Notes under the pieces: model-generated | What the model saw: the letters and a program-made list of their open reading frames with translations, nothing else | Databases searched by the model: none | Told to the model about the DNA's origin: nothing | Shown here: positions 1-64,000 of the stretch, one piece after another | Numbering within the stretch: the first letter of the stretch is position 1 | Layout: each line of letters begins with the position of its first letter | Translations under genes and position numbers: made by a program | Assembly: GCA_029856145.1 (NCBI GenBank) | Contig: JAHQWK010000019.1 | Coordinates: forward strand, 64,001-128,000 | Length of the DNA stretch: 64,000 nt | From: Promethearchaeia archaeon | Lineage (GTDB): Archaea; Asgardarchaeota; Lokiarchaeia; Sigyniarchaeales; SOKP01 | Direction of reading: 5' to 3'

Positions 1-1
1 A

Positions 2-370
2 TGTTATAATTCAACACGTAATATCATAAAATATTATGATCTATCAAGAGAGATTTGTCTTAAACATGGAAAATCACCTCAATACTATTGTAGAATTATG
101 TTTGGGGGGCATTATTGTGTGACTAGGACAAATGTGAATTTCAATAAAAATGATCCAGAGGATATAAAAAAAACAAGGCAAATTCTAAAGGAAATTCATG
201 ATGCTGTTCAAAAACTTGAAGGAACAATAATGTATAAACCTCCAAAATGGGTAGTTCAACACCATAAAGATAAAACCCTTCCAGAAACAAGGAATCTAAT
301 TGAGAGAATAAAAAAATTTCTTGATCCAAATAATATTATGAATCCAGGACAGGGTATTGGAGATGATTAA
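2..370 (+). CDS. FAD-linked oxidoreductase (GlcD/D-lactate dehydrogenase-like), C-terminal part, truncated by window edge
   Basis: Frame is open from base 2. It ends in IKKFLDPNNIMNPG, the typical FAD-oxidase C-terminal motif, and overlaps a CCG-domain Fe-S gene. Confidence 0.75.
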   Translation, partial: CYNSTRNIIKYYDLSREICLKHGKSPQYYCRIMFGGHYCVTRTNVNFNKNDPEDIKKTRQILKEIHDAVQKLEGTIMYKPPKWVVQHHKDKTLPETRNLIERIKKFLDPNNIMNPGQGIGDD

Positions 371-1622
371 AATGGTGAAAGAAGAAAAAATAAAATTTGT
401 AGATGGTAAAGGCATAACTCGTATTGAAACCGTCCCAGATCAACAAAAACTTGATAGACATAAAAATTTAGAATATTATAAAGACATCTTATATCAATGT
501 GGAAAATGTGGTACATGCCGAACTGGATATCAGGAAGAGGGTTGGTTTCGAGTTTGTCCCTCTGGAGAATTTGGAAAGTTTGAGGCTTATTATTTAGGAG
601 GAAAAAATCTCATTTCTTGGGGAATTACTTCGGGGCGTTTAGATTGGACAGAAAATTTAGCAAATATATTTTACCAATGTTCCGTTTGCTTAGCGTGTAT
701 TCAGCAATGTCAAATCCCAGAGATTCATAATTATGCTGGCGAATGGCTAATGGCATTTAGAGAGGAAGCAGTTAAAAAAGGTTTTGGTCCAATGCCTGAA
801 CAAAAAAAGTATACTGATCATATTAGTAAAGAACATAATCCCTATATGGAAAAGCATAAAGATAGAACAAACTGGATTACCTCGAACATTAAACAAAGCC
901 CTAACGCAAAATTGATATATTTTGTCGGTTGCACTACGAGTTATCGAGAAAAAAGTGTAGCTATAGCTACAGCTGAAATATTAAATTCGTTACAAATTGA
1001 TTTTAGAATATTTAAGGATGAACAATGTTGTGGATCTCCTGTATATATGACTGGACAAACTGAAAAAGCAAAAAAAATTGCTGAGACTAATGTAGATTTC
1101 TTTAAAAATGAAGGAATTGAAAAAATAATAACATCTTGCGCTGGTTGTTATCGAACATTAAAAGAGACGTACCCTAAGAAATTTGGGCTTGACCATGGTA
1201 TTGAGATACTTCATTTACCTGAGTTTATTCAGGAAAAACTGAAAAATAATGAGATAAAATTCAATAACAATTTAAACATGAAAACAACATATCACGATCC
1301 TTGTCATATTGGTCGTCACATGGGAATCTATGAACCTCCTAGAGAAGTACTGAATAGTATTCCTGGTATTGAATTAATAGAAATGCCAAGAAATAAACAA
1401 AATGCTTGGTGTTGTGGTTCTGGAGGAGGTGTGAGGTCAGCATTTAAAGATTTATCGAGTTTTGCTGCGAATGAAAGAATTGAGGAAGCAAAAGAAACCA
1501 CTGCCGAAGCAATTGTATCCTGCTGCCCATTCTGTTTAAACCAATTCAAGACAAATATTAAAAATGATGAAATTAAAACATTCGATCTATCAGAATTAAT
1601 AAATAAAGCAATTAAGAGTTAA
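357..1622 (+). CDS. (Fe-S)-binding CCG-domain oxidoreductase (GlcF/HdrD-like)
   Basis: CxxCxxC...CP ferredoxin motifs and two CCG domains (FVGC, CCGSP, SCAGC, YHDPCH, WCCGSGGG, CCPFC). Confidence 0.9.
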   Translation: MEMIKMVKEEKIKFVDGKGITRIETVPDQQKLDRHKNLEYYKDILYQCGKCGTCRTGYQEEGWFRVCPSGEFGKFEAYYLGGKNLISWGITSGRLDWTENLANIFYQCSVCLACIQQCQIPEIHNYAGEWLMAFREEAVKKGFGPMPEQKKYTDHISKEHNPYMEKHKDRTNWITSNIKQSPNAKLIYFVGCTTSYREKSVAIATAEILNSLQIDFRIFKDEQCCGSPVYMTGQTEKAKKIAETNVDFFKNEGIEKIITSCAGCYRTLKETYPKKFGLDHGIEILHLPEFIQEKLKNNEIKFNNNLNMKTTYHDPCHIGRHMGIYEPPREVLNSIPGIELIEMPRNKQNAWCCGSGGGVRSAFKDLSSFAANERIEEAKETTAEAIVSCCPFCLNQFKTNIKNDEIKTFDLSELINKAIKS

Positions 1623-1674
1623 ACCTATTAATCCTTTTTTTATATTATCTTTATAGAAATATAAATGCGATTAA

Positions 1675-2457
1675 ATGAAAATCGAATTACTAGAAGAAAT
1701 TCTTGATAATTTAAGGAATTATTTAAACTCTGAATCTCAAAAAGGGAAAAACATATTAATCTATGAAAAAAAACCTAATTCCTCTAAATTATTTAAAAAG
1801 TTAGATATCAAAGTTGAATTAGATAAACACAAAGAGATAATTCTTCAAGAAGAAACTAAGCTTGAACTGGGGGGTATCAACAAAAAGTCCTTTTCTTTAA
1901 TCTATCCCTTTTCTAATTTAGATTTTATTAAATATATAAACAACGAGAAGATTACTCTAATTGGACTTGAAAGCAAGGACATATCAGATTTATCAATCGA
2001 CTTTGGAATGATAATCCTAATTGGGGGAAACGCTATTACTGAAAAGGATTGGGATTCTTTTAGACAATATACTCTAATATCTAATGGAATAGAAGGATTC
2101 TTAATAAGAACAATTCCTAGGAAATTTTGGTGCAGAATTAGTGAGAAAATTATTAAGAATTTTACATTTGAATTTCTAGGAAATGCTATTTTTTACTTAT
2201 ATAAGCAACGGTTCAAAGATTTAATCGAATCAATGGAGATTTTTTTTGTTAATACTTATCCAAATGTAATTGATGATTTCATCAAAATCATATCTAAAAT
2301 TAATACTTATATAAATGAAAAATGGTTAAAGAAAATAGAAAACTGGAAAAAAAGGATTGATTGTGAATATGATTGGGGATGTGAGATATGTCCTTATCAA
2401 GAAGAATGTTATGAGATTAAACAAGTATTAGTTGAAAGAGAAAGAATTGAGAAGTAA
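1675..2457 (+). CDS. Stand-alone acetyl-CoA synthase (CdhC/AcsB) middle-domain-like protein with C-terminal 4-Cys cluster
   Basis: LELGG..KSFSL, KITLIG, FWCRISEK and FEFLG..YKQRF..IESMEIF resemble ACS domain 2. C-terminal CEYDWGCEICPYQEEC. Lies upstream of CooC. Confidence 0.55.
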   Translation: MKIELLEEILDNLRNYLNSESQKGKNILIYEKKPNSSKLFKKLDIKVELDKHKEIILQEETKLELGGINKKSFSLIYPFSNLDFIKYINNEKITLIGLESKDISDLSIDFGMIILIGGNAITEKDWDSFRQYTLISNGIEGFLIRTIPRKFWCRISEKIIKNFTFEFLGNAIFYLYKQRFKDLIESMEIFFVNTYPNVIDDFIKIISKINTYINEKWLKKIENWKKRIDCEYDWGCEICPYQEECYEIKQVLVERERIEK

Positions 2458-2478
2458 TGTTGTAGAATTTTAGATATT

Positions 2479-3276
2479 ATGAATGAAAAAAATCATTATG
2501 AAAAACCATTAACAATTTCGGTTGTCGGAAAGGGAGGTTCTGGTAAGACCATTATAACAACTCTCTTAGCGAAGAGTATTTCAAAAAAGCATAATTTTAA
2601 AATGCTTTTAATTGATGCGGATCCAACACACCCACATTTAAGTCATATGGTAAATTTAGTTCCAGAAAAAAGTCTTGAGAAATTAAGAACTGATGTTATA
2701 GATGAAATTTTAACAAAAGCAAAAGATTTCGAAAAAGTAGCAGAAAATATTGACTTTGAAGTATATAATGCTATCGCTGAAAGTAAGGCTTTTAGTCTAT
2801 TTTCTATAGGACAACCAGAGGGACCAGGGTGTTTTTGTCCTTCAAATACTCTTTTACGAAAGGTTATAGGATCGATTTCTAAGGATTTTGATATAGTACT
2901 AATTGATTGTGAAGCAGGGCTTGAACAAATCAATCGAATGGTAATAGAATCAGTAGATATTCTTTTAATTGTTTCAGATATCTCAATAAGGAGTATTGAA
3001 ACTGCTGCAGCAATACGAGAAAGTGCTAAAAAATTCACTAAATATAAAAAATTAGGTCTTATTCTAAATAGAGTTAAAGGAAATACTGATTATATTGAAA
3101 AAAAACTTAAAAAATTAAATCTACCTCTTTTGATGGAAATTCCAGAAGATGATGCTATAACTGAATTTGAGCTAGAGGGTAAACCAATAATAGATATTCC
3201 TGAAAGCTCAAAAAGTTACTTAAAGATTAAAAAGTTAGCAGAAAGGATTTTAAATCCTAAGTTTTTTGAGAATTAA
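2479..3276 (+). CDS. cooC: CooC/AcsF-type nickel-insertion ATPase
   Basis: Deviant Walker A GKGGSGKT, IDADP, GPGCFC metal motif, IDCEAGLEQ, LNRV. Confidence 0.88.
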   Translation: MNEKNHYEKPLTISVVGKGGSGKTIITTLLAKSISKKHNFKMLLIDADPTHPHLSHMVNLVPEKSLEKLRTDVIDEILTKAKDFEKVAENIDFEVYNAIAESKAFSLFSIGQPEGPGCFCPSNTLLRKVIGSISKDFDIVLIDCEAGLEQINRMVIESVDILLIVSDISIRSIETAAAIRESAKKFTKYKKLGLILNRVKGNTDYIEKKLKKLNLPLLMEIPEDDAITEFELEGKPIIDIPESSKSYLKIKKLAERILNPKFFEN

Positions 3277-3310
3277 TATATTTTTTATCTTTTATCGTTT
3301 TAACAACAAT

Positions 3311-4096
3311 TTAAGATTGTTCTAAGAGAAATTTCATAACTATTTCATTAAATTCTTTAGGTTTCTCTACTGGAACAGCATGTCTCGCATCCTGAATTTC
3401 TATAAACTTAGCATTTGAGAGTAATGCTGTATATTCTTCTTTTACTGAAGAAGGTGCATAATCTTCGTCTGAACCAATTACCAGTGTTGGACATTTAATC
3501 TTATTGATTTGATCTCGAACGCTCCAACCAATTAATGCGCGCATGGCTGATAGATAAGCTTTTTTATCATTTTCTGCCCATCTTTCTACTAATTTTTCAC
3601 GTAGATCCTCTTGTTCAGGTTTTATGAATAATCTCGGGGCAAGAACTTTCCCCATTTTTTTCATTCCAACTAATTTTACTATAAATATACGTTTAAATGC
3701 TTCTAATTTCATTTTGAATGAATCCATTGGTATTTCAATCCCTGCATTTACAATCATTAAGCTTTTTACTAGATTAGGATAATCTAAGGCGAATTGAAAA
3801 GCAATACCTCCTCCTAAAGAGATCCCCAAAACATGAGTTGACTTAATTCCTAATTTTTTTAGTAATTCTGCAATATCTCCCGCAAACATTTGCATGCTAT
3901 ATGGACCTTTAGGTTTATCTGACTTTCCATGACCCCTAAGATCAATAGTGATAACTTGGTATTTTTGAGAAAAAACTGGAACTTGGAATTCCCAATCACG
4001 TGTACTTGATCCTAACCCATGGATAAGAAGTAAACTTTCACCCTCTCCAGTTACCTCATAATACATCTCAATTTCTTTAACCTTCTCCTTTGACAT
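3311..4096 (-). CDS. Alpha/beta hydrolase (3-oxoadipate enol-lactonase-like)
   Basis: LLLIHGLG, DLRGHGKS, GISLGG nucleophile elbow, GSDED, ARH. ATG at 4096 preferred over the ORF-track start 4141. Confidence 0.88.
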   Translation of the reverse strand: MSKEKVKEIEMYYEVTGEGESLLLIHGLGSSTRDWEFQVPVFSQKYQVITIDLRGHGKSDKPKGPYSMQMFAGDIAELLKKLGIKSTHVLGISLGGGIAFQFALDYPNLVKSLMIVNAGIEIPMDSFKMKLEAFKRIFIVKLVGMKKMGKVLAPRLFIKPEQEDLREKLVERWAENDKKAYLSAMRALIGWSVRDQINKIKCPTLVIGSDEDYAPSSVKEEYTALLSNAKFIEIQDARHAVPVEKPKEFNEIVMKFLLEQS

Positions 4097-4150
4097 AATA
4101 ACACCACTCAATTTACTTTTAACTAATATTGATACAATCATATAATTTTT

Positions 4151-4182
4151 AAATTGTTCGAAAAGTGCACCTTAAATCTTTA
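4151..4182 (+). promoter_or_regulatory. Putative operator/promoter motif, copy 1 (upstream of LVIVD gene)
   Basis: AAATTGTTCGAAAAGTGCACCTTAAATCTTTA is 29/32 identical to 5878-5909 and runs into a TATA-like TTTATAA. Confidence 0.7.
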
Positions 4183-4234
4183 TAATCATATTGTTAAAAA
4201 TTATATTAAACCTTTAAAAAATATTTGATAAAAA

Positions 4235-5311
4235 ATGAATTCAAAAAAAGTGCTTTCTAAACATTATCTCCTTGTTATTCTATTCTTTTTTATGGTCTTA
4301 TCAAAAAGTAATATTGTCTCTGCCGATATAAATTTATATCCACAAAAGATCGGGCAATTCGACACGTTGTTTGCTTGGGATGTTGTTGTAATTGATGATG
4401 TAGCCTATATCGGGGGAACTGAAGAAGGGTTGCAAATTATTGATGTTTCTGACCCTCGCAATCCAACCGAGTTGGGGCACCTCGACCTCGGAGTAACTCA
4501 CAGTATCGATGTTCTTAATGAGGTTGCTTATTTAGCGAATTATTTTAGTGGTTTGCAAATAGTCAATGTATCAAATCCATTAAATCCTATTAAGATAAGT
4601 GATTTCTATGATGGAGGACATGTTTCTGATGTTTTCACTGTAGGAGATCTTGTCTATTTATTGAGTGGAGAGAATGGACTTGAAATTATTAACTGCAGCG
4701 ATATTAGACATCCAACTAAAATTGGTGAATATAATGATGGTGGATTACCTAACGGGTTTTTTATTAAAGGAGACTTAGCTTATATAGCAGAATACTATGC
4801 AGGTCTTAAAATAGTCAACATCTCAGATCCATTTAATCCTTCCAAAATCGGTGGATGGTTTAATGGTGAAGGTGCTTACAGTGTTAAGGTTATAGATAAT
4901 ATTGCTTACTTGTGTTATAGTTCAAACGGTTTAGAGATCTTGAATGTTAGTGATCCTAACCTTCCGACTACTTTAGGATCATTCAACAACGGAGGTATTG
5001 TATACTTTGGTTTCATTTTAGATGATATAGCTTTTCTATCAGATGATAATGATGGGCTTGAAATCGTTAATATAAGCGATCCTACTAATCCTTGGAAGAT
5101 GGGCGGATTTAATGACGGAGGGCACACAAGAAATTTATTTGTTGATAATGATTTAGTATTTTTAACTGACTTTGATGATGGTTTGGAAATCCTCATCCTT
5201 TCAAATGGGCTTTCTCCTCAGAATCCAAATTTAATAATCCCAGTTATTATCATTGTTATTATGACAGGTTTAGTAACAATCATCATTGTTAAATATAGAC
5301 ATAAAAAATAG
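4235..5311 (+). CDS. LVIVD-repeat beta-propeller surface protein with signal peptide and C-terminal TM anchor
   Basis: About 7 repeats of GLxIxxVSDPxNPxxxG. Hydrophobic N-terminus ending VSA. C-terminal TM followed by KYRHKK. Confidence 0.9.
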   Translation: MNSKKVLSKHYLLVILFFFMVLSKSNIVSADINLYPQKIGQFDTLFAWDVVVIDDVAYIGGTEEGLQIIDVSDPRNPTELGHLDLGVTHSIDVLNEVAYLANYFSGLQIVNVSNPLNPIKISDFYDGGHVSDVFTVGDLVYLLSGENGLEIINCSDIRHPTKIGEYNDGGLPNGFFIKGDLAYIAEYYAGLKIVNISDPFNPSKIGGWFNGEGAYSVKVIDNIAYLCYSSNGLEILNVSDPNLPTTLGSFNNGGIVYFGFILDDIAFLSDDNDGLEIVNISDPTNPWKMGGFNDGGHTRNLFVDNDLVFLTDFDDGLEILILSNGLSPQNPNLIIPVIIIVIMTGLVTIIIVKYRHKK

Positions 5312-5343
5312 AATCTTATAAAAACTATCTTTTAAATAGTATT

Positions 5344-5856
5344 ATGGTTGAGATTAGGAAATATCTATGGTTTTTTCCCTTTATTGGAGGGCTTATAGCA
5401 ATTATCTCCTTCTTAGCTCCAGCAGCATCATTTATTTATCAATCACCTTCCTATAATACTGAATTTTATCGTTGGATGTTAGATTTCTATTTTTCTCATG
5501 TTTATGAATTTGGTATTCATACTACTACGATGGGATTGAATACTAGTCTAACAGGTTATATCTCATTTACAATTTCATTTTTAATTATTGGTTTTAGCAT
5601 TTTCATTATAATAAGTGCTAATAAATATAGGAAAGGTATTTTAATCCATAAAATTAATTGGTTGATCTATGCTCTATTAACAGTGATTTTATCAATAATC
5701 TGGATGGTCATGAAGGAAATATCAACAATGATTTCTTTTAATCATAGTTTTTGGGGACTTTTAAGTCCAGGGTTTGGGATAATTGGACTATTTTTAGGTG
5801 CTGGTTTAGAAATTGTAGGATATATATTCTTGAAGAAAAGATTGAGAAAGGGATAA
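5344..5856 (+). CDS. Hypothetical 4-TM membrane protein
   Basis: Four hydrophobic segments and a PGFGIIG motif before the last TM. Confidence 0.7.
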   Translation: MVEIRKYLWFFPFIGGLIAIISFLAPAASFIYQSPSYNTEFYRWMLDFYFSHVYEFGIHTTTMGLNTSLTGYISFTISFLIIGFSIFIIISANKYRKGILIHKINWLIYALLTVILSIIWMVMKEISTMISFNHSFWGLLSPGFGIIGLFLGAGLEIVGYIFLKKRLRKG

Positions 5857-5877
5857 GCAATCTTTATTATAGCCTTG

Positions 5878-5909
5878 AAATTGTTCCATAAGTGCACCTT
5901 AAACCTTTA
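5878..5909 (+). promoter_or_regulatory. Putative operator/promoter motif, copy 2 (upstream of ICMT-like/wHTH genes)
   Basis: AAATTGTTCCATAAGTGCACCTTAAACCTTTA, near-identical to 4151-4182. Confidence 0.7.
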
Positions 5910-5965
5910 AAAATAGAATTTTTTCTTATTCAATAAATAGAATTAAAAATTTAAAGTGAAAAAGA

Positions 5966-6559
5966 ATGAAAATTAATAATGATAAGATTAAAGGTAAAGT
6001 AAGTTCAATTTCTACAAGCATTTCTTCTTTTTTAATTCCAATTTTTCAATATGTACCGTGTACTGCAGTTTGGATGGGGATAATGAGTGTTCCATTCTTT
6101 GCTTATTTATCTTTATATTTTCAAAATCCTGGAATTTTTATATACGATCTCAATTTCTTATTTAGAACTCATGAAATCTATATAGTGTTATTTGGACTCA
6201 CGCTCTTTATTTTTTCTCTAATATATCAATTGACTCATAGAAAACAATTAATCCGAACAGGACCATATAAATACTTAAGACATCCTCAATATATTGCCTT
6301 TATTATTATGACTTTTGGTATGACTTTAATAGCTTTTCAGACAAGTCCTATTTTCAATTTTAACTTAGGTTATCTCAATGGTTATACGGTATTACTATAT
6401 ATATGGATTGGTGAAGTATTAGCATATATTGTTTTAGCTAAGATTGAAGAAATTGCCTTAAAAGCTAAATATGGAGATAAGTTCTTGGAATATGCTAATG
6501 ATGTAGCTTTTATGATTCCATTCTTAAAATTAAAAAGAAATAAAACAGAAAATGCATAA
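5966..6559 (+). CDS. ICMT/PEMT-family membrane methyltransferase
   Basis: LIRTGPYKYLRHPQY and IEE..L..KYG motifs; multiple TMs. Confidence 0.8.
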   Translation: MKINNDKIKGKVSSISTSISSFLIPIFQYVPCTAVWMGIMSVPFFAYLSLYFQNPGIFIYDLNFLFRTHEIYIVLFGLTLFIFSLIYQLTHRKQLIRTGPYKYLRHPQYIAFIIMTFGMTLIAFQTSPIFNFNLGYLNGYTVLLYIWIGEVLAYIVLAKIEEIALKAKYGDKFLEYANDVAFMIPFLKLKRNKTENA

Positions 6560-6592
6560 ATCATATTAGTTATAAAAAGAGTAAAAAGTGAT

Positions 6593-7312
6593 ATGAAAGA
6601 TAAAACATTTAATCGCTTCGTATTAATGAAATTAGGCTTACTTATTTTTTCTCTTATTTTATTATCAATTGTCTTAATTCAGCTAGTTCTATCATATGAA
6701 GAAATTCTTGGGCCTGACGATCTAATCAATCTAACAATTATCGTAATATCTGTTTTGATAGCAGCAGTTTTATCAATAACCATTTTTGAAGTGCTTACGT
6801 TAAAAGAATATAGAGGGTACTTTATAAAAAGAATACATATCAAAAAAGGAAAATCTTATTTAACTCTTACAGATATATTTGAAAATGAAAATCGTATAAA
6901 TATATTAACTCAAATCCTCAATAATCCTGGGATACATCAAAATGAATTACTAAGAAGCTGTGATTTGCAAAAAGGTCAATTACAATGGCATTTAGACGTT
7001 TTATTAAAGTATCATATTATAAAAAAAGAAAAATATGGGCAATATACTATTTATTTTCCAATTACATCTTCAATTGAATCAATTGAAAATTTTAAAAATC
7101 TACCAACAAAATCGGAAACTACTTCAAAAATTTTAGACTTAATTCAGAAAAATCCGGGAATTTCATCATCTGAGATTTCTAAAAAGATCAATCTTGCTCG
7201 AAACACTGTTAAATATCATATAGATAAACTATCAGAGAATAATTTAATTTTTTTTAAGGAAAAGGGTCGAAAAATAGAACTTTATCCAAAAGTAGGGAGT
7301 TTTGATAATTAA
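6593..7312 (+). CDS. Membrane-anchored tandem winged-HTH transcriptional regulator
   Basis: Two N-terminal TMs followed by two wHTH units (NPGIHQNEL...LQWHL; NPGISSSEI...VKYHI). Confidence 0.82.
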   Translation: MKDKTFNRFVLMKLGLLIFSLILLSIVLIQLVLSYEEILGPDDLINLTIIVISVLIAAVLSITIFEVLTLKEYRGYFIKRIHIKKGKSYLTLTDIFENENRINILTQILNNPGIHQNELLRSCDLQKGQLQWHLDVLLKYHIIKKEKYGQYTIYFPITSSIESIENFKNLPTKSETTSKILDLIQKNPGISSSEISKKINLARNTVKYHIDKLSENNLIFFKEKGRKIELYPKVGSFDN

Positions 7313-8193
7313 AAATTAAGCAATTTTGGAAATTTATTTTTCATATTTAGTTCCTTCTGTATTATCTCATCTAATAATTCCTCTCTCTCACGCCCAGAAA
7401 GAACTTCTAATTTCCTAATTCTTAACGGGTCAACTTTTTCTCGCAGTAATTTAAGTTCTTTTTCTGTGGGAGGCTTGGTTTCTTTTAAATTCTCTGGAAT
7501 AACTAGCTCAAAGCCGGTTGAGTCTTTTACTCTATCAATATCAATTCCTGGATGAATTGTAGAAATTCTCATACGCTTACTCTTATCTTCAAAGTTCAAA
7601 TATCCAAGATTGGTAATAACACATTGGGGACCTGAACCTCCACATATAGAAGGCTTTCCATCTGGAAATCCTACACCGGAGATGAAAAAAATATCTTCTG
7701 TTGGTACAAAAGTTCTTTTATCATGACGAGGAGTATAAAGAAAAGAACCACGAGAATAAAACATACTGAAATCAAGGATGCCTGCAGCTCCAGGAAGTCT
7801 TATTTTAGGTTTTTCCCAATCCCCTATACAAATATTATTTGTATTTCCATAATGATCGATTTGAGCGGGTCTAAAGAATTCAATTGTAGTAAGCTTATCA
7901 GAAGGAAGAGACTCCAGTGTGCATTCTACACTATCTTGAAAACGATATGCTCTTGCTGTATTCATTTCAAGATAAAGCAAACTAACTTGACGAGGTTCTA
8001 ATACAAATGTGTTTCCCATAATATAATGGTATATTGCATTTGGAGCATTAGTTACTTTTGCTAATGTAAACGCAGCCCATACCATAGGTGTTGCAACACC
8101 AACAATCATCACATCATCGTTTCTGACTTCTCTTGCCATTAAAACAGTCATCATTTCATCGATTGTATAATCTTTTGAATATTCACTCATCAA
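7309..8193 (-). CDS. CoA-transferase-fold beta subunit (GctB/IpdB-like), catalytic Glu absent
   Basis: YTIDEMM..MAREV, AQIDHYGNTN, RLPGAAG, VITNLG, IHPG, LREKVDP. Confidence 0.85.
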   Translation of the reverse strand: MMSEYSKDYTIDEMMTVLMAREVRNDDVMIVGVATPMVWAAFTLAKVTNAPNAIYHYIMGNTFVLEPRQVSLLYLEMNTARAYRFQDSVECTLESLPSDKLTTIEFFRPAQIDHYGNTNNICIGDWEKPKIRLPGAAGILDFSMFYSRGSFLYTPRHDKRTFVPTEDIFFISGVGFPDGKPSICGGSGPQCVITNLGYLNFEDKSKRMRISTIHPGIDIDRVKDSTGFELVIPENLKETKPPTEKELKLLREKVDPLRIRKLEVLSGREREELLDEIIQKELNMKNKFPKLLNF

Positions 8194-8202
8194 TTTTCCC
8201 TC

Positions 8203-9063
8203 CTATAATAAAATATTTAAAATTGTTTGTATTCCACCTGTTTCTTCCAAGTACTGAGTAGGTGTTTTACTCACTATGAATTTTTTCTTATACTCTTCAA
8301 AATCCATTTTTAGATAGCATTGAATGTGAAGTGGATCAAATGTATAAATAGGATAACATGAGGTAGGATGGGCACCAAAAGGCATTTTAATAACTGCAGT
8401 GGTTGTTTGGATAGGTAATTGTGCTTTTCCTGGCAAATAGCGGATATCCTCTGTTTCTACTAATTTTTCGCATATAATAATTGTCTTCTTTGCCGTTTTT
8501 GCCATGTCTGCATCCATCCATATTGCTCCCGCAATATTACCGTTCCCAAATTCGTCAGCATAAGGTACATGAATTATTGCCACATCTAAATCTATCTTAG
8601 GTACTGCCATAACCTGAGTTCCTGAACCAAGAGGGTCAGCGATTTGTTTAATATCATTTCTTACTTTTGGCATATCAGTTCCGATAATGCCTTTTAAAGG
8701 CATGAAAGGTACCTTCAAGTAGGATGCTCTTAATCCTAAAGCAATAGTAGCCTCACTTTCTTCAGAAATCTTCACTGAACCGAATTCAACTGCTTTTCTA
8801 TAATGAGGGGCCATACCAAATATTTCCATTCCTACAAAACAACTTCTTACTTCAGAAACACAACCTCCCGCTATAAGCATATCAACATCAATTCCTCCGA
8901 CAAAAGTGCAAATTGATAAATTTTTCTTATTTTGGCGAATTATCTCTCGACAAGCACTAGTAGGTTTTCTCCAAAAAGAAAGCCCTCCAATTCCAACAAG
9001 ATCTCCATCTTGTATGTAAGTAGAAATCGCTTCTTCTAAAGATATTAACTTGCTCTTCCTCAT
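8203..9063 (-). CDS. CoA-transferase-fold alpha subunit (GctA/IpdA-like)
   Basis: SKLISLEEAI..IQDGD..GIGG, VPFMP..GTD, DVAIIHV..AD.FGN, PFGAHPT. Confidence 0.88.
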   Translation of the reverse strand: MRKSKLISLEEAISTYIQDGDLVGIGGLSFWRKPTSACREIIRQNKKNLSICTFVGGIDVDMLIAGGCVSEVRSCFVGMEIFGMAPHYRKAVEFGSVKISEESEATIALGLRASYLKVPFMPLKGIIGTDMPKVRNDIKQIADPLGSGTQVMAVPKIDLDVAIIHVPYADEFGNGNIAGAIWMDADMAKTAKKTIIICEKLVETEDIRYLPGKAQLPIQTTTAVIKMPFGAHPTSCYPIYTFDPLHIQCYLKMDFEEYKKKFIVSKTPTQYLEETGGIQTILNILL

Positions 9064-9210
9064 TTATTAACACCTACTCAATTTTATTTTAGTAAAATTA
9101 GTGAAAAATTAATTTTACAAAATATAATTGTTTATTAAATTAAAGAATTGAGAATGAGAGAGCTATTTTCAAATTTTTATCTGAAATCAAACGTAATTAA
9201 GAATTTAAAA

Positions 9211-9978
9211 TTAATTTTTCTTTACTTTGCTTAATTGATTTTTTAAGTTTTGAAAAAATTCTGGTGTGGATAATTGAAAAGGTATTGGATATCTTGTACC
9301 TGCTTTATGAGTTTTTTCCATTCCTTCTAAAATTTCATTAATAATTCTAAAGGGTATCGATGCTATTAAATCTGTATCTATTGCCATTCCAAAACGACGA
9401 TCACCGAGACATGGAAAAGCAATTTGTAAATCTTCTGTTAGTATTGCTTTTGAAATGGTATCAGCACAAACGCCATCGCAAAAAGTTGACATTGAAACTT
9501 TACCTCCTTTTTTCCATAAATACCCTTGTATAATTCTCATTATTTGTGCGGAATTTCCCCAGATTAATATTAAATCAGGTTCAAAGTCTATACGACCTAA
9601 AGCTCCTGAAACTATAGCAGAATATTCTCCATATGAGATTTTTGGCATTGTGGCTGTTGTTTTTTTCGCGGCTTCCTTGGTTTCATTATATCTACCAATA
9701 AAAAATGCTCCTTCTTCAAAGAGTTTATGTGATTCTTCAAAACCTATAGAAATTCCAGCAAGTGGACACAAATTATCTTCTTTTGTACATCCCATTGTCC
9801 AACCATAATATCTAGCATAACTAAATATTTGACAAAGAGCAATCTTGTGTTCGGGTTTCTTTAAAAATTTGATATTTTCTAAACTTTCAGAGTCTTTAAG
9901 TAGTTTTACTCCAACAGGAAAAGAAGCTAATCTAAGAAATTTATTCAATTGATTATCTAATTTCTCATATTTACCCAT
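9211..9978 (-). CDS. DUF169 family protein
   Basis: PVGVKL, ALCQ..ARYYG, CPLAG, EPDLIL, PCLGDRRF. Confidence 0.85.
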   Translation of the reverse strand: MGKYEKLDNQLNKFLRLASFPVGVKLLKDSESLENIKFLKKPEHKIALCQIFSYARYYGWTMGCTKEDNLCPLAGISIGFEESHKLFEEGAFFIGRYNETKEAAKKTTATMPKISYGEYSAIVSGALGRIDFEPDLILIWGNSAQIMRIIQGYLWKKGGKVSMSTFCDGVCADTISKAILTEDLQIAFPCLGDRRFGMAIDTDLIASIPFRIINEILEGMEKTHKAGTRYPIPFQLSTPEFFQNLKNQLSKVKKN

Positions 9979-10058
9979 AAAATCACATTTCTTACGTATA
10001 AAAAATAATTAAATGATAGAGTATTTCAAAATATAATAAATTAATAGAACGAATATCG

Positions 10059-10601
10059 ATGAATGCTAATAGAAAAAGATTGAAGCAAGGATTAGTTCAA
10101 GTTTATTTTGGACGAGGGAAAGGTAAGACAACAGCTGCAATAGGGCAAGGCATACGTGCTACGGGGCATGGCTTCAGAGTATTTATGATTCAATTTATGA
10201 AAGGTAATTACAAATACGGTGAAATTGAAGCTATCAGTAATATACCCAACTTTGAATTAAAACAATTTGGTAGTCCTGATCTTATAGCTGAACCGGGAGA
10301 ATTTGATTTAGAACAAGGTAAGAAGGCCCTAGATTATGCTAAAGATATTATTATGAGTGATGAATATGATATCATTATACTTGATGAAGTTGGAGTTGCA
10401 ATATCAATGAATGTTATTCTTGTTGAACCTGTATTAGAACTCATAAAAAATAAACCAGAAAAAGTTGAGTTAATCTTAACAGGTGGACCAAAAATGCATC
10501 CTAAATTAAAGGAAGTAGCTGATTTAGTAACCGAAATGAGAATGATTAAGCATTATTACTCTTCAAAAGGTATTACAGCTAGATATGGAATAGAATATTA
10601 A
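10059..10601 (+). CDS. cobO: Cob(I)yrinic acid a,c-diamide adenosyltransferase (CobO/BtuR)
   Basis: GLVQVYFGRGKGKTTAAIG, IQFMKG, ILDE, ELILTG, ADLVTEM..KHYY, GIEY. Confidence 0.92.
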   Translation: MNANRKRLKQGLVQVYFGRGKGKTTAAIGQGIRATGHGFRVFMIQFMKGNYKYGEIEAISNIPNFELKQFGSPDLIAEPGEFDLEQGKKALDYAKDIIMSDEYDIIILDEVGVAISMNVILVEPVLELIKNKPEKVELILTGGPKMHPKLKEVADLVTEMRMIKHYYSSKGITARYGIEY

Positions 10602-10823
10602 AGAAACCAGTAAATTAATTTACGATAACCTTTACTCTATTTGAAATTAAAAGTAAAAGAACGAAAATAGATCTTAAAATTCAAACTTATAAAATAGATT
10701 AGGTTCTTTATTTCTTTCTTAAAATTCTCGTTTTAAAAAAAAAGATTCAAATTAAGACTCTAATCTAGACACTTAAGTAAGAAAGCGATTAAGTTTTTAT
10801 TAAAGGAAAGAAATATCAAAATC

Positions 10824-11192
10824 ATGAATGAAGTGAAAACTTTTCATATAAAAAAATTGATTTCTGTTTGTGGTTTAGATTGTAGCATGTGCAAGATTTA
10901 TCAAGCACCCTATAATCCGGGAGTTGCTGATAAACTAGTCAGAATGTTTAATAATATGTGGGATAATGTAAAACCAGAAGATTTTCATTGTAGTACGTGT
11001 AGGGGTGAAATTTCAGATTGTTGGACCAAAGAATGTTGGATTAGATACTGTTGTATAAATGATAAAAAATTAGAATACTGTTATCAATGCCAAGATTTTC
11101 CTTGTAAAAGACTAGAAGAAACAGCAAAAAAAAGTAAGAGACATATTGTGGCGTTAAATAATCTGAAAAGAATGAAAAGGAAAGAAAAGTAA
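10824..11192 (+). CDS. DUF3795 Cys-rich protein
   Basis: CGLDCSMC...CSTCR...C.IRYCC...CYQCQDFPC pattern. Confidence 0.85.
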   Translation: MNEVKTFHIKKLISVCGLDCSMCKIYQAPYNPGVADKLVRMFNNMWDNVKPEDFHCSTCRGEISDCWTKECWIRYCCINDKKLEYCYQCQDFPCKRLEETAKKSKRHIVALNNLKRMKRKEK

Positions 11193-11320
11193 GTATCAGA
11201 ATATCTAATTTCTCCAAAATGTCGAATTAAATCTTTCTAATCATATAAAATCAAAATATTCTTGTTCAATAACATATTTCTCATTTATTATATGTAAAAA
11301 TTATCTCAATTAGAAAAATA

Positions 11321-12541
11321 ATGGAACTTGATAGTCTAAATAAAATTAAACGTAGGAATCTAATAGCCTTAGCTATTACCAAATTAATTCATGGATTTGG
11401 GACGGGGATGTTTGGTATAGTTTATCAACCATTTCTATTAGAGCTTACAAATTCAATAGTATTAACGGGTTTATTTATTTCAATAGGATCAATAATGCAA
11501 TTTATGCCTATGCCTTTAATTGGAAAATTTTCCGATAAATTTAACCGAAAATACATTCTTATTTCTAGTATTCCGATCTATATCATAGGACTCTTATTTT
11601 TAATATTAGCAAGTCCGACCAGCTTATATTTTATTATATTTGGGATAATGTTTTACTTTTTAGGGTTTATTATTAACAATCTAAACGCTCAATTTTTAGT
11701 TGCTGAAAATAGTAATAAATCTAAAGGGTTGATATTTGGATTTATGCTTTTTTCTTATTTTGGTGGAACTATTGCAGGATCTTTATTCATAATTCTTGGA
11801 CAAGGGCTTAACTCTAGATTTTATTTAATAATTTTCATTCTATTATTACTTGTTGAAGAGATAATCTTCACAATTTTTCTATCTGCTCAAACCCACCATA
11901 TTCAAAATCAAAAACTTCAGGTAAATAATACTCGTAAAGAAAAAAAAAATATGTGGATGAAGATTTTGAAAACAAAAACATTAAGATCAGTATTAATTTT
12001 CTTTACATTGGATATTTTCGTATATAGTATATCTCTTTCAATCTATTCTGGTGGATTGGTCAAGTATTATAATCTTACCAAAGAAGATATTGCATTCATA
12101 GTATTATGGTTTAATATAGGAAATGTAATTTTTCAAATCCCTGCTGGACGTATTACTGATAAAATTGGGAATAAAAAAACATTAATTTTAAGTCAATTCT
12201 TTGGTTTCGGCTTTTTTTTTATGAATATATTGTCTGTTATTCTTTGGATGAATTTTATTACACATACCTTAATTATTACATTAAGTATTGGATATGTCTT
12301 TTTTGCTTTATCCATCTGCACATTTATACCTGCTGAACAAATTATTTTAACCAATTTAGGGGAGGACCAAAAAGCTGAATCTTATGGAATAATTTCATTT
12401 TTTAGAGGTATTGGATTGATTCCTACAGGACTTTTAGGAGCACTAATTGTAGAAAACGTTCATTATATTGCCCCATTTATATTTAGTATTATTGGGCTTC
12501 TAGTTGAGTTATTATTTCTTCTAAAATTCTTTCATGATTAA
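11321..12541 (+). CDS. MFS transporter
   Basis: About 12 TMs; motif A twice (GKFSDKFNRK, GRITDKIGNK). Confidence 0.9.
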   Translation: MELDSLNKIKRRNLIALAITKLIHGFGTGMFGIVYQPFLLELTNSIVLTGLFISIGSIMQFMPMPLIGKFSDKFNRKYILISSIPIYIIGLLFLILASPTSLYFIIFGIMFYFLGFIINNLNAQFLVAENSNKSKGLIFGFMLFSYFGGTIAGSLFIILGQGLNSRFYLIIFILLLLVEEIIFTIFLSAQTHHIQNQKLQVNNTRKEKKNMWMKILKTKTLRSVLIFFTLDIFVYSISLSIYSGGLVKYYNLTKEDIAFIVLWFNIGNVIFQIPAGRITDKIGNKKTLILSQFFGFGFFFMNILSVILWMNFITHTLIITLSIGYVFFALSICTFIPAEQIILTNLGEDQKAESYGIISFFRGIGLIPTGLLGALIVENVHYIAPFIFSIIGLLVELLFLLKFFHD

Positions 12542-12642
12542 TAAAATATTTTTAAAGAAAATAATAAGAAATTTAATTTTTCAAAAATTCAATTTTTTAA
12601 ATTTAAAAAATAATTTAAATAAAATTAAAGAATGGTGAAAAA

Positions 12643-13908
12643 ATGGGAAAGTTAGCACGACGTGTAGCCATGATTGGAGCAGGAATGAGTAAATTTGGAG
12701 CACATTTTCCTCATAAAAGAAATCCAGATTTATGGATTGATGCTTGGTTAGATGCAGTAAGTAGAGTCGATAATGGTATCAATCCCAAAGATATTGATGC
12801 TTGTTATGTAGGGAATTATTCTTCAGATCTATTTAATCATCAAGGACATCTAGGACCACAAATGGCAGATTTAGTAGGATTAGTTCCAAAACCAGCAGGA
12901 CGTTTTGAAGGAGCGTGTGCGAGTAGTGGAATTGCGCTTAGACAAGCAATTTTGGCGATTGCATCAGGAGTTCATGATGTTATTGCTGTTAGTGGAGTTG
13001 AATGTATGACAGAACAACCTACTGTGAATGTGACTGATATATTAGCTACCGCATCAGACAGTTTATTTGAATATCCTGCGGGAGCAACATTTCCAGGATT
13101 GTATGGAACTCTAGCTTCAGCACATTTCCATAAATATGGAACTACAGTAGAAGATTTAATGAGAGTTGGAATCAAAAATCATGAGAATGGGAAGGAAAAT
13201 CCCTATGCTCAAATGCAAAGCTCTATTGCTGATATGATGGAAAGTAAAATAGCAAAAATTGAAAAATCAGGAGGAGAAGTTCCAGATTGGAAAGATGAGT
13301 TTGATTTTCTTAAAAGTAGATCAAATCCAATAATTGCCTACCCTTTAAGATTGTTTGATTGTAGTTTAATTACTGATGGAGCTGCTTGTGTATTTTTAGG
13401 AGCTGAAGATGTGGTGAAAAATTTCACTGATGATCCAATTTGGATTACGGGTACTGGACAAGGGAGTGCAGCATTATCTTTACATGATAGAAATGAATTA
13501 ACCAGTTTTATTGCTACTAAAGAGGCAGCAAGACAAGCTTATGAAATGTCGGGATTAAAACCTAAAGATATTCAAGTAGCTGAAGTTCATGATTGCTTCA
13601 CTATAGCTGAAATTATCGCTTTAGAAGACTTAGGTTTTTATGAAAAAGGTAAAGCAGCTGAAGCAATTAAAAATGGAGAAACAAAACGAGATGGATCAAT
13701 GCCAATAAATACAAGTGGAGGACTAAAGAGTAAGGGCCATCCTGTAGGCGCTACTGGTGCAGCATTTTGTGTGGAAGCATTTAAACAAATGAGAGGTATT
13801 GCAGAGAGAAATAGACAAGTGAAATTTGATGTAGAGAGGATGTTGACTCATAATCTAGGAGGATCAGGAGCAACATGTGTAGTAACAATTTTTGAAAAAG
13901 AGAGGTGA
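12643..13908 (+). CDS. Archaeal/SCP2-type thiolase
   Basis: EGACASSG, DGAA, EVHDCFTIAE, NTSGGLKSKGHPVGATG, THNLGG. GGTGA SD upstream. Confidence 0.92.
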   Translation: MGKLARRVAMIGAGMSKFGAHFPHKRNPDLWIDAWLDAVSRVDNGINPKDIDACYVGNYSSDLFNHQGHLGPQMADLVGLVPKPAGRFEGACASSGIALRQAILAIASGVHDVIAVSGVECMTEQPTVNVTDILATASDSLFEYPAGATFPGLYGTLASAHFHKYGTTVEDLMRVGIKNHENGKENPYAQMQSSIADMMESKIAKIEKSGGEVPDWKDEFDFLKSRSNPIIAYPLRLFDCSLITDGAACVFLGAEDVVKNFTDDPIWITGTGQGSAALSLHDRNELTSFIATKEAARQAYEMSGLKPKDIQVAEVHDCFTIAEIIALEDLGFYEKGKAAEAIKNGETKRDGSMPINTSGGLKSKGHPVGATGAAFCVEAFKQMRGIAERNRQVKFDVERMLTHNLGGSGATCVVTIFEKER

Positions 13909-13915
13909 AACAAAA

Positions 13916-14338
13916 GTGTCTGAAAGTGAAAGAGATTTTACTATAAAAAGCTATATAGATTATTTATCTGAAAAGAAATTAATGGGATCAAAATGTAAAG
14001 ATTGTAGTGCTATGTATGTTCCAGTCAGAAAACTATGCCCTAAATGTAATACTGCAAATATGGAATGGGTTGAAATGTCAGGGAATGGTAAACTTGCTGC
14101 CTTTACAAGTATCACAGTAGGAACGCCTTTCTTTGTAGAAAAGGGGTATGGTAGAAAAAAACCTTATTGCTTTTCAGTAATAAAACTAGACGAAGGTCCC
14201 ATGATAAGTGGGCAATTAATAGGTGTAGATGAGAGTAAACCTGACACAATTAATATTGGAATACCTGTTAAAGCAACTTTTATAGAAACTGAAATCAAGG
14301 GTGAAACAAGGGTCGATTTAGGTTTTGAGCCTATTTAA
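13916..14338 (+). CDS. DUF35 Zn-ribbon/OB-fold thiolase partner
   Basis: CKDC..YVPVRKLCPKC, SGNGKL..FT, KLDEGP. GTG at 13916 lies 7 nt after GAGGTGA. Confidence 0.9.
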   Translation: MSESERDFTIKSYIDYLSEKKLMGSKCKDCSAMYVPVRKLCPKCNTANMEWVEMSGNGKLAAFTSITVGTPFFVEKGYGRKKPYCFSVIKLDEGPMISGQLIGVDESKPDTINIGIPVKATFIETEIKGETRVDLGFEPI

Positions 14339-14420
14339 AATCATATTTTTTATTTTTTTTGTTTATAATGATTTATAGAGGCATATTCAAATTAATTTTT
14401 TTATAAATTGGTGATTATGA

Positions 14421-15584
14421 ATAAAGAGATTATACAAAATCTTAATTTCTGTTGGTTTTGTTTCAATTGCTGTCTTTTCTCTTGTTTATTTGTATTTTCC
14501 TACTAGTAATCTAAATATTCAAAACTATGAAATAGATTTGCAATTTAGTGCCGATAACGCTTATAATTATACAGAAGATCAATTAGATATTGGTTTTCGG
14601 ATACCTGGAACACAAGAACGTGTGGATTGCGCTAATTATTTCATAACTAAATTTTTAGAAATAGATAGTAATTTCACATATGCTCTTCATAATTTTACAG
14701 TCTATTCAACTGATTGTCAGAATGTGTTATTCAAATTAAACGAGAATAAATCTAATATTGTAATTTTAGGAGCACATTATGATTCTAGAGCTAGAGCAAC
14801 GAAAGATTTAACAAATACATCTGCTCCAGTTCCAGGTGCTAATGATGGTGCTAGTGGAAGTGCTATTTTAATTGAATTAGCAAGAAATTTCTATATAATG
14901 AGTGAGAATCTAAGTTGTCAAATATGGTTTGTCTTTTTTGATGCCGAAGATCAAGGATATGATCTGGGACCTGGTATAACTGGATGGGGATGGTGTGAAG
15001 GTTCTCAGAAATTTGTTTCCGAAATTAATAATTTTTATGATTCAGAAACAGAAAATTTTGAGTGTATGATTTTATTGGATATGGTGGGTGGAGAAAATCT
15101 AAAATTTATTAATGAACAACATTCTACCTCTTCATTATTGGATGAATTATTTGCTATTGGAAGGAGTTTAGGTTATACTGACGAATTTCCAATAAACCCA
15201 ATCTCTGGAGAAATTGTAGATGATCACGTAGCTTTTGTAAATTTTGGTATTCCTTCTGCAGATTTAATTATCAAATTTTGGAATAGAAATCCAGATTGGC
15301 CTTACCACCATACTACTAAAGATAACCTTACCTATATCGCTAAAGAAAGTCTTGAAACTACGGGCAAAACTGTTGAGCAATTTATCTATAATAACTACAT
15401 TGATGATCAAAATAACATTTATCAGGGAAATTATCCTTGGAATCAAGATAAAAGTCTACTGAACCTAGACGTAGTAATAATCATTACTATAATTATTGTT
15501 ATTGCAGGAATTTCAATTATAATATTAATTCCGACAACAGAAGTTACAAAAAAAAACGAATTGCTTGATTATAATATAATATAA
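14421..15584 (+). CDS. M28 metallopeptidase / glutaminyl-cyclase-like protein, membrane anchored; probable ATA start
   Basis: LGAHYDSR, GANDGASG, FFDAED, LLDMVG, DDH, HHTTKD. The open frame extends 23 codons upstream of the ORF-track start and encodes a signal anchor. Confidence 0.85.
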   Translation: MKRLYKILISVGFVSIAVFSLVYLYFPTSNLNIQNYEIDLQFSADNAYNYTEDQLDIGFRIPGTQERVDCANYFITKFLEIDSNFTYALHNFTVYSTDCQNVLFKLNENKSNIVILGAHYDSRARATKDLTNTSAPVPGANDGASGSAILIELARNFYIMSENLSCQIWFVFFDAEDQGYDLGPGITGWGWCEGSQKFVSEINNFYDSETENFECMILLDMVGGENLKFINEQHSTSSLLDELFAIGRSLGYTDEFPINPISGEIVDDHVAFVNFGIPSADLIIKFWNRNPDWPYHHTTKDNLTYIAKESLETTGKTVEQFIYNNYIDDQNNIYQGNYPWNQDKSLLNLDVVIIITIIIVIAGISIIILIPTTEVTKKNELLDYNII

Positions 15585-16472
15585 TTATTTATGTTTTATT
15601 ATCGTTCCACACTGCTGACAGAATTTTTCTAACTGAGCTAATTTCATACCACAAAATTTACAGAAATAAAAAATTTCTTTTAGTTTTTCTTCTTTTTTAT
15701 CTGGAATTGAAGGTATTGATTTTTGTTTCGATGCTTCCAAAATTGGTGGAGTTATCTGTTTTTGAGCCGTAGAAATTACTTCTATCTTCTCTTCCTCCTT
15801 AATTAATGTTGGTGGGATTGGTTGTAGTTCTTCAGTTTTTATTTGTGATAGCTCAGAAACAGTTTCTTCAGATGGTTTTGGGTGGGTTATTTCTGAAATT
15901 TTTGGAATCATTTCTGGTTTAGGGGTAGGAACCTCTTTAATTTTTTCTTTCCATTTATCCGGAATCGATGGGTCTGTTTGTATTTTTAAAAATTCTGATG
16001 GAGAAATATCAGCCAACGGTTTTGAAGTAGTTTTTTGTTTTATTGCTTGTTTTTTAACATATTTTTCTCTCCGTTCATTATAAAATGCGAAATATTTTTT
16101 CTTAGCTTTTCTTAAACTATTTCTACTTCCACATTTTTCACAATATCTTCGATTTCTAATTGAAAATTCCCAACAATAAACGCAAATAAAAGGATGTCCT
16201 TTTAAAAAAGTCTCTACATCTGAGATATCCGACCCTAATGGAATTGGCTTTATATCTTCAGTTTTTTCTTTTTTGAGTATAAAAAAATTAAAGTCCTTTT
16301 TGTTAGCTTTTCTTAAACTATATCTAGCGCCACAACCTTCACAATATTCTCTATATGTATCGGTAAACTTCCCACATCTATGACAGATTAAAGGCTGTGT
16401 CTTTAGGAATGCTTTCCTATTTTGTATTAATGGTATATTATCTTTTGTTAAATATTTTTCATCATCAGAAAT
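15585..16472 (-). CDS. Multi-zinc-ribbon protein (two N-terminal C4 repeats, Pro/Glu-rich linker, C-terminal C4 ribbon); probable ATT start
   Basis: Frame is open 152 codons upstream of the ORF-track start (16016), adding CHRC..CEGCG..SLRKA and CVYC..CEKCG..SLRKA. ATT lies 7 nt after GGTGA. Confidence 0.8.
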   Translation of the reverse strand: MSDDEKYLTKDNIPLIQNRKAFLKTQPLICHRCGKFTDTYREYCEGCGARYSLRKANKKDFNFFILKKEKTEDIKPIPLGSDISDVETFLKGHPFICVYCWEFSIRNRRYCEKCGSRNSLRKAKKKYFAFYNERREKYVKKQAIKQKTTSKPLADISPSEFLKIQTDPSIPDKWKEKIKEVPTPKPEMIPKISEITHPKPSEETVSELSQIKTEELQPIPPTLIKEEEKIEVISTAQKQITPPILEASKQKSIPSIPDKKEEKLKEIFYFCKFCGMKLAQLEKFCQQCGTIIKHK

Positions 16473-16586
16473 ATTATTTTCACCTTAAAAAATTCAATTT
16501 TGCAGTAAAAATGATCTAATGGTTTGTTGTATAATTTTGAATTTAAACATTTCTATGAATTGTAATTAAGGAAATTGAAAAATCCT

Positions 16587-17210
16587 TTATTTTTTGATGC
16601 CTAAAATTGCTCGATGTCTCTTTCTATCATTATAAATTTCTAATAAGTTGAAAGAACTATATACATCATGTATTTCCTCCATAGTAAAAAAATGATGTGG
16701 AAGTCCTTTTTCTTGCCCTGCTTGAGGGATGTACGTGCCTCTCTCAACCTCCTTTAACTTCCAATCATCTAATCCGCCTCTACCTTCTAATCTTGGGAAG
16801 GTTATAAAAATTACACCACCTTTTCTTAAAACTCTTTCAATTTCTCTTACTGTCATTAATATATCTTTCATTTTATTGTGGTGGATAACCTGAATCGAGA
16901 TAACAGCATCAAAAAAATTATCGGCGTAAGGAAATTTTGCCTCCATTCTATTTAGTTTTATCTTCACATTTAGATTTTCTTCTGCAAGCCATTCTTTAGC
17001 AATGGAAATCGCTTTAGGAGATGCGTCAAAACCATATATCTCAAAACCCTTTTTAGAAAAGAAAATAAGATGACGTCCGGTTCCAGACCCAACATCTAAT
17101 ATCTTCTGCACTCCCCTTTCTTCAAAGATTTTAACAATTTTCTCCATATCAGTATGGGGTTCAGTGAAGACTTTACCCTTTTCAGAAAAAATGTCATCCC
17201 AATCAGGCAT
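16587..17210 (-). CDS. Class I SAM-dependent methyltransferase
   Basis: ILDVGSGTGRH, GFDAS, FDAVIS..VIHH, RVLRKGG. Confidence 0.9.
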   Translation of the reverse strand: MPDWDDIFSEKGKVFTEPHTDMEKIVKIFEERGVQKILDVGSGTGRHLIFFSKKGFEIYGFDASPKAISIAKEWLAEENLNVKIKLNRMEAKFPYADNFFDAVISIQVIHHNKMKDILMTVREIERVLRKGGVIFITFPRLEGRGGLDDWKLKEVERGTYIPQAGQEKGLPHHFFTMEEIHDVYSSFNLLEIYNDRKRHRAILGIKK

Positions 17211-17246
17211 AATAAAAGAAGAAATTTATTTTTAACAATGATATCA

Positions 17247-18209
17247 TTAATGATCACATTCATAAAAATAGTGACCATATTTCTCTTTAAACTCTTCTGC
17301 AACTTCATTAGTTTTTGGACGTATAAGTTCATATCCATCTTTAATAGTTTCATAGGTAACCGGTAACGGACCCAAAACTTCCCCATCAACTTGACATATA
17401 TATGGATCATCATCAAGATTTTTCATTTCAATCCTAACTTTCTTACTTTGATATTCATGAATATTAGGATGAGGTAAAAGAGATGCGCTATACATCTTTT
17501 TAAATTGAACTAAAAGCTTAAATTTTCCAATATCAGCTATACTAATGTCAAACAACCCATCATTAATTCTAGCTTTCTGACATATATACATTCCGCCTCC
17601 ATAAGCACCACTATTTCCTACTGCAACTAAATTTGCATAGCCTTCGTAAATCTCATTATCCATTTTTACAACTAATTCTCGAGATTTCCAACCAAAGAGT
17701 GTTTGGAATATGATTAAATTATAATTTTTTCCTCCTTTCACATTTGATCTCCTTGCTACTTCAGCATCAAAGCCTTGTGATCCAATCCCTAAGAAGTAAC
17801 GCTCAACACCTTCATCTGTCTTAGCAAAACCAATATCACATTTACTGGAGTTTCCTTCTGCGATAATTTCACACGCACGTCTTATATCAGCTCTAATTCC
17901 CACCGCGGCAGGAATGTCATTACCTGAGCCCATTGGTATGAATCCACATAAGGCACCTGTATTAGATGTTATGACTCCATGAAACACTTGATTCGCAGTA
18001 CCATCTCCTCCGGCAGCTATAACTTTATATCCATCTTTTGCCAGTTGCCTAGCTAATTCAATAGCATGACCATCGTACTCTGTTTCTACTGATTTATATG
18101 ATATATTGAAGTCCTCTAAACATTTGAACGCATATTCAAGATCTTCCTTAGCTTTTCCCTTTTTAGCAATAGGATTATAAATAATCGCGTAATCTTCTAT
18201 AATTTTCAA
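17247..18209 (-). CDS. Diacylglycerol/lipid kinase family (YegS/DAGK)
   Basis: IYNP, AAGGDGTANQV, IPMGSGND, GFDA, YGGG, QVDGE. Confidence 0.9.
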   Translation of the reverse strand: MKIIEDYAIIYNPIAKKGKAKEDLEYAFKCLEDFNISYKSVETEYDGHAIELARQLAKDGYKVIAAGGDGTANQVFHGVITSNTGALCGFIPMGSGNDIPAAVGIRADIRRACEIIAEGNSSKCDIGFAKTDEGVERYFLGIGSQGFDAEVARRSNVKGGKNYNLIIFQTLFGWKSRELVVKMDNEIYEGYANLVAVGNSGAYGGGMYICQKARINDGLFDISIADIGKFKLLVQFKKMYSASLLPHPNIHEYQSKKVRIEMKNLDDDPYICQVDGEVLGPLPVTYETIKDGYELIRPKTNEVAEEFKEKYGHYFYECDH

Positions 18210-18316
18210 CTCAAATTATATAGATTATAATAAAAATATGACTATGATATCCTTTTAAATATCAAACTATTTAAAACTATTTTTGAGTGTCTTTTAGAAA
18301 AAGTAATTAAATCTCA

Positions 18317-19102
18317 TTATTTCCATTCAAATCCGCATTTACCACAATATTTCTTTTTTCCATAAATACGAGGATAATCCATTAAAATTAAGTTCTTATC
18401 CGTTACTTCATGAATTGACCCTTCATCTCCACAACTCGGACATTTCCTACGCCCAACGGATTTCTCAACTACTATGACACTATTATTAAATGAATCTGAA
18501 AGCGGTTTATCTTCGATAATATCTAAGACTGACTCTCTAATTTCTGTTGATGGTTCACTTTTAATTGAAGTTTCCGCTTTTTCTACCAAATAATCTTCAT
18601 TGATCATTATGATATATCCTTTAACTATTGAATGAAATTCATTTTCCTTTGGTAACCTATCAAATTTTTCTATGAAATTCTCTATAAACGTTTGAATATC
18701 GTTATTTTTGACAATAAATCCTTTTAATTCAATTGAACGTTTAATTTCTTGAATAATCTCCTCTTTTGAGGGCGTAGTTTTCTCAATTTTCTCAATATAT
18801 GTTGAGTTGGTTAATCTTTTTTCAAATTCTTTCCACAATTGTCTAACTTGAGCATCTGTTAGTTTCCCTTTAATTTGAATATAAACTCGTTTTTCTTGTT
18901 CTTGTAAAATAGTAATGCGATTGTCTTTCTGTTGTTCTTGATCAGTCTCGTTATCGAAAAAAGTTATTCTGAGCAAAGATCTTCCCAACCTTTTTGTATT
19001 AATTGAAAGAGATAAACTTTTTTCTAATATATTTTCCATAATTGTTTGAATTTCATTATAACTTTTGTCCCGTACGTCAAATGATTGACTTCTCTCTAAC
19101 AT
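18317..19102 (-). CDS. Hypothetical protein with C-terminal zinc ribbon
   Basis: RRKCPSCG...KKKYCGKCGFEWK. ATG at 19102 preferred (ORF track starts 19141). Confidence 0.7.
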   Translation of the reverse strand: MLERSQSFDVRDKSYNEIQTIMENILEKSLSLSINTKRLGRSLLRITFFDNETDQEQQKDNRITILQEQEKRVYIQIKGKLTDAQVRQLWKEFEKRLTNSTYIEKIEKTTPSKEEIIQEIKRSIELKGFIVKNNDIQTFIENFIEKFDRLPKENEFHSIVKGYIIMINEDYLVEKAETSIKSEPSTEIRESVLDIIEDKPLSDSFNNSVIVVEKSVGRRKCPSCGDEGSIHEVTDKNLILMDYPRIYGKKKYCGKCGFEWK

Positions 19103-19319
19103 TTTAAAGTTCTTAACCCTATTTACAATGCATTTATTCAATCAAATTGGATAATTTTATTCTAGACATTTTACTTTAAAATGTTAATCTTTTGATGCAA
19201 TTCAATATCATATTTAATGAATCGAAACTATCAATATCCTATCTGTGATTCATTATTTTAAGAAAATTTATATTGATATTTTGATTAAATTTGACCATAG
19301 AACAACTGATTTTTTTGTT

Positions 19320-20024
19320 ATGGAAAAAGAGATTCTAAAAACGGGTTCTAATAAGAAAAAATCGAAGGAAACGCAATCAACTTCAAAAAGAAAAATCATT
19401 ATCGCGGTTATATTGATAGTTTTTGCGTTTTCAGGATCATTTTTGATTTATTTTATCCTACAAATCTCTTTAAATACAAACACTCCTATGGTGGTAGTAG
19501 TTTCAGGCTCAATGGAACCAACCTTATTAAAAGGTGATTTATTATTCGTTCAAGGCAAAGACCCTGCCCAAATAAAAAATGGTACAATTGAAGGAAAGGA
19601 GGGTGATATAATTGTTTTTGATGCTTGGAACTTAGATGGTTGGATAGATCCCCCTCGTGATCCAATTGTCCATCGTGTTGTTGATAAATGGTATGATGGT
19701 GGTTGGTTTTTCCTCACTAAAGGTGATGCCAATCCAGTAGGTGATAATGTGCCTGTACCAGAGAATAGAGTCCTTGGAGTAGTAGTAGGAAGAATCCCCT
19801 TTATCGGATGGGTAAAAATTATTCTTGCAGATTCGGGATTATTAATTCCACTTTTAGTTATTGTATCCGCTTTACTTATTATAAGTATTATTTGGGATAT
19901 TGTGAAAAAGGATGATAATGGTAGAGATAAAAAGAAGGGAGAAAAAAAGCTAATCTATGATCCAAAAACGAAAGATGATGAATCAGTAAGAGAAATTGAA
20001 TTTGATTATACCAAAAATAATTAA
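19320..20024 (+). CDS. sec11: Signal peptidase I, archaeal/ER Sec11 type (S26B)
   Basis: VVVSGSMEP..KGDL, IVHRV, TKGDAN; N- and C-terminal TMs. Confidence 0.92.
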   Translation: MEKEILKTGSNKKKSKETQSTSKRKIIIAVILIVFAFSGSFLIYFILQISLNTNTPMVVVVSGSMEPTLLKGDLLFVQGKDPAQIKNGTIEGKEGDIIVFDAWNLDGWIDPPRDPIVHRVVDKWYDGGWFFLTKGDANPVGDNVPVPENRVLGVVVGRIPFIGWVKIILADSGLLIPLLVIVSALLIISIIWDIVKKDDNGRDKKKGEKKLIYDPKTKDDESVREIEFDYTKNN

Positions 20025-20156
20025 TTCAATTGATATTATTGCTAAGTAATTTTCTCCTTTATTCTAAAAGTAGAATATTTATAAAACTCTAAATCAAATA
20101 AATAAATACTAAATTTTATTTTAATAAAAAAACAAAAAAAAATTGGTGAATATAAT

Positions 20157-20375
20157 ATTTCGTGGACTCCTCCAACTAAAGTTACTGTTATTCTAACATT
20201 CTTGTTGATGGCTTTTGGGATATTTATCTTGCTTGATTTAACTAGCTTGATATGGCCTGGGTTTTTACCTTATTTTGAAATTGGAACATTACACGGGTGG
20301 CATATTATTTCACTGGTAGTACTTTTTCTCTCTTGGTTTCTCTTCTTTCTAGGTGTAAAATTAAAAGGTTTATAA
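20157..20375 (+). CDS. Small 2-TM membrane protein (72 aa), missed by ORF track, ATT start; paralog of 20412-20642
   Basis: Translates (M)SWTPPTKVTVILTFLLMAFGIFILLD...LSWFLFFLGVKLKGL*. ATT lies 7 nt after GGTGA and aligns with the ATG of the paralog. Confidence 0.88.
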   Translation: MSWTPPTKVTVILTFLLMAFGIFILLDLTSLIWPGFLPYFEIGTLHGWHIISLVVLFLSWFLFFLGVKLKGL

Positions 20376-20411
20376 TTATAGTTTAATTAAAAATAAAAAG
20401 TTGATTAATTT

Positions 20412-20642
20412 ATGGCATGGACTCCTCCATCTAGAGTGACTGTGTCATTAACATTCCTGTTAATGGCTTTTGGGATATTTATCTTACTCGACCAATTTAC
20501 TATATTTTGGACTGGTACTCTCCTACCGATAATTCATCCTTTTAATTTAAGCTCTTACGTATCATGGTTGCTGATTGCCATGATAGTATTCTTTTTCTCT
20601 TGGTTGCTATTTTACCTCGCTATAAAATTGAAAGGTTTATGA
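20412..20642 (+). CDS. Small 2-TM membrane protein (WTPP...KLKGL)
   Basis: Two TMs; tandem paralog of 20157-20375. Confidence 0.85.
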   Translation: MAWTPPSRVTVSLTFLLMAFGIFILLDQFTIFWTGTLLPIIHPFNLSSYVSWLLIAMIVFFFSWLLFYLAIKLKGL

Positions 20643-20897
20643 AATAATAAATTTAAATCTCTTTTTTTTCTTAATTTTATTTGGAAATGTCCCTCTTTAG
20701 TTAACTTCTGTTAGAAAATCAAAAATTCTTATTAATCTGACAATAAAATTTAAAACATTTCTAAAATTTCAAGAAAATGTTATTACGTAATTTAAAATCA
20801 AAAATACGATAAAACTACAAAACGTAATACGCAAACGCAAATTAACTAGAAAGTAAAGAAATACAATTAAAAATTAAATACAAAAGAGGAAATTAAA

Positions 20898-21182
20898 ATG
20901 TCAAAAGAAAAAGAAACAAATTCTGTTTTCGTTGGCCGCCGTCCAACAATGAACTATGTGATGGCCACTATGATGATCCTTAATAAAGGTGAGGATTGTA
21001 CTGTAAAAGCTAGAGGTAGAGCTATCTCCCATGCTGTCGATGTTTGTGAGATTTTGAGAAATAGATTCTTAAAGGGTACAGAATATAAAGACATCTTATT
21101 AAGCACAGAACAATTAGAAGGAGAAGACGGACAGAGTAACAACGTTTCAAGCATTGAAATTATACTTGCGCCTCCAAAATAA
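20898..21182 (+). CDS. albA: DNA/RNA-binding protein Alba
   Basis: VFVGRRPTMNYV, VKARGRAISHAVDV.E..R, VSSIEI. Confidence 0.95.
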   Translation: MSKEKETNSVFVGRRPTMNYVMATMMILNKGEDCTVKARGRAISHAVDVCEILRNRFLKGTEYKDILLSTEQLEGEDGQSNNVSSIEIILAPPK

Positions 21183-21223
21183 ACAGTGAAATTAACTATA
21201 ATTCGCTGAAACAAATAATGTAA

Positions 21224-21250
21224 TCTTTATTTTTTTTTATTATTCTATTT
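21224..21250 (+). terminator. Oligo-T terminator after alba
   Basis: TCTTTATTTTTTTTTATTATTCTATTT, similar to the tract after the histone gene. Confidence 0.55.
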
Positions 21251-21592
21251 ATATGATAGAAAATTTCGGTTTTACCTTTGATTTAAATAAAGCATTAAAA
21301 TTACTAAAAGCAACAAATGATTTTTTGTTTGTGAAAGAAGAAAAGAAAGATATATATTAATACGTTATTATATTGAAAGATATTCTCTTGTTAATAAATC
21401 TCATTATAATTAGTAGTAGTTAGATTTTAGTCAATTTTGTTGAACTATAAAGGAAATTACTAATTTTTTGGTAAAATCACAAAGTTTTATTAATACAGTT
21501 AGAAAATTAATAATTAACAAAAAATAAATTGTTTTAATTTTAAATCCAATTTTAAATAAACTATTAAAAAATTCAAAAAGAGGAAGATAAAA

Positions 21593-21787
21593 ATGGCTAA
21601 AAAGGGAGTAGAACCTTTGTATGTAAAATCTAAAGTAAGGGAATATATTAAGGGTAAAGATTGTAATACTAGCAGTGGCGTTCTTGATGGGGAAACTTTA
21701 AATAAACTCATAATGGAAATGCTTGATAATGCTGTAAGACGAGCAAAAGGTAATAATAGAAAAACAGTAAAGGCAAGAGATTTATAA
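21593..21787 (+). CDS. Histone-fold protein, alpha3-truncated (face-to-face/HTkC- or Bd0055-like) type
   Basis: YVKSKVREYIK...AVRRAKGNNRKTVKARDL; the RKTV..RD motif sits at the extreme C-terminus. Confidence 0.88.
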   Translation: MAKKGVEPLYVKSKVREYIKGKDCNTSSGVLDGETLNKLIMEMLDNAVRRAKGNNRKTVKARDL

Positions 21788-21807
21788 ATCCACTTGCTCA
21801 AAAATAT

Positions 21808-21829
21808 TCTTTTTTTTTATATTCTATTT
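21808..21829 (+). terminator. Oligo-T terminator after histone gene
   Basis: TCTTTTTTTTTATATTCTATTT. Confidence 0.55.
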
Positions 21830-22127
21830 CATAATGAGAGCATTATTTTTTAAATAATAACTGAAGGTTTTTCATACTTAGCTCGGCTGATTCCAGTAGA
21901 TAAATCCTTCTCGACAATTATTTTAGACGTAGATATATCTGGTAGATACTACTAATATTTCATTATTTTTTATAAGTACTCGAAATAAAATAAGAACAGG
22001 AGATATTTAAATCTCAAGTAATTGATATTTTTTCATCCTTAACTCAAATCCCTCTCTCCCTCCTTCCAAGTTTAAGATAGCATTATGAATATGCTCATTT
22101 TCAAAAAAATTTTCATCTTCTGAGATT

Positions 22128-24242
22128 TTATACTGTTTCTCTCTTTACTTTTGTGACATGGTTTTCTTTTTTAAAATTAAAAATATCTGTTACAAATGAA
22201 TCGAGATTTCTATCGTGAGAAATGATAATCATCTGAGCTGTATTGAGTTTTTCAAAAATATCTTGCATTCTATTTATTTGTTCTTGACTAAAACCGTCTG
22301 TGGGTTCATCTAAAATTAATAAATCTTTGGTTTTTATTTCCTGATGTCTTTCATTGATAATTTTATTCAAAGCAAGTCTATAAGCTAATGATAAAGCACT
22401 TTTTTCTCCACCAGATAAATCGTTGAATGGTGTATCATATCCATTGACTATAATTTCAGGTTCAAAATCATCCATTCTAATATTTACTTCAATGTTTTCC
22501 TCCTCAACTAATGTTCTAAACCATTCTTTAAAATATTTATTGAAATGTTGAGCGCTGGTTGAGATTATTTCTCTTTCAATATCTCTGATAAGAATTTGAA
22601 ATTCTTCAGTAATCCATTTTTTTAGGCTAGTTACATATTCACTTTTTTTTTCTAAAATTTTTTTTTTTCTAAGATTATTCTCTAACTTATTTAATTCTCT
22701 TTCTATTAAATTCAAATTAGCTTGTTTAGTATTAAGTTCCTTTTCAAAACCTGATTTTTCTTCTTTTAACTTTTTTATTAAATTCTTTTGATTAGTTAAT
22801 TTTAACTTTAATTTATTTTCAAATTCCTTGAAACTTTTAAAATCTTTAATTTCATAATTTTTTAGAATAAACATAATTTGATTTTGATTATTCTTTATTT
22901 TTTCATTTAATTGAGTAATCAAATCCTTTAATTCAATTCCTCTCTTTTTCTTTTCTTCAACTAACTTATTTAAAGCATCTTTTTTTGTTTGGATCATATT
23001 ATAATCCCTTAAATTCTTTAGATCTGCTTCAGCTTTAGAAATTGCTGAAATTAATTTTTTAATTTCTTTTGATAATTGTTCTATTTCATCATTTGTGTTT
23101 TTAAGTTCAGAATTAAACCGCTTTTTTTCATGCAATTCTTGCCCGCATAAGGAACACTTCCCTTCTTTTAAAAGCTTATTTATATTTTCAATTTTATCAT
23201 CTAATACAGCTTTGAGCTTAACTTTCTTTAATTTAATCTTTCGATTTTTATCTATTTGTTCTTCAAGTTGTTTTTCCGTTAAATCACTTTTAAGTTCGGT
23301 TTTAGGTAAATCTTTGATTTTCTTTAATGAATTTGAAATATCTATTACTAAAGACTCCAAAGATGTTTCATTCTTCTTTTTAGATACATTTGACTCATCT
23401 ACAATTGTTAGAGAATTTTCAATTTTAACTAATTTTTTTGAATATTCACTTAATTCAGACTGAATTCTGTCAACTTTTATTTCTTCTTTTTCTATTTCTT
23501 TTTCCTTTTCTCGTTTATTTTTTTCTATTATTTCAATAATTTCATTTTGTTCCTCTATTTCTTTTTCCTTTTTAGGGATGAATTCTTCGGGTTTTCCAAT
23601 AGTATTAAGCTGGATTTTAATTTTTTTTTTCTTATTTTTTAAAAATTCATTTAAGACTCCAACATTCTTTAGAGCAATCTCATATTTTTCTATACCAAAA
23701 ACTTCTTTTAAAATTTCAAATCGCTCATCTGGTTTTGCTTGTAATATCTCTTTCACTTGTTCTTGCGGAGTATATACAGTATATCGAAATAGAGGAATTT
23801 TTTGTGCCTTTTCATATCGAGTTATTGAATAATTTAAAATTTCTAGGATTTTTTTTCTTAAATCTGTAGGAGCATATGATGTCTCTACTGATTCATTTCC
23901 TAAATGCTCTATAAATGATCCAGTTTCTTGTGAAACAATAACTCTCTTTTTTCCTGCTTCTTTTCTCCTAGTTCTTTTCAATCCACGCTTGATTGTATAT
24001 CTCTTTCCATTAATTGAGAATGTTAATTCAACAAACCCTTTATTTTCACCTCTTCTTAAAAGTGAATCTCCACTTAAATCTGCTGCAGTTAAAGTACCAA
24101 ATAAGCAGAATTCTATTGCCTTTAAGACTGAGGACTTACCGCTTCCAATATCTCCAAAAAAGAGAATTATTGAGGGAGGGAACTTAATTTCTAAATCTAT
24201 AATGCTTCTAATATTTTTTATTTTCACAGATTCAATAATCAT
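22128..24242 (-). CDS. rad50: DNA double-strand break repair ATPase Rad50
   Basis: Walker A GDIGSGKSS, coiled coils, central CSLCG zinc hook, LSGGE, ILDEPT, IISH. Confidence 0.93.
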   Translation of the reverse strand: MIIESVKIKNIRSIIDLEIKFPPSIILFFGDIGSGKSSVLKAIEFCLFGTLTAADLSGDSLLRRGENKGFVELTFSINGKRYTIKRGLKRTRRKEAGKKRVIVSQETGSFIEHLGNESVETSYAPTDLRKKILEILNYSITRYEKAQKIPLFRYTVYTPQEQVKEILQAKPDERFEILKEVFGIEKYEIALKNVGVLNEFLKNKKKKIKIQLNTIGKPEEFIPKKEKEIEEQNEIIEIIEKNKREKEKEIEKEEIKVDRIQSELSEYSKKLVKIENSLTIVDESNVSKKKNETSLESLVIDISNSLKKIKDLPKTELKSDLTEKQLEEQIDKNRKIKLKKVKLKAVLDDKIENINKLLKEGKCSLCGQELHEKKRFNSELKNTNDEIEQLSKEIKKLISAISKAEADLKNLRDYNMIQTKKDALNKLVEEKKKRGIELKDLITQLNEKIKNNQNQIMFILKNYEIKDFKSFKEFENKLKLKLTNQKNLIKKLKEEKSGFEKELNTKQANLNLIERELNKLENNLRKKKILEKKSEYVTSLKKWITEEFQILIRDIEREIISTSAQHFNKYFKEWFRTLVEEENIEVNIRMDDFEPEIIVNGYDTPFNDLSGGEKSALSLAYRLALNKIINERHQEIKTKDLLILDEPTDGFSQEQINRMQDIFEKLNTAQMIIISHDRNLDSFVTDIFNFKKENHVTKVKRETV

Positions 24243-24252
24243 TTTATAATGC

Positions 24253-25542
24253 TCATTCTTCTTCTAATTGAAAGATTTTTTTGAAATTATTAACTAATTC
24301 TTTATCATATTCTTTTACTTTTGTTCCCTCTTCTCTTTCTTTACCTATGACTGATAATAAATCGTGAATCTTATTCTCAACGTTTTTTTTATCGATATTA
24401 TTAATTTTTATTTTCTGTGCATGTTCATAAATAAGAGTGTTTTCAATTTCTTCATTTGTTTTTCCAACCACAACACTAATAGGAGTATATTCTTTTGAAG
24501 TAAGACTCGATTTATTTACTAATACTTCATAAGCCCCTTTTTCTTGTATTTTTTGAATAATTTCATTCGTTTTTAATTCATAAGTTCTCCCAGAAGATAA
24601 AGTCCCATATATTCTGATAGTGACTGTTTTATCATCAAAATTAGTTTCATTAATTTTTTCTTTTAATAAATCTTGAACTTGGGTTATTGATTTATTATTG
24701 CAATCAATAAGTAATGAAATAACTTCCTTTACTTTAATTGGAATATATCTAACATTTAAATTCGATATTTGAGATTCTTTATCAATATCACCAGATATTA
24801 TGCAAAATCCACCAAACTTATATTGTTCAAGTTCACGAAAATTTACTGGTGCAAGAGAACCAGGATATACTATCTTAGTCTTGTCATCAATCTTAAAAGA
24901 TCTTTCATCTTTTCTTAATTTTTCAGGAACTGTTTTATGAAGATGCCCACCAGCATAATATTCAAATCCTTGGGGTAATAGGGATTTAGGAGTAGATTCC
25001 ATATCTTTAAATTCTTTAGGTTTCAATTCATATAACATAGTATGAAATATGAATATCTTTGGACCTTTTTCATCTTCTAGAGATTTTCTATCTAAAATAT
25101 GATATTCCTCAATTTCTAAACCACGTTTTCTAGCTCTTAAACCTGTTAATTTAATTTTGGTTTTTGGATCTATGTAAAAATTTAATTTTATTTTATTTTC
25201 TTCTGTTAACTCCGCGTTCCATACATCTTTAAATAATCCTGCTGAAATAAGTGGTCTAATCATTGATTTTTCTGAAGGGGAAAAGTCATGAGAACCCATT
25301 ATTCCATACACAGGGATTTCATGATCCTTCAACTTCTTTAATTCTCTTGTCGCTAAATCTATGACTTCTACTTTTGGATTACTGACATCGTATAAGTCGC
25401 CACTTATTATAACAAAATCAACTTCTTCATTAACAATAGTATTCACTGCTATTTTGAAAGCTTTATACCCTAACTCATTTAAACGTTCATTACGCCAGGC
25501 TCCTAAGTGAACATCAGAAATATGGGCAAATTTAACTTTCAT
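24253..25542 (-). CDS. mre11: DNA double-strand break repair nuclease Mre11
   Basis: HISDVHLG, SGDLYD, GSHD, FHT, GGHLH, YPGS; adjacent to rad50. Confidence 0.92.
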   Translation of the reverse strand: MKVKFAHISDVHLGAWRNERLNELGYKAFKIAVNTIVNEEVDFVIISGDLYDVSNPKVEVIDLATRELKKLKDHEIPVYGIMGSHDFSPSEKSMIRPLISAGLFKDVWNAELTEENKIKLNFYIDPKTKIKLTGLRARKRGLEIEEYHILDRKSLEDEKGPKIFIFHTMLYELKPKEFKDMESTPKSLLPQGFEYYAGGHLHKTVPEKLRKDERSFKIDDKTKIVYPGSLAPVNFRELEQYKFGGFCIISGDIDKESQISNLNVRYIPIKVKEVISLLIDCNNKSITQVQDLLKEKINETNFDDKTVTIRIYGTLSSGRTYELKTNEIIQKIQEKGAYEVLVNKSSLTSKEYTPISVVVGKTNEEIENTLIYEHAQKIKINNIDKKNVENKIHDLLSVIGKEREEGTKVKEYDKELVNNFKKIFQLEEE

Positions 25543-25565
25543 TTTTGAAATCTTTCTAACATTTT

Positions 25566-27146
25566 TTATTTTATTCCTGGAAAGGCTTTTCTAATTTTTA
25601 TATTGGATTTAGTTTCATCGTTTTTTCCTTCTAATAAATCCTCAAACTTTGGTATCTTAATTGGAATAGCAAATTTTGTAAAATTAGATGTGACTATAGC
25701 TTCACCAATATCTAAACTTGCAATTGTTTGACTATCATCTGATAGATCTTGAGCTGAACTTTCAATTAGGGTCCTTCTTTCTGGACCCATTTCATTTCCA
25801 AGGATAATTTTGGTATTCATATTTGCTAAAATTTCTCTCTCTATTAAACTTGGTAATTGTGTTATTCCTATTAATCCTATATTGAATTTCCTCCCCTCTC
25901 TTGCGATTTTTCCAAATACATTATCTCTTGTTTCGAGTACTTTTTTTCCTATAACTCTAGGCGCCTCTTCTAAAACAATAGCAATAACAGGCTTATCTTC
26001 TAATTCATCTCTGAATTTAAGGTATTTATATTGATCAAATATATTGTCTACTATAATTGTTGCAACAAATATTTCTTCTGCTCCCTCAAATAAAGAAGTA
26101 TCAACAATAACAGTTCTCCCTTCCATTAATGAGTTCTTAATATTATTTATTATTGATTCATATCCATTTAATGTATAGATACCATTTTCAATTATATTAT
26201 TCTCATCATCAAAACCAAAATGTAATAAAATTGATAATCTTCTTCTCAGAACATCTAAAGTACTCTCATGAAGTCCCTGAGGGCGTGGATAAGCAATTAT
26301 ATCATCGCTAAAAATTGCTTGAATCCAATTTTGTCTATGTAATCGATAAAAACCTATTAAAGCATCTAATTGAGGTGGTGTGAAGCTAAGAGTTCCTATA
26401 GCATGCATTGGTTCTATTAACTTCACATTTAATTTTAAGTCAAGTTTCCCAGGAATGGATCTTATAGAATAATATTCAATATATTTGGAACTTTCAGGAT
26501 GTTCCTTTAATCCTTTTTGCGTCGCAGTACCGTAATATTCATTGTGAGGATCAAACACTAATTTTCCACAATTATCGTTTTCCATTAAATTATACAGAAT
26601 TGTTTTAACTAAATTTGATTTACCTCTACCTGTAGTTGCTGGAATTAGAATATGGTGTCTAATTACCTTTGTTGCTTCAAGAATCACTTCTGTTCTTAAA
26701 ACTTTAGACCCCGAGCGAATATTACCTAAATTTAAAGGATTTTGGATTTTTTCTTCTTTAAAAAATTCTAAATGAGTATCATCAATATCAAATATATCTG
26801 AGAAAAATGTAGGTAATTTCTTTGGCAAGAAAAGTTTATTATCCTTGACGAATATTAAAGGTCTCGCTAGAGCTAACACATAGTTACGTAATTCAGATTC
26901 ATATATTTTTAAATCAGACTTTTCTCTTTCTAAACCATACCCTGCCATTAATTCAAGAACCTTATCTGGAATCTGACTTCCATAAAATAGATCCTTTATT
27001 TGAAAAATGCTATACTCATTTCTATCTTTACCAGCAATAAAAAGCTGTCCTAACTCAAATTCCTGATCTGATTTCTGCCTTAATATTAATTTAACCAAAG
27101 AACTACCGGTAACAAAACTGCCAATTTTTTTTCCTAAATCTACCAT
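25566..27146 (-). CDS. herA: HerA bipolar helicase/translocase
   Basis: N-terminal HAS barrel, [38 protein letters not shown]. Confidence 0.92.
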
Positions 27147-27156
27147 ACTTTTCCAC

Positions 27157-28314
27157 TTATCTTCTTATTATATTTAATAAATCATGTGCGTTCACGGAAC
27201 GTAAACGAGGTAAGATATATTTTTTATAATCCTCTTCATCAAATTCTGCAATTAATTGAATTTTTTGAGGTTCTAATTCTTTAATACTCACTGCTGCAAG
27301 TTGATCTGCTTTTATAAGACCATAGGGATATCCTGGATATGATAAATCATTAGAATTATTTGCTATATTAGAAATAACTATTTCACACTGATCTTCAGAC
27401 ATCTCTTTTGCTTGATCCAGTAAAATATCGAATCTAAATGAATATACTGAATTTTTATTTAGTTTTACGAAATATAAATCTGCTTTTTCTTGAGCTTTTG
27501 TAATTCTATAGATAGGATGATAATACCACGCGCTACTTGGAAATTTTTTATTTCCTACATAGTTTATTAAAGAATTTAATGAATTTCCATTTTGTGTAAT
27601 TAATCGACAAGTTTTAGAAAGTCCAGATACGACTACTCCTTTTTTAATTGCTGTATTATACAATTTTTCTGCTAATATCGTTTCTCCAGTATACCCTGTT
27701 TGAAGTGAACCATCTCTGACAAAAATACTCCCTTCATCTAATTCATTTAAAATAAATTTATTTGCGTAAGTCCATTCAGCAAATCTCATTGCGATGCCTC
27801 CAAAAACTTCAATATTTGGCAGGCTGAACCATCTCTCTCTAATAGTAGGATCATTAATTGAAAATTTTAAATCATCTTTAGGGAGATATTCTCTAAATTC
27901 TGATTCTAAAGGAAAGAAGCGTGTAATATAACCTAAAGTATCATCATCAAAAATATCTAATACTGTTACGCTATAAAACTCAATTTTAACTGGTGTTTTT
28001 TTTAATTGAGTCCACTTATTAGTAGTAAATAAAACCCCTGAAACCCTATTTAAACTTACATTGAAATCTGCACTTCTGATTATCGGACCATTTCCTCCAT
28101 CAACAAACCCAATACTCTTAACAAAATTACATTTTGGAATTTCAAAAATTTTATCTTCATAAATCTCAAATGCTTCTTCTTCTGAACTAGAAATGAATGG
28201 TTTGTCTTCTTTAGGATATCCCAATTTATGATTCTCTATGAATTTTACACATTCCTTCAATGGATTTTTTCTTTTTTCAGCACTCATCTTATTAAAAAGA
28301 TGCTTATTTTTCAT
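27157..28314 (-). CDS. nurA: NurA 5'-3' nuclease
   Basis: [34 protein letters not shown]. Start may be the ATG at 28287. Confidence 0.88.
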
Positions 28315-28425
28315 TAAATATTTTTATAAATAATAAATCAATTAGAGTCAACAGATTTAACAGTTTTTATATTAATATTAAACTTTTTATTAATAGTATA
28401 TTGAAATAATCAACGGAATTTCTTA

Positions 28426-30606
28426 TTATTTCTTACTACTACTCTTTTTTCTTAATGGTTTGTCTTCTTCTAATAATTCACTTGCAGTTTTAAAAAGAGT
28501 CTCTTTATTGGAAAGAATTTTATCTACATTAATTTTAGATTTGAATTGAACTGAAGACTTCCTATAGACATCAGGGTTCAATTCAGAAACAAATTGAGAG
28601 ACTCTTACTATTTGAGGCCCTCGATATGTATTTTTAATCGAAGGAGATATAAGATATAGCTGGTCTTTTGCTCTTGTTATTGCGACATAAAATACTCTAC
28701 GTTCTTCCTCGAAAGCATCCAGGTCACCTACGCTTCTGCTGGAAGGGAATGAATCTTCACATAACATAGGGATAAATACCACACGCCATTCAAGTCCTTT
28801 TGCTCTATGTACAGTAGACAAAATTAATGGTTTCTCTTCCTCTGTTTCGTTACCAGCATGAACCGTTCTGGATTCTAAATTAGATAGATTTAGACTCAAA
28901 TTTTCTAAGAATTTCCGAATAGTAGGAAAATTCTGCGCATAAACACTTAGTTGCTTTAAATCATCCATACGTTCTTGCCAATTATCAAATTTTGATTTTA
29001 AATGATCTTCAAGAACGGTTATTAAATTTTGGATAACTTCTGATGGATTATCCTCAGGTGTAAAATCAATTAATTTTTTTACATAAGAGATTAAGTTTTT
29101 TATTCCCTCCTTAGATATACGAGATCCTTTTAATTTTTCAGCATAAAACATCTTATTAATTAAAGCATCAATTGGATGTTCTATTATAGAAATCGCTTCA
29201 AAAATTTTTGAACCAGATGATGTTCCAATGCCTTGGATGATTGAAAAAATTCTAGACCATGAAACTTCGTCATAGGGATTCTCGATTATTCTTAAATGAG
29301 CTAAAATATCCTTAATATGTGCTCTTTCAAAAAAAGCAACACCTGCTCGAACTTCATATGGTATGTTTTTTGCTCTTAATTCAAGTTCTATTCTTAGTGA
29401 ATGAGAACCTGCTCTAATTAATATTGCTATTTCATCTAAATCAAATCCATCTGAACGTAATTTTAGAATTTGGTTCGTGATAAATCTTGCTTGATCCATA
29501 TCATCTCCTAAATTTACTTGGAATGGGATAGTTCCTTTAGGGCGTGTGGTGTGCATAGATTTTTTAAATTGTTTTTCATTATGCTCTATGGAGTTATTTG
29601 CTAGTTTTAAAATCTCAGGTACACTTCTATAATTATAAGTTATTGTATATCTCTTACAATTTTTATATCTCTTTTCAAAATTGATAATGTTTTGAAAATT
29701 AGCACCTCTAAATGCATAAATACTTTGAGCATCGTCACCCACAGCTATAACATTCTGTTCTGGATTCTGTTTAACTATTTTATATATAATCTCATCTTGG
29801 ATGTAATTGGTATCTTGGTATTCGTCAACAAGGACATATTTTATATTCTTCGCAATTAGTTGAGCAACTGCTCTTTCATCCAATAACTGATTCCAATAAA
29901 TCAATAAATCATCAAAATCTACTAAATTATCTTGAGCTTTCTTCTCTCGATAAATCTTGAAAACTTCTTCTAATTTTTTAATGACATCCTTACTATCAAA
30001 TTGAGAATATTTCCAAAGGATAACATCTCGAATTGATTTATTGCAATTAATGGAAAATGACAATATAGCTTTTGCCATCCTAGAATTTGGAAATCTTTCT
30101 TGGATTTCTTTAATATTTCCTTTCTCAATTGAAAGTTTCATCAAACTTCTTGCGTCAGTTTCATCCATTATGGTATAATTTGCTTTTAAACCTAGTATTT
30201 TTGCATATCTTCGAATAAAACGATTTGCTATAGAGTGAAATGTACCCCCCCAGATCCCTTTTGGTCGTTTTCCTAAAAGGATTTCTACACGTTTAATCAT
30301 TTCATTAGCTGCCTTATTCGTGAATGTTACAAGCATGATTTCATTTGGCTTTACTCCTGATAATAATAATTTCGCAACTGAATAAGTAATTGTCCTTGTT
30401 TTACCACTTCCTGCACCAGCGATAACTAAAATTGGTCCTTTAATATTATTAATGATTTTCAATTGTTCCTCGTTTAAATCTTCTTCAAACGATATTTCAT
30501 TATAATCCTCTATAACAACTGGTAATTCTTCTAAAGATTCAGCATAGGCCTCATCGTAAAACTCAAATATATACTCCTCTTCGGAATTGTCTTTCTTCTG
30601 ATTCAA
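28426..30606 (-). CDS. uvrD: UvrD/PcrA/Rep SF1A helicase
   Basis: VIAGAGSGKT, TFTNKAA, TFHS, VDEYQDTN, VGDDAQSIY.FRGA, NYRS, STVHRAKGLEW, EERRVFYVAITRA. Confidence 0.93.
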   Translation of the reverse strand: MNQKKDNSEEEYIFEFYDEAYAESLEELPVVIEDYNEISFEEDLNEEQLKIINNIKGPILVIAGAGSGKTRTITYSVAKLLLSGVKPNEIMLVTFTNKAANEMIKRVEILLGKRPKGIWGGTFHSIANRFIRRYAKILGLKANYTIMDETDARSLMKLSIEKGNIKEIQERFPNSRMAKAILSFSINCNKSIRDVILWKYSQFDSKDVIKKLEEVFKIYREKKAQDNLVDFDDLLIYWNQLLDERAVAQLIAKNIKYVLVDEYQDTNYIQDEIIYKIVKQNPEQNVIAVGDDAQSIYAFRGANFQNIINFEKRYKNCKRYTITYNYRSVPEILKLANNSIEHNEKQFKKSMHTTRPKGTIPFQVNLGDDMDQARFITNQILKLRSDGFDLDEIAILIRAGSHSLRIELELRAKNIPYEVRAGVAFFERAHIKDILAHLRIIENPYDEVSWSRIFSIIQGIGTSSGSKIFEAISIIEHPIDALINKMFYAEKLKGSRISKEGIKNLISYVKKLIDFTPEDNPSEVIQNLITVLEDHLKSKFDNWQERMDDLKQLSVYAQNFPTIRKFLENLSLNLSNLESRTVHAGNETEEEKPLILSTVHRAKGLEWRVVFIPMLCEDSFPSSRSVGDLDAFEEERRVFYVAITRAKDQLYLISPSIKNTYRGPQIVRVSQFVSELNPDVYRKSSVQFKSKINVDKILSNKETLFKTASELLEEDKPLRKKSSSKK

Positions 30607-30967
30607 TTTTACATACTACTCTTATTTTAATCTTTCAGGAAAATTTCCTTTTTTCTACTAAATAAATTTTTTACTGTTGAAGGAAATAAATTTCTTTCGA
30701 TCTTTTATAATAATAAATTAAATAATTATATTTTAATTAAAAAGATTAAATTAAAAACCAGAAAAGTGGTATTTTTTAATTTTCTTTTAATTATTTTGCA
30801 CAAATATTAAATAATATTTATTTATTTCACGATAGTATAAGACCCATTTGCTTAAAACTTCAAAGACTTGAATGCTGGATGATTGAACATTTATTAAAAA
30901 TACAATTTTCAATTAAATTGATGTAGTAAAAAAAAAATAAAGTAAATTAAAAAAAAATTTGATTTTA

Positions 30968-32428
30968 TTATATAGATATACCTAATTCTTTTGACACCCT
31001 TTCGCCCCAAGTTGAGTCCGCTTTAAAAAAGTGTTTAGCCATTCGTTCTTGAATGAACTTAGGTACAGTTTTTAGACTATTAACTAGATTCTGAATTAGG
31101 CGATCTTGCTCATCTGGAGGCATTAATCTATAGAGATTACCTGGTTGAATGAAATCAGCATCAACTCTTGGTTGATTATATCTATCGGCATCTCCAGAAA
31201 TTTTTAGAGGTGGTTCTTTAAAAGCGGGGTTTTCTTTGGGTCCACCAAAACTGTTTGGTTCATAAACCACAGAGTTTCCAAAATTACCATCAAACCGCAT
31301 AAAACCATCACGATGATATGTGTTTACTTTTGCAGCTTTTGGTTGATTAACAGGCAGTGATTGATAATTAACTCCGAGCCGATATCGATGCGCATCAGCA
31401 TAAGAGAAGAGTCTACCTTGGAGCATTTTGTCGGGTGAATAAGAAACACCTGGAACGCGATTTGATGGATCAAAAGCCGCTTGTTCAACTTCTGCAAAAT
31501 AATTTGATGGATTCCGATTTAGTTCCATTATCCCCACTTTAATTAATGGATAGTCTCCATGAGGCCAAACTTTAGTTAAATCAAACGGATTCCACTCATA
31601 AGTTTCAGCTTCAAGCTCTGGCATTATTTGTACGAATAACTCCCATTTTGGAAAATCTCCCCTCTCAATTCTCTCGTATAGATCACGAGTTGCCCAATCT
31701 GGATCGGTACCAGCAAGTTTATCCGCTTCTTCTTGCATGAAGTTTTTAATGCCTTGCATAGTTTTAAAATGAAATTTTACCCAGAAACGTTCATTATTTG
31801 CATTAATAAAACTATAAGTGTGACTTCCATAACCATTCATGTGTGGATGACCTCTAGGTATACCTCGATCGGAAAAAAGTATGGTTACTTGATGCAACGA
31901 TTCAGGAACTAAAGACCAGAAATCCCACCACATGGTTTGTGATTTGAGGTTTGTTTGAGGCATGCGCTTTTGAGTGTGAATGAAATCACTGAATTTTAAT
32001 GGATCTCTTACAAAAAATACTGGAGTATTATTGCCAACTAAATCCCAATTACCCTCTTCTGTATAAAATTTTATTGCGAACCCTCTGACATCTCTTACTG
32101 TATCTGCGGAGCCTCTTTCACCTGCCACTGTTGAAAATCGAATAATAAGCTCGGTCTTTTTTCCTACTTCAGAAAAAATTTTGGCTTTGGTATATTTTGT
32201 TATATTATTTGTTACAGTGAAAGTACCATATGCTCCTGCTCCTTTAGCATGTACTACACGCTCAGGTATTCTTTCTCTAGCAAAGGTTGCCAATTTCTCT
32301 AGCAAATGTACGTCCTGCATGAGAACTGGTCCTTTTTCACCAGCAGTTATTGAATTTTGATTATCTGCTACTGGTGCACCTCCAGCTGTTGTTAGTAATT
32401 TCTCTTCTTTTTTTTCTTTTTTTTCCAT
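30968..32428 (-). CDS. katA: Monofunctional small-subunit heme catalase
   Basis: [41 protein letters not shown]. Confidence 0.97.
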
Positions 32429-32518
32429 TTAAGTTCTCTCTTTCAATTATTAATTACAAATGTGTTAAATAATGATGTTAAATTCACATTTAAGAATTCT
32501 TTTTATATCTTATATAAT

Positions 32519-32533
32519 TAAGAATCATTCTTA
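32519..32533. promoter_or_regulatory. Fur/PerR-type 7-1-7 inverted repeat between catalase and fur/perR
   Basis: TAAGAAT-C-ATTCTTA with perfect arms; overlaps the palindrome TTCTTATATAAGAA (32528-32541). Confidence 0.75.
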
Positions 32534-32637
32534 TATAAGAACAAATATTAGACAGTAACAGTTATTAAAATACCTTATGTTTTTATTTTAAAAGTACTTT
32601 AAATTTTTTTAAATATTTATAGAACCAGTGATTTTGA

Positions 32638-33066
32638 ATGAATACTAAAGAATTAATCACAATTTTTCGAGAAAAAGGGTATAAACTAACCTCTCAACGT
32701 TTAACAATATGTAAATTTATACTTTCACGTAAAGATCATCCTACAGCTAATCAAATATATCAAGCACTAAAGGAAGAATATCCCACATTAAGTTTGGGAA
32801 CGATTTATAAAACTTTACATCTTCTAAAAGAATTAGGTTTATTACAAGAACTAGGTTTCAATGAAGGAAGTATCAGATATGATCCAGATATGGAACTCCA
32901 TGTGAATATGGTTTGTTCCAAATGTGGAAAAATTTATGATTACAAGACTGAAAATGTAAAGAATTTATGGGATGCAATTCTATCTGAGTTGAATATTAAA
33001 CCTGAGGGTCAACTTATTGATATTTACTATGAATGTGATGATTGTAAAAATATTAATTCTAATTAA
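32638..33066 (+). CDS. Fur-family regulator, probably PerR-like
   Basis: LTSQR, DHPTA.QIY, SLGTIYKTL, RYD...HVNMVCSKCG, YECDDC; divergent from catalase. Confidence 0.9.
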   Translation: MNTKELITIFREKGYKLTSQRLTICKFILSRKDHPTANQIYQALKEEYPTLSLGTIYKTLHLLKELGLLQELGFNEGSIRYDPDMELHVNMVCSKCGKIYDYKTENVKNLWDAILSELNIKPEGQLIDIYYECDDCKNINSN

Positions 33067-33268
33067 ATTCTTAAGCCTAAATGGAATATAAACAATACGA
33101 TATTTTCAGAACATTTTATTTATTAGGTTGTATAATATAAAACGATTCAAAAACTGACAAAACAGAGAAACAAATTAAAAGAAAATTAAAAAAATATAAT
33201 TAAATTTTTAGAAACTATGATTCTTATGATATAAATATCTAATGATTACTCGAGAATATAAAACTAAC

Positions 33269-33562
33269 TTATACAAGACCAACTAATATTTTAAAGGCAG
33301 CAGTTTCTTCACCATCATCTACGGATGTAATCGTAAAAGATATATCATGTTTATCCCTTATATTAGGTGCTGCTTGTACCGAAATAAATTTCATTCTAGG
33401 ATTTGTATTTGCTCCTTGCCAAATCCAGACCTTACTATCGCGGCGATCTACAAAAAGCAGAATTTTATTTAAATCTAATAATTCAAACAAAGGAACATTT
33501 TCCTTAACTTCTACTTCTTCAAAATCTTCTAATTCTTTGCTAAATTGATATACAACTATCAA
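33269..33562 (-). CDS. Single-domain gelsolin-like protein
   Basis: LLD..KILLFVD...VWIWQG and VDDGEETAAFK match the gelsolin-domain pattern (xYxWxG, EGxE..F). Confidence 0.75.
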   Translation of the reverse strand: MIVVYQFSKELEDFEEVEVKENVPLFELLDLNKILLFVDRRDSKVWIWQGANTNPRMKFISVQAAPNIRDKHDISFTITSVDDGEETAAFKILVGLV

Positions 33563-33707
33563 ATTATACTCGCTTGAATTTCTTCCTTATATTATAATAT
33601 TTCATCTTATTGACTTATAAACTTTTAACATTTCAATCAAATTTGTCTTAAAACCGTAAATTAATTTGAGAATTGTAACCTATGAAGATGTAAAAGGATT
33701 AGTAATC

Positions 33708-34076
33708 TTAATAATCGTTTTGGAATCTTCTTCTTCTTAATGTTGAAATAAGGTGTCCTCTTGAGAGTAATTGAAGTCCAAATTGTGAGCTATACTCTCG
33801 GGAAAAATCAGTAATAACATTACAAACCATAATTCCGCCTTCAATATTTGTGTCAATACATGCTTTATGTAATTGCCTCAATTGAGTAATTGAGATTTCT
33901 CTTTTCCAATCTCGAACAAAAACTCCAAATGTATTAAGTTTATTTTTTACAACAGCATCAAAAGTCCAAGACTTACCCGATTTACCTTTAAATTTTACTG
34001 GACCTTCAGCAAAATCATATTTTTCAGAAAAAACATTTTTGGCTAATTCAATTAAATTTTTATCTCCTAATGACAT
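33708..34076 (-). CDS. Mrr-like restriction-endonuclease-fold protein (degenerate PD-(D/E)xK)
   Basis: KGKSGKSWTFDAVV, VRDWKREIS...LRQL, GGIMVCN, GLQLLS. Confidence 0.65.
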   Translation of the reverse strand: MSLGDKNLIELAKNVFSEKYDFAEGPVKFKGKSGKSWTFDAVVKNKLNTFGVFVRDWKREISITQLRQLHKACIDTNIEGGIMVCNVITDFSREYSSQFGLQLLSRGHLISTLRRRRFQNDY

Positions 34077-34144
34077 GAATACACACAATTTATGTAATAT
34101 ATATATATTATTTCTATATGGATCTGAATATTATTTAAGCTGAT

Positions 34145-34162
34145 ATATTACCAACGTAATAT
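34145..34162. promoter_or_regulatory. Perfect 7-4-7 palindrome upstream of Mrr-like gene
   Basis: ATATTAC-CAAC-GTAATAT. Confidence 0.5.
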
Positions 34163-34240
34163 GGCTCTATCTTTTTTAGAGAAATTAGTGATAAATTTGA
34201 CGACAAAAAAGACATCAAAGTCACTTTAAATTAAAAGATT

Positions 34241-35044
34241 TTACTTTTTACTAAATTCAGTTAATTTAAGAAATGAATATTCTCCATCAGTATCAGGACC
34301 ATTTTTTTGTATGTACTTAAACATATTTTGTTGTAAAAAGTCTAACAAACCTTCAAGTACTTTATCACAAATGGACTTACATTCCAAATAGTTTGAATCA
34401 CAATTGTTCTTAAATTGTCTACAAAATTTTTTCATCTGTAATGATAATCCTTGAGCAGATAAAGTTGTTAAACTATCCCAAGTATCTTTAAATCCAGCTA
34501 AATGACTGGGAGGAGTTTGTTTTAATAAATCTATTAAATTATTCTTAGAAGAACTATTATTTAATCGATTTTTGAACACTTTAGCTTCTTTTTTAGCTTC
34601 AAGTTGACATAGAAAAACGTAATATTTAAGTAATTTTTCTGCTTCCTTTGTTTTTTCAGAATCAACAATCCTCCAACCATTAGCTCTTTTACAGCTTATG
34701 TCTTTATCTGATGAGCTAGAAAAGTTCGTAGGATAAATCCAGCATTGTGGAGGTTTAATTCCTGAGTTGTGGACTGAGCACCCTTTTATCTTATCATCGA
34801 ATAAAAAACATTTTCCTTTTTTTTCGTCAAATCTTAATTTAAAACTGAATACATCACTTCTAATAAAATCTCTTCTATCAGCATAGCCTCGTTTAATATA
34901 TTCCTCAGCTAATACTTTTGGAACATTAATCTTGATCGAACAACAATCACCATTACATATATTTAAGCAATTTGGGCCCTCAATTGCTGATTTCATAAGG
35001 AAGTTAAATCTTCTGACAACTTTCCAAAATATGTCGTTAACCAC
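34241..35044 (-). CDS. YkgJ/CxxCxxCC cysteine-cluster protein
   Basis: CLNICNGDCC, CFLF...CSVH..KPPQCWIYP. Confidence 0.78.
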   Translation of the reverse strand: MVNDIFWKVVRRFNFLMKSAIEGPNCLNICNGDCCSIKINVPKVLAEEYIKRGYADRRDFIRSDVFSFKLRFDEKKGKCFLFDDKIKGCSVHNSGIKPPQCWIYPTNFSSSSDKDISCKRANGWRIVDSEKTKEAEKLLKYYVFLCQLEAKKEAKVFKNRLNNSSSKNNLIDLLKQTPPSHLAGFKDTWDSLTTLSAQGLSLQMKKFCRQFKNNCDSNYLECKSICDKVLEGLLDFLQQNMFKYIQKNGPDTDGEYSFLKLTEFSKK

Positions 35045-35228
35045 AGTATTTTTTCTTAATTTAATTATGACTTTAAATTAATAAGAGTGATTAAAATTTA
35101 AAAATGATATTTAAAATATCTTTTCATCTACTAAAGTATAAAAAGATCAACTTTATTTTTTTATTATTACAAATTTTGTATAAAATTATTTCTAAATCTT
35201 AATAATACAAATATGAGAAGAGTATCGA

Positions 35229-37340
35229 ATGTCGCAAAATCTTATAGTTATAGATATTACCGATGAGGAACACATAATTCTTGATGGTTCGCAGAATCTA
35301 AAGGAAATTAAGGGAAATGGAACGCTTACTGTAAAAAATCCAACCCAAAGAAGTAGATTATGGAATTTATTATGTGATGTTAAAGAATATGTTAATACAT
35401 CTATCGATTCAAAAGAATTAACAGTAGGAACATTGAATCCCACCCAGGAATTTGTTAGAGAATATGAAATAAGAGAGCTAAAAGACTCCTCTTTAAAAGT
35501 TGAGGAAATCTTTGATACAGATAAATCCGATTCTGGTAAGGTAAATAATATATTTCTATATAATACAGATAACAAATGCAGTTTAAAACTCATACTTACA
35601 AATCCTTTGAATTTACCTATCCTAGATATTAAAGTTAAAAGGAACATGCCAGCGTTTATTCAAGAAATCGAAATGAGGAATCCAAGTCACGGCGATGCAA
35701 ATTTGAAAGAAGAAGAAGGTAATCGAGTCCTCTCTTGGGAGTTAACATCTTTAGATCCAGAAAGTAAAGCCGAGCTTGAAATATTCTTTACAGTAAATAT
35801 AAAAGAATTGGCTACTCAAGAGCTTGGAGTGTTAAATGTTAGTTATTTAATTAATAACTACAAATTAACAATGATGACCCCTGTTGTAAGAGGGTTAACA
35901 GATTCTATGAGTGGAATTGATAGAGATGAGGGTTCTCAACCTGGTATGTGGGATTGTAATGTTGAATTTATTAATGAATCTGAATTCCAAGTAAAACTCG
36001 AAGATGCAAAGGTAACTCAAAAGATTGCTACAGGTAGTGAAGTTGTTGTATCTCAAACACCGGATAGAGTTTTGAATCCTGATGAGTCTTGGGATTATGA
36101 TTTTCAGGTAGAAGCAAAAGATGTCCCTGAACTAAGCTCGGAAATTGGCTCTACACCAATGTTTGTAGTGATTCCAAGAGTTGTTGGTGAAATTATAAAA
36201 GAATCCACTATATACAATGTTTTATGTGCAACTATTGATAAAGAGATAAATCCGCCTGAAGTAGACGCATACGCTAATACTAATATGACAATTCAAAATG
36301 TGATAATAAATAATGGTTCTTCAACAATTGAGAAATTTTTCTTATCAGATGAGATTCCTACCGATTTTATTCCCCCCTTAGTTAAGGAAATTAAGATCCT
36401 ATTAGGAGATATAGATATAAGCTCAAGAGAAGAATTTGTTCAAAAAATACTAATTGATCCAAGTGATCAAGATTTTTCTAAAAAACATCAAATTTATGTT
36501 GAATTATTTAATCTTTCAAATGAATTTCTACCAGAGAAAAAGATGGTAATTTCATATCCTCTTTTAGCAAGAAATCCACGACCACCTACTGAAACAAACT
36601 ATATGACCCCAGTAAAAATTGATATTAATAGTCCAGTGGAAGGTAAATCTTTCATTAAAATGCCAGATGAAGAGCCAGAACTAAAAGTTAGATACGTAAA
36701 ACGTAAATTAAAGACACTTAAAAGCATTAAACCTGGATTATCCGAAGGAGAGTTCAGTATTGGAGTACGAGTTCAAAACAAAGGAGATGTTGAATTAGAA
36801 AATGTACTAGTTAAAGATATTATCCCTACTGGATTTAGTTTAACTGAATTTACACCTCCTGTTGGTGCCACTCATGAAGTCGTGCAAGTAGGTGATCTAT
36901 CAGAATTACATGTAAAGGTTACTGAGATAAGTGGGGGTGCTTCTGTAAGTATTAACTATAATTGCTCTGGATCGGGTGATTATCCTAGGTCAGAACCTGT
37001 TATAATTGTTTTAGGGAGAGGTGGAGGAGAATCATCGAGTTCATCATCAGCTCCTCCAGCAGGCACAGAAACCCCAAAAGCTCATGTAGCAGATTCTCAA
37101 GCGGGAAAAATACATGATCTATTCATTGAGTTTTATAAAGCTGTTGATCGCGCACCAACTGCTCAATCTTTTGGAGATATACTTGAAAGAAGAAGGGATG
37201 AATTACCCCCTGGACCAGTTCTTCATCAAATTCTAGCCTATTCTAAGGAATTAAAAACTCTTGGCGATAAAATTATTGTTGGTTCATTATATGATGAAGT
37301 AATGAATAAGTTAAAGGAATTTAAAAGCAAATATGCCTAA
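35229..37340 (+). CDS. Large cytoplasmic multi-beta-sandwich (DUF11/Ig-like) protein with C-terminal helical domain
   Basis: Repeated xxNxG...DxIPxxF units (VQNKGDVELENVLVKDIIPTGF; INNGSS...DEIPTDF). No signal peptide or TM. Ser/Pro/Ala linker before a helical tail. Confidence 0.65.
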   Translation: MSQNLIVIDITDEEHIILDGSQNLKEIKGNGTLTVKNPTQRSRLWNLLCDVKEYVNTSIDSKELTVGTLNPTQEFVREYEIRELKDSSLKVEEIFDTDKSDSGKVNNIFLYNTDNKCSLKLILTNPLNLPILDIKVKRNMPAFIQEIEMRNPSHGDANLKEEEGNRVLSWELTSLDPESKAELEIFFTVNIKELATQELGVLNVSYLINNYKLTMMTPVVRGLTDSMSGIDRDEGSQPGMWDCNVEFINESEFQVKLEDAKVTQKIATGSEVVVSQTPDRVLNPDESWDYDFQVEAKDVPELSSEIGSTPMFVVIPRVVGEIIKESTIYNVLCATIDKEINPPEVDAYANTNMTIQNVIINNGSSTIEKFFLSDEIPTDFIPPLVKEIKILLGDIDISSREEFVQKILIDPSDQDFSKKHQIYVELFNLSNEFLPEKKMVISYPLLARNPRPPTETNYMTPVKIDINSPVEGKSFIKMPDEEPELKVRYVKRKLKTLKSIKPGLSEGEFSIGVRVQNKGDVELENVLVKDIIPTGFSLTEFTPPVGATHEVVQVGDLSELHVKVTEISGGASVSINYNCSGSGDYPRSEPVIIVLGRGGGESSSSSSAPPAGTETPKAHVADSQAGKIHDLFIEFYKAVDRAPTAQSFGDILERRRDELPPGPVLHQILAYSKELKTLGDKIIVGSLYDEVMNKLKEFKSKYA

Positions 37341-37439
37341 TTTTTTTTAATTTCAATTTAAAGATTTTTTTATTTTTTTCTCTTTTTTTAGTACTCCTAA
37401 TAATAAAAATATAAAAAAATATCAAAAATAGGTTGAGAG

Positions 37440-37793
37440 TTATAAATACATATTTAGCTTATCGATATCCTCCTGAATTCGTGATATACGCTTCTTTTTT
37501 CCACCTTCTTCATCAAATCCTTGTATATCTTCTTCTAAATTCAACTGTTCTTCTTCATATGCTTTTTCAACTTCCATTCCGTACCTCATGGCAAATGCTA
37601 CTAATTCCGGAATTAGAGAAACCATAGCTCTAAAACTAAAAATCCCTGCTAATACTGACAGTCTATTTATCATTTCACCAAAAGGTTCTAAATTCATTTT
37701 GGGGTTTCTCATGATATCCATTATCCTTTTAAATAACACTTCGTAGAATAATTCCTGTTCTTCTTTACTTAAATTTTCTTCTTCCTCTTCCAT
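37440..37793 (-). CDS. Hypothetical acidic helical protein
   Basis: 117-aa ORF with a plausible start; no recognisable motif. Confidence 0.65.
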   Translation of the reverse strand: MEEEEENLSKEEQELFYEVLFKRIMDIMRNPKMNLEPFGEMINRLSVLAGIFSFRAMVSLIPELVAFAMRYGMEVEKAYEEEQLNLEEDIQGFDEEGGKKKRISRIQEDIDKLNMYL

Positions 37794-37954
37794 TATAATT
37801 ACCTTGAGTTTTATATAATATTATTAAATTAAGAAATAAATTTAATTGATTTTAATCAGCATTATCCTATATAAAAATTATCTTAATTTTTTTTGAATTA
37901 TAAAATAGAATCGATATTCATTAAAAGTAGTTTAACCTTGTATTAATTAACATT

Positions 37955-38593
37955 ATGCTTTTAATAACGATTATTCTACTAGTAATTTTCTTATTTAATC
38001 TTGTAGTTTATTGGGTAATCTTTCTTAAAGTAAAGAAAAAAGAAAAAAAAATAGTTAAATTATTTTATAAAATTTTTCCTCTGATTTGGACATTATCTTT
38101 AGTACCAGTACCTATTATCAATTCAAGCTTTTTAAAATTGTATTTCCCTAATAATTATAGTTATTTTGATCAATATTGGCTTTTATTTGCTTTATTTGGT
38201 ATTGCACTAATTATTATTGGTATAATTTTTGCTAGAAGAGCAAATAAAGTATATAAGGTTAAATCAATGGATAAAAATAGCTCTAACTTAATTACTAAAG
38301 GAATTTTTAAATTAATAAGACATCCTGTATATTCAGCATGGGGAATTATCTTTTTAGGAATTGCTATCATCTCAGATTCACTTATTTCTTTGATAATTAG
38401 TTCTTTAATTTTTATTATTTTAGAAATAAACGCTATAATAGAAGAAAAACTAATCCTAATCCCAAAATATGGTAAAACCTATGAAAACTACAAAACAAAA
38501 ACACCAAATCGGATAATACCAACACCTCTAAATCTTTTTTTAATAATTATCACAATTATAATTGTGTATGTAGGCTTTCTAAATTTTAATTAG
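37955..38593 (+). CDS. ICMT/PEMT-family membrane methyltransferase
   Basis: LITKGIFKLIRHPVY, IEEK.L..KYG..YENYK. Confidence 0.82.
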   Translation: MLLITIILLVIFLFNLVVYWVIFLKVKKKEKKIVKLFYKIFPLIWTLSLVPVPIINSSFLKLYFPNNYSYFDQYWLLFALFGIALIIIGIIFARRANKVYKVKSMDKNSSNLITKGIFKLIRHPVYSAWGIIFLGIAIISDSLISLIISSLIFIILEINAIIEEKLILIPKYGKTYENYKTKTPNRIIPTPLNLFLIIITIIIVYVGFLNFN

Positions 38594-38669
38594 AACTCAT
38601 GATTAGTATAATAAATATTCTATAACATATAATATGAAAAAGGAAATACCCTATAGTATATTAGGTTAT

Positions 38670-39893
38670 TTAATATAAGGTTTTAATCTGACTTATATCC
38701 TCTTTAAGGATTTCTAAGAATAAGTTTATCTGGTCTATTTGTTTATTAATTATCTCTATTTTTTTATCTATAATCTCTGAATCTAATAAATTCTTTTTAT
38801 CTAATTCTTTTCTTACAATAGTATACGATCTTATTTGATTTAATATATTTTGCATTCTTTTTATCTTAATTTGAAATAATTTCTTATATTTTTTCAGATC
38901 TTCGAGCTTTATTTCAATACTTTCAATATAATTGAAGCATTTTTCAATATTTTCTTCTTTCTTTAAATTTTTAATAATTAATTTAATACTCATTAAATAT
39001 GTTAACACTAACTCTTTTTGTTTTTTATCAATTGATTCAATTTCAATATCGGATCCTGGACCTACTTCATCTAGTATGTCTGAAGTATATTTAATGTTAA
39101 TTTTATTTGGAAATTTATTTAAAGCCTCGGATGATTTATTTGATTCTTTTAATATTTCAGTTTCATCAAAATCAGTTAATAGTTCTAATTCATCCACTTC
39201 TACTTTTGTAATTAATGGCGAAAATTTTACTTGAAGCTGTTTTTTACCAAAATATTCATCCTTTTGTCTTAAAATTTGAGTATATATTTGGATAAATTCT
39301 TGCCCAATCGGAGCGAATAAAACTCCTCCGGTTTCATCAAGTTGATTTAATAGAGGGTTAATTTTCGATTGCTCAATTGCTCCAGTTATTAAAATTTTCT
39401 GCCAAGGACTTAATTCTGGCATCCCTTGTAAAGGGTTTTTAACAACAATAGAGATGCTATCATTTAATTTTAACTTTTTAAGATTTTTAGAAGTAATTTT
39501 AGCAATTTCAGAATTTGCCTCAAGAATAATAATTTCTCCCTTAGGGGCTAATTTATGCGCTAATGCTGCGATATACCCACTTTTCGCGCCTAGTATTAAT
39601 AAATCATCATTATCAGTTAAAGAAAGTCCTTGAAGCATAATTGATATCATATGAGGCGCAGAGATAGTCCTATAATTATTAGGATTTTGCTCATCATAAT
39701 AAAATAGGTTTGGTACATCTTCATAAAGTTTGACGATGCTGAAGAATTTATCAGGGATAAACTTTTCTAAAGGAACTTCCATAAAAGCCTTTATTAATCG
39801 CTTATCTTTTAAAATGTCATTTAAAACTAAAGAATCTACGAGACGTTTCTTCTTTAATTTTAATTTTTCATAGAGTCTTTCGTTTCTGTCCAA
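38670..39893 (-). CDS. Protein-L-isoaspartate O-methyltransferase-like protein with C-terminal helical extension
   Basis: AFMEVPLEKFIP, RTISAPHMI..ML, LILGAKSGY.AAL, KILITGA, QL..GG.LFAPIG, VKFSPL. Confidence 0.78.
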   Translation of the reverse strand: MDRNERLYEKLKLKKKRLVDSLVLNDILKDKRLIKAFMEVPLEKFIPDKFFSIVKLYEDVPNLFYYDEQNPNNYRTISAPHMISIMLQGLSLTDNDDLLILGAKSGYIAALAHKLAPKGEIIILEANSEIAKITSKNLKKLKLNDSISIVVKNPLQGMPELSPWQKILITGAIEQSKINPLLNQLDETGGVLFAPIGQEFIQIYTQILRQKDEYFGKKQLQVKFSPLITKVEVDELELLTDFDETEILKESNKSSEALNKFPNKINIKYTSDILDEVGPGSDIEIESIDKKQKELVLTYLMSIKLIIKNLKKEENIEKCFNYIESIEIKLEDLKKYKKLFQIKIKRMQNILNQIRSYTIVRKELDKKNLLDSEIIDKKIEIINKQIDQINLFLEILKEDISQIKTLY

Positions 39894-39990
39894 AATTATA
39901 TCAACTTTTTATGCTAAAAAAATAATATAAAAACAAATTATTATATTTTGTTATAATTTTTTTTAACTATTTTAATAGGTCTCTTTCAAT

Positions 39991-40575
39991 ATGATGGTAC
40001 TAGATGCTGAGAATTTGAAAGATGCAAAATTAACACTTACTTTAATCTTCATTAATGTTATTCTTTTTTTCTTCATTAATTTTGCTCCGCCAGAAATTTT
40101 CCTAGCTCTTGTACAAGATAATAGAAATATCATTGAAAACTTTGAAGTCTGGAGGTTAATCACCTCAGTTTTTGTTCATGCTGATCCGATGCATCTTTTT
40201 TCTAATATGATTGCTCTCCTATTGTTTGGTGCTACTGTTGAAACTAATACTAATATAACTAAAATATACTACTTAATTATTTATTTTGTCTCAGGGTTAA
40301 TTGGTAGTATATTTTCATTATTGCTGCTTCCAATAAATTCAATTAGCTTAGGTGCTTCAGGGGCTATTTTTGGATTAATCGGAGTTGCATTTATAATTGT
40401 AGCAACCGATTATCGCCCTCTCTTAATTTTTGCTCTATTTTATGTTGGGTTTTTCATTATAACCTCTTTTTCACCAGGTATTAATTATTGGGCTCATATA
40501 TTTGGTTTATTAGGGGGACTTCTATTTGGTTATTTATTCTATACACGTAAAAGAAAAATCAAATTCGATTATTGA
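39991..40575 (+). CDS. Rhomboid intramembrane serine protease
   Basis: WRLITSVFVH, HLFSNM, GASGAIFG, AHIFG. Confidence 0.93.
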   Translation: MMVLDAENLKDAKLTLTLIFINVILFFFINFAPPEIFLALVQDNRNIIENFEVWRLITSVFVHADPMHLFSNMIALLLFGATVETNTNITKIYYLIIYFVSGLIGSIFSLLLLPINSISLGASGAIFGLIGVAFIIVATDYRPLLIFALFYVGFFIITSFSPGINYWAHIFGLLGGLLFGYLFYTRKRKIKFDY

Positions 40576-40627
40576 CTATATTTAGATAAGATTTTCTTCT
40601 AAAGAATTCGTTTTAGTTCAATATCAT

Positions 40628-41293
40628 TTATTCTTTTTTCTTTTTCTTTTTCTTTGCTAATTCCATACTAAAATCTTTTGGACAAATATCTTTGATTACA
40701 CATATCTCACATTTTGGGCGGATCGATACACATATTTGTTGTCCAAACCTTACAAATAATCTGTTTAATTTTAACCAAAGTTCCTTTGGAACTGTTTTCT
40801 TTAATGCTACTTCTGTTTGTAAAGGATTTTTTGTTTTTACCCAACCTAATCTGTTGCTTATACGGTTTACGTGAACATCCACTGGAATTGCTGGTATTTT
40901 AAAAGCGTAAACCAAAACACAATTTGCTGTTTTGCTTCCTACACCAGGTAAATCGATTAAGTTCTCATAATTTTCAGGCACTTTACTGTTGTATTTTTTA
41001 ATTAAAACATTCGAGACTTCTTTTATTCGAGCAGCTTTAACCTTATAAAAACCTGAGCTTTTTACAAGCGGTTCAATATCTTCAATATCTGCTTCAGAGA
41101 GTGATTTTGGATTGTTATATTTAGCAAATAATTTTTCAGTCGCTATTCTTGTATTTGCATCTCTAGTGCGTGCTGATAATATAGTTGAGATTAAGATTTT
41201 AAAAGGATCTTGCTTCTTATTAGCTAACTCATCTAAATGAGCTTCTCCTTCCAGTTGTGTCTCAATTTTATCTAAAATCTCTTTATAACTCAT
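40628..41293 (-). CDS. nth: Endonuclease III
   Basis: LISTILSART.D, LPGVGSKTAN (HhH), VDVHV.RI, C-x6-C-x2-C-x5-C. Confidence 0.93.
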   Translation of the reverse strand: MSYKEILDKIETQLEGEAHLDELANKKQDPFKILISTILSARTRDANTRIATEKLFAKYNNPKSLSEADIEDIEPLVKSSGFYKVKAARIKEVSNVLIKKYNSKVPENYENLIDLPGVGSKTANCVLVYAFKIPAIPVDVHVNRISNRLGWVKTKNPLQTEVALKKTVPKELWLKLNRLFVRFGQQICVSIRPKCEICVIKDICPKDFSMELAKKKKKKKE

Positions 41294-42705
41294 TTTTCTT
41301 CAATTTTTTCTAAGACATATAGTTTCCTTTTTATTATTTGTCCTTTTTTAGCATCAATAATACTTTTGATATGTTGTTTGCGAAACTTAAGTTTCTGATT
41401 AAATTTATTAGGAATCCTATTGAGGTCTAATATTGGTACGAGTCTAAAGTTATTTTTATTAGCAATTTTTTCAATATTAACTTGCAAGTTATTTCCATCC
41501 AAAGTGCTAATAATGGGAGAAATAAAACATATTCTAGAATTAGTTTTTATTATTTTATACGCTTCTCTGAAAAACTCATCATATAGAGGAGTCAATTCTG
41601 TATCTATTAATTCTTTAACTTGTGAATAATATGGTTTTTCGGTGTAAAAAGGTGCGAATTCTGGTTCAGTGCATATACCATCAAAAAAATAAGGTTCAAA
41701 AATACTAGATATCTTTCTCGCATTCTGTTTTAAAATTCTTTGATGAGTAAACGGAGGTATTTCTTCTTCTAAAAACTCTAATAACCAATGAATATTGCGA
41801 ATGGTATTATTCACTTTCTGAATGTCTTTATCCGAGCCATATATTTGAAAATCTTGTATTATAGCGAATAAAGTAATTGTTCCATTTCCAACAAAGGGAT
41901 CAAGAATCTTCTTGCTTTGTCTATTTTCAAATAAATTCAAAAAATTTAACATAATTAAAGAAAGTTTAGGAGAAATTGCACTTTTAAATTCTTTATGGGG
42001 TTTTTCCTCATCAATTTGCTTTTTAAAATTAGGGTCATCTGTAGTAAATGTTCTTGCAATGTATAAACCTTCTTCTGTAAAGCCAAAAATTATTTCTGCT
42101 CTATTTTCTTTAAGAAGCTCAAATCTAATTACATGATGTGGAAATATTGGATTCAAATTGCCTGATTTGATGTATTTTTCTGGATACTGATAATATAAGG
42201 CTTTTACGGCTCCCTTTTGTTTAAGTATTTCCATTATTTCTTTATTTAGAAATGGTAAAAGATGCTTAACTAGAACTTCCGAATAATATTCATCATCATA
42301 AAGATTAGGATAAATTGATACAGCAAAAAACATACTTTCATAAACTTTCGGAAATATTCCCTTTTTCCCAATAATGATGTTATCAATAATAGCTAGGATC
42401 TTCTTTCTTATTTTTTCAACATATCTAAATTCACTAATTTGAACTGGAAAAGCATCTTGAATTGTATTAATGTCAATGAAATCATAAATTTGTGCAATCT
42501 TTTGGCATCCTCCCAAAATAAATTGGATTTCCATGAGTTTATTAATGTAATGTTTGTCTTGATGTAATTTTTCGAACTCTACTATTGCTATATTAGCAGA
42601 ATAATCTATAATCTTCCCTTGATTTGAGGAATATTTGAGATAATTATCTAATTCTGCAATTGAGAGTTGCCAATTTGAACCTAAAACAAAAATAAATCTT
42701 TCCAT
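41290..42705 (-). CDS. Trm11/TrmG10-like RNA methyltransferase
   Basis: THUMP-like N-terminal half; ISPKLS.IMLN, LDPFVGNGT, GSD, CTEP. Confidence 0.7.
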   Translation of the reverse strand: MERFIFVLGSNWQLSIAELDNYLKYSSNQGKIIDYSANIAIVEFEKLHQDKHYINKLMEIQFILGGCQKIAQIYDFIDINTIQDAFPVQISEFRYVEKIRKKILAIIDNIIIGKKGIFPKVYESMFFAVSIYPNLYDDEYYSEVLVKHLLPFLNKEIMEILKQKGAVKALYYQYPEKYIKSGNLNPIFPHHVIRFELLKENRAEIIFGFTEEGLYIARTFTTDDPNFKKQIDEEKPHKEFKSAISPKLSLIMLNFLNLFENRQSKKILDPFVGNGTITLFAIIQDFQIYGSDKDIQKVNNTIRNIHWLLEFLEEEIPPFTHQRILKQNARKISSIFEPYFFDGICTEPEFAPFYTEKPYYSQVKELIDTELTPLYDEFFREAYKIIKTNSRICFISPIISTLDGNNLQVNIEKIANKNNFRLVPILDLNRIPNKFNQKLKFRKQHIKSIIDAKKGQIIKRKLYVLEKIEEK

Positions 42706-42762
42706 AATTAGAAAAAAAATTAATTAAATAGTAAAAGAACAGATTAAATTTCTATTTTATTG

Positions 42763-44022
42763 TTAACTTTTATACTTCTTTTCTATCCATTCTTTAAAAG
42801 CTATTGTAGCTTTTCCGTGCCATATGGCTTTCTTCGGGAAGCCTTTTTCAAAATCAATAATGTCCTGATTCGTGTAGTCTAACGAATCTATTTCATTACC
42901 CTCCTCAATCTCTTCTTTGTCTAAATCTATAGAAATCTCATACTTCTCTCCAGTAATATCCTCTAAAGCACTCATAATATCTTCAAGATCTTCTCTCTTT
43001 CTGACATCAACAGGTACTTTTTCCAATACTTTATCTTCAACAATTTCTTCTTTTTCTGCTTCTTTAATAGTTTTTTCATATGCTTTTCGTTTTTCTAATC
43101 GCTCTAATCTTAATTTTTTTATTTCCTCAATAATCCCATTATAATTATCCTTGAAGTATTTTAAACTTACATTAATGAGATCTGAAACATTGTCCCATTT
43201 TTCCTTTTTAACAATATCTTCCACCCAATAATATAAATCCATATTTAATTCGACTGTTACGGGTTTACCTTCAGAATCTAAGCTCCCTATCAAAAAACTC
43301 AGAATACTAGCTATTAAAATATCATTATCAAGAGCAGAAAAACCATACTCACGAGCAAGAGACGAGAATATACTAAAATTTCCAAACCCAACGACTTTAC
43401 CTTTATAATATTCTACAACAACCATTAATGGAATTTTAGGACTATCTTCTTCAATCCAATATTCTCCATTATACCGTTTACGCCAACAGTTTAATCCAGA
43501 CTGTAATAACCAATCTATTTTTATATTCTTCTCATCTTCAACAAAATCTAAGATTTGAGTTGAACAAGAACTTGAAAACACTACTTTTTTTAAATTTTCT
43601 GTTATTACATGAGGTTTAAATGCATTTATTAATGGTCTTTTTTGAAGATTTATATAATTCACAGAGTCTTGTATCTCGTCTGAAACAAACTCGAATCCGA
43701 ATTTTCTCGTTAGCTCATTTAAATTAGTGCTATTCGTATAATCTCCTCCCGTTGAGCTAACAACTAAAAGACTTCCTCCATTTTTTACATAATTTTCAAG
43801 AATTTTAATCTCATTTGGCTGTAATTTTGTGTTTTTTGGTGTTGAAAGAATTATCATATTATATTTCTTCAGCTCATTTATAGAATTAAATCCTGATTCT
43901 ATTTTCCCTAATTTATATCCAGAAGTGAATAAAAACTGTGTAAATTCACCGAAACTGGGTGATTCTAAGGTTAAAATATTATTATGAGAATAATCAAAGG
44001 CAATACTAGTCTTTCCATTCAA
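42763..44022 (-). CDS. Cytoplasmic GIFT (GldG/IFT52/DUF4350)-domain protein with RHH-like and acidic C-terminal regions
   Basis: IAFDYSHN, IILSTP, EIKILENYVKNGGSLLV..TGGD...TNLNEL..FG, KGKVVGFG..SIFS...DN. Confidence 0.7.
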   Translation of the reverse strand: MNGKTSIAFDYSHNNILTLESPSFGEFTQFLFTSGYKLGKIESGFNSINELKKYNMIILSTPKNTKLQPNEIKILENYVKNGGSLLVVSSTGGDYTNSTNLNELTRKFGFEFVSDEIQDSVNYINLQKRPLINAFKPHVITENLKKVVFSSSCSTQILDFVEDEKNIKIDWLLQSGLNCWRKRYNGEYWIEEDSPKIPLMVVVEYYKGKVVGFGNFSIFSSLAREYGFSALDNDILIASILSFLIGSLDSEGKPVTVELNMDLYYWVEDIVKKEKWDNVSDLINVSLKYFKDNYNGIIEEIKKLRLERLEKRKAYEKTIKEAEKEEIVEDKVLEKVPVDVRKREDLEDIMSALEDITGEKYEISIDLDKEEIEEGNEIDSLDYTNQDIIDFEKGFPKKAIWHGKATIAFKEWIEKKYKS

Positions 44023-44117
44023 TTTTGTTCATACTCATTAATTATATATTTAAATAAAAATTAGTGCACTCTTCTTATTTCTATATATGATATATTTCTT
44101 CTATTCTATAAATAAAA

Positions 44118-44978
44118 TTATCTAAATTTTAAACACAAAATATCTAGAACAACATGAAATAAATGAGGGCCATAACTTTTTACCGTCCTATGTGATTTTA
44201 ATTCACAATTATAACCTTCCTTAAAAGCGATTTCGTTAAATCCTTTAAATAGAACACTAAAATTATCTTTCTCTACCACCCCTTCATAATGAAACATCGT
44301 TCCTTTATCTTTCACTAAAATTAAAGCTTTTTTTATGTAATCTTTAGGTGCAGGAAAAACACCCATGATTACCCTGTCAGCTCTAATTCCAGATTCACTA
44401 AGTTTTTCAACCTCAATCTTACAATTTCCTTTTATTGGTATAATTTTATCAATTAAATGATTTATTCTTATATTTTCAACTAAGCATTTATATGATTCAG
44501 GGTTAAGCTCAATACTATAGATTTTTTTTACTGAAGAATGTTTCGCTATTGGTAGTGAAAAATATCCCATACCTGCAAACATATCTATGATAACTTCTCC
44601 ACTTTTTACAAGTGTTGCGAGATATCTTCTTTCATTAATATTACCTTTACTAAACATAAGTTTAGTTATATCGAACTTATATATCACATTATGCTCTTTA
44701 TGCTCGACAATAGGATTATCTTTTCCTCCTATTAATTCAATTTTTTCTGGTTCTCTAAAGGCCCCCACTATTTTACCTCTGTTTACATAAACCGATCTTA
44801 CTCTTGGCAACAATTCTAGGTATGCCTTAGCAATACAGCTTTCCTTATTAAATAATTTCTGATTCAACTTTAAGATTATAATATTTCCCAAAGTCTGGAA
44901 GCCACGTGGAAGAAGCGAGAGTTCTTCTTCCTTTAAAAAATCTTTTAAACTTTCTTTCAGCTTCTTTTTAAAGTTCAT
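44118..44978 (-). CDS. Trm5/Taw2 (Met-10+) family tRNA-modifying SAM enzyme
   Basis: EHKEH...FD.TKLMFSKGN.NER, DMFAGMGYFS, IELNPES, ADRVIMG, KSYGP. RVIMG rather than IMNLP favours Taw2. Confidence 0.85.
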   Translation of the reverse strand: MNFKKKLKESLKDFLKEEELSLLPRGFQTLGNIIILKLNQKLFNKESCIAKAYLELLPRVRSVYVNRGKIVGAFREPEKIELIGGKDNPIVEHKEHNVIYKFDITKLMFSKGNINERRYLATLVKSGEVIIDMFAGMGYFSLPIAKHSSVKKIYSIELNPESYKCLVENIRINHLIDKIIPIKGNCKIEVEKLSESGIRADRVIMGVFPAPKDYIKKALILVKDKGTMFHYEGVVEKDNFSVLFKGFNEIAFKEGYNCELKSHRTVKSYGPHLFHVVLDILCLKFR

Positions 44979-45117
44979 GATAATTATGTCTAAAAAAGTA
45001 TATAATAATTTAAAATTTGAAATATTAAATTCATTATTACTTCTTATGAATAAATCAAGTTAAGTTATTATAATAACAACAAACCAATCATAATTGAAAT
45101 AAAAAAAGTGAATTAAT

Positions 45118-46977
45118 ATGCCGAGTTTAAATGATCCAGAATTTTTAGTTGATGAGAATAAAGTATGGTTTACAGGGGGATATTGGCCCGAAGGTATGCC
45201 CAAACAATTAAGAGATATTGAAGATGTTGATATTTTACCAATGTGGGAATATTTTCTGATGGCTGCTGATTTATATGGGACTTGGGATAATGATATTTGT
45301 GTCTTTGTATATGGTCCATATATGGAGCGCGTAAAACTAAGAACTTTATTTGATTATGCAAAACGATTTGGAACGTTTCTCTATGAAAAACTGGGAATAA
45401 GAAAGGGTGATGTTGTTGCTATTGATTTACCGAATTCTATTAATTTTGTAGTTGCTTATATGGGCTGTCAATATATAGGTGCAATTATGCAAGGTATTAA
45501 TCCAACTTACCGACCAATGGAGCTTTTACATTCTTTAAATATGACAAAAGCGAAAGTCTTTGTTATGATGGATATGCTATACATTGCAGGCCCGAAAGAT
45601 ATACTACCAAAAACTGATGTAAAGTTTGTAATACCTACTAATTTTGTAGATTTTCTGACTGCTGATGAGGCTATGCTTGAAAAATTGGGCATTCCAAGTG
45701 CCAGAGACAAGATACCAGAAGAAACAGAACACTATAAAATATATTGGATGGACAAAATTATAAAGGAAACACAACCAGAAGATATCAAAACTCAGATTGA
45801 TCCTTGGGCGGATCCAGCAATATATCTTATGACTGGAGGGACTACAGGGTTACCTAAAGTTGCAATGCTTTCACATGCAAACTTAAGTACCAATCTTAAT
45901 ATGGCTAAACCTTGGACGCAGCTTGAACCAGGAATGTTAACTATTGGCTCTCTTCCCTTTTTCCATAGCTTTGGTATGACTTGTGTCATGAATGCTGCTC
46001 TTGGCCTAGGAATGGTTATGCTACTTTTCCCCAAGCCACCTTCTGATGATATTCTATGTGAAACAATAAACAAGATTGATACTCCTAAAGGAATAATGTA
46101 TACAGGAGTAGAAATGTTGTTCAAAAGACTAACAGATTTTGTAAATGATATGGGCGTAGAAGAATTCAAGAAAAAATATGACTTTTGGAAGAAATTAAAA
46201 TATGCTACTCAAGGTGCAGGCCCATTACACGATTATGTGAGAATCCCATTTGAAGAGATCTTTTGTCCAATACGTTCTGGTTATGGATTGACTGAAACCT
46301 CTCCTATTCAGAGTATTGCACCCTTTTGGGGGCCAACGAAAACTGGAAAATTAGGATTACCCATTCCTGGAGCTGATTGGGCCATTTTTAATTCAGAAGA
46401 TTTCGACGCAGGACCTATTTGTGATGGAACTAAAGAAAGAGGAGGTTTTGGGATAGAAAATACAGGAGAAATTTGTTGTGCTGGGCCACATATCATGTTA
46501 GGATATTTAGGAAAACAAAAAGAACAAGAAGATAATTTGAAACATTGGGGTGGGAAACGTTGGTTGCTAACTGGTGATATAGGTTTTATGGATGAGCATG
46601 GATGGGTTGAGATACGAGATCGTAAAAAATCTTTGGTTAAGGTTTCAGGGCATTCAGTTTTTCCAAAAGAAGTTGAGGAGTTATTAGGAAAGCATACGGC
46701 AATTGATGAAGTTGCTGTTGCGGGTATACCCGACAAAATGACGGGTGAAGCGGTAAAAGCGTGGGTTACTCTTAAAAAAGGATATAAAATCGATAAGAAT
46801 ATAACAATTGAAGAAATAAAAAAATGGGCTATTGAGAATATGGCAAAGTGGAAGTCGCCACGATTTATAGAGGTTGTACGAAAAATGCCAGTTAGCATGA
46901 CTGGTAAAGTTCAGAGACGTGAATTACAAGAAAAAGATTTAGCTAAACTTGAACAAGGAAAATCCATTAAAGGTTAG
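45118..46977 (+). CDS. Long-chain acyl-CoA synthetase (AMP-binding)
   Basis: MTGGTTGLPK, LPFFHSFG, GYGLTETSP, TGDIG, DRKK, GKVQRREL. Confidence 0.92.
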   Translation: MPSLNDPEFLVDENKVWFTGGYWPEGMPKQLRDIEDVDILPMWEYFLMAADLYGTWDNDICVFVYGPYMERVKLRTLFDYAKRFGTFLYEKLGIRKGDVVAIDLPNSINFVVAYMGCQYIGAIMQGINPTYRPMELLHSLNMTKAKVFVMMDMLYIAGPKDILPKTDVKFVIPTNFVDFLTADEAMLEKLGIPSARDKIPEETEHYKIYWMDKIIKETQPEDIKTQIDPWADPAIYLMTGGTTGLPKVAMLSHANLSTNLNMAKPWTQLEPGMLTIGSLPFFHSFGMTCVMNAALGLGMVMLLFPKPPSDDILCETINKIDTPKGIMYTGVEMLFKRLTDFVNDMGVEEFKKKYDFWKKLKYATQGAGPLHDYVRIPFEEIFCPIRSGYGLTETSPIQSIAPFWGPTKTGKLGLPIPGADWAIFNSEDFDAGPICDGTKERGGFGIENTGEICCAGPHIMLGYLGKQKEQEDNLKHWGGKRWLLTGDIGFMDEHGWVEIRDRKKSLVKVSGHSVFPKEVEELLGKHTAIDEVAVAGIPDKMTGEAVKAWVTLKKGYKIDKNITIEEIKKWAIENMAKWKSPRFIEVVRKMPVSMTGKVQRRELQEKDLAKLEQGKSIKG

Positions 46978-47027
46978 GCACATAAGGTTATATCAACTTG
47001 ATTTTTTTTAACTTATTAATTCTTTTT

Positions 47028-47393
47028 TTAAAAACTTTTTAAAATACCCCCATTTATTAATTCAGTTAATTCTATACTTTTCGTTTTACCTGAATTCTTA
47101 TAATCTGCCATTGTTATAGAAAATAAATAGGCATCTGTGGTTTCAACTTCTACAACAAAAATTTTTCCTTTTTTTATTTGTGACACTTTATTAATTTTTA
47201 ATAAGGGAATCTTAAATCCTTCATTGAATTTATCAACGGAGGTGCCTATTTCTGTTAAACTTATATTAGTTTTTTTTATAAGTAATAATTGATGATTTGT
47301 TAATATTATTCTTCCTAATTTCATATCAAACTGCCAATTCTTACCCACTTCTCCTTCACAGAAATACCCTTCTGAATTAAAAAGCAATGACAT
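47028..47393 (-). CDS. Small PH/GRAM-like domain protein
   Basis: GRIILTNHQLLL..., IPLLKI..V, followed by a C-terminal helix. Confidence 0.55.
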   Translation of the reverse strand: MSLLFNSEGYFCEGEVGKNWQFDMKLGRIILTNHQLLLIKKTNISLTEIGTSVDKFNEGFKIPLLKINKVSQIKKGKIFVVEVETTDAYLFSITMADYKNSGKTKSIELTELINGGILKSF

Positions 47394-47577
47394 GATTATT
47401 ACATTTTCTTCTTTTTGTATTGAATTAATATAATCAGTTTTTTTATTTTTAATTTATTTTCTTTTACGGGTATATTACATGAAAAGTTTTTTAGATGACA
47501 TCATCAATTAAATTTATAAGAATAAATTAGTACTAAAATTATTATACATATCAAATAAATTACAATTCAGAAAAAAA

Positions 47578-48108
47578 ATGTCGTTACAAAAAACTCGAGA
47601 ATTTATGCTTCAAGAAAAGATGATCTCTTTAAGGGATAAAGGTAAGATAATGAACTTAAATAAAGAAGTTATTGGCACTTTCGCTGGTAAAATAATAAAA
47701 ATTGGTAATACTTACCGTATAAGAGATCTTGATGAGAATCCTGTATTAACTGTTCATGAAAAAGTAATTTCAATGCGTTCCTCTTATAAATTCTATAAAG
47801 GTGGGGAAGAGGATGAAGACAAATACATCGGGAAACTGAAAAGAAAACTTGTGTCTATTAAACCAAGTTACTGGTTTGAGGATCCAAATGAAAATAGAGT
47901 TTTTACAATGAAGGGAAATATCTGGACTCTGAAATTTAAGATATTAAAAGACAACAAGGTTGTTGCTGAAATTCATAAAAAACTATTTAAGAGTCTAATC
48001 AAAGGAACATATGGAATAAAAATGCCTCCTGACTTAGATGATGATTCAGCTATGCTCGTATTAGGTATAGTTTTGATGCTTCATCATGAAAAGGAAGAAA
48101 ATAGATAA
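47578..48108 (+). CDS. LURP-one/scramblase (Tubby C-like) protein
   Basis: QEKMISLRD, KLVSIKPSY, KGNIW...F.I, VAEIHKK, TYGI; hydrophobic C-terminal helix. Confidence 0.8.
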   Translation: MSLQKTREFMLQEKMISLRDKGKIMNLNKEVIGTFAGKIIKIGNTYRIRDLDENPVLTVHEKVISMRSSYKFYKGGEEDEDKYIGKLKRKLVSIKPSYWFEDPNENRVFTMKGNIWTLKFKILKDNKVVAEIHKKLFKSLIKGTYGIKMPPDLDDDSAMLVLGIVLMLHHEKEENR

Positions 48109-48292
48109 AAACCAGTCTCTCTATCTTTTTTTTTATTTTTTTAAAGAAAGTAATACAATTTTATTTTGATTTTTTTCTTATATCTTACGGATATCACACT
48201 CATCTATTAATTTGGGATAAATTTATATTTATAAAATTTTATGTGTTGCATACAACTTTTTTATTATTTTTATCCTTTGTGGGGTATAAATT

Positions 48293-49156
48293 ATGCAAGT
48301 ACAATGTAGATTGATTAATATTGCTTGTCCAACCTGTGGTATAGAAAAAACTGTATCTATTCCAGAAACTCTATTTACAGAAAAAAAATTTGGTCATGTA
48401 AAAATCCAAGTTCCGCAGGGAGCAGTATGTCAAGATCATGTATTTGTTGTATTATTAGATGTTAAGGGAAGAATTCTTGGATACCAAACTGTCGATTTAT
48501 CAGTATCATCCACAGTTGATGCAAAACCAAAAGAAGAAGTTCGTTTAGAAGAAGATGAGACATTAGGTTTAATGAGATTTATTAAGATGTTTGGATTTAG
48601 ATGTTTCGCGGGATTAATTCATGCAAAATTATTTAATTACCAACTATATGTTATTATAAAAAAAGATTTCCAAATGAATATGGATGAAATAAACAATGTT
48701 CTTGATGATTTTGTTCCCGAGAAGTATAAAAATAAAAGAATTTTAAAACACGTTGAATATAATGACTATGTTTTTCCTACTGCTACCTATTTCTATGCAT
48801 TGGTTAAGAACCAAAGAAAAACCGCTTTCCTTATGAATCTCCATAAACATATCATTCAAATGCCTTGGCAAACCGGTTTAGATCTTGAAAAAGGTTTTAT
48901 TACTTCTGCATTAAAGAATGAGGATCCAACTGAGCAGATGAGATATATATCATTTTATATTTCCAAGTTTTTAGAAGATATTGATAAAACGAAGATAATC
49001 TTAGAACCTAAAAGGAAGATCTCTAAAAAGGATTTAATCAAAAAACTAAAAGAAATTGCAATTACATCGACTGTGACGAGGGAATATGTTACCTGTATAA
49101 AAGAATTTGTTCATAGACGAGTTTCTCCCCAAATAGCAAAGAAAATCCACGATTAA
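48293..49156 (+). CDS. Hypothetical protein with N-terminal CxxC...CxxH zinc motif
   Basis: CPTC...IP...VCQDHVF..LD..G.ILGYQ.VD. Confidence 0.7.
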   Translation: MQVQCRLINIACPTCGIEKTVSIPETLFTEKKFGHVKIQVPQGAVCQDHVFVVLLDVKGRILGYQTVDLSVSSTVDAKPKEEVRLEEDETLGLMRFIKMFGFRCFAGLIHAKLFNYQLYVIIKKDFQMNMDEINNVLDDFVPEKYKNKRILKHVEYNDYVFPTATYFYALVKNQRKTAFLMNLHKHIIQMPWQTGLDLEKGFITSALKNEDPTEQMRYISFYISKFLEDIDKTKIILEPKRKISKKDLIKKLKEIAITSTVTREYVTCIKEFVHRRVSPQIAKKIHD

Positions 49157-49190
49157 AAGAGAGATAATAAGGTTAATTAAAAAAAATACT

Positions 49191-50813
49191 TTATTCATTC
49201 AAACGTTTAAAGGTTTTTCCCATTATTTTATAGATATTTAAATACTCTTTAAAGAGGTTATCATAGATCTCTCTATTTTCTGGATTAGGTGTAAAAATGT
49301 TAGATATCTCACAACATCTCTGGATCTCATCCCACTTAAGGTATCCCAATCCTACTGAAGCAATAAACGCAGCTCCTCGAGCATTTGCCTGAATTGGATC
49401 TTTTACTTGTTTTATATTTCTATCTAGAACGTCTGCGAATATTTGACACCAAATATTACTCTGAGCCCCGCCACCGATAATATTAAGTTCTGGAATAACA
49501 ATATCTTTTTTTGTCATACCAGGAGTCTCTTTTATCTTCCATTTTTGAATGAACTTTTCAATGTAGGTGAATAACCATTTGATATTATATGCTACCCCCT
49601 CAAAAATCGCTCGGATGATATGTTCACGAGACATTTCTAAAGAAATATTATATAAACCCCCTCTAATAGTATGATCATCAATAGGTGCTCTTTCTCCAAT
49701 TAACCAAGGAGTAAAAATTAAATTATTTGAACCTGCTGGTACATTCTCAACTATTCTATCAAATATTTTATATACATCAGGTACAGCTTCTTCTTTTAGC
49801 AATTCATCTTTATGATATAAGATTTTGTCTCTAAGAAAAGTTAAAGCGCCTCCTGCCATTTCTTGCTCATTAGCAATAATATATCTGCCTGGTATTGCTG
49901 AGGGTACACTTGCCATATTATGAGCAATATCCGTTTTTTTATAAGGTACGTGGCATGTTAACCAATCAGAAGTACCAATATAAATATAACTTTCATAATT
50001 CCCTACAGCACCAGAACCTACTGTAGCACATGGTACATCTGGAGCACCAACAACAACTTTTGTATCTCTATTTAGTCCTATTTCATCAGCTACGTCATTT
50101 TTTAATGTTCCGAGTATATCAACTGACGTCTTTAATTCTGGTAATTTATCTGAATCAATCTTTAAACCCTTAATTAGTTTTTTAGAATATTTTACATTTT
50201 CAATATCTCTAATATCTGTAACCCAATGGAGGTGAATAGAACTATATGAAGCAGCATATTTCCCCGTGAGTTTTAAATTTATAAAATCTTGAGGTTCTAA
50301 AAATTTAAATGTTCTATTATAAATCTCAGGAAGTTCATTCTTGATCCATAATATATGTGCAATAGGATCCTTACCATTATGAGATGGTCCTCCTCCAGTT
50401 CTTTTTATCCATTTTAAAATTTTACTTAAAGCATATCCTGAAACTTGGAATAAACTCTTATAGAATTTTTTAATATACTTAGCACCCCTTGTATCCATCC
50501 ATATTATAGAATTCATTAGATGATTCCCATCCCTGTCAGTTGCAACGGTTCCACTCCATTGACTAGTATTACATACTCCTACTATATCATCAATCGATAC
50601 CCGTCCACTATCAATTACTTTTTGAGATGTTTTAATAATAGCATTCCACCAGTCATCTGGATCTTGCTCTACAGCCCCTCCTTTAAACACATGTAAAGGA
50701 ACTTCTTGAAAAGCCCATTCAAGAACTTCTCCTTCTGTAGACACTATAGCTGATTTTGGACCACCAGTCCCGTGATCTATTGCTAAAATGTATTTTTTTT
50801 GTGAATTAGACAT
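49191..50813 (-). CDS. FGGY-family carbohydrate kinase (xylulokinase-like)
   Basis: LAIDHGTGGPK, EQDPDDWW, IIWMDTR, IGTSDW, GERAP, RAIFEGV, GGGAQS. Confidence 0.92.
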   Translation of the reverse strand: MSNSQKKYILAIDHGTGGPKSAIVSTEGEVLEWAFQEVPLHVFKGGAVEQDPDDWWNAIIKTSQKVIDSGRVSIDDIVGVCNTSQWSGTVATDRDGNHLMNSIIWMDTRGAKYIKKFYKSLFQVSGYALSKILKWIKRTGGGPSHNGKDPIAHILWIKNELPEIYNRTFKFLEPQDFINLKLTGKYAASYSSIHLHWVTDIRDIENVKYSKKLIKGLKIDSDKLPELKTSVDILGTLKNDVADEIGLNRDTKVVVGAPDVPCATVGSGAVGNYESYIYIGTSDWLTCHVPYKKTDIAHNMASVPSAIPGRYIIANEQEMAGGALTFLRDKILYHKDELLKEEAVPDVYKIFDRIVENVPAGSNNLIFTPWLIGERAPIDDHTIRGGLYNISLEMSREHIIRAIFEGVAYNIKWLFTYIEKFIQKWKIKETPGMTKKDIVIPELNIIGGGAQSNIWCQIFADVLDRNIKQVKDPIQANARGAAFIASVGLGYLKWDEIQRCCEISNIFTPNPENREIYDNLFKEYLNIYKIMGKTFKRLNE

Positions 50814-50940
50814 ATTTTATATAAATGATGTTAATGCAAATAAAGATTTATTTGACGTAAATTCATCAAAATTTTTACAGATTATTTGATTCTTGAAAAA
50901 ATAAACTTAATTTTTGATGGAATAATTTAGTAATTAATTT

Positions 50941-50974
50941 AGTTACCAATATAACGTAAGTTACCAATATAACG
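50941..50974. repeat. Perfect 16-bp direct repeat (period 18) of a palindromic unit; putative tandem operator
   Basis: AGTTACCAATATAACG at 50941-50956 and 50959-50974. Each unit reads GTTAC-N4-ATAAC. Confidence 0.85.
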
Positions 50975-50990
50975 CTAATTTTGATTTATC

Positions 50991-52397
50991 ATGAGTAGTA
51001 TGAAATATGAAGAAATGAAAGCCAAGATAGAAAATATCGTAAATCAACCAATTAGAAAATTTAAGCCAGAGGAATTGAAAGGGATTATTGATAGGTATCA
51101 TAAAAATCACCCAAAATCTAAAAAAGCATATGAAAGAGCACGCAAAATCATTCCTGGGGGTGTTGAGCATAACCTTGCTTTTAATCACCCCTTTCCATTA
51201 GCAAGTAAGAGAGTGTATGACTGCTATATGGAGACTGTTGATGATGTCATTTTAACAGATTATTTAATGTGTGGTGGTCCTATCATTTTAGGTCATCAAT
51301 ATAAACCATTAATCGATAAAGTTGTTGAAGTTGTCCAGGAATCCGGACCGAGTCATGGAATAACTAGTGAATATGAATATTTAGCAGCTGAAGAGCTACA
51401 AAAATATTTTCCTTCATGTGAAATTATAAGATGGCTACAATCTGGGACTGAAGCAGATATGCTTGCCATAAGAATTGCCAGAACTTTTACAAATCGTAAG
51501 TGGGTAATCAAGATTGGCGGCTCTTATCATGGTTGGTCAGATCAACTTGTGTATGATATGCATGTTCCCGGTACTAAACTATTAGAATCTCATGGAATTC
51601 CAAAGACAGTTTTTAAATGGATTGATTCATGCCCTCCAAACGATATTGACACTTTGAAACAAATGTTTAAAGAAAAACGTAAAATAGCTGCTGTTATCGT
51701 TGAACCTATGGGTGGAGAATCAGGAGCAAATCCTGTAAGGCCAGGTTTTAACAAAGAAGTTGAAGAATTGTGCCATAAAAATAAAGCTTTAATGATTTCA
51801 GATGAAGTTGTCTGTGCCTTCAGGCTACACATGGGAGGAGGTCAAGCCTATTTTGGATATAAGCCTGATTTATCCGTATTTGGGAAGATTGTCGGTCACG
51901 GATTTCCTTCTGCTGCAGCTATCGGAGGAAGAGCTGATGTAATGAGTGTGTGTGCCGCTGGACATGGTGGAGGTAAAAAGGCTTATTCTGGTGGAACTTT
52001 AGCGGCTAACCCATTAACATGCGCAGCTGCTTATTATGCTATTAAATTTGTTAAAGAAACAAATGCAACAGAAAAAGTTACAAGGGCAGGTATGAAATTA
52101 TCTAATGGATTAAATAAAGTTTTTGAAAGCTATAATCTACCATGGTTCTCTTACAATTACGGAGGAACAGTTCATTTCCATACAAGTTGCTTATTTGGAA
52201 TTAATTTAAATGATCCAAAACAAGCAGGACAAATACCAATAAGGAAAGACTTTATGGGTGAAATGGGGGCGGCATTAGTAGATCAAGAGATCATTTCTGT
52301 TGCAGGCAGCAGGTTCTATACATGTATACTTCATTCTGATGAAATTGTTGATGAAACTATAAAGAAAATTGATAATATATGCCAAAAAATCGAATGA
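50991..52397 (+). CDS. Class III PLP aminotransferase (GSA-aminomutase-like)
   Basis: IPGGV, SGTEA, GSYHG, IVEP, SDEV..FR, DLSVFGK, GGTLAANP. Confidence 0.9.
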   Translation: MSSMKYEEMKAKIENIVNQPIRKFKPEELKGIIDRYHKNHPKSKKAYERARKIIPGGVEHNLAFNHPFPLASKRVYDCYMETVDDVILTDYLMCGGPIILGHQYKPLIDKVVEVVQESGPSHGITSEYEYLAAEELQKYFPSCEIIRWLQSGTEADMLAIRIARTFTNRKWVIKIGGSYHGWSDQLVYDMHVPGTKLLESHGIPKTVFKWIDSCPPNDIDTLKQMFKEKRKIAAVIVEPMGGESGANPVRPGFNKEVEELCHKNKALMISDEVVCAFRLHMGGGQAYFGYKPDLSVFGKIVGHGFPSAAAIGGRADVMSVCAAGHGGGKKAYSGGTLAANPLTCAAAYYAIKFVKETNATEKVTRAGMKLSNGLNKVFESYNLPWFSYNYGGTVHFHTSCLFGINLNDPKQAGQIPIRKDFMGEMGAALVDQEIISVAGSRFYTCILHSDEIVDETIKKIDNICQKIE

Positions 52398-52400
52398 GCT

Positions 52401-53663
52401 TTATATCTTAAAAGCCCATTCCCCATTTCTCATAATAGACTCGCTTTTTCCATTTTTTGTTATCCCATCAACATTCATTTTTTCTGAGCCAATCATAAAG
52501 TCAATATGTGTTTTGCTAATATTACCCCCTGCATTAGAAAACTCCTCGTTAGACATATTTTTACCATTTTTCAAAGCAAATTGAAACCCTCGACCTATAG
52601 CAATATGTGACGAGGCATTTTCATCTATAAGAGTATTATAATAAAGCATTCCTGATTGTGAAATAGGTGAACTGTGTGGAACAAGTGCAACTTCACCTAA
52701 TCTTCTTGCTCCTTCATCTGTTTCAAGTACTTTATGCAACATTTCTTCTCCTTTTTTAGCAGTTGCTTCTATAACCCTCCCATTGGAAAAAGTTAGACTA
52801 ATCTCATCAATTATAACATCTGTATGGCGAGGTTTTGTAGAAGCTACCACTCCTTCTGTCTCATCCTTATGGGTTGTTGTGAAAACTTCTTCAGTAGGTA
52901 TATTTCCTACAAAATCAATTCCACTGTGAGTTTTAAATCGTGCACTCCCCCAAATATGACCCTTAGGTAACCCTATTGCGAGATCTGTCCCAGGGCCCTC
53001 TAATTTTAATGATACAAATTGTTTTTGATTTAAATATTTACTCCTAACTGCGAGTTGCCTGATATGTTCTTCCCAAGCAGCAATAGGGTTTTCATTTTTA
53101 ACCCTGCAAATTTCAAAGATCGCATCCCAAAATTTACTTTTTTGATTTTCTTTAGGAACATCAGGAAATACTTTTTCTGTCCAACCATCAACAGGAGCAC
53201 TAATCGCAGTCCAATTTACAGCACTTTTTGATATTAAATCACTAAAAGGTTTTCTATGTTTAGCATAAGTGTTAAAAGCAGTTGCCATTAATTCTGGATC
53301 TTGACCATCGAGTAAATCAGGATTATAAGCAACAAAGAGAAGAACAGCATCTCCTCCTGTTCCAAATTCGAATTGGCAATCCATTCGCCAAGTGGGGTAT
53401 TCTTCAAAAGAATCTCTTGGAGCGTGTTCAAATCGAGTTTTCCGTAATTGATCATCTTCCCAGAAAACTTCTACATATCTTGCTCCAATTTGATATGCTT
53501 TTTTAGTAATTAGCCGTACTAAAGGAGCCAATTCTATAGGTGTTCCATAAGAATATGCAGTAGGTCCCCCTATCAGTAGACGTTGTCCAGGTTGCAGATT
53601 AAGACCAATTCTTACAATAACTTCTGCGTATTTTTCTAAATTTTTTCCAAATTCCGAAGACAT
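52401..53663 (-). CDS. M29 aminopeptidase (AmpS/AmpT)
   Basis: GLNLQPGQ, NIPTEEVFT, LGEVALV, TLIDENASSHIAIG, HIDFMIG. Confidence 0.93.
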   Translation of the reverse strand: MSSEFGKNLEKYAEVIVRIGLNLQPGQRLLIGGPTAYSYGTPIELAPLVRLITKKAYQIGARYVEVFWEDDQLRKTRFEHAPRDSFEEYPTWRMDCQFEFGTGGDAVLLFVAYNPDLLDGQDPELMATAFNTYAKHRKPFSDLISKSAVNWTAISAPVDGWTEKVFPDVPKENQKSKFWDAIFEICRVKNENPIAAWEEHIRQLAVRSKYLNQKQFVSLKLEGPGTDLAIGLPKGHIWGSARFKTHSGIDFVGNIPTEEVFTTTHKDETEGVVASTKPRHTDVIIDEISLTFSNGRVIEATAKKGEEMLHKVLETDEGARRLGEVALVPHSSPISQSGMLYYNTLIDENASSHIAIGRGFQFALKNGKNMSNEEFSNAGGNISKTHIDFMIGSEKMNVDGITKNGKSESIMRNGEWAFKI

Positions 53664-53840
53664 TCAATTCACAATGACATTTTATATTTTATACTATATA
53701 TTTTATTTTGTTCTATCTCTTTTAATAGCTATCGATTTAAAACATTTAATTATAACTTTAGCATATTTTTCTAAAATTATTTCAAATTCATGAGACATTG
53801 GATTCATCTTTAATTTTTAATTGTACCCAAATACAATTAA

Positions 53841-53921
53841 GATCTTGTATTGGATAATGGTGAAAAAATAGTTATTAAAGATATGTTAGGGCACGCTGAG
53901 GATATTTACTGGCGCTGGTGA
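53841..53921 (+). pseudogene. 3' remnant of a DUF2804-like gene
   Basis: GC-richer patch translating DLVLDNGEKIVIKDMLGHAEDIYWRW*, preceded by an in-frame TAA. Resembles the DUF2804 C-terminus as I recall it. Confidence 0.5.
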
Positions 53922-53966
53922 ATCTATGATTCTATGGTGAAATTATTGTTTATAGTGTTGTGAAAT

Positions 53967-54614
53967 TTATTTAAGGAGATCCAAAGCTTTTTTAACTGCT
54001 AAAGGAGCTGTGAGAGCCCATCCATCAGCACCTTGTTGAAATGCTATATTCTCTGTAACAGGTCCACCACCTGCCATAATTTTTACTCCTTTTGCTTGCA
54101 AGTTTCTCCCTTTAGCTAATTTAACGATTTTTCCGATTTCAGGGAACATAGAGCTTAACATTACTGAAACTAGAATAAGGTTTGCATTATTTTTTTCTGC
54201 CTCTTCGATAAATTTTTCAGCGGGAACATCAAATCCCAGATCAATAATTTCGAAACCTTCTGCTTCGAATAAGTATTTAACCATATTCTTGCCAAGATCA
54301 TGGATATCTCCTTTAGCAACACCAAGAACAGCAATACCTTTACTAATTGCTTTAATTTTCTCTGGGGCTATTTTAGATTTTAAAATATTTGTGCCAGCGT
54401 AAAAAGCATCTGAGGCTAAGATCATATCTGTTAAATAGACAGTTTGCTCATATTGATCTGCAATTTCTTTTAAGCCTGGATATAAACCGTTTTTTATTGC
54501 TTCGAGCGGGTCAATCCCCGCATCTAATGCTTCCTTAGCAGCTTTTATGGCGGTTTCTTCATCAAAATTTAAAACACTTTGCTTTAGTTTATATAAAATT
54601 TCTTTTTCTGACAT
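53967..54614 (-). CDS. Corrinoid (B12-binding) protein, MtaC/MtbC-like
   Basis: N-terminal cap domain; GDIHDLGKNMV (DxHxxG), IDLG.DVP, AGGGP, GADG. Confidence 0.92.
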   Translation of the reverse strand: MSEKEILYKLKQSVLNFDEETAIKAAKEALDAGIDPLEAIKNGLYPGLKEIADQYEQTVYLTDMILASDAFYAGTNILKSKIAPEKIKAISKGIAVLGVAKGDIHDLGKNMVKYLFEAEGFEIIDLGFDVPAEKFIEEAEKNNANLILVSVMLSSMFPEIGKIVKLAKGRNLQAKGVKIMAGGGPVTENIAFQQGADGWALTAPLAVKKALDLLK

Positions 54615-54619
54615 GGTTG

Positions 54620-55747
54620 TTAACCTCCTCCTTCATCTGCATAATTTGCACCCATACCAGTTTGAAAATTTTTACCATATGTTCTGGCGGCTTTCACAAC
54701 TGCCATTGCATTATACAGAGGTGCATAGGGGGGATATTCACATGATGCCCCAAGAATATACCCAGCTGGTGACTTTCCAAAGACTTCGAGTTGTCTTTTA
54801 CATTCTTTTATAACTTCATGAGGATTTGCCCACGCAAGTAATGAAACGCTTAAAAATCCTAAGAAAATTAATTTTTTACCATATTTTTCAACCATTTCCT
54901 GTTCAGTTTTTACACCATCGGGCAAGAATGCGTTCTGAATTAAGACTGGTCGAAGATGCTCGATTAAAAGATCAAAGTAGGGACCTCGACCACAAGTATG
55001 AACCATGTAAAATGCTCGTTTTTTCCGCACAAAATCAGCAATCTTCTTTTGATAGGGCATATCTAATTCTAACCACATTTCTTTACTCATAAGCTCTCTC
55101 TCGGCTAAAACAACGGGAACCATAATTGTTTGAGCCCCCGACTCAATCTGTTTTTCGATATATTCTATTTGAATATCAGTTATAATTTCTAGTGCATCAT
55201 GAAGCTTATCTTTATGATGTACGAAATCTCTCACGAACTCATTAACATTGCGAAGACGACTTAATAATCCTAATGGGCCAATTGTCATCCCTCCAATCAT
55301 TAAATCAGGTAGTTCTTCTTTAATAGTTTTAACAACTTTTATTTGGTTATTCATCCTGTCAGCATGGGACCAATCAAATAATCTCTCTATGTTTTTGTAA
55401 TCATTAGGCGTTTTGATTATTGGATTATATGGATCTGGATAAGCAGCGTTGTCTGGCGGATATATAATTTTAGCTCCAAAACCTTGCGCCTCAACGCAAA
55501 GATCTGGCATTGCTGTAATACCATCATATCCAAAAAGCTGTTGTGCTTCTATTTGACATCTTAAAAATAAATCTGGTTTAGTAGCATATTCTCCATAGTT
55601 TAACCTTCTTATTTGAGCCGCTGCTGCTGAAACAAAGGGAAAGCACGGAACTCTATCAAGTTTCTTTCGCGTTAAAAGACCTGTTATTCTTTCCATTGGA
55701 GTCATATATTCTTCGCATTCTTTTGGCATTTTTTCTATTTTTGACAT
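54620..55747 (-). CDS. MtaA/CmuA-family methylcobamide methyltransferase (URO-D fold)
   Basis: TPMERI...DRVP, VEAQGFG, GPL, Zn motif HTC...GASC. ATG at 55747 preferred over the ORF-track start 55855. Confidence 0.88.
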   Translation of the reverse strand: MSKIEKMPKECEEYMTPMERITGLLTRKKLDRVPCFPFVSAAAAQIRRLNYGEYATKPDLFLRCQIEAQQLFGYDGITAMPDLCVEAQGFGAKIIYPPDNAAYPDPYNPIIKTPNDYKNIERLFDWSHADRMNNQIKVVKTIKEELPDLMIGGMTIGPLGLLSRLRNVNEFVRDFVHHKDKLHDALEIITDIQIEYIEKQIESGAQTIMVPVVLAERELMSKEMWLELDMPYQKKIADFVRKKRAFYMVHTCGRGPYFDLLIEHLRPVLIQNAFLPDGVKTEQEMVEKYGKKLIFLGFLSVSLLAWANPHEVIKECKRQLEVFGKSPAGYILGASCEYPPYAPLYNAMAVVKAARTYGKNFQTGMGANYADEGGG

Positions 55748-56044
55748 ATATTTCACTTCTTTTCTGAAAAAGGTTTTAAAAACAATATGAATTTTGAAAT
55801 ATTTATAATTAAAATAAGGGAATCCCAAGGTTTTAAAACTTTCACCCAAAAGCACGATCTTGTTATAAAATTTTGTTATAAAAATATAGTATATTAACTA
55901 TTTTCAAGAGAAAAAATTTAATTTATTGTCTTCACGTTAAAATTTTTATTTATGTAAAATATTTATAGGATATTGATATTTAGATTTTCAGATTTTATTT
56001 AAAAATGTTATTGCACCCTAATTTAATGCGACGCAACAAGTAAA

Positions 56045-58174
56045 ATGCATGAAGTAAATTTAGAATTAAAAAAATTGCTAACAGACGACCAAAAGTATAT
56101 TTTCATCGCTGGGGCTGGTTGTTCTATTAATTCACCTTCTAATCTTCCAAGTAGTAATGAAATAATGGAAGAAATAATTAAATTTACATGTGCAAAATCA
56201 GAAATTGAAAATATTTCTATATTGGAAGGATTAAGATTTGAAACATTATTAGAAATTATTAGAAATCAATTAGATAATGATTTGAAAATAGTAGAATATT
56301 TTGAACAATGCAATAGACCTAATATTATTCATTTTTTTCTGGCAGAAATGGTAAACAAGGGTCATGCTGTTATTACAACAAATTTTGATTTTTTGATTGA
56401 GCATGCCCTAATTCAATCTAACATTGGTAAGGATCATATCTTTTCAGTAATAACTGAAAAAGACTATAGAGAATTTAAAAATATTTTAGAAGAATTAGAC
56501 ACTGGGAAAAAATTTTTATTTAAAATTCATGGATCGATGAAAGATATATTGACTGAAAGGAATACTAAAGAATACTTTCTTTCATTAATTAAAAAAATTG
56601 GTTCTTTTAAATCCGAATTTGATTTGTTTTTTGTTGAACCATATAAAGGAGTTTTACTTAATAAGCTGTTAAATAATGCCATTTTAATTCTGATAGGTTA
56701 TTCTGGACAAAATGATTATGATATAATTCCCATCTTAAAGAAATATCATAAATTAAAAAGAATCCTGTGGGTTAATCATATTACAAACGATCAAGGGAAT
56801 AATAACATTCTTGAGATTGGAAAAAAAAGTAAAAAACCTCCCAAAGATATGGACGACTTAGATAAAATCCTTTTTCAGATCAAGAACCAGAATCCCAATG
56901 TTGAATTATTTAGAATAAATACAAATTCAATAAAATTTATAAAAAAGATTACAGATATTGAATATGATCTTAATACTAATGACTTTTCTATAGAATTTAG
57001 AGATTGGTTACACCAAAATGTTGAAATTCCTAATATGATGATGAAATATTTGATTCCCCATGTACTGTACTTTAATTTTGATAGATTTGATGATTCTTTC
57101 AGATGTGGTATAAGAGCACTAGAATATATTAATGAGAATGATGATCAAAATCATAAACTCTTAATTTTAAATAATATTGCATGGTTTTACTTTAGAATGG
57201 GAAATTATTCTGAAGCAATTTTAAATTTTGAAGAAGCACTTAAAATTTCTCAGAAATTAGGTTATAAAGATCGAGAAATTATTTATTTAAGTAATTTAGG
57301 AGAAATTGATGAGAGAATAAAGAATTTTCCTAAGGCGCTGCAAAGATACAAGGAAGCAATGAAAATACTGGAAGAAATTGGTAATCTCAGTGAAGAACTT
57401 AGAATTATTAATAGCATTATTGAAATATATGAAACAATACAAATTTATTCTGAAGCATTATTATACTCTGATAAGGCAATTAAAATTTCTGAAAAATTGG
57501 GTGATTTAAAAAAGAAAGCAATTATATCAAACAATATCGCATCAATTCATCATAAACTTGAAAATCTTAATTTATCTTTAGAATATTTCCAACAATCAGA
57601 AAAAATTTTCAGAAGATTAAATGATATTAGAAACTTAGCGATATGCTTGAACAATATTGGAACAATTTATCAAAATTTTGGAGATTTTTCGATTGCTTTA
57701 GAAAAATTCGAAGAGGCTTTGGAATATGATGAAAAATTGAAAAATAAAGAAGGAAAAGCTTGGCACTTATCTAAGGTAGGAGAAGTATATTTTAATCAAA
57801 AAAACTATATAGAATCCTTAAAATATTTTATAGATGCTATTAAAATATCCCAAGAGTTAAAAGATTTTAGAAGTGAAATGAAATTTCACAATTTGCTCGG
57901 AAAATCATATTATTATTTAAGGGATTATACAAATGCTATGAATTCATTTAATAAAGGGATAAAAATTGCAGAAATGTTTAAAGATTTACCAACAAAGGCA
58001 GATTTTCTTAACAATATTGCTGGATGTTATTTTATGCAGTTAAATTATGAAAAGTCTTTAAAATCTGCTGAAGAGTCACTTTTAATTCTTAAATTAATTG
58101 GATTGGGAAAATCTATAAAAGCAATAACTTTAGAAAAGAAAATAATGAATATGAAAAATCAAATTAAACTATAG
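56045..58174 (+). CDS. SIR2-like (NADase-type) domain fused to TPR array
   Basis: FIAGAGCS..SNLP, ITTNFD, KIHGS, IGYSG..DYDI; about 8 MalT-like TPRs (LNNIG..Y...A...EEAL). Confidence 0.88.
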   Translation: MHEVNLELKKLLTDDQKYIFIAGAGCSINSPSNLPSSNEIMEEIIKFTCAKSEIENISILEGLRFETLLEIIRNQLDNDLKIVEYFEQCNRPNIIHFFLAEMVNKGHAVITTNFDFLIEHALIQSNIGKDHIFSVITEKDYREFKNILEELDTGKKFLFKIHGSMKDILTERNTKEYFLSLIKKIGSFKSEFDLFFVEPYKGVLLNKLLNNAILILIGYSGQNDYDIIPILKKYHKLKRILWVNHITNDQGNNNILEIGKKSKKPPKDMDDLDKILFQIKNQNPNVELFRINTNSIKFIKKITDIEYDLNTNDFSIEFRDWLHQNVEIPNMMMKYLIPHVLYFNFDRFDDSFRCGIRALEYINENDDQNHKLLILNNIAWFYFRMGNYSEAILNFEEALKISQKLGYKDREIIYLSNLGEIDERIKNFPKALQRYKEAMKILEEIGNLSEELRIINSIIEIYETIQIYSEALLYSDKAIKISEKLGDLKKKAIISNNIASIHHKLENLNLSLEYFQQSEKIFRRLNDIRNLAICLNNIGTIYQNFGDFSIALEKFEEALEYDEKLKNKEGKAWHLSKVGEVYFNQKNYIESLKYFIDAIKISQELKDFRSEMKFHNLLGKSYYYLRDYTNAMNSFNKGIKIAEMFKDLPTKADFLNNIAGCYFMQLNYEKSLKSAEESLLILKLIGLGKSIKAITLEKKIMNMKNQIKL

Positions 58175-59509
58175 CTCTTTCATTGTTATATCTCGCTCAA
58201 TTTTTACCTTTATATTATGTGGGTCATCGATATGTATTATATTTATTGGAGTCATTTCTCTTTTACCAAGTAAATATGCAGGTTCTTCAGTTAGCTGTTT
58301 TTCTTCTTTAGAAATAATTTTTCTCACAAATACATCTGGAAAAACAGGTGTTGAATAGCAATAATGGCAAAAGGTCCTTTTTTTCGCGAGTTCGAGAATT
58401 TCTATGAGTTCTTCATCTGGAACATTACTCTCAACCTTTAATTCAATTTCGAAATTATCAATCATAGAGACACCATCTTCAATACCAAATCCCGTGGTTA
58501 AATCTATACACATTTTTGAATGAGTTTCTAATTTCTTAAGTTCAATACCGTGTAAACCCGCTAAAGTTGCAAAGTGTGTAGCAAAATCACCACTAAAACC
58601 TGCAATACAGAGCGCTACGGGATGAAAAGATGTTCCACCACCACCTAATATTATGGTTTCATCAGTTTGAACTGTTATTTCTCCTGCTGTTTCTGTGGGT
58701 AACTTAATTTCGAATTGGGGGCCATATTCTACATTTAATCTCCAGCGGCCTTCCGCTTCAATAAATCTTTTACATAACGAGCGATTTTGTTTGAATACCT
58801 CAACAGTATCTTTATATGTTTCTAAATTTATTCTATTGAGTATTTTTTTACCTTTTATATTTGAATTATTATGATAAAGGGATGGTTTTCCATCATTTTT
58901 TAAAATAATTTTAGGGATGGTTGAGGTTGCTATACAATAATAACAAAAACAACGCCTTTTTGTAATATCTGAAATTCTATATAATTCTTCATAACTGGCA
59001 TCACTTTCAATAAATAATTCAATTTGGTAATGATCAACTATGGGTATGTTTTCTTCAATATTTAATACTGAAGAGAAATCTAAATCACCCTTAACTCTTA
59101 TCATTAACTTTTTTAATTCAATCCCTTCCATTGCTGCCCATTTTGCATATGCTGCACAATAACATCCACAAAATCCTGCCATACATAAAGATATTGGATG
59201 GAGTGCTGTACCTCCTCCTCCAAAAAGAGTTAACTCATCCATTTGCACTGTGATTTCTCCTGCTCTTTCAGTTTTTAACCTTGTTTCAAATTGTGGCCCA
59301 TATTCCAAATCTAATCGCCATATGCCTTTTACTTCCAAAGTTTTTTTGCAAAGACTGCGATCTTTCATATATTGATCCACAACCTCTCTAAATCCTTTTA
59401 AATCAATGCGATTTAATAATATATGCTTTGGTACAGCGAGATCATTTACCTTTTCTTCTATTCTATCAGCAAGTTTCTTCAGAACATCTGTAAAATTTCC
59501 AAATCCCAT
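58169..59509 (-). CDS. Tandem double OsmC-like protein
   Basis: Two ~180-aa repeats: LNRI.L, DE...GGGGT..HP, AGF.G(C/D), GIELKKL, KR(C/T)FC.YC. Confidence 0.8.
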   Translation of the reverse strand: MGFGNFTDVLKKLADRIEEKVNDLAVPKHILLNRIDLKGFREVVDQYMKDRSLCKKTLEVKGIWRLDLEYGPQFETRLKTERAGEITVQMDELTLFGGGGTALHPISLCMAGFCGCYCAAYAKWAAMEGIELKKLMIRVKGDLDFSSVLNIEENIPIVDHYQIELFIESDASYEELYRISDITKRRCFCYYCIATSTIPKIILKNDGKPSLYHNNSNIKGKKILNRINLETYKDTVEVFKQNRSLCKRFIEAEGRWRLNVEYGPQFEIKLPTETAGEITVQTDETIILGGGGTSFHPVALCIAGFSGDFATHFATLAGLHGIELKKLETHSKMCIDLTTGFGIEDGVSMIDNFEIELKVESNVPDEELIEILELAKKRTFCHYCYSTPVFPDVFVRKIISKEEKQLTEEPAYLLGKREMTPINIIHIDDPHNIKVKIERDITMKEL

Positions 59510-59677
59510 GATAGCTTTTATGAAATAGTTAAGTTTTTAAAAATATAATAATATAATCTTATTTGATACCTTAAATATGAAAGAACAATTATTTCAATCT
59601 TTTGTATCAAAAATGTAAAGATAAAAAATATCTAAGAATAAATAAAAAAAAATAAATTGAATTTTAATTGAAGGTTT

Positions 59678-60076
59678 TTATATATCGCTCATCCTAAAAT
59701 ATAAATCTATTTTATGCTGGAAATCTTCAAAAAAAGATATATCTCCATTCCACTTTATAATATCTTCAATTGAAAACATTTTTTCAAACATAGTACCAAT
59801 CACCGAGCAAATTTTTTGAATTTTTTTCTTATTCGCATCTAATGGTGATCTACATACTAATACAAGTTGGTTTTCCAGGCAATGAATACAAGAATATTTA
59901 TTGTTACCAATATTGAATCCTTTCAATTCTCTTCCTGAAACTTTTTGACTGAATGTTTTTATCGCAGAAATAAAGAATCCTAAGAAAGTTTTCTCAACAT
60001 TCTTTTCTCTTGAAAAATCAACTATAGGAACACCTGCCTTAGAAAAAACCCAAAGCTCATCAAGTAATGGAGACAT
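59678..60076 (-). CDS. Longin-like domain protein
   Basis: LWVFSKAGVPIV, LG.FISAI.TFSQ...EL..F, F..MF...WNGDISFF..F pattern. Confidence 0.72.
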   Translation of the reverse strand: MSPLLDELWVFSKAGVPIVDFSREKNVEKTFLGFFISAIKTFSQKVSGRELKGFNIGNNKYSCIHCLENQLVLVCRSPLDANKKKIQKICSVIGTMFEKMFSIEDIIKWNGDISFFEDFQHKIDLYFRMSDI

Positions 60077-60107
60077 ATTTTAATTATAATTTTTTTCGAT
60101 TTATATT

Positions 60108-60440
60108 TTATTTTTTAGAACTGGAGCCCATAAGAATTTCTTTATAGGTCTTATAGCTAAGATTAACAATTATTAAAACAAATAATCCGCCGAAGATGTA
60201 AACAATTGCAACCATAATGTTGGTAATTGCCGTCATTTCAAGAGCTAAAAATATGATGTTAAAAATATATCCACCTAAAAACAAAACAATCAATATTTGT
60301 ATCATTACCCATTTTTTAACTAATTTTGTTGCAGGAAATAACTCTTTTATTCTAATGACAATCAGTAGACTAAAAATGAAAAATATTATTCCTCCAATCG
60401 AACAGAACAAACTAAAATAGAAATTCAAATCTAAAACCAT
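60108..60440 (-). CDS. Small 3-TM membrane protein
   Basis: Three hydrophobic helices; lies between two longin-like genes. Confidence 0.72.
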   Translation of the reverse strand: MVLDLNFYFSLFCSIGGIIFFIFSLLIVIRIKELFPATKLVKKWVMIQILIVLFLGGYIFNIIFLALEMTAITNIMVAIVYIFGGLFVLIIVNLSYKTYKEILMGSSSKK

Positions 60441-60568
60441 AATAATACCCTCATTTGTATAATTATTTATTTATTAATTTTGAATATTTTCTAATTGTTT
60501 TTATCTGTATATAACTTTTTTCTTATAGTAATCTTCAAAATGGTAAGTATATTTTTAATATTAATGAT

Positions 60569-60961
60569 TTAATCAATTAAATACTTAATTTCTGAAAGGA
60601 ATCTCTGTTCACTATTTGAAAACACGCTTCTATTTCCCTCAAAATCTTCTATCAGGATTTTAGGATAAATCTCAAAAAATCTCTTAGATACAATATCTAA
60701 TTCTTCATTTACTTTATCCTCTTTAACATTACTATCACAACATGCTAAAAATATAATTTCTTCTTTTTTCTTTATTGTTATTAATTTGTCCCCCCATTCT
60801 ATATTTGATAATTCTCCATCTGCTATGTGTTTAGTTAGCGCATTAAAAGCAACTAAAACTTGTCCAAAGAATTCAGAACAAAACTCTTGATCATTTATAC
60901 GGTCAAACAAAATATTGTTCTTTTTATCTAAAATAGCAAAATTTTCAAATAATTTTCCCAG
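60569..60961 (-). CDS. Longin-like domain protein; probable CTG (60961) or ATT (60967) start
   Basis: Upstream extension adds (M)GKLFENFAILDKKNNIL, the first longin strands. LVAFNAL...ELSNIEW, RFFEIYP...FEGNRSVF. Confidence 0.68.
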   Translation of the reverse strand: MGKLFENFAILDKKNNILFDRINDQEFCSEFFGQVLVAFNALTKHIADGELSNIEWGDKLITIKKKEEIIFLACCDSNVKEDKVNEELDIVSKRFFEIYPKILIEDFEGNRSVFSNSEQRFLSEIKYLID

Positions 60962-61389
60962 TGAAATCGCCTACTAAATATTTTCTTTAAAATGCAATTT
61001 TTGTTAAATAAATATTGATAATTCTTATTAAAATACTTATTAAAATCGTATTAATGAAATTATTTATTTGTATGTTCTCTCTAATCAATAATCATAAATT
61101 TAGATTATTTTTAATTTCCAGTCAAAATTGTCAATTTATTGAAAGACAAATAATTTGATATTTATTCTTTTATTTTTTATTATATTTTCCATTGAAAGAA
61201 GGTAAATTAATAAATACTAATTAAATTTATTTATTCAAATATAAATTGATTAAAATTGAATAAAATTAACTAAAATAAAAAATAATAGTTAAATCTTAAG
61301 AATATTTTTATAATAAAACTCAAAAAGCTTTATCAATTTTTAAAATTCTAAAACTCACGGATAATTAAATAATTTTGAGGTGAAATTCT

Positions 61390-62082
61390 ATTAGTATTGA
61401 TTGGCTTAAAGTAGAAGAAGAACCAGAAAGAACTTTTAAAGTAGAAGGTAGGTTTCTCTTAGATCTCTATGCAAAGACTAATGATTTAGAAAAAAGTATA
61501 ATGAATTATAGGGAAACAGCGAGAAAAGCCATTGAAGATTTTGAAGAAGCCAAAACAGAATTAACAGAATTAGATAAATTAAAAGAGGAATTACCCGTTG
61601 TTAACAAGAATCTTGATGAATTAAAGGGAAAAAATAGAAAATTAGAAGATGATTTAAATAATAATCAGCAAATTATCAATGAATTAGAAGCAAAGTTGAA
61701 AGAATCAGAAACTAAAATAAAAAGTTTAGAAATTGAATTTAAAAATCAAAAAAACCATAGTGTTAATAAGGAAAAGGAGTTAGAATCATTGAAAAATGAT
61801 TTAGAAGCTAAAATTGCGAAAAATCAAGAAAAACTTGATTTAGCTGAAAACAATTTAGCTAAGAAGGCTAAGGAAAATGAAAGTATTAAGGCGGAATATG
61901 AGGAAAAAATTGAAGATACTAAAAAAAAACTTGTAGATTTAGAATCCAGAAATCGAACATTGGAAGCTCAGATTTTAGATGCTGTTAGATTACCTAAAAT
62001 ATTAAAAGATATTAGAAATATATTGGTACATAAAGGTTTTATCTCAGAAAAAGAATTTGAAGATATTATGAAACAAAAATAA
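61390..62082 (+). CDS. Coiled-coil protein; probable ATT start
   Basis: GAGGTGA + 6 nt + ATT gives (M)SIDWLKVEEEPERTFKVEGRFLLDL, in frame with the ORF-track start 61501. Long heptad region ends in KGFISEKEF. Confidence 0.78.
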   Translation: MSIDWLKVEEEPERTFKVEGRFLLDLYAKTNDLEKSIMNYRETARKAIEDFEEAKTELTELDKLKEELPVVNKNLDELKGKNRKLEDDLNNNQQIINELEAKLKESETKIKSLEIEFKNQKNHSVNKEKELESLKNDLEAKIAKNQEKLDLAENNLAKKAKENESIKAEYEEKIEDTKKKLVDLESRNRTLEAQILDAVRLPKILKDIRNILVHKGFISEKEFEDIMKQK

Positions 62083-62373
62083 TAAAATTAAAGAAAAAAA
62101 TTATTGGTATTTCAATACGATTTAATAATTTTTCTGATAGGCTTATAAAATCCTATTTTTCTAGTTTTTTTAAAAAAGATATGATTAGGTATTTTGAAAT
62201 ATTGATTTTATCTCTATTAATCCCCTCAACCTATTATTCATTTTGGTATTTAAAAAGATATATATAAAACTTCTAATACTACTGATTTAAGAGAGATAAA
62301 AAAGTATTTTAGCCCTCGAAAGAGGTTTAATTTTTATTTAGATTTTTTTCAGATCTTTAAATTTGAAGAAGGG

Positions 62374-63813
62374 ATGGGTATTAAAATAAATAACTCTAAG
62401 AATATTAAAGAAGATGATGATAACGACATCGTAAATTTAAAGGAAGAAACCAAGTTCCTGTTAAAAAAATTAAAGTTAGCATTATTTCTTTCAATTATAA
62501 TAATTCTAATGATCTATACTTTAATTGATGTTTATGTTCATCATGGGGGGGATTTACAGAAAACAATTTTTACATTAAATTTTCACGAATTTTGGACATA
62601 TCTAATTATATTGACTTTCTTGGTCTTTATTTACATTTTTGGTTATTTTATTATTAAGAAACTAGTTTCTCTTGATCATATAATTAAAGAATCCGAAGAA
62701 CGATATTTAAGGTTAATAACTGGAGCATACGATTTATTTACAAGTATTCAAGATGGAATTGTCGTACTTGATAAGCATTTCAATATTATTCACGTGAATC
62801 CTACTATTGAAAAATGGTATTCTCATAAAAATCAAATTATTGGGAAAAAATGTTATGAAATCTATGAAAATCGATGTGAAATATGTGAAGACTGTCCAAA
62901 TTTAAGCTTAATCGAAGATAATATCATTAAGAGTAAAATTCATCTTACTTATGATAAAAATAATAATCAAAATGGTTGGTTAGAAGTATACTCTTTTCCT
63001 CTATTTTATCAGAATACTTCTAAACTGGTTGGATTCATTAATTATTGTAAAGATAAAACTGAATATATTAAAGCACAACAATTGATTATTGAGGAAAATA
63101 AAAAATTATTAGAACTTAATCAATCCAGAAAAAATATGATTACAAGGGTTTCCCATGAATTCAAAACACCATTAAACTCTATTCAAAGTGCAACCCAACA
63201 CATTCTCACTAATTATAGTGATCTAATAGATCCTAAAATCTCTCAATTTTTTGATATAATTCACAAAGGAGGATTAAGACTAACAGCATTAGTTGAAAAT
63301 ATTTTAGATATCTCAATGATAGAATCGGGAAAATTTATATTGAATAAAGAAAAAATAAATATTTGCGAAACTGTTCACAAGTGCATTGATGAGATTATCC
63401 TTTTAGCCATTAAACGTAATTTAACTTTTAAATCAAATTTATCTAATACATTTTTTTTAGAAATTGATCCTATTAGAATAGAACAAGTAATTTTAAACTT
63501 ATTATCAAATGCTATTAAAAATACTCCTCCAGAAGGGGAGATCTACATCAATATTTTTGATAAAAATAATCATGTTGATTTAGAAATTAAAGATACTGGT
63601 ATAGGCCTAAAAAAAGAAGAAATAAATCAATTATTCCTTCCGTTTGGCAAGATTGAACGGTATGGAAAAAATTTAAATGTAGATATTGAAGGCACAGGGA
63701 TTGGACTCTACTTATCGAAAGAAATTGTTGAGTTACATGGTGGAAAGATTTTAGTAGAATCTCAAGGGAGGGATCAAGGCTCCACTTTCACTATAAGACT
63801 TTATAGAAATTGA
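62374..63813 (+). CDS. Membrane PAS-domain sensor histidine kinase
   Basis: Two TMs, PAS with GKKCY...CEDCP, SHEFKTPL, NLLSNAIK, DTGIG, GTGIGL, HGG. Confidence 0.93.
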   Translation: MGIKINNSKNIKEDDDNDIVNLKEETKFLLKKLKLALFLSIIIILMIYTLIDVYVHHGGDLQKTIFTLNFHEFWTYLIILTFLVFIYIFGYFIIKKLVSLDHIIKESEERYLRLITGAYDLFTSIQDGIVVLDKHFNIIHVNPTIEKWYSHKNQIIGKKCYEIYENRCEICEDCPNLSLIEDNIIKSKIHLTYDKNNNQNGWLEVYSFPLFYQNTSKLVGFINYCKDKTEYIKAQQLIIEENKKLLELNQSRKNMITRVSHEFKTPLNSIQSATQHILTNYSDLIDPKISQFFDIIHKGGLRLTALVENILDISMIESGKFILNKEKINICETVHKCIDEIILLAIKRNLTFKSNLSNTFFLEIDPIRIEQVILNLLSNAIKNTPPEGEIYINIFDKNNHVDLEIKDTGIGLKKEEINQLFLPFGKIERYGKNLNVDIEGTGIGLYLSKEIVELHGGKILVESQGRDQGSTFTIRLYRN

Positions 63814-63814
63814 C

Positions 63815-64000
63815 TTATAATAGATTAAACAATTTTTCAAATTCTAAAAAATTAAAAGGTTTTAAAAAATATCCATCTGCCATTGTTTCCTTAATTTTTG
63901 CTCTAACTTCATTTCCAGGAACAGCAGTTATATAAAATACATAAATATCTTTATATCTATCGTCTAACTTTATTTTCCTACAAATCTCATAACCATTAAC
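63815..64000 (-). CDS. Response-regulator receiver domain, C-terminal part (not in ORF track)
   Basis: Translates VNGYEICRKIK...VFYITA...ADGYFLKPF...LL*; runs off the window edge. Confidence 0.88.
   Translation of the reverse strand, partial: VNGYEICRKIKLDDRYKDIYVFYITAVPGNEVRAKIKETMADGYFLKPFNFLEFEKLFNLL

Follow-up and report, generated by a model that had tools for sequence, protein, structure and literature searches.

Translation very probably starts at ATT, ATA, ATC, CTG, or ACG, behind a strong Shine-Dalgarno (SD) sequence, in five genes of the window (a 64,000-nucleotide stretch of one contig from a Promethearchaeia archaeon) and, across the whole genome, in about 70 genes or more. Judged from the sequences compared, it is highly likely that these codons are true translation starts, at which ordinary Met-tRNAi reads a codon with one mismatch and firm SD pairing makes up for it. 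The GGTG(A) core of the mRNA would pair with the 3' end of the 16S rRNA and anchor the small ribosomal subunit, and this anchoring would put the codon 5–7 nt downstream into the P site, where one mismatch with the CAU anticodon of ordinary Met-tRNAi may be tolerated, whether in the third (AUU/AUA/AUC), first (CUG), or second (ACG) codon position. The weak codon would be offset by a strong SD, whereas ATG would tolerate a weak or absent one; such compensation would explain why near-cognate starts are found almost only behind GGTG. Output is probably lower or tunable relative to AUG. Archaeal initiation has so far been described with AUG, GUG, and UUG alone, the only start codons given in a review of the field (PMC7531240).

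As originally predicted, a near-cognate codon lies 5–7 nt after GGTGA (GGCGA for 60961) in all five genes, and in-frame ATG, GTG, and TTG are absent between this codon and the upstream stop in 5/5. An M28 peptidase of 387 aa (14421..15584, + strand; Pfam PF04389) starts at ATA 14421, 6 nt 3' of a GGTGA at 14410..14414 (+). The ATA adjoins an in-frame TGA, leaving 0 codons open upstream; a basic N-region and hydrophobic anchor are encoded from residue 2 onward, and the first canonical start follows 23 codons 3'. Its orthologues start at ATA (22) or ATT (3), the GGTG core is retained in 25/25 orthologue loci, and a distant relative, L348, carries ATG at the homologous position without GGTG. The adjacent zinc-ribbon repeat protein (15585..16472, − strand; 295 aa) starts at ATT 16472, 7 nt from a GGTGA at 16480..16484 (−), with 4 codons open back to the upstream stop. 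Its Pfam zinc ribbons (residues 26–48 and 94–117) both precede the first canonical start at codon 152, and ATT stands behind GGTGA in three further genomes. ATT 20157, 7 nt from a GGTGA at 20145..20149 (+), opens a 72-aa hydrophobic protein with an xWTPP N-terminus (20157..20375, +), for which a Pfam search gave no match; 17 codons are open upstream and the first canonical start is 15 codons downstream. A tandem paralogue downstream of it has an ATG start. Family members start at the same position, with ATG in most genomes, ATT in both copies of G005, TTG in G013, and AAG in G019.

The remaining two genes lie near the end of the window. A longin-domain protein (60569..60961, −; 130 aa; Pfam Fuz_longin_1 at residues 8–92) starts at CTG 60961, 5 nt from the SD-like motif GGCGA at 60967..60971 (−), with 3 codons open upstream and the first canonical start 17 codons downstream. 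Its 11 close orthologues use CTG (8), TTG (2), or GTG (1), and GGCGA, GGTGA, AGTGA, or GGGGA occupies the SD position. ATT 61390 opens a 230-aa coiled-coil protein with a conserved xSIDW N-terminus (61390..62082, +), 6 nt from a GAGGTGA SD at 61377..61383 (+) whose own TGA is the preceding in-frame stop; 2 codons are open, and the first canonical start comes 37 codons later. In this family ATT, ATA, ATC, ATG, and TTG interchange at one homologous position, and by hand count GGTGA precedes 19/20 ATH copies versus 1/7 ATG copies. Such a natural series within one gene (ATG with a weak SD versus ATT with GGTGA) would allow the trade-off between SD strength and codon-anticodon pairing under aIF1/aIF2 to be tested.

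It is very improbable that translation begins instead at downstream ATG or TTG codons, that the flagged letters are sequencing errors, or that upstream TGA codons are read through. Sequencing errors are refuted by the agreement of independent contigs: 14421, 16472, and 20157 are covered by contigs of run X4 from another study, and 14421 and 16472 also by X3 contigs, all with zero differing letters, and none of the five start codons differs in the public assemblies L334–L339. Canonical codons do occur 15–37 codons into four genes; however, the N-terminal segments are conserved and contain parts of domains. In the orthologues, conservation begins at the flagged codon, often with ATG, TTG, or GTG at the same position and with no accompanying change in length. 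Against readthrough, TGA terminates 371/2618 long ORFs, Trp is encoded by TGG, and the upstream stops of orthologues are also TAA or TAG. Even less credible is BHB splicing, by which the ORFs would be 3' exons joined to an upstream ATG exon. Intron-like hairpin insertions of 30 nt containing stops do interrupt aIF2-gamma and uS3 in G000 (the genome of this archaeon) and a few relatives, and removal of the uS3 insertion creates an ATG codon; however, orthologues carry ATG at the identical position with equal length, dependence on SD distance is sharp, and no clear hairpin was found upstream of the sites (folding z about 0 to −2). Standard gene callers were expected to truncate or miss such genes, and the public calls shorten four of the five, to 364 aa from a TTG (peptidase), 143 aa (zinc-ribbon protein), 113 aa (longin protein), and 193 aa (coiled-coil protein), and omit the 20157 gene, which has no call on L337/L338. 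What is lost in this way ranges from an anchor helix or a portion of a longin domain to half of the zinc-ribbon protein or entire genes, and Asgard protein catalogues are affected as a result.

Two details of the original prediction carry no weight. The Ser following all three ATTs is uninformative, because Ser likewise leads all residues at position 2 of ATG-started proteins (19%, versus 24% after near-cognates), and the near-identity of two start contexts does not reflect a conserved motif, since spacers differ among orthologues.

Genome-wide, near-cognate codons at SD distance showed the anticipated in-frame excess over background. At 5–6 nt from GGTGA, near-cognates occupied 54/162 in-frame positions versus 19/294 out of frame (p ~3e-13) and versus 35/337 at spacings of 8–12 (p ~1e-9). 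With the GGTG core at 5–6 nt, 87/269 in-frame codons were near-cognate and 80/269 canonical, against an out-of-frame background of 39/543. Near-cognate starts would account for roughly half of the genes that carry GGTG at this distance. Enrichment was seen after GGTGA, GGTGT, and GGTGG; none was found behind AGTGA, TGTGA, GGTTA, GGTAA, GGAGA, or GATGA, where canonical starts were enriched. Among starts called at ATH in G000, the orthologue codon was ATG in 20/106, versus 4/969 for internal Ile codons, the loci not being independent. An unsupervised start model in which all codons were allowed ranked ATG, TTG, ATT, ATA, and GTG highest, with TTG at ~10% and GTG at ~3% of modelled starts; the likelihood gain from near-cognates was about double that from control codons and, unlike control codons, near-cognates were SD-linked. 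The model's figure of 10–11% is inflated, since control codons absorb 7–8% of genes, and part of the inflation comes from genes split by short insertions. Near-cognate starts would be used by at least ~65–75 genes (2%), possibly up to ~7%.

The genome-wide tests covered this genus and its sister family, and the original claim of a lineage-wide trait held for the genus, with the aIF1 start extending through the family, and failed behind GGTG in the sister family. The essential ribosomal protein uS14 starts at ATA or ATT in 19/19 genus genomes, with no possible canonical start and a stop 2–5 codons upstream; beyond the genus its start was canonical at all loci read. In the sister family (30–34% GC), no near-cognate enrichment was found behind GGTG (9/96 versus 16/212); a faint signal at weaker motifs (44/318 versus 48/597, p 0.004) was one of ten tests and is not relied on. 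Subsampled models of 200–450 kb, noisy (2–29% "other" codons) and of qualitative use only, gave ATH 7–12% in G000 and 1–4% in the sister family. This sister family presumably holds the cultured Lokiarchaea, whose proteomics may not test the trait because the GGTG-linked signal is missing there.

The fidelity machinery was inspected as well. The 16S 3' end of relatives G022 and G032, GGATCACCTCC, is complementary to GGTGA, indicating an intact anti-SD; it was taken from relatives, being missing in the G000 assembly. G000 contains aIF1A, aIF2-alpha/gamma, and KsgA, and a search of its assembly for aIF1, aIF2-beta, and tRNAi found none. In relatives, aIF1 and aIF2-beta lie ~22–26 kb apart on one contig with tRNAi ~1 kb from aIF2-beta, and the neighbours of aIF1 are likewise missing from G000, so a single assembly gap is the most likely reason. 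Within the genus, aIF1 was found in 32/35 relatives and aIF2-beta in 16/18. Loss of aIF1 is rejected as a cause, since relatives with ATH starts have aIF1, aIF2-beta, and tRNAi; so are loss of KsgA, which G000 retains, and an altered tRNAi, which is canonical in four family members (A1-U72, CAU, three G-C pairs). No component checked (aIF1, aIF2-beta, KsgA, and tRNAi) is absent or degenerate in the lineage, which speaks against a loss-of-fidelity state, and aIF1, tRNAi, and the 16S 3' end revealed no molecular cause of higher near-cognate tolerance.

The aIF1 of relatives is an intact SUI1 protein with a zinc knuckle, a basic loop, and an LQGD motif (4MO0 match, E 2e-26). aIF1 destabilises complexes on non-AUG codons, and its own gene starts at ATT (23), ATA (5), or ATC (1), never ATG, in the 29 family sequences. 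A possible addition to SD compensation, though less likely than not, is a loop in which the AUU start of aIF1 would hold down production of the factor, whose level would in turn govern how strongly all near-cognate genes are expressed, as with IF3 (infC) and eIF1. Elsewhere in the aIF1 gene, an internal codon for Ile is variable (ATA 11, ATT 10, ATC 4); ATA recurs as the aIF1 start in a genus of the sister family and in two further Asgard families, with CTG in a third; and in the close set the starts of uS14 and M28 alternate between ATA and ATT, never changing to ATG. A fidelity role of aIF1 is known in Sulfolobus and Pyrococcus (PMC6237735). Against such a loop, the aIF1 start was read in relatives, aIF1 not being in the G000 assembly; in 6/29 sequences an in-frame GTG stands four codons 5' of the start, within the SD; in several other families the start codon alternates freely with ATG; and the missing ATG in related genomes supports selection weakly, because G makes up only 9% of fourfold sites. 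Against the SD-compensation reading itself, the aIF1 SD is atypical and farther off (AGGTTGTGA, mostly 9 nt away), and ATA 18200 of a further candidate gene, a kinase, lacks GGTG. That the feedback gates a full circuit of 70–200 strong-SD near-cognate genes, including uS14, is rather doubtful; if true, archaea would have their own equivalent of IF3/eIF1 autoregulation, acting on a genome-wide set of genes.

The E. coli genes infC and pcnB start at AUU. The starts described here resemble them in the absence of in-frame AUG, GUG, or UUG, in a one-mismatch codon (AUU/AUA) at normal distance from a strong SD, in a position homologous to AUG or conserved as near-cognate among relatives, and in the inclusion of a fidelity factor. 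In S. aureus, near-cognate starts are known for infC, ccpN, citZ (AUA), and cvfC1 (AUU), and AUU/AUA starts with an extended SD give ~10% of AUG output (PMC13009471). Whereas a bacterial genome has only a handful of such genes (S. aureus has four), at least ~70 would be involved here, under archaeal aIF1/aIF2 machinery, with a ribosomal protein included and CUG and ACG also used. The anti-SD AUCACCUCC, the spacing peak at 5–7 nt, the factor set, and the canonical tRNAi agree with SD-led archaeal initiation (PMC7531240, PMC6237735), and only a minority of SDs are strong, which matches a remark on Lokiarchaea in the review (PMC7531240); in contrast to the reviewed archaea (PMC7531240), AUH/CUG/ACG equal AUG/GUG/UUG in number behind GGTG. 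Our literature search, in which subscription papers were largely outside reach, found no report of genome-scale AUH starts in Asgard or other archaea. Work of 2010 ascribed to Ivanov reportedly showed eIF1 to be autoregulated through a poor-context AUG in eukaryotes. The aIF1 of relatives is likewise a SUI1-family fidelity factor with a conserved weak start; unlike in eIF1, the weakness lies in the near-cognate codon, which follows an SD, and not in a poor Kozak context, and the feedback is hypothetical. This conserved AUU start makes archaeal sharing of IF3/eIF1 feedback testable.

Orthologue N-termini, codon toggling at the same position, and GGTG-dependent enrichment agree on the relaxed, SD-guided start selection originally proposed; its role as a regulatory layer is at most a suggestion, some families toggling freely, through tuning or drift, and aIF1, uS14, and M28 keeping non-AUG codons. 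Near-neutral drift is a real possibility, somewhat short of even: with lax fidelity behind a strong SD, G-to-A/T mutation at 30% GC would turn ATG into ATA or ATT cheaply, with no regulation. Free toggling in uL15 and in the families of 61390 and 20157 is consistent with this. AT bias, however, cannot account for CTG and ACG, the AT-rich sister family lacks the enrichment behind GGTG, and the aIF1 start is near-invariant and retained family-wide. A weaker extra candidate also bears on drift. A DAGK/YegS-like kinase (17247..18200, −) has ATA 18200, without GGTG, at a position where relatives mostly carry ATG and one GTG; an in-frame TTG at 18209 lies 3 codons 5', from which the public call begins (320 aa). 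Long open frames lying 5' of 19320, 55747, and 62374 showed no SD-linked near-cognate start. At the kinase locus of L352, the upstream context is identical and the codon is ATG, pointing to an apparently recent ATG-to-ATA change in an unchanged context.

The original prediction placed the starts of five genes in the window at near-cognate codons (ATT, ATA, or CTG) 5-7 nt behind a Shine-Dalgarno (SD) motif, and the codons, motifs, and spacings were found in the window sequence exactly as described. The genes encode an M28 peptidase (ATA 14421, +; 387 aa, publicly called as 364 aa), a zinc-ribbon repeat protein (ATT 16472, -; 295 aa, called as 143 aa), a 72 aa hydrophobic protein (ATT 20157, +), a longin-domain protein (CTG 60961, -; 130 aa, called as 113 aa), and a coiled-coil protein (ATT 61390, +; 230 aa, called as 193 aa). 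As anticipated for standard gene callers, the public calls shorten four of the five genes and omit the 72 aa one. None of the five frames contained an ATG, GTG, or TTG from the preceding stop to the flagged codon, and the nearest downstream canonical codon was 15-152 codons away. Sequencing errors were ruled out, since the same letters were present in contigs of other sequencing runs and in six public assemblies, which are independent and identical at the five sites. In a diverged strain (X9), three spacer bases of the 14421 leader differed and an out-of-frame ATG was lost, while the ATA was kept. A sixth candidate, ATA 18200 (-) of a kinase gene, corresponds to ATG in the same context in relatives; this start is uncertain because an in-frame TTG (18209) three codons upstream offers an alternative.

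Some neighboring and variant genes were also recorded. In a strain variant (L338:7096-7947), the 16472 gene shares the ATT start and SD of the window copy and has ATG instead of ATA at codon 13, hence a public call of 283 aa. The 72 aa gene is followed by a tandem paralogue led by ATG (20415-20639, +) and then by an Alba gene (PF01918; 20898-21182, +), and some relatives carry two or three tandem copies of the small gene.

Alignment of orthologue N-termini placed the flagged codons opposite ATG or a retained near-cognate codon. Downstream canonical codons are very unlikely as the true starts, because homologue N-termini are conserved from the flagged codon onward. The 61390 family begins with xSIDW, x being ATT, ATA, ATC, ATG, or TTG; by hand count over related, non-independent genomes, GGTGA accompanied 19/20 copies with ATT, ATA, or ATC (ATH) versus 1/7 copies with ATG. 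At the same position, the 20157 family has mostly ATG, with ATT in two genomes, AAG in one, and TTG in one. Orthologues of the 14421 gene start with ATA or ATT and retain the GGTG core in 25/25 close loci, and a distant relative has ATG without GGTG. The 60961 orthologues use CTG, TTG, or GTG, and ATT was found in 16472 orthologues of three other genomes. Among 88 genes of the studied Lokiarchaeia genome (G000) with orthologues, 20/106 positions called as ATH starts aligned to ATG, versus 4/969 internal Ile codons.

The genome-wide GGTGA count proposed earlier was carried out on G000 (3.55 Mb, 29.9% GC, 97% complete; the window is C19:64001-128000), and in-frame near-cognates were as frequent as canonical codons, both exceeding the out-of-frame background. 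At 5-6 nt behind GGTGA near gene 5' ends, near-cognate and canonical codons made up 54/162 and 55/162 in-frame cases and 19/294 and 3/294 out-of-frame cases, respectively. GGTGT and GGTGG behaved likewise; AGTGA, TGTGA, GGTTA, GGTAA, GGAGA, and GATGA showed enrichment of canonical starts only. Pooled GGTG[ATG] motifs (n = 269) preceded 87 near-cognate and 80 canonical codons over a background of 7-9%, a near-cognate excess of ~65, plus ~9 at spacing 7. Near-cognate starts depend on the GGTG core at 5-7 nt and head at least about 2% of the 3265 genes. With all codons allowed, a mixture model returned ATG 73%, TTG 10%, ATT 4.9%, ATA 3.3%, GTG 2.7%, and ATC 1.1%; the raw near-cognate figure is too high because control codon sets take up 7-8% without an SD, and genes split by short insertions also inflate the counts. 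The SD-linked share was ~8% for near-cognates versus 0.4-1% for controls, with 94 versus 23-25 confident calls. Given this share and the control-codon absorption, near-cognate starts are estimated for 2-7% of the genes. SD match length rose from ATG (3.1) through TTG (4.2), ATT (4.8), and ATA (5.3) to CTG (5.9), a ranking that is partly circular because the model itself uses the SD. The 16S 3' end, read in a genus relative, is GGATCACCTCC.

The same habit was found across the genus. uS14 starts with ATA or ATT after GGTGA-N6, with no canonical alternative, in 19/19 genus genomes, and is canonical in every other Asgard locus read. uL15 starts with ATH in seven genus genomes and uS8 with ACG in two; the remaining ribosomal proteins of that cluster mostly have ATG. 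The GGTG enrichment was seen again in genus relatives (19/51 versus 6/121, overlapping gene sets), and 1.1 Mb of the sister family showed no near-cognate enrichment behind GGTG (9/96 versus 16/212). Single-contig genomes in that family, with 6,035,313 and 4,324,194 bases, have aIF1 genes that start with ATG and TTG. The window DNA is present in marine sediment and subsurface metagenomes from several studies.

Splicing from an upstream ATG exon onto the flagged ORFs was weighed because aIF2-gamma and uS3 of G000 are interrupted by 30 nt hairpin insertions that contain stops. We rejected it for the five sites, where ATG orthologues are colinear and the starts depend on SD distance. The aIF2-gamma insertion (C5 ~34199-34228, +; L302/L304) brings in two in-frame stops together with an internal hairpin, splits the P-loop (GHVDHG / KTT), shares its site with G001 and G024, and is absent from 27 other loci read; it resembles an mRNA intron of the bulge-helix-bulge type, here inside a factor that selects starts. 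The uS3 insertion (C8 ~31420-31455, -; L130 and L132) precedes PQIEVE, and relatives G017 and G021 have one at that site plus a second in the VIGKGG motif. aIF2-gamma also bears a genus N-terminal extension of ~110-130 aa with a helix-hairpin-helix-like repeat at its start (C5 33827-34180, +; L304-L327); sister-family proteins have other extensions, often Lys-rich.

Searches of the G000 assembly did not find aIF1, present in 32/35 genus relatives, nor aIF2-beta or tRNAi. These genes share one block of ~25 kb in relatives; their absence from G000 thus probably reflects an assembly gap. In 29 family sequences, aIF1 starts with ATT (23), ATA (5), or ATC (1). This start mostly follows a stop by 1-3 codons and lies approximately where the archaeal aIF1 structure 4MO0 has its N-terminus. 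Beyond the family, aIF1 appears to start with ATA in two other Asgard families and a genus of the sister family, and with CTG in a third other family (one genome each; L079, L084, L074, L106); most other Asgard aIF1 genes start with ATG, GTG, or TTG. Inspection of the aIF1 fidelity residues found the zinc knuckle, basic loop, and QGD motif largely intact. tRNAi is canonical in the four family members read, KsgA is present in G000, and the factor set is intact; no lineage-specific cause of tolerance was identified in aIF1, tRNAi, or the 16S 3' end. Some tRNAi genes (L299, L300, L301, L288-L290, L294, L295) have introns in the anticodon loop, T-loop, or D-arm, and G000 has a tRNA-Sec gene (C8 12915-13007).

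With the SD as anchor, Met-tRNAi may tolerate a single mismatch, whichever codon position it falls on. Such starts probably yield less than AUG, by analogy with S. aureus, where near-cognate starts give ~10% of AUG output (PMC13009471). The starts may reflect drift behind strong SDs or control set by aIF1. aIF1 is cited as destabilizing non-AUG complexes in Sulfolobus (in PMC6237735), and its own conserved AUU start would fit feedback; however, several gene families toggle freely and G is rare at neutral sites (9%). The sequence features match those of bacterial infC/pcnB-type SD-assisted near-cognate initiation, suggesting the same mode, but the scale and domain of life differ. AUG, GUG, and UUG are the only archaeal starts given in a 2020 review (PMC7531240), no mention of alternative starts was found in a 2026 Asgard review (PMC12993045), and our literature search found no description of near-cognate starts in Asgard archaea; public gene calls shorten or omit the proteins concerned. 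Further strict candidates, named by resemblance only, are an eL21-like protein near ksgA (ATA; C9 ~424804, +), a basic ribosomal-protein-like ORF (CTG; C19 ~136862, +), and an A/V-ATPase subunit D-like ORF (ATA; C11, -).
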